From NCBI GenBank assembly GCA_000503875.1, contig CP006913.1, positions 1,020,001 through 1,052,000 of the forward strand: a stretch of 32,000 nucleotides of DNA. Direction: 5' to 3'. How positions within the stretch are numbered: position 1 is the first letter of the stretch; the number at the start of each line of letters is the position of its first letter. Position numbers and translations under genes: made by a program. The notes beneath the pieces were generated by a model, which saw only the letters and a list, made by a program, of their open reading frames with translations, did not search any database and was not told the origin of the DNA. Shown one piece after another: positions 1-32,000 of this stretch. Origin of the DNA: Candidatus Saccharimonadota bacterium. Lineage in GTDB: Bacteria; Patescibacteriota; Gracilibacteria; Absconditabacterales; Absconditicoccaceae.

Positions 1-588
1 TTTTTTTTCAAAATCTTTAGATAACAATTCTGAATCTTTCAATGATTTTTCTACAATTCGATGTTTCAGTTTAAGTAATTCAATATGTGGACTATCTTTT
101 TTATATCCTCTTGGTGCAGTTTTTACGGCTTCATCATACAAATAAAACATATCTCATGCAAAGATCTTATCAATAATTTTTTGAAATTTCTTTCCTTCTT
201 CAGCTATTCAGGCTCTAATAATTTCTGTCACTTTAGACTCTGGCATATACAATCCTCCTGCGATAAAAGAGTTATTTCCTGGCTGAATATGAAGATAAAA
301 ACATGGGGCACCTTGTCTCTTTCCACTTTGAGAAATTTCTATACCAAAGTTCGTTTTATATGGGGTTTTATCTTTAGAAAATCTCGTATCTCTATTGATA
401 CGAAAAATACAATTTCCTGGTTTCATATCGTAAGGTAACTCAAAAAAATTGGAAATTTCATCAATCAGTTTCTGTGCTAATGCAAGAACTTGTTTCCTTA
501 TCACAGCATATTCTTCTTGATGACCATGAAACCATTCACGAGTATTATTGACCTCCAATGCTTCCAAAAAAGCCAAGATTTGTTTCAT
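1..588 (-). CDS. DUF2461 (TIGR02453-like) family protein; C-terminus runs off the window start
   Basis: ATG at 586-588. Track ORF 208..588 (MKQILAFLEALEVNNTREWFHGHQEEY...RINRDTRFSKDKTPYKTNFG) continues in frame through TGA at 208-210 and 154-156, read as Gly. The continuation reads ...KTAPRGYKKDSPHIELLKLKH... and has no TAA/TAG before position 1. Confidence 0.8.
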
Positions 589-757
589 AACAACATTTTT
601 AACAATAAATACTGATAATATATAAAGATTTTATGAAAGCTTTCAATTGCTGATAATTTTTACACTTCTCTTACACCTTATCCATATACTACCCACGCAA
701 TAATATATAAGAATACCAATCGGTATATTATGCGCTTTTATTCTTTATACTATCAAT

Positions 758-1138
758 ATGAAAAAATTAGTACTCGCATCTTTAATCGCCGTAGGATGAT
801 TAGCAGCAGTTTCTACATTTGCTTATCAAGGAACACCTGGTGTTCAAAATCCAAATCCTACAGATCCTGTAAGACATGAAGCAATGCAAAAAGCATTAGA
901 AACTAACAGTTACACTACTTGGAAAGAACTAATGGCAGGTAAAGGAATTCTCAACAAAATCACTACAGAAGAACAATTTAAATCGTTTATCGCTATGAGA
1001 GATGCTTACGCAAAAGGTGATATAACAACTTACAACAAACTAAAAGCAGAACTTTGACTTGGACAAAAAAACTGATCAGGACAAAAACAATGACTAAGAA
1101 ACGGTCAAAGAAATGGAATGGGAAGAAATAATAAATAA
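758..1138 (+). CDS. small secreted or anchored protein with Gly/Gln/Asn-rich tail (126 aa)
   Basis: ATG 758. Hydrophobic N-terminus MKKLVLASLIAVGGLAAVSTFA. Four in-frame TGA read as Gly, three of them in the tail ELGLGQKNGSGQKQGLRNGQRNGMGRNNK. TAA at 1136-1138, followed by a hairpin terminator. Confidence 0.7.
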
Positions 1139-1145
1139 ATGAAAT

Positions 1146-1172
1146 AAGAGGCTATTTAATGCCTCTTTTTTT
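1146..1172 (+). terminator. rho-independent terminator
   Basis: Stem aagaggc (1146-1152) pairs with gcctctt (1161-1167) around an 8-nt loop, followed by a T-run. Confidence 0.7.
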
Positions 1173-1299
1173 ATAATAAATTTTAAATGAGTGTTCTTTT
1201 ATTAGTGATTTTTGTATTCTATAAAATTTAAATTTAAGATTTGTTGACATTTATAAGAAAATAGATAAAAAATAAGTCTTTAATAAATCACGATAAACG

Positions 1300-1569
1300 A
1301 TGATAAATCCAAAAGAATTTAAACAAGTTTTAAGAGAAATTACCAAAAATGACCCTAATTATTCTGAAATAACACAAGAGATTTTAAAAAACTTAGATCA
1401 AAATTATTTAAATGAAACCGAACAACAAAACATCTTAACTTCTCAAATGAAAGATGAAATTTTTAAGATGATATCTATAAAACTACCAGAAAAATTTAAT
1501 TATGATAGACACTCTTTTATGAAACAAATCACAAACGCATTACAAGAAAAATGAATTACTTTATATTAA
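1300..1569 (+). CDS. hypothetical small protein (89 aa)
   Basis: Track ORF 1300..1554 continues through TGA 1552-1554 for 4 more codons (G-ITLY) to TAA 1567-1569. Confidence 0.55.
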
Positions 1570-1573
1570 AAAA

Positions 1574-1600
1574 ACGGCCCCTTAATAGGAGTCGTTTGTT
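1574..1600. terminator. imperfect hairpin between convergent genes (possible bidirectional terminator)
   Basis: acggcccc (1574-1581) pairs with ggagtcgt (1588-1595) with one mismatch and one G-U. An A-run lies upstream and T-rich sequence downstream. Confidence 0.4.
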
Positions 1601-1614
1601 AATAATTGATATTT

Positions 1615-1836
1615 TTAATTATTTATTTCATCATTCACTTCTTGAAGTCCTTCTGAAACATCTTCTTTAACATCACTAATACCCTCTACAACTTCGCCTT
1701 TAACATCAATCATTTCTTCTTTAGCTTCTCCTGCTGCATCATTATATGCATTTTTAACAGCATCTTTGTAAAAATATAAAATTCATCCAGCAATAATAAG
1801 GATAATCACCAAGATAATAATAAGCGTTTTTTTCAT
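1615..1836 (-). CDS. small membrane-anchored acidic protein (73 aa)
   Basis: ATG at 1834-1836. MKKTLIIILVIILIIAGGILYFYKDAVKNAYNDAAGEAKEEMIDVKGEVVEGISDVKEDVSEGLQEVNDEINN. One internal TGA (Gly) inside the TM helix. TAA at 1615-1617. Absent from the standard-code track because of the TGA. Confidence 0.6.
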
Positions 1837-2011
1837 AGGAAAGTATTTATAAATAAAGGTGCCATTAGCACTAAGCTAACTGTACCCTTTAGGAAGAGTT
1901 AGTCAACAGTGTTAAATTACAAAGAAAGATATCAAATACTGGAATATTTTTATCCTATAATTTTTGCATCCTTTTTACATTTTATCCGCATACTGCAAAC
2001 GTTATTATTGT

Positions 2012-2048
2012 AAAAAAAATTCCCAGGTACAATTCCTGGGAATTTTTT
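2012..2048. terminator. strong bidirectional rho-independent terminator
   Basis: Perfect 9-bp stem, attcccagg (2019-2027) with cctgggaat (2035-2043), around a 7-nt loop. Flanked by an A-run and a T-run. It abuts the stop of the minus-strand gene 2047..2373. Confidence 0.8.
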
Positions 2049-2373
2049 ATTTATAATAATCATTCCAAAAATCTGAATTACCCTCCAGATCAGGAACGAC
2101 AACACTAGGATCATGGAATTTATTGATACAAAGATCCAAAAACCTTGTAATAGCAATTAATTCTCTGCCAGGATCATGAGGTGGTTTATTGAGAATAAAC
2201 TTTTCAAAACTAAAACTACCCAGAACTATAAGTTCATTATTCTTTGCGACAATTAAAGAACAATAACTGGACCGATCTTGTACTGCAAAAACAAATTGAT
2301 TTTTTTTTAATCCTGAATTTTTAAGGACATAATCAATCAAATATTGTTGCCCTAGACCATTAACTGTTTCCAT
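2047..2373 (-). CDS. hypothetical protein (108 aa), no in-frame TGA
   Basis: Intact track ORF with a TAA stop at 2047-2049, immediately followed by a terminator. I could not assign a family with confidence. Confidence 0.6.
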   Translation of the reverse strand: METVNGLGQQYLIDYVLKNSGLKKNQFVFAVQDRSSYCSLIVAKNNELIVLGSFSFEKFILNKPPHDPGRELIAITRFLDLCINKFHDPSVVVPDLEGNSDFWNDYYK

Positions 2374-2436
2374 ATTTTTATTTTTAAAATTTGTTTTCTA
2401 TATATAACATACTTATTTAATATAAAATGTCAATAT

Positions 2437-3282
2437 CTATCTTTTTTTCCATTCTGGCAATCTCCATCAAATTCCACCTGTAATAATTGCTATAGAAATA
2501 CCAAGCGTCCATATAATATTTGGATAAATTATTTCAGCTCCCAATCTTTTGAGAATAATTCCAATAAAAGCCCAAATAATAACTAATGCAAAAACAATAT
2601 CATATTTTTTCCAAAGACTAATTAATGCCAATAATGCAGCTACAACGATAACAAGATTAGTCCAAAAAACATCAGTCATCCCTCGCATATTCCATCAAAT
2701 AGTCACAAGTAACGTAGTAATATTTGCTATTGTTGCGACACAAATTCGTCACAAATAGACACTAAAAGGTATTTGAACAAGCAATTTATCAGCACAACTT
2801 CCCAATCTTTCTCCTATTTTAAGTTTTTTTGTTATCACAATCAAGATAATCAAGAACAACAACATAACAATTACTGACAATAACACATTTTGATAATGCC
2901 ATGCAAAAATCCAACCAACATTAGCCATACATGACAAAAGAAACCAGATTCCAATTTTCTTTGTTATATCAAGACTTTTTTTTCTAAATAAATCAACCAA
3001 CTGCCAAATTACAAATCCAAATACCAACAAATAAATCAATCCCCAGATAGAAAAGGTTAGCCCAATTGGCACAAAAAGATTTGGATATAAATCTGACAAT
3101 GCTCATGTAGACATTCATCAAATTGGCAAGGCATTAGCTAAATAATTAACAACTACAACAGCAATAAAAGCCAAAATGTTAAGAATTGCAAGAAACGATA
3201 ACCAAAAGTTTTTCTTGGTTTTCTTTACAATAGGAGCCGAAATTGATTTTTTTGAGACAACTTTTTTTTTCGTAGATTTCAT
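2437..3282 (-). CDS. TspO/MBR-related (tryptophan-rich sensory protein-like) polytopic membrane protein
   Basis: Track ORFs 3118..3321, 2749..3099 and 2467..2688 share one frame and are joined only by TGA codons (3118-3120, 3115-3117, 3103-3105, 2749-2751, 2467-2469 and others). The motif [41 protein letters not shown] is typical of this family. I chose the ATG at 3280-3282 (MKSTKKK...); an alternative TTG start lies at 3321. The true stop is TAG at 2437-2439. Confidence 0.7.
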
Positions 3283-3463
3283 AAGGAGAAAAAGAAAAAA
3301 TAAAAAGTGTTTTAAACACAATCAATGTACTTTCTAGGAAACAAAAATCAATACAAATAAAAGACCAGTCAAATACTTGCTTTTTATAAAATAAACCATA
3401 CCATATCAGTCGTGATGAAATCTTTATGACAACATGCGATTTTTAATTCTTAACGAGAAACGA

Positions 3464-3562
3464 ATGACAGACGAAACAACAACACCAGAAGTAGCTACTG
3501 AAGTAACTACTGAAGAAACAACTGAAGCAACTGAAGAAACTACTGAAGAAGTTGCTGCATAA
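3464..3562 (+). CDS. possible micro-ORF encoding an acidic Thr/Glu-repeat peptide (32 aa; 42 aa if started at ATG 3434)
   Basis: MTDETTTPEVATEVTTEETTEATEETTEEVAA, TAA at 3560-3562. A strong plus-strand terminator follows 15 nt downstream. There is no independent support for translation. Confidence 0.3.
   Translation: MTDETTTPEVATEVTTEETTEATEETTEEVAA
3497..3551 (+). repeat. imperfect tandem repeat, core ACTGAAG x5
   Basis: ACTGAAG begins at 3497, 3509, 3521, 3530 and 3542, giving a spacing of 12, 12, 9 and 12 nt. Confidence 0.8.
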
Positions 3563-3576
3563 ATAAATAGAGAAAA

Positions 3577-3606
3577 CCCCTCACAGAATATACGAGGGGT
3601 TTTTTT
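3577..3606 (+). terminator. rho-independent terminator
   Basis: Stem cccctc (3577-3582) pairs with gagggg (3594-3599), followed by T7. Confidence 0.8.
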
Positions 3607-3691
3607 GTAACAAAAAACAAAACTTGAATTTATATATATTTTCAATATCCATATATATAATAAAATCTGAATTTAATTCTTATTAATTCTC

Positions 3692-4327
3692 ATGAAACAG
3701 CTTCTCATCGTTTTCACATTTGGATTATCTATCATGTTGGTTTGATGTACAAAAATTACAATAAACCCTACTGAAGATACTGAATTTCCACAAGAAACTA
3801 TTACAGAAGAGCCAGAAATTAAAGTTGATATGACAGACAAAAAACAAGTTATGGAGTATACACTAAGTGCACTTAAAGAGGAGAATATGGACAAATTGGA
3901 AACTGTGATAAGCAAAGATGGAGTGCGTTTTTCACCATATAGTTACATAGACACAAAAACACATATAACCCTCAAAAAAGAAGATCTCAAAGAAGCGTTT
4001 GAATGAACAACACAATACGTACGATGATCAGAAGACGGAACAGGAGATCCGATTCTCCTTACATTCAAAAACTATCTCAAGAAATATGTATACGATATAA
4101 ATTTCGAAAAACTTTCCGAGAGAAACTATGATACTATCGTTCAAAGAGGAAATACTATAAACAATATTGAAGATATATATTCATGAGCATCAACCGTTGA
4201 ATTCTTTATTCCAGGAATTAATCCAGAATATGAATGAATGGATCGAAGAAGTTTGACTCTTGTTCTCCAACAAGAAGACAATCAACGAAAAGTGAAAGCA
4301 ATTGTTCACAATCAATGGACAATATAA
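3692..4327 (+). CDS. lipoprotein, unknown function (211 aa)
   Basis: ATG 3692. Signal peptide and lipobox MKQLLIVFTFGLSIMLV-G-C, with the lipobox Gly encoded by TGA 3743-3745. Five in-frame TGA in total. TAA at 4325-4327. Confidence 0.75.
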
Positions 4328-4385
4328 CTAGTATATTCAAGATGCAAGAGAAAAAACAAACAACTCTAAGAAAAATCCACAGCGA

Positions 4386-4772
4386 CTACGCCACAGCTTC
4401 TGTGGTTTTTTTCTTTTTATCTTTGTCGATAAATGTCTTAATAAATCCATACGTTAATTTGGATACATCTTCTACTTGAGACATCAAATCATCACATGTC
4501 GATTGATCAATTTCTTGAATATCTTTTGCTACCAAAAGCAAAGTACGTACTTCAGAAGCTTTTGCTTTAGCCAAATAAAGGAACTCTTTAAATTCACCTT
4601 GAGATCGTCTTTCAAATCCTGCTGCAATAGCTGAAGGCACACTAAGCGCTGCTTTAATAATTTCATATTTCAAGGTAATATCGTCATTTTTCCCAAGCAT
4701 TGTAATAACAGATACAGCTAAAGATTGAGCTTTTTGCCAAGCAAGAATATCTGTAAAATCTTTTATAAGCAT
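4386..4772 (-). CDS. four-helix-bundle protein (23S rRNA intervening-sequence protein family, TIGR02436-like)
   Basis: Intact track ORF. FTDILAWQKAQSLAVSV...SAIAAGFERRSQGEFKEFLYLAKAKASEVRTLLLVAKD matches the family pattern as I remember it. TAG stop at 4386-4388. Confidence 0.8.
   Translation of the reverse strand: MLIKDFTDILAWQKAQSLAVSVITMLGKNDDITLKYEIIKAALSVPSAIAAGFERRSQGEFKEFLYLAKAKASEVRTLLLVAKDIQEIDQSTCDDLMSQVEDVSKLTYGFIKTFIDKDKKKKTTEAVA
4391..4412 (+). terminator. hairpin plus T-run after the lipoprotein gene
   Basis: ccacag (4391-4396) pairs with ctgtgg (4400-4405) around a 3-nt loop, followed by a T-run. It overlaps the 3' end of the convergent gene 4386..4772. Confidence 0.5.
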
Positions 4773-4824
4773 GATTAAAATATTTAAAAAATAAAATTAG
4801 TTTCTTGCATCTTGAATATGCCAG

Positions 4825-6372
4825 TTACTCAGATTCCACAAAAAAAGTTCTATTTCTATACTGCAACGATTCTGCCAAACAGGCAATATCTACCTGTTCT
4901 TTTTCCTCCATATCAGCAATAGTTCTGGCAAGTTTCATAATTCTATGAATTACTCTTGGCGAAAGAGTAAGTTTGTGGGCTGCTTCACTCAAAAATTCTT
5001 TACAAGCAGCATCTAATGGAATAAATTGAGATAAATGTTGTGATTTCATATGAGCATTTGCAGTCAACGATAATCAGACGAAACGCTGTTGTTGACGCTT
5101 CCACGCTACCAATACTTTTTGTCTGAGTGTAAACGAAGACTCTTCAACGCTGGTTGTCAACAGAGAATCAACTGGTATCCTAGGAATTTCCAAAATCATG
5201 TCTATCCTGTCCAAAAGCGGCCCAGATATTTTGCTTTGATATCTTTTGATGTCCGCAAACGAACAAATACAAGCTTTTTCCTTGTCTTTATAATATCAAC
5301 ATTTACAGGGATTCATTGATGCTACAAACATAAAATTTGCAGGATATTGAATACTTCATGATACTCTGGAAATGGTTATCATGCTGTCTTCCAATGGCTG
5401 TCTAAGAACTTCCAAAACTTCTCTCGGAAACTCGGTTAATTCATCAAAAAATAAAATTCCCTTATGAGCCAAACTCACCTCTCCAGGCGTCAACGCCGCA
5501 CCTCAACCAACAATAGAAATTTTGGATGCTGTATGGTGAATTTGCCTATACGGTCTTTGTAAAATCAAGGGCTGATCTTTATGTAATTTTCACACAACAG
5601 AATAAATCTGACTTACTTCTAGGATCTCTCCAAAAGAAAGGGGTGGTAATATTCATTGGATTGCTCTACTCAACAACGTCTTTCAACTTCCTGGAGCACC
5701 TACCAACAACAAGTTATGAAATCCTGCTGCTGCAATAGCCAATGCTCTCTTGGCAAAAAGTAGTCCTTTGATATGCTCAAAATCAACAGATCATATTTGT
5801 GTCATATCAAAATCTGGCAGTTCTTTCGGTTGATCAACTTTTTCCAACTCTTTGCCATACAAAAAAAATTCCAAAAGTTGATGGAAATGAGTAAGCGGAT
5901 ATAAAACAATTCCAGGAATATATTCTACCTCATAGATATTTTCTGCAGGAATAAAAAATGTCGTATATCCATGCTTTGCTGCATCTATGATACACGGCAA
6001 CAATCCATTTATCGGTTTCAAAGATCCATCAAGCCCTAGTTCTCCAAAAAATAGTGATTTCTCGAAAAATCTGGGGACAAAAACATGGTCCTCGAAAATC
6101 AAAAATAACAGTGCCACTGCCATCGGCAGGTCAAAACTTGTCCCCACTTTTTTTAAATCCGATGGTGCCAGATTCAAAATAAATTTCTTATTGGGAATCG
6201 TGATGCCCACATTTCTAAACGTTGCTCTAATCCTTTCTTTAGATTCTTTGATAGCAGCATCAGGGAGTCAAATAATTTCAATAGAAGGAATAGAATTATT
6301 TGCATCAGCTTCTACGATAATTTCATATCATTGCAGCCCTAGATGGGTATATGTCCTGATTTTTTGAATCAT
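4825..6372 (-). CDS. comM: Mg-chelatase-like ATPase ComM/YifB (515 aa)
   Basis: A single frame runs from ATG 6370-6372 to the stop at 4825. I hand-translated the parts not covered by track ORFs (6372-6211 and 5790-5068) and relied on track ORFs 5791..6210 and 4825..5067 for the rest; every break seen is TGA. Motifs: [18 protein letters not shown] (TGA 6268-6270), Walker A GAPGS-G-KT (TGA 5683-5685), Walker [34 protein letters not shown]. Confidence 0.95.
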
Positions 6373-6402
6373 CAGAAAAACAGTGAACAAATAAAGGTTC
6401 CG

Positions 6403-6437
6403 TAAAAAAAGAAAGGATAGGGGAGAAATACTCCCCC
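6403..6437 (-). terminator. rho-independent terminator after the peptidase-like gene
   Basis: Stem ggggag (6420-6425) pairs with ctcccc (6431-6436). On the minus strand it is followed by tcctttcttttttt. Confidence 0.7.
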
Positions 6438-6443
6438 ATCAAA

Positions 6444-7286
6444 CTATCGAGGAAGAAGCTCTAAAAAATTATAATAACTATTGGAATTATTTTTCATCGC
6501 ACAATAAAAATCCCAAAGATCCATGTATTTTACATTTTTATCAAACGATCCTCGATCAGGATCCAATGAATCAGTAAAATAAATTTTGGATCCTACAACA
6601 CCTTTTTGCCAATATATACTATACACCGTTACATAATGCGTATAATTACCAGACAGAGCAATTGTCACAAAAGGAGCTCGATTTACATAAAGAAAAAGCA
6701 TCATTTGTTTAAAAACAGCTAAATAATCTGTCATACTTTTTTGCAAACTAATCGTTCTCGCTTTTACAACATTTCTATCGGTGGTATTGGTATAATCTCT
6801 GAGTTTTGTGATAAGGCTTGAACCACCACATCCATTTTTAACAGTATATACTTGATTAACCGTTACAGGATATGTTTGACCACAGACTGCGGCAACATTT
6901 CCCGTACAAATTACATACGAAGTCCAAGAACAGCTAGATCCATCCGGTTGTCGAACATGACGATATCCCCATTTATAATTATCATAACACCGGAATGCAT
7001 AGGTAGGAATAGACAAAGCAGAAACAGCATCATTAATAGTGTTGTACATAAAATCACCACTTTTCTGAATATTATTTTCAGATTTATGACCGTAGTCCAA
7101 CACGTTTTCTTTAAAAAACTGATCTTCTTCTGGGACATACTCTCCCAAAGATTTGGGTCGCTCTTCATCAGACAAGACATCATCAACAAGATTCTGATTT
7201 TCATCAACAACATCTTCTTTTTGACACCCTGCTCCAAACAGAGTAATAATTCCCATTATCAACATGACAATAATTCTTGTTTTCAT
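6444..7286 (-). CDS. putative lipoprotein with papain-fold / C39-like cysteine peptidase motifs (280 aa)
   Basis: Intact under the standard code with no in-frame TGA. Signal and lipobox-like MKTRIIVMLIMGIITLFGAGC. Gln lies 6 residues before the candidate nucleophile (RQPDGSSCSWTS). His is in GNYTHYVTVYSI and Asp in YFTDSLDPD. TAG stop. The family call is from motif memory only. Confidence 0.7.
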   Translation of the reverse strand: MKTRIIVMLIMGIITLFGAGCQKEDVVDENQNLVDDVLSDEERPKSLGEYVPEEDQFFKENVLDYGHKSENNIQKSGDFMYNTINDAVSALSIPTYAFRCYDNYKWGYRHVRQPDGSSCSWTSYVICTGNVAAVCGQTYPVTVNQVYTVKNGCGGSSLITKLRDYTNTTDRNVVKARTISLQKSMTDYLAVFKQMMLFLYVNRAPFVTIALSGNYTHYVTVYSIYWQKGVVGSKIYFTDSLDPDRGSFDKNVKYMDLWDFYCAMKNNSNSYYNFLELLPR

Positions 7287-7552
7287 AAGCTTTAGTTTTT
7301 AAATTAAACATTTGTTTTCTTTTTATTTTTCGCTCTTTCATGAAAGCACGAGAATTGTAAAAATTTTATCAAAGAAAAAAACTGACAAAAGTAGGACAAA
7401 CGTTTTGATAGATCAGAATTGAGTCTTTAAACAAACATCTAATTACCAAGAAATTTTTTTTAATAAAATTGTTTTAAAAATTAAATAAAAACATATTTAC
7501 TTTTAACATAAAATCATTATAGACACATCAACAAAACTTTAAATAAAAAACT

Positions 7553-8686
7553 ATGACAAAATTAAAAGAAGGTTTAGATGAGAAGCTTAAGGCTCTGTCT
7601 CCCAATTTACAAAAGAAAATTTTTAAAGAAGGAAAAAACTCTTCTATGGGAATGCTTTCACCTGTATCAAAGTTCTTGGTAAATACAAAGAAACATTGTA
7701 ATGGGGGCAAAACTGTAGATGCTGGTTTATGGCTCAAAAGTCATTTGGACAACGATGGTAAAATGTTTTTAACCATGTCTGGTGCTGGCTCTTCATTCCA
7801 AATGGGAATACTTATTAGCGAGCTTATTCGCAAAGGTAAGGTTCATGGAATATCTGTAACAGGAGCAAACATGGAAGAAAGTATGTATCGCTATGTAGCT
7901 CACAGTCATTACGCGTATATCCCAAATTATAGCGAACTCACTCCTGAAGAAGAGAATGAGCTTCGTGAAGTAGGATTAAGAAGAATCACTGATACATTTT
8001 TGCCTGAAGAAGAGTCTGTAAGAAAAATTCTTCCGGCTTTAGAAACATTGTGGAGAAATGCAGAGGAAGAAGGGAATAAATATCTATGGCACGAGTATTT
8101 TTTCCAACTATTCGAAAGGAATTTAATTAAAAAGGATCCTGAAGCTAATGAAGATGATTGTTGGCTTTATCAGGCGTGGAAACACAAAATTCCAGTTTCC
8201 GTACCAGGTTTTGAAGACAGCACTATGGGAAATATTTTTACCCAAATGTGTTATGATGGAGATCATCCATTCCTTTCGAAATACAAGCTTGAAAAACCTA
8301 TCAGTACAACAATTGTTAAACCCGGATTTTCTTACATGCACCATCTAACTGAATGGTACATGGATACCTCCAAAGATTCACCAATTGCTTTTCTTCAATT
8401 AGGCGGTGGTATATCAGCAGATTTTCCAATTTGTGTCGTACCACATATAAAGCACGACTATTTGGAGGAAATCAAGGACATTAAAGAAAAAGACAAATTA
8501 GTACGACCTTGGGCTGCCTTTATTGAAATTCACTCCTCGCCCATGAGCTTCGGTTCATATTCTGGAGCTGGTTTCAAAGAAAAAATCACCTGGGACAAAT
8601 TTGCTCCCGATGCATTTGGCTTACAAATCTTTGGAGATTATACCGAACATTTTCCTGATATAGCAGCGATAATATTAGGAAAATAA
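7553..8686 (+). CDS. deoxyhypusine synthase family protein (377 aa)
   Basis: Intact under the standard code with no in-frame TGA. DHS-like motifs: TMSGAGSSFQMGILISELIRKGKVHGISVTGAN, LQLGGGISADFP, SYSGAGFKEKITWDKF. TAA stop followed by a terminator. Confidence 0.85.
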   Translation: MTKLKEGLDEKLKALSPNLQKKIFKEGKNSSMGMLSPVSKFLVNTKKHCNGGKTVDAGLWLKSHLDNDGKMFLTMSGAGSSFQMGILISELIRKGKVHGISVTGANMEESMYRYVAHSHYAYIPNYSELTPEEENELREVGLRRITDTFLPEEESVRKILPALETLWRNAEEEGNKYLWHEYFFQLFERNLIKKDPEANEDDCWLYQAWKHKIPVSVPGFEDSTMGNIFTQMCYDGDHPFLSKYKLEKPISTTIVKPGFSYMHHLTEWYMDTSKDSPIAFLQLGGGISADFPICVVPHIKHDYLEEIKDIKEKDKLVRPWAAFIEIHSSPMSFGSYSGAGFKEKITWDKFAPDAFGLQIFGDYTEHFPDIAAIILGK

Positions 8687-8706
8687 TATCATTACTAATA
8701 AAAAAA

Positions 8707-8735
8707 TCCCGAACGTATTTATTCGGGGTTTTTTC
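8707..8735. terminator. bidirectional rho-independent terminator between convergent genes
   Basis: cccgaa (8708-8713) pairs with ttcggg (8722-8727). An A-run lies upstream and a T-run downstream. Confidence 0.75.
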
Positions 8736-8737
8736 TT

Positions 8738-10033
8738 TTATTCCTCAACTGAAAATTTTTTTCCTACATGTTTGATTCCATAAAAGACCAACATTGACTC
8801 AATTCCTACATACAACAACAATAAAAAGAAAATCAATTCCCCTGCCAATCATGATTTCAATAATAAGAATACATTGACCAAAAAGGACATAACACTTGCT
8901 ACAATCCAATACCAATAATCTTTATGAGTGAAGAAATGTTTATATTGTTCAGGTAAAACAAACAATCCAAGACTAGTAACGACATTCCAAAGAACTGACC
9001 AAAAAACAATAGACTGAATATGTGACTCAAAATACGAAAATAGACTTACATAGACAGCAAAATGTATTACCAAAAATAAAAATAAATTTTGAAGGAAACT
9101 AGTATAATCCATTTTTTTAAGCAAGAGAACATTTCCTACAAAAAACGAGATAACAATCCAATAAAAAAGATGACTTATTCATCCCATATGTGACCGTTGA
9201 ACAACAAAAGATCCAAACAAAATTAGGACTACCAATACATTTAATGCTTCCAAAACATATCTAAATATTTGAGGCATATCAACAACAAAGGTATACATTT
9301 TTGTCATAAATTCACTAGAAAAAAACGTTTGCGAAGTTATTCTTTCTCCTGCCAAAATACGCCTTACGGAAATGCGTCATTGATGAACAGGTTTTCTTTG
9401 CACAAACCATCGCAATCCAAGATATAGTCACATCAAAAGCACACTTATAAGCGATAATGCAGCTGGCAAAGAAGGAATTCATGAAACAATTAATACACAG
9501 AACAACAGCAATCCACCAACAAATAAACTGTATAAAAAGACATCTTCTATTTCTGTCCAAATTCCTACAATAAATTTCAAAAATCAAATAAATCAGAAAT
9601 TAAACGCCAATAACATTGTCAAAAACGATAACAATTCATTTCACGGAAGTATAAATAATCACGCCAATAACAATACAAATAGAACTAAATAATATCAGAT
9701 TTGAAATATCTTTTTTCCATCATCATAAGCAAAAAAATAGGATAATATCCACAATAAAGCATTACCAACCAACATCCACAATAAAGACAAAGGAAATGTT
9801 ATTCCCAGAAAAGACAAAATACCAAAAACCGCCAACAAAACAATTGACCATGCGATAGGTAAACTATATTTACTCAACTGTAATTTAGAGAAAGAAACTG
9901 GCGTTTTCACTGCAATATATGCAAATCATGCTACCAAAAAAAGCAAAGGGAACAACGCCAAAAACCATAACCCCAAAAAATAAAAATAGAGTACAGCTGA
10001 AATAAGAACAATAAGGGTAAGCAAGAAAAACAT
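8738..10033 (-). CDS. polytopic integral membrane protein, unknown function (431 aa)
   Basis: One frame is open from ATG 10031-10033 to TAA 8738-8740 when TGA=Gly. It fuses track ORFs 9695..9910 and 8849..9124. Hydrophobic helices run throughout (MFFLLTLIVLISAVLYFYFLGLWFLALFPLLFLVAGFAY...). Confidence 0.7.
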
Positions 10034-10044
10034 GAGCCAAAAAG

Positions 10045-11205
10045 TTAAGATAAAGCAAATGTGTGTTTCAAAAGCGGAATCCCTACAAAATAGAAAACTA
10101 TCATAAGAACAAATAACATTCCAACAACCAATGGATTCTTAGCTTTAATAAAAGAAAATAGGAAAGTAAGTAAACCCAAGAAACCCAAAGAAAAGAAAGA
10201 ATAATAGAGTGGAAAAAGTGTGGTTGTTGCTGAAAACAACAAGAAATAAACGACACTTCCTCACAAAACAACCAATATTATCAACAAACCTATTTGTAGC
10301 CAATCAAAAATTCTATACACATACAAAAGAATATTTTGAAAAATATGAACGAAATCTTTTTTGAGAAACATAAGATAAACAAGAATTTCTCAAAGAGCAA
10401 CATAATCTTTTCTCTTTACAGAAACTGTTCCTCAAAACATTTGTTGTTGCTGCACTTTTTCCAATACAGAAACTTGTCTTTCTAAATCAATAGAAGTAAC
10501 TGTTGTTCAGGGGAAAAGTGATTGAGATGTATCTTCCAAAGAAGCATAATAATCTTCTTCTATACGATCAACAATTGAAAAAAGCTCTTGAAGCATATCT
10601 CTTATTTTTTCATAGTTAGTTCACATTCTCATTTTTTTTAATTCTTCAACTTTACCTTTAATTGTTCTAAGATCTTTAGCTGATACAAAAGCTCATTTAT
10701 CGGTAAGAAGGGAATTAACTTTTTCCAATGACCGAGCTATAACCTGTTTTGCTTTTTCCAATCAATCATCTTGATAATAAATTTTCTTTTCTGCTTCTTG
10801 TTGTTGCTTTATTTGTGCTTTTTCAGATTGTTGTTGTTCATCAAGTTCTTTTTTGCAAAGATCGAGTACTTTCTTGGTTTGTTCAGGGGTTTGTGGTTCC
10901 AAAAAATAATTACAATCTTCAATAACAAATCACAAACGCAAAAAGAAAAGACATAAATCTCTTATGCTAAAATCTTTTTTTCAAACAATACGTATGCGTT
11001 GGTTTTCAAAAGAAACAACAACATATACTGGACCAAAAGAATCTACTGCCCCAGAATAATCTACCAAAGACAATAAAACCAAAGAAGATTCTTCGATAAA
11101 TTTTCTAGCGAATAAAGGAGACTCTATTTCTAGGAGAAATTGAATATTTTGAGGTTTTTGGGTGCCTTGAGAATCTTGTTTTATGGTATTTACGACAAAA
11201 GTCAT
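10045..11205 (-). CDS. membrane-anchored protein: N-terminal globular domain, Q/E/K-rich coiled coil, C-terminal TM helices (386 aa)
   Basis: ATG 11203-11205 (MTFVVNTIKQDSQG...). The frame continues through about 10 TGA to TAA 10045-10047. The middle region reads ...CKKELDEQQQSEKAQIKQQQEAEKK.... The C-terminus is ...LIILVVLGGSVVYFLLFSATTTLFPLYYSFFSLGFLGLLTFLF.... Confidence 0.7.
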
Positions 11206-11321
11206 TACAAAAAAAGCAGGTATAAATTGGGATATTGTATCGCCATTATGTTTTTATATTGAAAAATTGAAAAAAATCAATATATAAGGGCGCTAAAAAT
11301 TTAGTTATTAACTAAGCAATT

Positions 11322-11951
11322 ATGAAAAATTTTCTTTTTTGATTAATTCTATGATGAATTATTGTTTTTTGATACTTCTTTATCAAAGAAAATCCAGAGA
11401 ACAGTTATGTTGTCCAAACAAAAACACGAATAAATAATATGTTTAACAAAACATCTCCTGTTGGAATAGCAAATCCTGCTTCAACATATTGTATTGAAAA
11501 CAATTGAACATTAGAAATTAAAGATGAATCTGAAGGACAAATAGGTATATGTACATTTTCAGACTGATCTTCTTGCGAAGAACGAGCATTTTTTAGAGGA
11601 GAATGTAAACCTGGGATAACAACATGAACACAAACAGACAATACTATTGAGCAACCAATTGAAGAGCCAACTATTTGTACTATGGAATACGCACCAGTAT
11701 GTGCAAAAGTTGCTATACAATGTATCAAAGCTCCTTGTGAACCAATAGAACAAACTTTTTGAAATAGATGTTCTATGAATGCAAATAAATTAGCTACATT
11801 CCTTCACGAAGGAGAATGTAAAACAGACCAGAAAGAATGTCCACAATATGCTCCACCAAGTCCAGATTTCTGTACAGAAGGAACTATTCAGGATTGATGA
11901 ACAGACCAAAATGGATGTCAGTTACCTCCAAAATGTGTAACAAAAGAATAA
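11322..11951 (+). CDS. membrane-anchored DUF333 + Kazal-type inhibitor-like + Cys-rich domain protein (209 aa)
   Basis: ATG 11322. The TM anchor MKNFLFGLILGGIIVFGYFF contains 4 TGA-Gly. DUF333-like segment: IANPASTYCIENNGTLEIKDESEGQIGICTFSDGSSCEERAFFRGEC. Kazal-like segment: CTMEYAPVCA...TFGNRCSMNANKLATFLHEGEC. C-terminal Cys-rich tail. TAA at 11949-11951. Confidence 0.8.
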
Positions 11952-11975
11952 TCTTTATTCAATAACCATCTTTTT

Positions 11976-13415
11976 ATGGAACAAATTATCTGACATTCAA
12001 TCCTCGATCAATATTTCGATGAACATACAATGTCACTTCATCTCAAAGAGAATAGCCCAATTGTCCAAAAAAAATGAGCACCAGGAAATCGACAACCTGT
12101 ACTTAGTGATACTATTATCAGTAAACAAGATATAACAAAACTTATTGATACTATTTACCAGGAAATCACCGAAAGAGATGATTGATTTTTGGAAATAGAT
12201 AGAAAACTTTCCAAAGTAGTACAAATTGGTCCATACAGAATAGTTATTGTTTATCCACCACTTTCTGATGGATTAGAAATGACTGTTGTCAAACCAACCG
12301 TAAGACTTAGTATTGAAGATTATAAACTTAGTCCAGAAACATTTGATCTACTCAAAAACAAAGCAAAAGGAATTTTAGTTTCTTGAGCACCAGGAAGTGG
12401 AAAAACAACTTTTGCTCAAGCACTTATTGATGTTTACAACAAAGAACACAAAATAATTAAAACAATTGAATCTCCACGTGATCTTCAGTTGCCAGAAAAT
12501 ATTGTGCAATATAGTTTTACGTATGGAACTCACGACGAAGTAAGGGATATTCTCCTTCTATCAAGACCTGATTATACCGTATATGATGAAGTAAGAAACA
12601 AATCTGATTTTGATCTCTATAAAGATCTAAGATTAACCGGAATTTGATTGGTGGGTGTTATTCATGCAACAAGACCAGTTGACAGTATCCAAAGATTTTT
12701 GGGAAGTATCGAAATGGGTATTATTCCACAAGTTATCGATACTGTTGTATATATCGACAAATGAGTAATTCAAGAAATTTACAATCTTGCATTGACGGTT
12801 AAAGTTCCTGAATGAATGATGTCAGAAGAATTAGCGCGTCCAGTGATAGTGATAACAAGCTTTCTCACCAAAAATACGGAATACGAAATTTATACGTTCG
12901 GAGAGCAAATTGTTGTGATGCCCGTATGAGAAAACCACGAAGGTGGTTGAGCAACTCCTCATCCAGCAAGAGTTTGAAGACAAAATGCAGTTTCTGAGTA
13001 TGCAAAAGAAGCTATAGTTCAAAAACTCAACAAACACATTGCCTGTGATTTCTTTACAAAAGTCAAAGGAACTAGCGTTGATCTCTATATCCCAGAATGA
13101 TATAAAGGACGTATCATAGGAAAAGGTTGAACAGCAATAAATGATTTAGAAAAAAACATAGGACTTAATATCAATGTAAAATCATTTGATGATCTCCCAT
13201 TATTAGACGACAAGGTAGATATTATGGAATGAAAATGACATCTTGATATTGCATTTCCTCAAAGTTTTGCACAAAAAACCGTACAAGTCTTAGTATGAGA
13301 CGAATTGATTAAATTACAAACTGATGCAAATGGAATTTCTTCAATAAAAGATAAATCATTAATCAAAACCATACAAAAAAGATGATTTGTAATTATCGAT
13401 GAAAGTAAACTATAG
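11976..13415 (+). CDS. PilT-family ATPase with C-terminal KH domain (COG1855-like), 479 aa
   Basis: ATG 11976, TAG 13413-13415. [38 protein letters not shown]. Walker A is [19 protein letters not shown] (TGA 12384-12386). [13 protein letters not shown] GxxG is [24 protein letters not shown] (TGA 13128-13130). I could not recognise a PIN domain in the roughly 75 N-terminal residues. Confidence 0.9.
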
Positions 13416-13474
13416 AAATCAATTCTAAGTGCTAAGCGCTAAGAGCTTTTAATATTTAAATGTAACGATAAAAA

Positions 13475-14881
13475 ATGACTAATTTCCATTTTTGAAAATT
13501 AATTGCCGGAGTAAGCCCAACATTAGCCAAAGAAACAGTTCTTTCCAAAATTATTAATATGGTAGATGTATTCAAAATCAGTCTATGAGGAGGTTTTGAT
13601 GATAATAACAAAAAATATATCGATACGCTTATGAAGCTTGATAACAGCAAAACTATTATGTTGGAAACAAGAGGAAACGATATTAGAATAAAAAATGTTG
13701 TCGATATTAAACTCAAAGACAAACAAAAAATTGAAGTAGAATATTCTGAATATGCACAAGAACATGATCAAAAAATTTTTATTGACGCAACATTTCTTTC
13801 TCAACTAAAAAACAACCAAGAAATTGTTTTTGAACAAAGTTGAATAAAATTAAAGGTTAAAGAGGTAAAAGAAGATTTGGTGGTATGTGAGGTTTCTCAA
13901 GGAGGAGATCTTATTCAATATGACAGAGTTTTCTTTCCAAAATTTTATCCTGAAATTCCTTTTCTAGGAGAAAGAGAAAAAAAAGATATTTTACGAGGAT
14001 TAGAATACGGAACACACATTATTGCTGCATCACTAACCAATTCAAAAGATAATGTTTTTGAATTAAAGGAATTTCTTGCAAGCCAAAACTCAGAAAAAAT
14101 GAAAATTTTTGCAAAAATAGAAACAGAAAAAGCATTAGAAAACATAGACGAACTTATTGAAGCAGCTGACGGAATAATCTTGGTTAAAGAAAAGCTTGGA
14201 AATTTATTAGATGAAAAAATAGAAAACGCCATAATCAAAAAATGTAAACAAGAAGGAAGACCAATAGTAATTACATTTTCACTTACTCAAAAAAGAAATA
14301 ACAAAGGGTGTACTATCAGCGAAACAGAAATTAAAAAATATTGCTGACAACAAATAGATTGTTATATGTTAAATACATTGCTCAAAGAAGAAGATACCCT
14401 AAATATGATTACAGATATTTCTGAATGATTAGAAAAACATGAACTTTGTACTCCTCATGAAAGCTTGGGTGAATTTTATAAAGACGATGAAAATTTTTTG
14501 GTGAGAGATTATATCATCTACAACGCATATAGAATCACTAAAGAAGTAGATGTAAAAGCTATTGTTTCATATACAGAAAATTGATATACATCAGCTAGGT
14601 TGTCATCTTTAAAACCACAAGTACCGTTGATTGCATTTACCAAAGTAGATGAAACATACAGATATATAAATATGCTTCGATGAGTTAGAGGATACAAGAT
14701 TTCTCAATCCTTCAACTACGAAAATCTCAAAAGAGTTGGAAAAGAAATGATTAGAATTATTTTCAAAGGAAATATTTCTCTTGATGACAAAATTATCATT
14801 GTACAAGCAAACGAAATCATTAAAGATGAAAAAACAGGTATGATCAATTGAGTAGAACTATATAAATTCAAAAACATTTAA
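13475..14881 (+). CDS. pyk: pyruvate kinase-like protein, highly divergent (468 aa)
   Basis: ATG 13475, TAA 14879-14881. One frame fuses track ORFs 13631..13843 and 13877..14347. PK-like blocks: KLIAGVSPTL, IMLETRGNDIR, EREKKDILRGLEYGTHIIAASLTN, IFAKIETEKALENIDELIEAADGII, and a C-terminal regulatory-domain-like VKAIVSYTENGYTSARLSSLKPQVPLIAFT. Confidence 0.8.
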
Positions 14882-14909
14882 TCTGATTCTTTATCTATTA
14901 TACATTAAA

Positions 14910-15365
14910 ATGACGCTTCATACTTACAATGGAGAAAGATTCGAAAGAAATAAACGATGGTATGTTTTCTTTGCACTAGTTTTGATAATTATCATTTGAT
15001 TATCTCTTTGGAAACAAAATGTTATAGGGGTTGTTGTTCTTTTTTTTATTCTTGGAGCGTATTTTTATTATAGTATTATTTCAAATCAAGTTATTTCACT
15101 AAAAATAGAGAAAGAGCATCTTATTATCAACGATAAAATTTATTTACGAGGTACTTTTAAAGCATATAGTATAGAAATAGAGAAAAAGAGCCAACAAATA
15201 AGAAATCTGGTTTTGGTTACAGAAAGATGACATGTAATATACACTATTCACGACAAAAAAGAAAATATAAAAGAATTTCTAATAGAAATCAACAATTGCC
15301 TTCCATTGGTATCGGATTATAATCAATCATCATTAGAAAAATTAGCAAGAATTTTAAAATTATAA
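14910..15365 (+). CDS. small two-TM membrane protein (151 aa)
   Basis: ATG 14910. RWYVFFALVLIIIIGLSLWKQNVIGVVVLFFILGAYFYYSII followed by a soluble domain. Two in-frame TGA. TAA at 15363-15365. Confidence 0.6.
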
Positions 15366-15371
15366 TTTTTG

Positions 15372-16928
15372 ATGTCTTCTAGATTAGTTATAAAGGACGC
15401 AGCTCGACAATTAATTTGAAGGGTAATTAGTGCTCTTTTTGGATTTTTAACAATAAAAATAATGACACCATATCTTGGTCCGCTGAGATATGGAGATTAT
15501 TCAACAATTTTAAAATATTTCGCAATTTGGACAGCATTAGCAGATTTATGATTATATGTCTTAGCAGTCAAAAGACTCTGAGAAATCAAAGAAAAAAGCA
15601 ACGATCCAGAACACAAAGAACTCAAAGACGAATACGGAAAATTTGTAGGAACAAGATTAACTATTATGTCTGTAATTTATATAATTGCTATTCTTGTAGC
15701 TTATCTTTTGCCAGCATATACCAGTAATCCATATATTATTCGATGACTTCCTTTGGGAATGATTTTTTCTGCTAGTTTTATGTTTGCTGGTATTCAACAG
15801 CTTCCTCTCCAACTTTTTTGGAAAATGGAACGACTTAGTTTATCGTTAATAACAGCTAGATTATCACAATTATTAATTCTGGTTCCTTCAGTCTATTTCT
15901 TTTTCAAATACGTAGATTTTTCTACACCAACCAAACTTTCCATAGCAGCATTCTGTATGATTTTAATTTCTGTAGTAGCAAGTGGTATCTGACAAAATCT
16001 AGAAATACATTATAGAGCAAAAAAACTATTGCCACTAAAAATTAAATTTGATCGATCATTTACCAAAAATATTATTAAAAGTAACCGAAGATACGGAGTT
16101 TCATATTATCTTAGTAGTTTCCATACGCTTGTAGTGTTGATGTTTTTGGGACGATATTTTCCAACTTCCAAAGGAATTGATTATGCCGGAATATGGGCGC
16201 TTGCTCTATCATTAATAGAAATACTTCTTATTATTCCATCTTCGTTAGGAAATAGTTTGCTCCATAAAATATCAGGGTATCAGCTAGAAACAAAGCTCAA
16301 AAGCATGTGAAGTCTTCTCAATATGATTCTATGGATAGGATGATGTGTAATGATAAATTTTTGGATATTTTCTAGACAGATTATCGAATTTGTATGATGA
16401 GAAAAATTTATAGGAACATTCGAAAGTACGCAACATCGATGATCCGATCAGATATTACCTTTTTTGTGAGTTGTTTTGTTCTTCAGTTTTATCAAACAAG
16501 TATACAACTACCTCTTCGTAACAGTAGATAGACAAAATGTTCTCTTGGGAATCAATGGAATCGGAGTAATTATTTGAATTTGACTAGGAATCTTCGCGAT
16601 TCCCAAACGATGACTGGCATGAGGAGTACTTACTCAAGTAGTGATAGAATTTTTGTTTATGACATGAGCAATTTTAGTTGCTAGAAAAAATAAAATATCT
16701 CCAATCAAAAACTTTTCTCAAACAGCAAAGATTCGAGGGATTTTAGTTTTTTGAGCTGTTTTTGGATTTTTGATAAAAACATATATCAATCCAAGCAATC
16801 GAACTCGATTTCTATGGGCAATAGGAATGAATTTAATCATTTTAGGAATTTCACGAAAAATGCTGAAACAAACAGCTCGCTGACTTGGTATTGAAGATCC
16901 TATTTCAGAAAACAAAGAAATATATTAA
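15372..16928 (+). CDS. MOP-superfamily flippase (Wzx / polysaccharide biosynthesis protein-like), 518 aa
   Basis: ATG 15372. One frame fuses track ORFs 15753..15992 and 16029..16310 via many TGA. N-terminus AARQLIGRVISALFGFLTIKIMTPYLGPLRYGDYSTILKYFAIWTALADLGLY. Roughly 12-14 hydrophobic segments. TAA at 16926-16928. Confidence 0.85.
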
Positions 16929-17857
16929 GCAACTTTTTTATGATGAACATCTGGTTTTTTGATAAGAATTGGTACTGATTTTTTAGTTGACAAATCTTTT
17001 TGTTTATTGTACTCTTCACTAGCACGAGACAATCATTCTTTTAATGTCTCAAGAGATAACGAGAATTTTTTTCCATCTTGTGTTTGAAAGATAACTTCAT
17101 TCCCCAAAAAATCATTAGAAAGCGAAACAATTTTACCTTTCAAGGTCTTTTTGCTTCATTTTGGAAGATAAAAAATTGGCTTATATCAATTAATTTCAAT
17201 ATTCATGGTTTTAAGTTTGTCTTTTCTTGGAGCATCAAAAGCTTCACGAGAAGTAAGTTCTCCTGATTTTTGTTTAACATCAACATATTGCATATCTCAT
17301 ATCGATGGCAATCTTGTTCCATTTTTTTTAGAAAACACATATTCTCGTGGATTTGTTCACAATTTTCAAAGACAAACAGTAAATCAATTTTTATCTACAG
17401 AAGTAACAATTCACTTATACACCTTTTCTTCAATCAATTTTTTTCAAAAATTAGGCAAACTCTCATACGTTTCTTGAAAATCAAAATCTTTAAGCAAGGC
17501 TTCACCTATTTTTTTCGTAAAATAAATCGTGTTATTATTAGAATTATTAGGAAAATGTTCTATATTAGAGAGCAAATCAGATATATCGAAATCTTCCAAC
17601 GCTTTTTTCAATTTTTCTCTTTGTGTTTCTTTGACAAGCTTTGTAGTAAGATCTAAGTCTTTATCTAGAAGTTTTTGTAATTCAGCTTTTGATGGAGTTC
17701 CCATATCCGAAAAATGAAGTTGTTTTTTTCCATAAACAGCAGGAACATCAACTTGTTCATAAACAGTATATTTTTCATGATTTCTTTTCTTTTTTGGTAG
17801 AGAATCAATTGTCTTCAAGTCTTCTGGATGGGAAATCATATCTTTAAGTGCCACCAT
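16925..17857 (-). CDS. hypothetical protein with S1/OB-fold-like motif (310 aa)
   Basis: ATG 17855-17857 (MVALKDMISHPEDL...). Track ORF 17444..17902 continues through about 13 TGA (17444-17446 first) to TAA 16925-16927. KVYKGIVTSVDKNGFTVCLG resembles an S1 domain. The stop overlaps the convergent flippase stop by 4 nt (TTAA). Confidence 0.6.
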
Positions 17858-18002
17858 AAAATAATAATTAGAAATAAATATACTACTAATAGTATATTGC
17901 AAAATTCAAAGAAATGCAAATTTTCGTCAACAAAATTCTATTTGAAAAAGATAAACCAAACAGTAAAAGAGAATTCAGATTATTTGTTTCATAAAAAAAT
18001 AT

Positions 18003-18887
18003 ATGTATCTTATTGTTTTTGTCCTAGGAACACTGTTCTGATCGTTATGATCTGTACTTCTAACAAGATTGGAAGACAAAGTTGATCGATCCACCATCAA
18101 GGGAATTCTTTTTGGATTTTCGAAATGTCCTCATTGTGGAAAAAGGCTCCAAGCAAAAAACTTAATTCCCCTAATAAGCTTTTTCTTACAACAAGGAAAA
18201 TGCTCTTTTTGTAAAAAACAAATTTCACGACAATATCCAATTTTAGAAATAGCTTCTGGACTGATTTTTCTATTTTCTTATTATTTCGTGTTTGATGTAG
18301 GGAGTTATCTTATTCCACAAGGACTACATCGAATAAATTATGCTTTTCGAGCAATAACCAACCGATGATTGCTTTTGCTTATTGTTCAAGATATCAAAAA
18401 ACAAGAGCTTCATATGCCTATACGAATATTTACAACAGCACGAATTTTGCTTCGACAATTTCTTGGATTTGTAGGACAATACCAATGAGCCGTTATTGCT
18501 TCATTGCTATTCGCTGGAATATGCATGTTGATTTATTTTTGAGCAAAACGATATATCAAGCGAAAATATCACAGCGCCCAAGAAGGATTCTGACAAGGCG
18601 ACATTTTTCTGTGATTCGCATTGGGCGCTGCAATACCCTTTGTGGAACAATTTAATGCTCTTCAAATTTCGCGACAAAATCATCTCAAAACAATAGGAAG
18701 TATAATTTTTATTGCAGCTATTTTGGGTCTTATTTACGCAGGAATTGCTTGGGTTACAAAACAGCAAACAAGTATTTCAATAGACAAGAAGCACAAAATA
18801 ATTGTTCCATTTTTTCCAACGCTTATTCTTGCATTTTGGATTATGTTACTTTATGCAGATCATATTATTTCTTATCTCTTCTTATAA
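18003..18887 (+). CDS. pilD: prepilin peptidase (peptidase A24, PilD-type), 294 aa
   Basis: ATG 18003. The frame fuses track ORFs 18069..18368 and 18621..18887. Cys cluster CPHCGKRL...CSFCKKQISRQYPILE. First Asp block VQDIKKQELHMP. Second Asp block GF-G-QGDIFLGFALGA (TGA 18591-18593). VPFFPTLILAFW. Confidence 0.9.
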
Positions 18888-18891
18888 AAAC

Positions 18892-19815
18892 ATGGAATTA
18901 TCAACTAAACAAAAAATCAGATTTATTATTTGGGGAAGTATAACATTGGCTAGTTATTGACTCGCTATTATTTTTCTTTTTCACAATCACGAATTAATTC
19001 TTTCATTAACAGCTGTTTTTTCTTTTTTTATTGCTTTTCATTTTTTTTATCTTGAACTTTACAAATTTCATTGGAAATATTTTATAATCGCTTTTATTTT
19101 ATGAATCATAATAACAGGAATTATAATAACACCTCAAACAACAGCTATGTGGATAGCAAATATAGTATTTCATGCTATGATAGGACTTCTTTGATATAAT
19201 CTTTATTGGCAAACCGAATGAAAAATTTGATTTGATTGATTAAGTTATTTTTCATCGGGTGGATATTTGTTTACTATGGCGTTAGCTTTGGTTTATAGTA
19301 CAATTATTGTAAATTTTTTCAGTGAATTTCCAATGAGTTGTCAACAACTTAACGAGGAATCAAACAAAGTCATCGTTGCAGTAATTAGTCCATTCAAAAT
19401 TAGTCGAGAAAAAACACAAGAAATCACAAATTGAACCAAAACCTTTTTTTCATCAACATTCAAAGATCTTTCTGTAGGAGCAAAAAATATTGAAATATCA
19501 AGCCCTAATCAATGAAATAAGTTAGTAAAAACACTAACCACACGGAAAGAAAACCTTATTACAAAGACACTTCAAGAAAACGAAAAACTCAACAATACTA
19601 TTTGTGATTTCACACTAAAAACAATTAACGAAAAGCTTCAGTCTCCAACAATTCAATATCCAGTAATAATTTTAATCATTCTTTTGATATATCCATTTTT
19701 GAGAATAGTGGTATGGGTACTAAGTATTATTGGATTCTCTTTATTTGAACTTTGATATCTTTCAAAACTTTATACAAAGCAAAAAGAAACTAGGGAAGTA
19801 GAAAGAATTGAATAA
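18892..19815 (+). CDS. membrane protein, unknown function (307 aa)
   Basis: ATG 18892, 4 nt after the pilD stop. The frame was checked line by line. Four or five N-terminal TM helices, a soluble middle region and a C-terminal TM pair. TAA at 19813-19815. Confidence 0.65.
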
Positions 19816-19889
19816 AAAAATCCCTTGAAAAAGAAATGAACCTAGATATAAAGGAAATGCTGAAACTTTTTATTTGTTTCTAAAAATTG

Positions 19890-20816
19890 ATGAAAAAAAT
19901 AATATCATGACTTCTTGTATTAATGATTGGCCTATTTTCTGTTGTTGTTAATGCACAAGGATTAGGTGATTTAATCGATAGCTTAGGAAGTGAAATCAAT
20001 TTTTGATATACAACTACCGAAAAACTCACTATCAAAGAAATAACTGACCAAAAAGTAATTATCGAGTCACCTATTATCAAAAATCAAAGCAACGAAAATA
20101 TTACAAAATACACAGTTATGTACAGCGAATTTCCTTTAACAGAAATTTTAGAAGATACTAATTTGTTAAACCAAACGAAAGAAAAATCTTTTGATATTAC
20201 AGGAACAAACAACTCTTTCACTATAGAATTAGGAACTGCTGATTGAATAGATATCATCAAAAAATATTATCTATTTGTAATACCAAAAGACATTAATGGA
20301 AATCTAGGTGAAGTTTCCAATGAAATACGATTTAATATAGCCGAAAAAACATATGGAGATGCATGATCAAGTGAAATATACACAACAACAGCGGTTCATA
20401 ATGCTGCTGGTGCAGATATGACATTAGCAAACATTACTCATGGAATCAATGGAAGTACAATTACACTAAGATGGATATCAATAAATGGAAGTTCAACAAT
20501 TGATTTGTCTGTGATGACCCCTGGATCATCCTCATTCAATAGAGTTGCAACAATAAATATGAATGATGAAAGTTATTCTTTTGTAGCAAGTAGAAATGGT
20601 GAATATATTTTTCAATTTACTCCAGATAACTGAGGGAAGCAAGTAAATTACACCGTACAAATTAACACTATTTCTAGCTCGGCTGGTGGTTCACCAGGAT
20701 GAAAGGTCATTCCAGTAGTTCCAAAAACATGAACAGAAGAAAATATTTTAATAATCTCTATTATTGCATTTCTTTGATACATAATTTACAGAAAACTATA
20801 TAGAAAAGCAAAATAA
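19890..20816 (+). CDS. cell-surface protein with signal peptide and LPXTG-like (VPKTG) sorting signal (308 aa)
   Basis: ATG 19890. Signal MKKIISGLLVLMIGLFSVVVNAQG. Two beta-rich segments that look FN3/Ig-like. C-terminus VVPKT-G-TEENILIISIIAFLGYIIYRKLYRKAK, i.e. motif, hydrophobic helix and basic tail, with the motif Gly at TGA 20730-20732. TAA at 20814-20816. Confidence 0.75.
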
Positions 20817-20843
20817 CAATTGTCAACCAAAAATAACAAGAAG

Positions 20844-20872
20844 CTGGTCAGAAAATTGACCAGTTTTTTTTT
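20844..20872 (+). terminator. rho-independent terminator
   Basis: ctggtca (20844-20850) pairs with tgaccag (20857-20863) around a 6-nt loop, followed by T9. Confidence 0.85.
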
Positions 20873-20914
20873 ATACATATACTTAAAAGGAAGCTTTTGT
20901 ATAACAAAATAAAC

Positions 20915-22375
20915 ATGAATAATCACAAAAAAAGAAATTTATTACTTATCTTTCTCATAGGTCGATTGGGCTTTATTTTTTTCGATGGTGTTTTTAATAA
21001 AGAAAAAGAAGCAGAAAATAGAGTATATTTCAAAAATATAGGTATAGAATATCAAGCAGAACAACACAGTTCGGCTCCTGAAGAACAAAAAGAAGAAAAA
21101 GACATAAATGCAGAGATCCAAAAAAAGTTTCAAAATCAAAAAAATAGTTTGCAAGACATAAAAACATTAGAATATATATATAAACAAGAAAAATCTCCAA
21201 AAATTCTCAAAGAAATAATTAAAAAACAAGCACAAAATTATAATTTCAATGAAGCACGAAGTAATATCCAAATTTTAGAAAAACAATGAGAATCGGTTGA
21301 TATCCATTTGTTTTTGTATGTATATCTCAATAGCAACAATCTTAATATTACTCAAAAAGAAAGTATTAAAAAACTTCCTCCATTATTGGATATAGCTGTT
21401 CAAAAAAATTTAATTGGAAATGAAGATTATTTATTTTATGGATGACTTATTGAAATTCGAAACAAAAATTATACCAAAGCACTTGAAAAGCGACAACAAA
21501 TAAAAACACCACAGTATCAGCCTATTATTATTAGTTTTCAAAAAGCTATTAAAAGTTATGATTCATCCAAGACTATTCCTGCATATTATCAAGATGGCTT
21601 GGTAGCTTTGGCTGCATTAAAAAATGGTTATTTTACCATTGCAAGAAAAATATCTTTAGAGACAATTTTACAAGACGACAACTATATTCTACCATACCAA
21701 ATTCTTTCTTACGCTCATTTTTTAACAAACAATCGAGATACCGCTATAGAATATTTTCTAAAACTGGCTAACTTTGATAAAAAAAACACAGAAACGTATC
21801 AGTTTTTGGTAGGAGTATCTTATTATCGAAAAAGCGATTTCACTTCGTCAATACTTTATTTAGCACAGAACAAAAGCGGGAAATATCAAACAGATACATT
21901 AAGATATTTAATTGTAAATTATTTGGAAATAAAAGAATATCAAAAAGCTATTGAGTCTTGGCAAAAATTATTGGGACAGACTGATATTAAAAATTCTGAT
22001 TTTTTTCATTATTTTTATAATGTTTTTTATAAAGGATATTTTTCACAAAATAAAACACTTTATGAAACAAACGAACAATTGCCTATATTATATATCCAAG
22101 AATGCGAAAAAAAATTAGGCATAGATGACGATGTCTGTATCTATGGAAGAATTTGATCAGAAATTATTGATAATCAATTATCTCCAGCAAATGAAGTTGA
22201 ATTAATTAGTTTGGGTGAACAATACAATCAAAGCTATCTTTATCATATTTTATGAGACATAAACAACAAATTAGGGAAAAAAGAAGAAGCAAAAAAATGG
22301 TACGCAAAAACCATTGCAAGTTCTCAAGATCCTAAAGAAATAGATTTTGTACAAAAAAAACTCACTACTTTTTAA
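20915..22375 (+). CDS. membrane-anchored TPR-like repeat protein (486 aa)
   Basis: ATG 20915 (MNNHKKRNLLLIFLIGRLGFIFF). The frame fuses track ORFs 20897..21289 and 21599..22156 through TGA. TPR-like helices include AIEYFLKLANFDKKNTETYQFLVGVSYYRKSDF, YQKAIESWQKLL and EEAKKWYAKTIA. TAA at 22373-22375. Confidence 0.7.
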
Positions 22376-23228
22376 TTTTATTATACATTTCATACCAATA
22401 ATACGCGAAAAAAGCTCTAATAAAGCTACTCATATACGCACCAAAAATGACAAGAAGAAAGAAAACAAGATACACAAGTGATTTTACCCACCAGAAATTA
22501 ATAATTCCCCAAGAAATAGATAAATACATTAAAAGAATAGGAATACCTATAATCAAGACAATATTTAACGAAAAATTAATTAATAATAGTGTTTGCATTT
22601 TCATATATCTATATGTTTCTTTGAACGAACCAAATACTGTAATAAAGCTGGCTTTAATAGCATCAGAAACTCACATTTGTTGAAGAACAATAAAATATCT
22701 TGTATAAATTTTCAATGTATTAATAAGAACCATCAAAATAAACCAGATTAAAAATAATGAAACAACTCGTAAAGAAGTCACATTATCCAACAAAAAGACT
22801 TTATACGCAGAAATAAAAAGAGAAATAGGGGAAAAAACCAAAGAAACAAACCCATATTCAAACATAGGGAAAAAGTAATTCATTGCTGCTTTTAATGAAT
22901 GACGAATGCTCTTTTGCCAATGTAAGTAATGAATAACCGCTGCTTGTCCAATAGGATATACAAAAGAATAAAAAAAGAAGAGAACTATTGTTATCCCTAT
23001 GACCCAAGCAACAACGTGATTTTTGTTGATTTCTCAAATTAAAAATTCAGCAATTTTACCTATATATAGACCATTTTCATAATGGTTAACAAAAAGTTTA
23101 TTCGTATGTAAAATCAACAATAAGGTAACAATCAATGAATGAAAAAAAGAAGTCAGAAAGGTAATTCTGATAATATTTGCATCTGAGGACATATGTTGAA
23201 TACTACGTTTAATAATATCTTTATGCAT
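22365..23228 (-). CDS. polytopic membrane protein, last gene of the ECF sigma cluster (287 aa)
   Basis: Track ORFs 23034..23228, 22671..22883 and 22365..22604 share one frame and are joined by TGA (23034-23036, 22671-22673). TAG stop at 22365-22367 overlaps the convergent TPR gene by 11 nt. Confidence 0.7.
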
Positions 23229-23290
23229 AAAATAGAAAAAGAAGTAAACAACAATACTATCTTTATTGGAACAAAACTTTCAAGAGAAAA

Positions 23291-23797
23291 TTAGCGATTA
23301 CGTAAACGAAGAATATATTGTTTTAGAAGAGAAATTTCTGTTTTTAATGAATCAAGATTTGCTCTTATTTGTTGACGATGTTTTTGAAAATCAGACAAAG
23401 AGCAATCTTTTTCTATTTGGGAAGAGAGGGTTTCGAGATTTTTGGCAAGAGATGAAAAATTTTTGATATCGAAACCTATTTTAGACGACAAAACAATTAA
23501 TCAAGACAATTTTTTTGATGCTTCTTGGGCTTTTATAACCAAATTATTTCTAATTAATATTTGATCTCAAGATATACAAGAACCAGTATTTGTTGAAAGA
23601 GCTTGTCTTCTTGGTGCCAATAAACGCTGAAGTTCCTGTTTTAAACCAATTTTTTGAGAAAATCCAGTAGCGGATCCCGAATATTGTTGCTGTTGGGTTG
23701 TTTTTAATCTAAGGGGAGATATTCTTGCAGGTTCTTTTGCAAAGGTAAAGCTACCAAGCAGAAAGAAACAAATAAGAATAAATAATACGTTTTTCAT
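23291..23797 (-). CDS. secreted protein with C-terminal coiled coil (168 aa)
   Basis: ATG 23795-23797. Signal MKNVLFILICFFLLGSFTFA. Continues through TGA 23567-23569 and 23501-23503 into track ORF 23291..23491. TAA stop. Confidence 0.6.
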
Positions 23798-23815
23798 AAT
23801 AAGTAGAGATAACAA

Positions 23816-24193
23816 CTAAATCAAAGTTTCTAATTCAGACAAAAGATTTTCGGTTTCCAAAAGAGTTAATTCAATATTATCTAAATCTTGTGATTTAACT
23901 AAGATAGGATCATTTGATATAGTATTTTCTGTGATATAGGTAATAGAAGAATCTTTCGGAACGGAAGCAATTTCTTTATTAGTAAATTTTTCAACTGAAG
24001 GAGAATTAGAATATGTTTTCAAGTACAATCGTGAAAAAAGTATAACAACACCCAGAAACAATGAATATCCAGAAATTGCTTTTACAAAAAGACTTCTTTT
24101 TATCAAAGATCATTTTTTGGGATAAACATGGTTCATAACTTTCTGTTTAACCTCATAAGGTACTTGTGATGGAGTTGGAAATACATAAGGCAT
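23816..24193 (-). CDS. single-pass membrane protein in anti-sigma position (125 aa)
   Basis: ATG 24191-24193, 10 nt after the sigma stop. MPYVFPTPSQVPYEVKQKVMNHVYPKK-G-SLIKRSLFVKAISGYSLFLGVVILFS, then an extracytoplasmic tail. No zinc anti-sigma motif was seen, so the call is positional only. Confidence 0.5.
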
Positions 24194-24203
24194 GATAAAA
24201 AGT

Positions 24204-24809
24204 TTAAGATAAAAGTTCATCACGAATTCAATGAAGAATTGATAGTTCGTTAAGCTTCTTTTTGGCATTAAAGAGAGTTGTTCAAACTGAGTTTTTGTTC
24301 GTTCAAAGCATATCTGCAATTTCTTCATATGATTTTTGTTCTTGATAGGCAAGATATAGTATTTCCCTTTGTTCTAAATCTAAATAAGTAAGCATTTTTT
24401 CAAAGATTTTTTGTTTGAAAGAGGAATGAAGACGGTGTTTATGTTCATCAATATAGGCTAAACTCTCTTTGAGATATGTTTGATCCAAGGAAACATTTGA
24501 ATACGTTTTATTTGCTCTTATCCAATCAATAGCTATATTATGTGCAAGACGATAAATAAATCACCTAACATTGGTTAAAGATTGTATTTTGATATATTCA
24601 TAGAGTTTTATAAATACATCACTTGTCAAAGAAACAGTATCGTCATAGTTATAATTAAGGAGATTCCATAGATACGCATATATTTTTTTATGTCGTCTTT
24701 CATATAATTCCTCGAAAGCAGCTACATTTCATCTCTGTACGTCCAAAACCAACTGTTCATCAGACAGAGAAGAAAAAGAAGCAGCAAAAAAGGATATTTT
24801 TCTCATCAT
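24204..24809 (-). CDS. RNA polymerase ECF-type sigma-70 family factor (201 aa)
   Basis: ATG 24807-24809. Region 2: SDEQLVLDVQR-G-NVAAFEELYERRHKKIYAYLWNLL...VR-G-FIYRLAHNIAIDWIR. Region 4: LDLEQREILYLAYQEQKSYEEIADML-G-TNKNSV-G-TTLFNAKKSL. TAA at 24204-24206. Confidence 0.9.
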
Positions 24810-24895
24810 TGTAAATAAAATAAAAGCCTTTTTTGTTGTAGTGTTTTTTCTTCAAAAATACAGACGAAAATTATTGACAAAAATTTTGTATTTTT

Positions 24896-24923
24896 TTGCA
24901 TTTACCAAGGAAATGGTTATAAT
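24896..24923 (+). promoter_or_regulatory. candidate sigma-70-type promoter for the giant ORF
   Basis: TTGCAT (24896-24901), 16-nt spacer, TATAAT (24918-24923). A perfect TTGACA also lies at 24874-24879. This would give a leader of about 120 nt before ATG 25047. Confidence 0.35.
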
Positions 24924-25046
24924 ATAAAATAAGACGCCGATACTTTGCAAAGAAGTATAACGTCGTTTCTATCCAGCGTAGTCGAATAGGAATTTGAAAA
25001 AATCCTATGTGACAGAGGACATATCCTTTACTTTTGTGATATTTCT

Positions 25047-28000
25047 ATGGCAAAAAAACCACATCAAAAGAAAGATTCGGCATTACAAATAACACAACAA
25101 GACACCGAACAGACCAATAAATCACTATCTAAGATAGCTAACAATAAAATTGAGGAATCACTCAAAGAATTTTCTAAATTAAGTGAAAAAGAAAGAGATA
25201 AGTTTCCTTGAAGCAAGGAATTTTTCGAACAATTTTGGGAATATTTTAAACAACAACATCCAAATTTATTAGACGAAATAGACAGTCAAGAAAAACTTAC
25301 CATTTATGTTCAAAATCTTGAAGAAAAAGGATTTTCTATAGAAAATCTTATGAAAAATTCCAAGGAATTACACAAAGACTTTAAAGAAACAAATAACGAA
25401 AAAGAAAGTATTGTCGAAAGTCTAAAACAATTTCAACAACATTGCAACAACCCAGAAAACAAGATGCCAGCAAACATCTTCAATGATTTTGCAAATGACA
25501 TTAATCTAAAAACTACACCAAATATTAGTATAGACAAAAAAACCAAAATATCCAAAATAGGAAATCTTTTTTCTGTTTGGACAAATTATTTAGAAAATAA
25601 TTGAATAAAACTAAAAGATCATCAAAAATCTGAGGCAGAAAAAATTTTATGTCCAAGATATGTACCAACAGAAAGACTCCTGATCAGTGCCACAATCAAA
25701 AAAATCAAAAAAAATCTTCCAGACACACTCATAACAGATTTCGAAGCAGCATTTCCCTTGCCAATAGATATCCATTCCTCATTTGAAAATCTCAAAGATC
25801 TCAAACAACAACGAACACTTTTTCTTGATGGACACAAAAATGTAATAGATGAAAATCTTGCCAAGAAGTTAGACAAAATAATAATTACCAACTGAGATGT
25901 ATATAAAGAACTTCAATATGAAGGAGAAAAAATAGAACGGACAAAATGATTTGGTGAACAAACCGAAAATTTTAGAAGAATGTTTAATTCTTTGGCAACT
26001 CGTCAAATATTTGACGACACAAAAGAAGCTGGATCTTATATAGAACACCATCTAGAACTACTTGGAAAAGAATTCAAAGAATTTCCTCCATATTTTAACG
26101 AATTATTCAACATCTACCCTTATAAACACAAAGATGTAATAGAAAATCAACCAGAATTTAAAACAATATATCAACAACAAGAATCGCTTTTACAAGAGAA
26201 AGAAGCTCTTTTAAACAAAGAAAAACCAGAAAGCGAAAAAAACAAATCTTTGGAACAACGAAGAGAGGAAAATTATCAAGAAGTACTCAAAGCAAAAGAA
26301 GATCTAAATGCTATCAAACGAAAAGCTTATGCAGCATATATTAATCAAAAAAATCCAGAATTGGGAACTATGGTAAGCGCTCTTGTGGAAAATAAATTTG
26401 ATATGGCCAAACTTTCCAAATCTGATCAACAAAAAATAGTGAATATTTTGGTAACAAAAAAATTGGGCGATAGTATCAAAAATCAAATTCCCCAGACACT
26501 AAAATTAGATCCAAAAGAATACAAAGAATTCGTAGAGAATCTCTTTGATCTCAATCAACAAGATATCGTTATCCCGACACAATACGGAAATATCCCCCTC
26601 CATTTTCTAGAAAAAAGTTTTTTTTGAGGACCAACAAAAGAAGCAATGGAAATCAACAATTCAGGGACTATAATAACTGAAAAGCATAATTTACCTCTGA
26701 ATTTTAAAGTAGAAATTACTGAACAAAATAAGGAATTTTTTGAAGACAATATCATATTTGATGATCTATTCAAATCATTTAATAGCAAAAAATGACCAGT
26801 AAGATTAAATGATAGTTATAAAGTATCTATCAAACGTAAAGATTGAACTAGCGTAGAATGATATCTTTCTCAACAAATACCAACAAAGGAACTTGAAGAG
26901 GAAATAGAAAGTGGGGCTATAAGAAATGGATGGTTTCTTTATTCGCAACCTATTACAAGACCTGAAGATGCTGATGAAAGAAAAATTATCACGCGAGAAT
27001 GAACACCAGGAGGAACACCAGTAGCTATACCAGAAACCAAAGAAAATGAATATGATATAGATATTGTTTCCAAAGAAATAAATCTGAATGGAGAAGCTAT
27101 CTGAGCTTTGCTATTTTCGCATACTTTAGGTCAATATAATGTAAAGAATGACCTTACTAAAGATCAAGAAAAAAAACTTGCACAAAAATTTGGTAAATTA
27201 GACAAAAACACTGTCTACAAAGATGTAGATGTATTAGACAAAATAATAGATCAAGATAAAAGACAAGAAGAAAAACCTAGAGAAAAAACCAGAGAAAAAG
27301 AATATGAAGAATTTTTAGAAGAACGAAAAAATCTAAGAGGATATCAAGAAAAAGGTAAGTCAGAAGAAAAAACATATGGATTCAAAAAATGAGCAAAATT
27401 ATTGATACAATGACCAGAAAGTTGATTTGAACCAATATGATCTTTCCAATATATTAATGCGGAAATCAGTAATATAGACAAGGAATTAGGTGTTTTTAAG
27501 GTGAAATTTACAGGAAGTGAGCAAAGCTTAGGAAAATATGAAGGAACGGAAAAACAATTTTCTCTTGCAAAAAAATGATTACAAAAATTTAAAGATGTAT
27601 TTGAAGAAAACAAAATTTTCAAACTTCCAAACGAAAATATATGTAATGACATAAAGAGCGTAATATCAACATTTGAAGATAATAAAATAGATAATGTAGA
27701 ACCTGGAGCAAGTTTTCAGTGAACAAGTCGAAATGGAAATAATTTTGTAATAGATATGGGTAAAGAAGAGTGAAAAGAAGTAACTCATTTTGGGGTTATA
27801 GAGACATTACCTGGCGAGAGTCAAAATGAAGAAAGCAAAACAGGATATATGTACAAAATAGAACACGAACCATTAAAAAAACGCTTTAAAGTTATTGCTA
27901 ATGACAAAGAAAAAACAACTATACACTTGGATTATCCAAATTTTGTATTATTTGTAGCGAGCAAAAAACTTCAACCAAAAACAGAAGAATCTTCAAAATG

Positions 28001-30338
28001 AATAGATATTCCAGAAAAAGAATGACCAACTATAGATAAACCCAAGAAACGAAAATGATACAGTATAGCCAGTGTGCTTGGATTAGTCAAAAATTTTGGA
28101 AAAAAAATAGGTGATAGTTTAAAAAAATACGAAGAAGAACAAATAGAAGAATTAACAGAAGATATGTTTTTTCATGGAAAGCTTTTTCATAAACTAGCGT
28201 GAATTATGCCAACCAAAAAACTTCAAGAATCTTTTGAAAATGTAGGAGACGAATATCTTATAGAAAGAGACAATAAAGTTTGGAAAAAAATAGAAAAATA
28301 TCAAAAATTTTACGAATCAGATCCTGATTTTGGTGGTGATTATCTTTGGACACAAAGGATCCAACCATATTTAGAAGGCAAAAAACCTTTTAAAGATCAT
28401 CATCAAGCTGCGGCCATGTTATTGGCTACAACAAAGAAATGAAAAGGTCCATATAGTAGAAATACTGATCGAGCAGGAAAAGGAAATCGAGTAAGGATTC
28501 TTTTTGGAGAATGACACCAAAAAAGATATCTTTTGATGAAAGAAAAGCTTCAAAGAGAGTTAGATCAAGGATACAAAGTACACGGTCAGATATGGGCAGA
28601 TAATCTCCAAAATGAAATATTAAAATTGGAAATGAAATATATTACCCATTGTATAGATGGAAGACAGTTAAGAGTCGGATGATCAAACGACGATACACCA
28701 CAATTAGAAGGAATGTATTCAAAAAAATTTGCTTCGACATTAGAAGAAGAAACAAATAAATTTTTTTCCGAATCAGTAAGTGGTAGCTCAAAAGAAAAGG
28801 GCTATAGTTTTGAACTTGCCAGATTTGAATATTTTAGATTATTAGCAGATAGACCTCAACAAGCAATTCCTTGTCTCAAACAAATTGCAGCCAAAGCAGT
28901 GACACCTAATCAATGGAGGGTATTTGAAAGCGCTGTTTTGACAGGAATGTTATCATGAGCTTTTTATAACATTACCCAAGAAGACAAAAGTTTTATTCAA
29001 AAAATATGTAGAGCTATTGGATTTTTACCAGGTATGTGGATTAGAGATCCAAATCATCACCATAAAGTAGAACATTTTATCAAAATAGCCACAGGAGAAG
29101 ATATAGTTTGATATGAGAAAAAAGATGATAAAATAATACCATACAAAAGTGATAAATTTTGATTTTGAAAATGAAAAGATTTAGATCAATTTAAGAAAGT
29201 TGCTGGATATGATAATGGATTAAATTTACGACTTACATGATCAAAAAAAGAATGAGCGCCAAGTCGTCTCAAACAAATTGCTGAATTTGCTGCAATGAAA
29301 TGACAAAATTTCGAATGAAAATCTCTTATTGAATTAATTAATGATCCAAGAACCCCAATAGAAACAATATATCTTCTCAAAGAAATAGAAAAAAGAAGTT
29401 TAGAAAAAGATGAAGAAGTTGATCCAGATATCAAAATGAATGGATACGGACTAGAACAAAATATCTTGGCAAAAAACCAGAGTCTTATAGATGAGATTAC
29501 TGATTTTCAAGAAGGTAAATTTAAAGGAAAAAATAAAGATGAAATTCAATGAATTCAAACAGCACGAAGTAGAATAGCAAAAGACATTCCAAGAAAAGAA
29601 ATAAAAGACAAGAATCAAGTAATCTATCTCCTTAAAAAATTTATGAATTGGTTTGAAGGAAGATGATTTAATACAGAAGAAAAGAAATTTCTTGTAAGGA
29701 CGTTATTAACAGCAAAAGAAGAAATAAATAAAGGTCACTGACAAAGTGCTGATGAAATGTTGTGGTATGTAACTGTAGGAAATATTGTAAAAAATTCTGG
29801 AAATGGACAAGCACCAGACGAATTAATAAATGGACTCGAAGCGTTCAAAGATTTTTTCAAAAACAACTTAAATACTATTCTTGAATCAGATGTAATAGAA
29901 CAAAGCTTGGGAAGTATGTACCTTGAAGCAAAAAACAAATGAGCTTTTGAAGTAGGACCTTGGGAAGAATATGTTGATCTCACAAAAAATAAATTTTTTA
30001 TAGGAAGATCCAAAGAAGAAAATAAAATAAGAAATGAGAAACAAAAAAAATATAAAAATCCCGAAATAATTAATGAAAAAATATATGAAATTGCAAAACA
30101 AGTAAATCAAAGAAACCACATAGAAAATAAATTTGATAGATATTTCAATCTTGACGCTACGAAAACAATATCTGAAAAGCTTCATGAAACTCTTGAAAAG
30201 AAAAATATTCGTTTTAAAAATCCAGAAACTGCAGGGAAAATAAGACATATTCTTTCTGAAAAAGATAATTCAGAGAACCTTTCTGATGATGATTTGGCTG
30301 CTGCTGCTCAAATGGAAGAAGATCAATATTATAGTTAA
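25047..30338 (+). CDS. giant orphan protein, 1763 aa, Lys/Glu-rich, no recognisable domain
   Basis: ATG 25047. I translated the whole frame by hand. It has no TAA/TAG for 1763 codons and 37 in-frame TGA by my count. It fuses track ORFs 25350, 25980, 27108, 28206, 28713 and 29757. TAA at 30336-30338. No signal peptide or TM-length hydrophobic stretch was noticed. Confidence 0.8.
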
Positions 30339-30381
30339 TAGTTTTTTTAACAAAAAAATAAGCATTGCTGCTTATCTAGAT

Positions 30382-31275
30382 TTAATTCGAGGGATGAGGG
30401 GATTGAACCCCCGACTGCGGTTCCGAAGACCGTCATGTTACCACTACACCAATCCCTCATAGATTGAACTGCCCTTAACTTTTCATCAAAAATTTAACAA
30501 TTCACGACTGTATTTGATCAAGAACTTCTTGTTTACCTTTTTCTGGTATCTGGGTATCAGACAACAAAAACGCAACAAGCTTATCTCTCATCTCTTCAGT
30601 GAAAGCTTTTTTACTTATTTTCTCAAACTTTTCAATAGCTTCGTGCCATTTAGCAAATACTTCCAACAACTCCCAATCATTAGAAGATATTTGATAAATA
30701 ATTCCATTATTTGTTTCTACAAGATCTTTTTTGAGAAAGAGTCCTTGCTGTTGAAGCTGTATAATAATTTCATCTAAATATTCTTGATAATGCAAATATT
30801 GTCAAAACAAAGGAAGCTGAATTTTTATGGACATCAATTCCCCTGCTTTCGATTCAAATTTTCCGTATAACAACGTTAATCCATACAACAACGATATTTT
30901 TTCTTCTATTGAATCAAATTTCCAGTTACAAGGCGCAGGAATCACAAAATCTACATCCCCGCGTGCCCCTGGCCAAAAATACTTCTGTTCCCCGCTGACT
31001 TCGTCAAACGATACAAACAACCCATATCCCTGCGCCATTGCATCACTTTTCAGATTCAACAATCAACATCCAGAATTTTTTACAAAAATCAAATTCATTC
31101 AATCACCAAAATGTTTGAGATTAACTAATTTAAAATCTTTTTTATGAAGAACAACCATTCATTTATCTCGATCAGAAAATTGATACCCAGCAACCTGATA
31201 GGTATATTGTTTTACCTGAAGTATTTCTGGGTGTTCAACGCACAACAAATTATGCTGATCAATGACAAGTTTCAT
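30382..31275 (-). CDS. hypothetical protein downstream of grpE; under code 25 the frame reads through the tRNA gene
   Basis: ATG 31273-31275 (MKLVIDQHNLLCVEHPEILQ...). It fuses track ORFs 30802..31062 and 30502..30795 via TGA. The protein-like sequence ends ...EVLDQIQS at TGA 30502-30504. The next TAA/TAG in frame is 30382-30384, beyond the tRNA. Confidence 0.55.
30388..30458 (-). tRNA. tRNA-Arg (anticodon UCG), 71 nt, no encoded CCA
   Basis: Minus-strand sequence: GAGGGATTGGTGTAGTGGTAACATGACGGTCTTCGGAACCGCAGTCGGGGGTTCAATCCCCTCATCCCTCG. It has a 7-bp acceptor stem (GAGGGAT with ATCCCTC), U8, A14, GG in the D-loop and a T-loop TTCAATC. The anticodon loop CTTCGGA gives UCG. There is one A-C mismatch at the top of the anticodon stem. 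Confidence 0.8.
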
Positions 31276-31306
31276 AGACACACAAATATAAGATAAACAT
31301 TATTAT

Positions 31307-31933
31307 CTATGCTCAAATAACAACTTTGCTAGGTACAATAACTGTTCTTTGACCGTTTCTTTCTATATAGAATCCTTGTTGAAAAACTTGTACGATTTTA
31401 CCTTTTTGAGATTCATCCTCTACTGGCAATGTAGATAACGGTTCATGTAATAAACTATCAGGAGCAAGTCCCAAAGATTCAATAGGATAAATATCAAACG
31501 ATGCTAATGTTTTTAACATATTGTCATATACCATTTTTACTCATTGGACAAAAGAATCATTATCCTTTGTTGTATCAGTATGATCCAAGGAAGATTTAAG
31601 CTGATCTATTACTGGAAAAAGCTTTTTCATGTATTTAATTAAGGTATCTATTTCCATTGATTTTTCTTTTTCCAAAGACAATCTCTGTAATCTATCAAAA
31701 TCTGTTTTTAGGTTTATATAATCATACTGAACTTTTTTGGCTATATCCAAAGCCTCTTGTTTTTCTTTTTCCAACAAAGAAATTTTTTCTTTATATTCAT
31801 TTTTTTGTTGTTCAGAAGAAATTGTTTCTTCATCAAGTTTATCTTGTTGAACTTTTTTCAAAGCTTCTTCCAAAGAAGTATCTTCTTGAGAGATTTTATT
31901 CTCATCTTTTTTATGTTCGTCTTTTTTTGTCAT
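31307..31933 (-). CDS. grpE: nucleotide exchange factor GrpE (208 aa)
   Basis: ATG 31931-31933. Track ORFs 31541..31933 and 31313..31534 are joined by TGA 31541-31543. Motifs: YDYINLKTDFDRLQRLSLEKEK, LFPVIDQL, GVKMVYDNMLKTL, SLLHEPLS, VQVFQQGFYIERNGQRTVIVPSKVVI. Then TGA 31313-31315, Ala and TAG 31307-31309. Confidence 0.9.
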
Positions 31934-31936
31934 AAT

Positions 31937-32000
31937 TTACAACAAATAATCATCTAAAACAGTTTGTTGAACCGCATACCATTCTGCAAAAGATTGGTTA
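31937..32000 (-). CDS. 3' end of an upstream gene (partial), product unknown
   Basis: Open frame entering from the window edge, ...NQSFAEWYAVQQTVLDDYLL, with TAA at 31937-31939, 3 nt before the grpE start. Too short to identify. Confidence 0.35.
   Translation of the reverse strand, partial: NQSFAEWYAVQQTVLDDYLL

Follow-up and report, generated by a model that had tools for sequence, protein, structure and literature searches.

UGA as a glycine codon, and probable use of CGA and CGG as tryptophan codons, in a chromosomal segment of the SR1 bacterium RAAC1_SR1_1

NCBI translation table 25, the Candidate Division SR1 and Gracilibacteria code, reportedly goes back to Campbell 2013 and Rinke 2013. 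In this code UGA specifies glycine, only UAA and UAG act as stops, and the other codons, including CGA and CGG for arginine, keep their standard meaning. The reading of UGA as glycine in RAAC1_SR1_1 was published in 2013, along with a tRNA-UCA gene in the closed SR1 genome (Kantor 2013), and is already known. A double reassignment, of UGA to glycine and of CGA and CGG to tryptophan, was predicted for Absconditabacteria with Codetta by Shulgina and Eddy in 2021 (PMC8629427). UGA is also a sense codon in the reduced, AT-rich genomes of Mycoplasma and Spiroplasma (table 4), where it is read as tryptophan. Phages of Gracilibacteria and Absconditabacteria that are compatible with code 11 carry TGA-avoiding genes that are tied to code-25 hosts and readable in either code; the prophages in the same study use code 25 (PMC10746230).

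The window, that is, the whole stretch of 32 kb analysed here, is best explained, with high confidence, as chromosomal DNA of the SR1 (Absconditabacteria) bacterium RAAC1_SR1_1 in which UGA encodes glycine and CGA and CGG encode tryptophan. The ComM and deoxyhypusine-synthase-like (DS-like) proteins of the window match GenBank P148_SR1C... proteins of candidate division SR1 bacterium RAAC1_SR1_1; both are identical, ComM to P148_SR1C00001G0939 save that G stands in the latter at the 10 TGA positions. These identities agree with an earlier reading made from the DNA letters only (the sequence-only reading), which had proposed the SR1/Absconditabacteria code. The relatives of the window are SR1/Absconditabacteria metagenome-assembled genomes. 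Like table 25, the window has glycine at UGA and only UAA and UAG as stops, in a small AT-rich genome belonging to the organism of the published SR1 sequence; unlike table 25, CGA and CGG are Trp-like in most genes and stand in Trp columns. The earlier claim of code 25 throughout the window thus stands for UGA, but not for CGA and CGG, which act as tryptophan, nor for two adjacent genes (6444-7286 and 7553-8686), which read as standard. In the proposed mechanism UGA would not be a stop, a dedicated tRNA-Gly(UCA) encoded outside the window would read it as glycine, and termination would be carried out by UAA and UAG only; CGA and CGG would have been captured for tryptophan too, their likely decoder being a tRNA(UCG) (30388-30458) in which the Arg determinant A20 has been lost and G73 is present. 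From the literature or by inference, a charged tRNA-Gly(UCA) would exist, RF2 would be lost, and tRNA(UCG) would be charged with tryptophan.

UGA is a sense codon in the window, and UAA and UAG still serve as stops. In a comparison of translation tables, which the sequence-only reading had proposed as a check together with HMM searches, the longest stop-to-stop ORF under table 11 was 379 codons and ORFs of at least 200 aa covered 3.4 kb, whereas with TGA read as sense these values rose to 1782 codons and 30.5 kb. ORFs were not restored in the window when TAG or TAA was read as sense in place of TGA, and 100 dinucleotide-preserving shuffles with TGA as sense gave a longest ORF of 284 codons and a mean coverage of 169 bases. 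In-frame TGA was found 196 times in the 28-gene set, in 25 of the 28 genes, with no in-frame TAA or TAG, and all 27 genes with ends inside the window terminate in TAA or TAG. Pfam domains span the TGAs from end to end, for example Mg_chelatase (1-204 of 207) and the domain of a DUF2461 protein (minus strand, 1..588, starting at 588 and running past the window edge; 2 TGA, 1 CGA), which was matched at 1.5e-60 over 1-192 of 208. In related contigs, the table-11 gene calls of JGI cut ComM into three fragments. The view that table 11 would miss essentially everything was overstated, as four TGA-free genes stay intact: 2047-2373, 4386-4772, 6444-7286 and 7553-8686. The gene at 4386..4772 lies on the minus strand downstream of ComM and encodes a 23S_rRNA_IVP protein (PF05635, 1.6e-20); in its family TGA accounts for 0.13 of the glycine codons.

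The three ORFs given as examples in the sequence-only reading exist as described. They are ComM, a YifB/Mg-chelatase-like AAA ATPase (4825..6372, minus strand, 515 codons, 10 TGA, no CGA or CGG) assigned by Pfam and by a match to the ComM structure 8rxd in PDB at 7e-94; a Polysacc_synt-type flippase (15372..16928, plus strand, 518 codons, 18 TGA, 12 CGA); and an ORF of 1763 codons without assigned function (25047..30338, plus strand, 37 TGA, 12 CGA/CGG), for which a Pfam search gave no match. All eight TGA codons that it had placed in conserved motifs are in frame and in the motif contexts claimed. Two of these lie in ComM (5683-5685 and 6268-6270, minus strand) and two in a COG1855-like T2SSE/KH ATPase (11976..13415, plus strand, 16 TGA; 36 orthologues with 52-87% identity), at the Walker A motif (12384-12386) and the KH GxxG motif (13128-13130). 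The others are found in the lipobox L-V-[TGA]-C (3743-3745) of a predicted lipoprotein (3692..4327, plus strand, 5 TGA), in the G-x-G-D block (18591-18593) of an A24 prepilin peptidase (18003..18887, plus strand, 7 TGA, with 11 CGA in membrane segments), in the C-terminal sorting signal P-K-T-[TGA] (20730-20732) of a surface protein (19890..20816, plus strand), with a hydrophobic segment and a basic tail after it, and in a sigma-70 family factor (24204..24809, minus strand; codon 24729-24731, minus strand), in which TGA makes up all five Gly-type codons.

CGA and CGG are probably tryptophan codons in most window genes, as suggested by alignment columns, domain scores and codon exchange. The window contains 76 CGA/CGG codons (70 of them CGA) and 84 TGG. 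Across about 36 Absconditabacteria loci, 370 CGA and 137 CGG codons stand in columns averaging 53% W, compared with 66% for TGG. Reading CGA/CGG as W raised the score in all seven Pfam families with such codons inside the domain, for a combined gain of 18.6 bits (3.6 bits for the CGA of DUF2461). In codon-level alignments with relatives, CGA was exchanged with TGG eight times and never with AGA. The CGA columns of the flippase and the prepilin peptidase have W in relatives, and single motifs show the same. In the pyruvate kinase (13475..14881, plus strand, 8 TGA, 2 CGA; Pfam) the WGV motif is spelled CGA-TGA-V within M-L-[CGA]-[TGA]-V, and in the alignment with Staphylococcus aureus pyruvate kinase (PDB 3t05) ‘IVWGVQ’ stands opposite ‘mlrxvr’ of the window; in two DS orthologues, from loci L058 and L059, the invariant DAGLWL is written DA[TGA]L[CGA]L.

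The sole tRNA in the window, found by ARAGORN on the minus strand at 30388-30458 with the anticodon UCG and aligned to the Rfam tRNA model at 59.9 bits, has G1-C72, the discriminator G73, an A27.C43 mismatch and G37. Its D-loop, AGUGGUA, places U20 and no A20 in the Rfam alignment. Since G73 without A20 is the rule that separates Trp-like from Arg-like tRNA(UCG) (PMC8629427), this tRNA is Trp-like and a candidate tRNA-Trp(UCG) reading CGA and CGG. Among the loci of 38 relatives ARAGORN detected no tRNA(UCA), tRNA(CCA) or tRNA(UCG), only tRNA-Ser(GGA) and tRNA-Arg(CCU). The window shares with the Codetta code of Absconditabacteria both reassignments and the tRNA(UCG) with G73 and without A20 (PMC8629427), and differs in that CGA nearly matches TGG in number and two gene families deviate. 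The window has 72 CGA per 10,000 codons, which exceeds the clade figure of below 37 per 10,000, which refers to Pfam-aligned columns only (PMC8629427); this frequency counts against the reading of CGA and CGG as tryptophan.

The two deviating gene families, with CGA and CGG in Arg/Lys columns, count against a single uniform decoding. One explanation would be that these codons are an ambiguous mixture of arginine and tryptophan at an intermediate stage of reassignment, with usage in both W and R columns tolerated. It would accommodate a genome in which most genes place CGA in W columns and two place it in R/K columns, and Shulgina and Eddy state that ambiguous translation cannot be excluded (PMC8629427). 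However, the split follows the gene family rather than the tolerance of the position, the R/K usage coincides with a total avoidance of TGA that ambiguity leaves unexplained, and an invariant arginine (R99), CGR-encoded in most members of its family, would be half-mistranslated; this explanation is improbable. Less probable again is plain table 25, in which UGA alone is reassigned and CGA and CGG are arginine throughout. The GenBank annotation has G at TGA, ARAGORN labels the tRNA(UCG) as Arg from its anticodon, and the Arg/Lys columns of 6444-7286 and 7553-8686 do hold CGA and CGG; outside the two families, however, the W content of the CGA/CGG columns, the majority assignment of CGA columns in the Absconditabacteria loci (173 to W, 3 to Arg), the gain with W in every Pfam family concerned, the lack of exchange with AGA and the missing A20 all argue for tryptophan.

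Regarding UGA under the preferred double reassignment, TGA encodes glycine and not tryptophan, as judged from three independent tests on ComM columns, Pfam scores and TGA/GGN interchange, which agree with one another and with the sequence-only reading. As the top 120 ComM homologues were all from SR1 and already translated with G, which made their use circular, they were replaced by 147 distant homologues, representatives of clusters at 50% identity with no more than 51% identity to the window ComM. Glycine was the top residue in eight of the ten TGA columns, five of which had 132-146 Gly out of about 146, and the sequence-only reading, which had offered columns not dominated by glycine as grounds for rejecting it, held. 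The summed log2-odds were +27.5 for G; S and N ranked next at -22.7, and W stood at -24.2. In the Pfam test on polyproteins of 12 families, TGA as G exceeded TGA as W by 84.8 bits in total. The Polysacc_synt match, at 49.6 bits with G, was gone with W; GrpE (31307..31933, minus strand, 2 TGA; Pfam) scored 78.3 bits with G and 72.0 with W; and a DUF333 protein (11322..11951, plus strand, 10 TGA, 2 CGA) scored 66.2 bits with G, 52.5 with W and 71.2 with TGA as G and CGR as W together. At the codon level, TGA in the window stood opposite GGN in relatives 25 times and opposite TGG once, and TGA in relatives stood opposite window GGN 53 times and never opposite TGG, giving 78 TGA/GGN interchanges and TGG opposite TGA in one of 97 pairs; TGA/TGA pairs were kept in position across relatives (42+16). 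In the roughly 36 Absconditabacteria loci, 1548 TGA codons stand in columns averaging 62% Gly, with 73% for GGA and 69% for GGT. G was the top residue in 81 of 131 informative TGA columns of the window, where roughly every third glycine codon is TGA.

These data bear on the Mycoplasma-type code 4, in which a tRNA-Trp(UCA) would read UGA as tryptophan. It resembles the window in having UGA as sense in a reduced, AT-rich genome and in restoring ORFs of the same lengths as code 25, and one Pfam family, the pyruvate kinase barrel, favours W by 2.8 bits. The ComM columns, the Pfam total and the codon interchange all go against it, TGG columns remain TGG, and the SR1 genome relies for decoding on an additional tRNA-Gly(UCA), not on a changed tRNA-Trp (Kantor 2013); code 4 is in effect refuted and its probability very remote. 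The idea that the TGAs in frame reflect pseudogenes, sequencing errors, selenocysteine or programmed read-through, and so damage or exceptions instead of a recoding, has nothing but their bare presence in its favour. It is refuted by the conservation and column data, and its probability is negligible given their number, conservation of position in relatives and concentration on invariant glycines, the absence of in-frame TAA and TAG, and an Rfam search that found no SECIS or other element besides the tRNA in the window.

Within this recoded window, the genes 6444-7286 and 7553-8686 read as carrying a standard-code signature. The first (6444..7286, minus strand) adjoins ComM in conserved synteny and encodes a lipoprotein of 280 aa with a papain-like cysteine peptidase fold; it has no TGA among 17 Gly codons, and of its six CGA/CGG codons four to five occupy Arg/Lys columns, with none at a Trp column. 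The second (7553..8686, plus strand; Pfam DS) has 28 Gly codons, none of them TGA, and a lone CGA that lies in an Arg-dominated column. The pattern of the first extends to about 19 Absconditabacteria relatives of the 280-aa family, at 27-90% identity. Internal TGA is absent among about 244 Gly codons of the family; in three members TGA occurs at or just past the conserved C-terminus (twice directly after it, once one residue on), and the TGA share is 0.02, compared with 0.11-0.71 in 32 other families. CGA and CGG never occupy Trp columns in the family, only Arg/Lys or variable ones, including the invariant R99 of the family alignment A1. The two genes resemble the code-11-compatible phages in avoiding TGA in association with a code-25 context while being readable in either code (PMC10746230), and differ from them in being chromosomal, in using CGA/CGG as arginine and, for 6444-7286, in lacking an IMG/VR relative.

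The 280-aa family had no match in Pfam, no relative among the IMG/VR viral contigs and, where homologues outside a code-25 context were looked for, none there; an origin from a standard-code donor or phage is therefore unsupported. Too little time since horizontal transfer was rejected as a cause in this family, as TGA/GGN flips of neighbouring genes are near saturation in the same genome pairs while its TGA share is 0.02. High expression was likewise insufficient to account for the avoidance of TGA, leaving CGA and CGG in Arg columns unexplained. The DS-like gene is missing from the syntenic position in relatives. Recent horizontal transfer is plausible for this gene, since homologues in standard-code Patescibacteria are 60-77% identical and L058 and L059 carry code-adapted copies.

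In practice, gene calls, domain scans and defence-system scans on this contig must use UGA as glycine, and table 25 needs CGA and CGG as tryptophan added, as otherwise nearly half of the tryptophans are annotated as arginine; about 76 probable Trp residues would come out as Arg in a table-25 translation. All this was already known for the clade and represents a confirmation, not a discovery.

A tentative and rather doubtful suggestion is that both genes are kept in the standard code by selection within a genome using UGA as glycine and CGR as tryptophan, and are not simply recent imports. Possible settings may include expression in a prey or host cell, steady exchange with standard-code elements, or a ‘code-gated’ protein whose activity requires expression in another cell. 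If this were true, a recoded bacterium would have to keep some of its chromosomal genes readable by standard-code translation. A conserved SR1-specific family that stays in the standard code, in a genome with two reassignments, would be relevant to whether recoding serves as a genetic firewall and to the interaction of predatory or episymbiotic SR1 bacteria with standard-code cells.

When TGA is read as sense, the longest stop-to-stop ORF in the window, which has a GC content of 30%, extends from 379 codons under the standard bacterial code (table 11) to 1782 codons, and the sequence covered by ORFs of at least 200 aa rises from 3.4 kb to 30.5 kb. Turning TAG or TAA into sense gave no comparable ORF gain in the window, and none of 100 dinucleotide-preserving shuffles with TGA as sense gave an ORF longer than 284 codons, their mean coverage being 169 bases. 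These values confirm the sequence-only reading in its claim that ORFs broken at TGA fuse; its three example ORFs (ComM at 4825-6372, a flippase at 15372-16928 and a long ORF at 25047-30338) are present, and all eight TGA positions that it singled out are in frame and within the motifs it named, three of them on the minus strand. The set of 28 non-overlapping genes contains 196 in-frame TGA codons and no in-frame TAA or TAG, and each of the 27 genes ending inside the window terminates with TAA or TAG. In translations with X at TGA, Pfam domains span these codons from end to end, with matches to DUF2461, ComM (ChlI, Mg_chelatase, Mg_chelatase_C), DUF333, a T2SSE+KH ATPase, pyruvate kinase, Polysacc_synt, peptidase A24, sigma-70 and GrpE. 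Longest-ORF starts produce overlaps of 95 bp between 16925-18097 (minus) and 18003-18887 (plus) and of 125 bp between 23816-24328 and 24204-24809 (both minus); the real starts are probably internal, such as MKQII at codon 36 of the 390-codon ORF.

The residue at UGA was addressed by three lines of evidence, all independent of existing annotation. In an alignment of 147 ComM cluster representatives (at most 51% identity), glycine is the commonest residue in eight of ten TGA columns, and five columns are near-invariant glycine (145/146, 146/147, 132/146, 145/147 and 145/146). G has a summed log2-odds score of +27.5, S and N follow at -22.7, and W stands at -24.2; in the ComM structure 8rxd, G faces five of the nine aligned TGAs and W none. 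When nine concatenated Pfam-positive proteins were scored with either residue, G was ahead of W by 84.8 bits over 12 families, with the largest gains in Mg_chelatase (+24.8), PK_C (+14.5) and DUF333 (+13.7). The PK barrel alone scored better with W (2.8 bits), Polysacc_synt scored 49.6 bits with G and was lost with W, and the number of families detected fell from 43 to 16. Against two syntenic SR1 contigs (L001 and L004), TGA codons of the window face TGA 58 times, standard glycine codons (GGN) 25 times and TGG once; conversely, TGA codons of these contigs face GGN 53 times and TGG never. In about 36 Absconditabacteria loci drawn from GTDB genomes, glycine averages 62% of unambiguous residues in columns holding 1548 TGA codons, compared with 73% in GGA and 69% in GGT columns, and among 131 informative TGA columns of the window, 81 have G as their most frequent residue. 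As far as comparative data go, UGA = Gly is thus established, as in the SR1-type code first proposed, and the Mycoplasma-type UGA = Trp is excluded by the ComM columns, the Pfam scores and the codon comparison with relatives. TGG stays TGG against L001 and L004. Four ComM columns (35, 230, 261 and 290) show W in one or two database homologues and are otherwise invariant glycine; these homologues are probably proteins of UGA = Gly organisms deposited with a table 4 translation.

This assignment is already known for exactly this genome. The ComM protein equals GenBank P148_SR1C00001G0939 of ‘candidate division SR1 bacterium RAAC1_SR1_1’ except at the 10 TGA positions, which are G in the database, and the deoxyhypusine-synthase-like (DS-like) protein matches another P148_SR1C protein at 100% identity. 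For the closed SR1 genome (GC 0.31), Kantor et al. (2013, PMC3812714) reported UGA as a glycine codon, 2,288 short ORFs under table 11, and a tRNA-UCA gene almost identical to its counterparts in other SR1 genomes, and later papers take UGA = Gly as a clade-wide trait; the present result is therefore a correct rediscovery. Many GTDB MAGs titled ‘uncultured Candidatus Peribacteria bacterium’ (L005, L008, L012-L014 and others) carry orthologues 63-87% identical with in-frame TGA; they look like Absconditabacteria that were given the wrong taxonomic label. A homologue of the COG1855-like ATPase, 44% identical, lies in a contig titled Woesearchaeota (L037).

Table 25 changes only UGA and leaves CGA and CGG as arginine, whereas in the window these codons behave as tryptophan outside two genes that read like standard code. 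Reassignment of CGA and CGG to tryptophan was predicted for Absconditabacteria by Shulgina and Eddy (2021, PMC8629427) and accepted as given by a 2026 paper. The window genes contain 70 CGA, 6 CGG and 84 TGG codons, and CGA/CGG face TGG eight times, AAA four times and AGA never in relatives. Clade-wide, W averages 53% in the columns of 370 CGA and 137 CGG codons (66% in TGG columns), and the majority residue of CGA columns is W in 173 cases and Arg in only three; CGT, CGC, AGA and AGG all fall in Arg columns. All seven Pfam families with in-domain CGA/CGG scored higher when these codons were read as W instead of R, with a combined gain of 18.6 bits. In pyruvate kinase, M-L-[CGA]-[TGA]-V faces ‘IVWGV’ of the S. 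aureus enzyme, and in DS orthologues from another code-25 lineage (L058 and L059) the invariant DAGLWL is written DA[TGA]L[CGA]L, with CGA/CGG at 6-7 positions where Trp is invariant. At the level of sequence comparison, the window thus supports the prediction, and table 25 translation, as in GenBank, would therefore place Arg at about 76 probable Trp positions.

The sole RNA gene in the window, a tRNA with anticodon UCG (30388-30458, minus), is labelled tRNA-Arg by ARAGORN. Aligned with Rfam, it carries a G1-C72 pair, G73 as discriminator and G37; its D-loop AGUGGUA has U20 where the Arg determinant is A20, and the anticodon stem is cut to 4 bp by an A27.C43 mismatch at its top. It shows the combination of G73 without A20 given as a provisional rule for Trp acceptors (PMC8629427). 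These identity elements agree with the tRNA-Trp(UCG) that has been proposed, and we infer from them charging with Trp.

The sequence-only reading was therefore right in its central point and incomplete on CGA/CGG; its extension of code 25 to the whole window was overstated, since two adjacent genes read as standard code. The first (6444-7286, minus) encodes a 280-aa lipoprotein with the signal ..LFGAGC and has no TGA among 17 Gly codons; elsewhere in the window TGA makes up about 36% of Gly codons. Structural matches of its AlphaFold model (pLDDT 71) are papain-like cysteine peptidases (UfSP, the C39 domain of PCAT1, Der f 1 and IdeS), a fold that the product is predicted to share. The family comprises 18 proteins among 5.8 billion, has no relative in IMG/VR, and usually adjoins ComM. 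Its DNA set of about 19 distinct members (27-90% identity; the window gene and loci L001, L004-L008, L042-L047 and L050-L055 of relatives) holds about 244 Gly codons, none of them an internal TGA; flanking ORFs, where assessable, are rich in in-frame TGA. TGAs are limited to three members (L042, L043 and L050), at or just past the conserved C-terminus, near the TAA or TAG of orthologues. In the sampled loci, the TGA share of the family is 0.02 versus 0.11-0.71 in the other 32 of 33 families. In the first 11 members, the columns that hold the 39 CGA/CGG codons also contain 36 K and 23 R residues and no W; across the family these codons occupy Arg/Lys or variable columns, and no TGG column holds one. 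Most members encode R99, a column invariant in the family alignment, by CGA/CGG, and three use a different Arg codon. The family is SR1-specific and reads as standard code.

The second gene, DS-like (7553-8686, plus), has no TGA among its 28 Gly codons. In three SR1 genomes (the window, L056 5001-6119 and L057 5001-6110) the count is 0 of 85, with a TGA share of 0.33-0.36 in the flanks; Trp is always TGG, and CGA lies in Arg columns, as in GL[CGA]RITDTF versus GLRRITDTF.

The claim that table 11 misleads held for interrupted genes and not for TGA-free ones, which are called intact. Public gene calls on the JGI contigs L044 and L057 were made with table 11 and split ComM into three fragments and UvrD into four, with PHP also fragmented; the sole long intact calls are the TGA-free lipoprotein and DS genes, a direct instance of what the sequence-only reading warned of. 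Besides these, table 11 leaves intact two small TGA-free genes on the minus strand of the window, a 23S_rRNA_IVP family gene 3' of ComM (4386-4772; family TGA share 0.13) and a 108-aa ORF without a Pfam match (2047-2373). Chance may account for both, their Gly codons being few.

Too short a time fails to account for the lipoprotein pattern, because TGA/GGN flips in neighbour genes of the same genome pairs are near saturation, and expression-driven codon bias leaves CGA/CGG in Arg columns unexplained. The DS-like gene could plausibly have been acquired recently from standard-code Patescibacteria, since homologues there are 60-77% identical, the gene is missing from the syntenic site in relatives, and the orthologues in L058 and L059 (both 5001-6119), within an ornithine-decarboxylase/agmatinase operon, are fully recoded, reading TGA as Gly and placing CGA in columns of invariant Trp. 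For the pair, the options are unsampled recurrent HGT, a code-gated product, and selection for readability by standard-code translation, either in a prey cell or in exchange with standard-code elements. The nearest precedent, and the only one found in a literature search, is the code-11-compatible phages of these bacteria, which shun in-frame TGA (PMC10746230); in that study prophages use code 25 and no such chromosomal genes are described.

TGA-poor genes also occur in relatives' loci with TGA shares of 0.57-0.65, namely PmbA/TldD-like peptidases in L033 (18687-20303, minus; 0 TGA, 28 GGN) and L031 (11805-13523, minus; 1 TGA, 30 GGN) and a TPR protein in L032 (42-1337, plus; 0 TGA, 16 GGN). 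Standard-code-like genes may form a recurrent minor class. UGA = Gly being known already, the pair at 6444-7286 and 7553-8686 is the part that merits specialist attention.

Follow-up and report, generated by a model that had tools for sequence, protein, structure and literature searches.

Gene and reading frame

The window (the whole 32,000-nucleotide stretch of DNA that was analyzed) contains a gene for a giant protein, with a promoter, a 5' leader insertion and, divergently upstream, a gene for an ECF-type sigma factor (Sigma70_r2 + r4_2). The coordinates of the gene, its upstream elements and the protein regions are collected in Table 1. Among the code-25 open reading frames (ORFs) of the window, the giant one ranks first in length, followed by one of 522 aa, and the encoded protein has a mass of about 204 kDa and a pI of 6.6.

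In the frame of the gene, 38 stops were counted with translation table 11 and one, the terminal TAA, with table 25, which leaves 37 in-frame TGA codons. A reading made earlier from the sequence only (the sequence-only reading) had described the gene as the largest feature in the window and as a single uninterrupted, native code-25 frame with 37 UGA-Gly codons, and both descriptions held. Its account of the standard-code view was also exact: the ORF list gives six in-frame ORFs of 61–215 aa on the + strand. The Lys/Glu/Asn-rich composition was reproduced (K 13.0%, E 10.9%, N 6.7%), and the peptides it had quoted for the helical stretches and for the acidic C-terminus were located at residues 384–431 and 1746–1763, respectively.

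TGA accounts for 34% of the glycine codons in the giant gene and likewise for 34% in the 23 other window ORFs that were taken as genes for this comparison. When aligned with the closest relative (L032), 31 of 36 TGA codons were opposite Gly codons (17 TGA, 14 GGN), and TGA–GGN swaps were seen at conserved Gly columns. The dN/dS ratio against the same relative was 0.11 (1752 aligned codons). The giant gene is real, native and under strong purifying selection. The chance that it is a misassembled or decaying frame instead of a functional gene is close to nil, and the comparative sequence data rule this out for practical purposes: there is no internal TAA or TAG over 5.3 kb, against 18–123 table-25 stops in each of the remaining frames; collinear genes of equal length occur in more than 50 independent assemblies; and the dN/dS ratio, the codon interchange and the conserved promoter (see below) all argue for function.

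Table 1 Features of the giant-protein gene and its upstream region (nucleotide positions in the window; residues of the encoded protein)
Feature	Position	Strand	Description
Sigma-70-type promoter	24895..24923	+	-35 TTTGCA 24895-24900, 17-nt spacer, -10 TATAAT 24918-24923; consensus scan 10/12
5' leader insertion, ~85-90 nt	24931..25018	+	Specific to this genome; forms small hairpins
Giant-protein CDS	25047..30338	+	1763 aa, code 25, 37 UGA-Gly codons, TAA stop; GenBank locus P148_SR1C00001G0958 (candidate division SR1 bacterium RAAC1_SR1_1)
Residues 1-29	25047..25133	+	Polar N-terminus of low conservation, predicted to be disordered; no signal peptide; pLDDT 27-37
Residues 30-500	25134..26546	+	Predicted helical N-terminal region; AF2 N-tile and conservation profile
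Residues 506-720	26562..27206	+	First predicted beta-rich (alpha/beta) domain; AF2 strands 506-681, pLDDT about 80-88; no fold match
Residues 721-746	27207..27284	+	Variable, charged, predicted disordered linker; pLDDT 26-48, low conservation, gaps
Residues 780-985	27384..28001	+	Second and third predicted beta-rich domains, start of the family-wide core; AF2 strands 784-978
Residues 1003-1715	28053..30191	+	Predicted all-helical C-half, weakly solenoid-like; AF2 C-tile
Residues 1130-1139, KKGKGPYSRN	28434..28463	+	Basic Gly-rich loop with Y1136; pLDDT <50 in the model
Residues 1157-1161, HQKRY	28515..28529	+	Family-wide, H1157 88% and R1160 78% conserved
Residues 1194-1198, LEMKY	28626..28640	+	E1195 invariant (58/58); Y1198 86% conserved
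Residues 1255-1275, FELARFEYFRLLADRPQQAIP	28809..28871	+	Top conserved block within Absconditabacterales; window identity 0.80
Residues 1745-1763	30279..30335	+	Predicted disordered acidic/aromatic C-terminal tail (…DDDLAAAAQMEEDQYYS); pLDDT <50

Promoter, leader and gene neighborhood

The promoter scan gave a count not above chance (4 sites vs. 2.8 expected), but both hexamers were kept in all eight loci of the query's clade despite differing upstream genes, and the candidate promoter proposed in the sequence-only reading is thus retained. The structured leader that had also been proposed fared less well: small hairpins are formed, but the fold is weak (z = -1.87, equaled by 11 of 200 shuffles) and lies in an insertion that is not conserved, being absent from L032, L003, L004, L005, L027, L008, and L022. 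The insertion had no second copy within the window and no match in Rfam.

As for the head-to-head arrangement with an ECF sigma/anti-sigma cluster that had been pointed out, the divergent sigma gene is there, but the association is local: it adjoins the giant gene in the window, L003, and L032 only, and other genes lie upstream elsewhere. A tmk-family gene is located directly downstream in 14/32 loci, and also in the distant locus L035. In other bacteria, tmk classically adjoins holB. Among the 32 loci, grpE was no more than three genes away in 21 and vanY in 22, and a gene for an rluD-like pseudouridine synthase was found upstream in 16. Nearby genes in the distant loci were topA, rlmN-like, ybaB, relA, proS, and trmD. 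An SLT transglycosylase and a Germane-domain protein are also encoded near the giant gene. No conserved neighboring secretion or pilus genes were observed among the 32 loci compared. The synteny is of a housekeeping kind, yet it indicates no single pathway.

Family and distribution

Twenty-two full-length homologs without frameshifts were obtained, with identities from 83 down to 33%, and the query was 100% identical to P0001. The profile search yielded 211 representative clusters of relatives, 50 of them at E ≤ 1e-30. In GTDB, the gene was present in 29 species genomes, one copy each, as counted with the KKGKGPYSRN loop as the search pattern. The term "orphan" used in the sequence-only reading was therefore dropped; the conservation across other code-25 genomes that it had suggested checking was found, in the form of a full-length, single-copy family.

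Distant relatives span 1345–2291 aa and are covered by the A1 profile from position ~200–700 through the end. The core motifs KKxxxPY, HxxR[YF], and LxxxEMxY are present in the A4 consensus. Every distant relative checked also reads UGA as glycine, and, as judged from these sequences, the family is restricted to such bacteria among the relatives checked. The query thus belongs to a new family of giant, presumably cytoplasmic proteins of UGA=Gly Patescibacteria, collinear and 1345–2291 aa long among the relatives found. The family could act as a phylogenetic marker of the recoded clade.

Predicted anatomy and conserved core

AF2 models were built in tiles from 16 sequences and are of moderate confidence (pLDDT 73–75; N-tile pTM 0.43; C-tile pLDDT 75 and pTM 0.66). 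According to these models, the giant protein would be a non-repetitive multi-domain protein (Table 1). Long helices are predicted in the N-terminal region at residues 307–345 and 402–435, with a variable K/E-rich stretch at 361–420, and the region is kept just in part in distant relatives. When nine sub-regions were compared with each other by hhalign, no internal repeats were detected (probabilities ≤2.7%).

The density of conserved positions climbs from residue ~750, and the family-wide core extends over ~750–1350, within which conservation across the family is highest at residues 1050–1350. Mean column identity among the 58 full-length relatives is ~19%. Y1136 is invariant in all 58, Y936 is 97% conserved, and H1157, Y1198, R1269, R1074, and K1131 are conserved at 78–90% family-wide. 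In the block at 1255–1275, residues E1256, A1258, E1261, R1264, R1269, Q1271, and Q1272 are invariant in the 23-sequence alignment, and R1269 reaches 90% family-wide. The family-wide invariant positions are mainly G, F, L, P, and Y, with few polar residues. Positions conserved at ≥70% within 1000–1350 include 13 K/R vs. 6 D/E, and the net charge over residues 1101–1200 is +10. At the other end of the protein, the last 12 residues of 26 of the 27 Absconditabacterales-type homologs contain 2–7 D/E, 1–5 aromatic residues and no K/R, the exception being P0025, which ends in a single Arg. This acidic/aromatic tail is not kept in distant relatives.

Searches for known families and folds

No family match was obtained in Pfam, NCBIfam, PHROGs, PADLOC, or PDB sequence searches, and no fold match by Foldseek against PDB or BFVD. 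Separate scans of 23 family members yielded no recurrent Pfam match, and profile searches of PDB with alignments of 16–37 sequences gave nothing at E ≤ 0.01. The earlier view that the protein has no recognizable domain was upheld, and the remote-homology and structure searches proposed with it assigned the protein to no well-known family. The family is without a detectable relative among characterized proteins or solved folds.

Several known classes were considered and rejected. For a P-loop NTPase, the two Walker-A-like GxxxxGK[ST] strings (residues 765 and 1419) were not kept in the 23-sequence alignment and there was no AAA/P-loop Pfam match, in line with the earlier statement that no nucleotide-binding motif was noticed. 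A phage, mobile-element or defense protein was disfavored by the lack of a PHROG, PADLOC, or BFVD fold match and by housekeeping synteny that is stable over 32 loci. A coiled-coil cytoskeletal giant (Mycoplasma HMW2-like) does not fit the AF2 secondary structure, which consists of many short helices and beta domains, with helices of 34–39 residues confined to ~307–435. The H-x-x-R string at 1157–1160 and the conserved Tyr 38 residues further on, in 'Y-I-T-H', loosely recall box II and the catalytic Tyr of tyrosine recombinases and topoisomerase IB. However, no Phage_integrase or Topoisom_I match was found in 23 members and no integrase match by Foldseek, the region is predicted to be purely helical, the residue ~9 positions before Y1198 is Asn, not His/Trp, the invariant Y1136 and E1195 are off-pattern, and the spacing of the candidate R/K is wrong.

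Functional interpretation

About half of the proteins of SR1/Absconditabacteria have no assignable function. As genomes of ~1 Mb devote 5.3 kb to this gene, the giant protein very likely does something that the cells cannot do without. We favor, at a probability of roughly 40%, a lineage-specific, single-copy cytoplasmic hub or scaffold, which would be a housekeeping component of UGA=Gly Patescibacteria (Absconditabacteria/SR1 and recoded relatives). In the proposed mechanism, the core (~750–1350) would comprise two beta domains and, after them, a helical domain with the KKGKGPY(1136) loop, HQxRY, LEMKY and many conserved Lys/Arg. The partner bound by this core would be conserved and probably anionic, for instance an acidic protein, a nucleic acid or a ligand that bears a nucleotide. 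Further proteins would be recruited through the parts with lower conservation, namely the helical region at the N-terminus, the distal array of helices and the acidic/aromatic tail, the last possibly as a docking peptide.

A scaffold role is compatible with a C-half that is predicted to be helical and weakly solenoid-like, and with the few conserved catalytic-type residues. When the C-half model (pLDDT 75) was compared with PDB by Foldseek, the top matches were mainly ARM/HEAT proteins (importin-alpha, CRM1, PP2A-A, UNC-45, Ric-8A) and also the NOT module of CCR4-NOT, all weak (E 0.09–0.4, probability ≤0.44, TM ≤0.21). Like the ARM/HEAT alpha-solenoid scaffolds, the query has C-terminal 700 residues that are predicted to be all-helical with few conserved catalytic-type residues; unlike them, it has no internal sequence repeat and is predicted to contain, in addition, a distinct helical region at the N-terminus and three beta-rich domains. 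Arm/HEAT Pfam matches at E ≤ 1 were absent from the query and the 22 homologs, and the tandem helical repeats of ~40–47 residues typical of the class were not found. The fold matches, the mostly non-polar invariant positions, the K/R excess in the core and the tail composition were counted for a scaffold. Counted against it were the solenoid resemblance, which stays below significance (E ≥ 0.09, TM ≤ 0.21), and the polar cluster Y1136, E1195, Y936, R1269, H1157, and Y1198, which may equally be an active site.

Acidic/aromatic docking tails are known from the C-terminal tip of SSB (DDDIPF) and from phage T7 gp2.5 and gp4. The query shares with them a predicted disordered C-terminus that is rich in Asp/Glu and Tyr/Phe and nearly free of basic residues. 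In contrast to SSB, it has no OB fold, and its tail is kept in composition, not in sequence, and is missing from distant relatives.

If the polar cluster is catalytic, the protein would be an enzyme of an undescribed fold, with an active site within ~1050–1330 formed from Y1136, H1157, R1160, E1195, Y1198, and R1269. The substrate would most plausibly be phosphate-bearing (nucleic acid or nucleotide), with the rest of the protein recognizing the substrate or a partner. We consider this unlikely, though worth weighing. Y1136 and E1195 are invariant despite the low mean column identity, five further polar residues are well conserved, the motif with the highest conservation is a basic Gly-rich loop of the kind seen in many phosphate-binding sites, and nucleotide, DNA and RNA enzymes (tmk, topA, rlmN-like, rluD-like) are frequent neighbors. 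However, neither a catalytic family (Pfam, NCBIfam, PDB) nor a fold was matched, the sequence has no P-loop, HExxH, DxD, or nucleophile-elbow motif that is conserved, the HxxR…Y spacing and the missing beta sheet are unlike tyrosine recombinases and topoisomerase IB, and the conserved polar residues are few for 1763 aa. A bolder version, which we regard as improbable, holds that the protein founds a new class of enzymes or machines and is an essential defining trait of the UGA=Gly lineages. It could, for example, be a factor directed at nucleic acids or ribosomes, with a Tyr1136–Glu1195 catalytic center, and would have arisen in connection with the biology of recoded, predatory, ultra-reduced cells. 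The sampled relatives are all UGA=Gly, and rRNA/tRNA-modifying and nucleotide/DNA enzyme genes recur beside the gene.

The protein could also be an extremely diverged or fused universal housekeeping protein (replication, chromosome organization or RNA processing), the homology of which has been erased in an AT-rich, fast-evolving genome. Universal single-copy presence, housekeeping synteny and recurrent tmk adjacency, given the usual place of tmk beside holB, agree with this, and strongly diverged essential proteins are frequent in CPR genomes. Nevertheless, the empty PDB profile searches and Pfam scans, and the absence of a Foldseek match when fold usually outlasts sequence, make it quite improbable.

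Cultured or observed Absconditabacteria are epibiotic predators, and giant proteins have been proposed to serve their attachment to hosts (PMC8080830). The ten largest proteins of Vampirococcus lugosii resemble the query in being very large, lineage-restricted and mostly unannotated, and in coming from a reduced UGA=Gly genome of small size (PMC8080830). Among these ten, VAMP_54_69 (1723 aa, unannotated) may, judged by size, be an ortholog. A role in host or prey interaction, as suggested in the sequence-only reading, would require non-classical export or display to serve epibiotic predation. These parallels, together with cell-wall enzymes encoded close by (vanY, SLT transglycosylase) and the Germane-domain protein, speak in its favor. 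Published giant proteins, however, are described as membrane or surface proteins with WD40, PKD, integrin, and alpha-2-macroglobulin adhesion/interaction domains (PMC8080830), whereas the query has no signal peptide, transmembrane (TM) anchor, repeats or such domains and shows uniform conservation and strong purifying selection. Pfam scans gave no PKD, FN3, WD40, integrin, VWA, or similar domains, a signal peptide or TM anchor was seen by hydropathy in 0/58 relatives, and the gene is single-copy, with housekeeping neighbors instead of adjacent conserved secretion genes. Uniform full-length conservation with a low dN/dS is also unlike fast-evolving surface proteins. We thus rejected the CPR-predator surface adhesin class and see little chance for host or prey interaction in general. 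It is tempting to take all giant CPR proteins for surface adhesins, and the result corrects this view.

With no known relative, and with glycine for UGA in all relatives checked, the hub or scaffold candidate offers a clearly defined target for structural and cell-biological studies in the few representatives that can be cultivated (Absconditicoccus and Vampirococcus co-cultures). Its cytoplasmic location is probable: the N-terminus is polar and predicted to be disordered, the 19-residue Kyte–Doolittle (KD) maximum is 1.03, which bears out the earlier remark that neither a signal peptide nor a TM segment was noticed, and hydropathy revealed no N-terminal hydrophobic segment in any of the 58 relatives. 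The sole internal hydrophobic helix of note, a conserved one at ~1290–1310, reaches KD 1.6–1.86 in just 4/58 relatives, and peripheral membrane contact through it is therefore possible.

Gene, reading frame and native status

The giant gene encodes a real, native, single-copy, strongly constrained and multi-domain protein of 1763 aa; no other code-25 ORF in the window approaches this length. The G+C content of the window is 30%, and UGA clearly serves as a sense codon. With table 11, frame +0 of the gene contained 38 stops, and with table 25, where UGA is read as glycine, only the terminal TAA; the remaining five frames had 18–123 table-25 stops each. The uninterrupted frame with its 37 UGA codons, as well as its appearance as six ORFs of 61–215 aa in the standard-code view, had been described correctly in the sequence-only reading. 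So had the composition (K 13.0%, E 10.9%, N 6.7%), and the peptides quoted there were located at residues 384–431 and 1746–1763. UGA made up 34% of the glycine codons both in this gene and in the other 23 window ORFs taken as genes, which supports the native status claimed earlier.

The gene was compared with its closest relative, locus L032 (83% amino-acid identity). The values obtained (dS 0.78, dN 0.085, dN/dS 0.11) indicate strong constraint. Of the 36 UGA codons of the window gene that could be aligned, 31 were opposite glycine codons in L032 (17 UGA, 14 GGN). This comparison, along with over 50 independent assemblies in which the gene is collinear, excludes an artefact, i.e., a misassembled or decaying frame.

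Promoter and leader

The TTTGCA-17-TATAAT site is very likely the giant gene's own promoter, as had been proposed, since it is kept in all eight loci of the window's clade, although these do not all have the same gene upstream. In relatives, the −10 box lies ~30 nt upstream of the ATG. The leader had been called structured; small hairpins are present, but they belong to an insertion specific to the window, and the fold was just slightly more stable than that of shuffled sequences (z = −1.87). The Rfam scan of 24000–32000 returned tRNA-Arg only, with no known riboswitch in the leader, and no second copy of the insertion was found in the window.

Features of the giant gene, its product, its surroundings and homologous loci
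Feature	Location	Strand	Remarks
Giant gene	window 25047–30338	+
Candidate promoter, TTTGCA-17-TATAAT	window 24895–24923	+	conserved in 8/8 loci of the window's clade
Leader insertion, ~85–90 nt	window 24931–25018		small hairpins; present in window alone, absent from seven related loci
Helical region	residues 30–500		AF2
Beta-rich domain	residues 506–720		AF2
Disordered charged linker	residues 721–746		AF2
Two further beta-rich domains	residues 780–985		AF2
All-helical region	residues 1003–1715		AF2
Disordered tail	C-terminal to all-helical region		AF2
Conserved internal helix, AVLTGMLSG(A/V)F	residues ~1290–1310 (window 28914–28976)		sole segment nearing TM-like hydropathy
Prepilin peptidase gene (Peptidase_A24)	window 18003–18887	+	followed by membrane/surface protein genes; 6–7 kb upstream of giant gene
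ORF downstream of ECF sigma	window 23291–23815		no Pfam match; "anti-sigma" a putative label
ORF downstream of ECF sigma	window 23816–24352		no Pfam match; "anti-sigma" a putative label
ECF sigma ORF as listed	window 24204–24950	−	starts at TTG, over-extended
tRNA-Arg (anticodon TCG)	window 30387–30459	−	directly downstream of giant gene, convergent
268-aa protein gene	window 30475–31281	−	directly downstream of giant gene on opposite strand in six loci of the window's clade, then grpE; no Pfam match, another conserved unknown
Fragment with distant relative (GCA_054013275.1, JBPLRA010000028.1)	L002 1–20377		22.3% G+C
Large unannotated ORF beside distant homologue	L002 12374–18622		2082 aa
Large unannotated ORF beside distant homologue	L033 17073–19592		>1964 aa
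Large unannotated ORF beside distant homologue	L034 3181–6903		1240 aa
Large unannotated ORF beside distant homologue	L035 1–3771		>5113 aa
Adenylosuccinate synthase gene beside distant homologue	L035 5400–6824

Family and distribution

Contrary to the sequence-only reading, the protein is no orphan. Its sequence matches, at 100% identity, "hypothetical protein P148_SR1C00001G0958" from candidate division SR1 bacterium RAAC1_SR1_1 (1.18-Mb contig). The homologue search yielded 22 further full-length proteins of 1713–1832 aa (83%–33% identity, 92–100% coverage), and all named ones were from SR1/Absconditabacteria. They align end to end with a mean column identity of 51%, and the only variable stretches are ~361–420, 721–750, 1351–1410 and the extreme termini. 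A second word-indexed search, with the wide alignment, gave nothing beyond the close homologues already known. Scoring 1.84 billion cluster representatives with a profile built from the last 761 residues gave 211 clusters at E ≤ 1e-3, of which 50 reached E ≤ 1e-30. The 211 included many short pieces, the expected outcome of standard-code gene calling on a UGA-rich gene, as well as collinear proteins of 1345–2291 aa. The full-length alignment profile covers distant relatives entirely, or from position ~200–700 to the end. A motif scan in which each GTDB species was represented by a single genome gave 29 loci in 29 different assemblies, indicating one copy per genome; all were Absconditabacteria/SR1-type MAGs, many of the TPA records carrying the generic label "Peribacteria".

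The sequence, annotated as a hypothetical protein, has been publicly available from 2013 on; by all tests run here, the family is a new one. No literature discussing the family was found, locus-tag searches included. The protein is not mentioned in the paper on the closed RAAC1_SR1_1 genome (Kantor et al. 2013, PMC3812714), in a Gracilibacteria metaproteogenomics paper or in the Vampirococcus paper; among the largest Vampirococcus proteins, one of 1723 aa that lacks annotation may be an orthologue. Many conserved genes without an assigned function exist in genomes of this kind; this one is a clearly defined target because it is large, is conserved in single copy across the order and its relatives, and is restricted to recoded lineages.

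As far as sampled, the family is confined to Patescibacteria lineages reading UGA as glycine, as judged from codon usage in the distant relatives. These are stored translated with UGA as Trp and show 3–6.5% "W", and their genes contain 45–102 in-frame TGA. Three SR1 proteins with the correct translation share Gly at 40 alignment columns, at which most of the ten distant proteins examined have "W" or G; one of them, P0124, has G there and lacks W. The reassignment is taken to its extreme in the L002 fragment, where glycine is encoded almost entirely by UGA (433 TGA vs 58 GGN codons in the eight called genes, and 102 vs 2 in the giant homologue alone).

Domain organization and searches for known families

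AlphaFold2 (AF2) models were made for two tiles with 16-sequence alignments: residues 1–1010 (N-tile; pLDDT 73.5, pTM 0.43) and 1003–1763 (C-tile; pLDDT 75.2, pTM 0.66). Comparison of nine sub-regions against one another with hhalign revealed no internal repeats. Residues 1–29 are polar, weakly conserved and predicted to be disordered, and the Kyte-Doolittle maximum over 19-residue windows is 1.03. A hydrophobic N-terminus was absent in 58/58 full-length relatives, in line with the earlier remark that no signal peptide or TM segment is present, and the protein is apparently cytoplasmic. The helix at ~1290–1310 reaches 1.6–1.86 in four relatives and is modelled buried in the helical bundle; it might still contact the membrane.

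Pfam searches gave noise only for the query, 23 homologues and five distant relatives; among the 23, each family was matched by at most two members (best E = 0.02). NCBIfam, PHROGs and PADLOC had no match to the protein. In searches of PDB sequences, neither the protein alone nor the four family alignment profiles (A1–A4) gave anything better than E = 0.02, and this best match, PDCD10 on a helical stretch, was rejected as noise. Foldseek, applied to moderate-confidence, multi-domain tile models with PDB and BFVD as libraries, found only weak ARM/HEAT-type matches in PDB for the C-tile (E ≥ 0.09, probability ≤ 0.44, TM ≤ 0.21) and none for the N-tile in PDB (best E = 0.17) or BFVD (best E = 0.07). 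P-loop-like strings are not conserved, which rules out a P-loop and agrees with the reported lack of a nucleotide-binding motif. A resemblance to tyrosine recombinases (HxxR...Y-I-T-H) failed on Pfam, fold and spacing. Neither the tiles nor the profiles led to assignment to a known family, so the earlier statement that no domain is recognisable stands: no relative is detectable among characterised families or solved folds. That the protein is a known essential one in diverged form is improbable.

Conserved core and tail

Only 26 columns, mostly G, F, L, P or Y, are ≥90% conserved in the alignment of all 58 full-length relatives. Conservation is concentrated in residues ~750–1350, with a peak at 1050–1150. 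Y1136 and E1195 are invariant (58/58), followed by Y936 (97%), K1015, S1006, S1225 and N1676 (91%), R1269 (90%), H1157 (88%) and Y1198 (86%). Y1136 lies within the most conserved motif, the basic, glycine-rich loop KKGKGPYSRN, yet this loop is unstructured in the model. Within the core, more basic than acidic residues are conserved, and the net charge over residues 1101–1200 is +10. The C-terminal 12 residues are acidic, as noted before, and also aromatic, and they include no basic residue in 26/27 Absconditabacterales-type homologues, the exception being P0025 with a single Arg at the end; the distant branch does not share this pattern.

The protein is tentatively considered a housekeeping hub or scaffold, with a probability of roughly 40%. 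Binding of a conserved anionic partner would fall to the conserved core, and recruitment of other proteins to the helical regions on either side and the acidic/aromatic tail. The charge pattern would fit such binding and, equally, an active site. The main rival, although an unlikely one, is an enzyme of novel fold, with Y1136 and E1195 at its centre.

Genomic neighbourhood

Code-25 ORFs were called in 32 loci and clustered. The gene order in the deep Absconditabacterales clade (33–37% identity to the query) is rluD-like pseudouridine synthase, Germane-domain protein, giant gene, thymidylate kinase, VanY, GrpE, YqeY, two unknowns and RarA/MgsA; in the window's clade, it is TPR protein, multi-TM protein, giant gene, unknown 268-aa gene, GrpE and VanY. 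GrpE was within three genes of the giant gene in 21 loci and VanY in 22, and a thymidylate-kinase-family gene was directly downstream in 14, and also in the distant locus L035. In other distant loci, the giant gene adjoins topA, an rlmN-like radical-SAM enzyme, ybaB, relA/spoT, proS or trmD. By this gene content, the context is housekeeping rather than secretion, pili, defence or mobile DNA, and a single pathway is not indicated. Host or prey interaction, suggested in the sequence-only reading, is hardly probable: no feature supporting it was found, and the neighbours are not those of secretion or pili.

The ECF sigma gene, noted before as part of a cluster head-to-head with the giant gene, adjoins the latter in the window, L003 and L032 only. 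The sigma gene likely starts at the ATG at 24809 (MMRKISFF...), leaving a 237-nt divergent intergenic region.

The L035 adenylosuccinate synthase was 45–52% identical to its closest database matches. Those named by organism were from Bacteroidales/Bacteroidota, only three unnamed metagenomic proteins being closer, which suggests that purA was gained horizontally by a UGA=Gly bacterium, seemingly from Bacteroidales.
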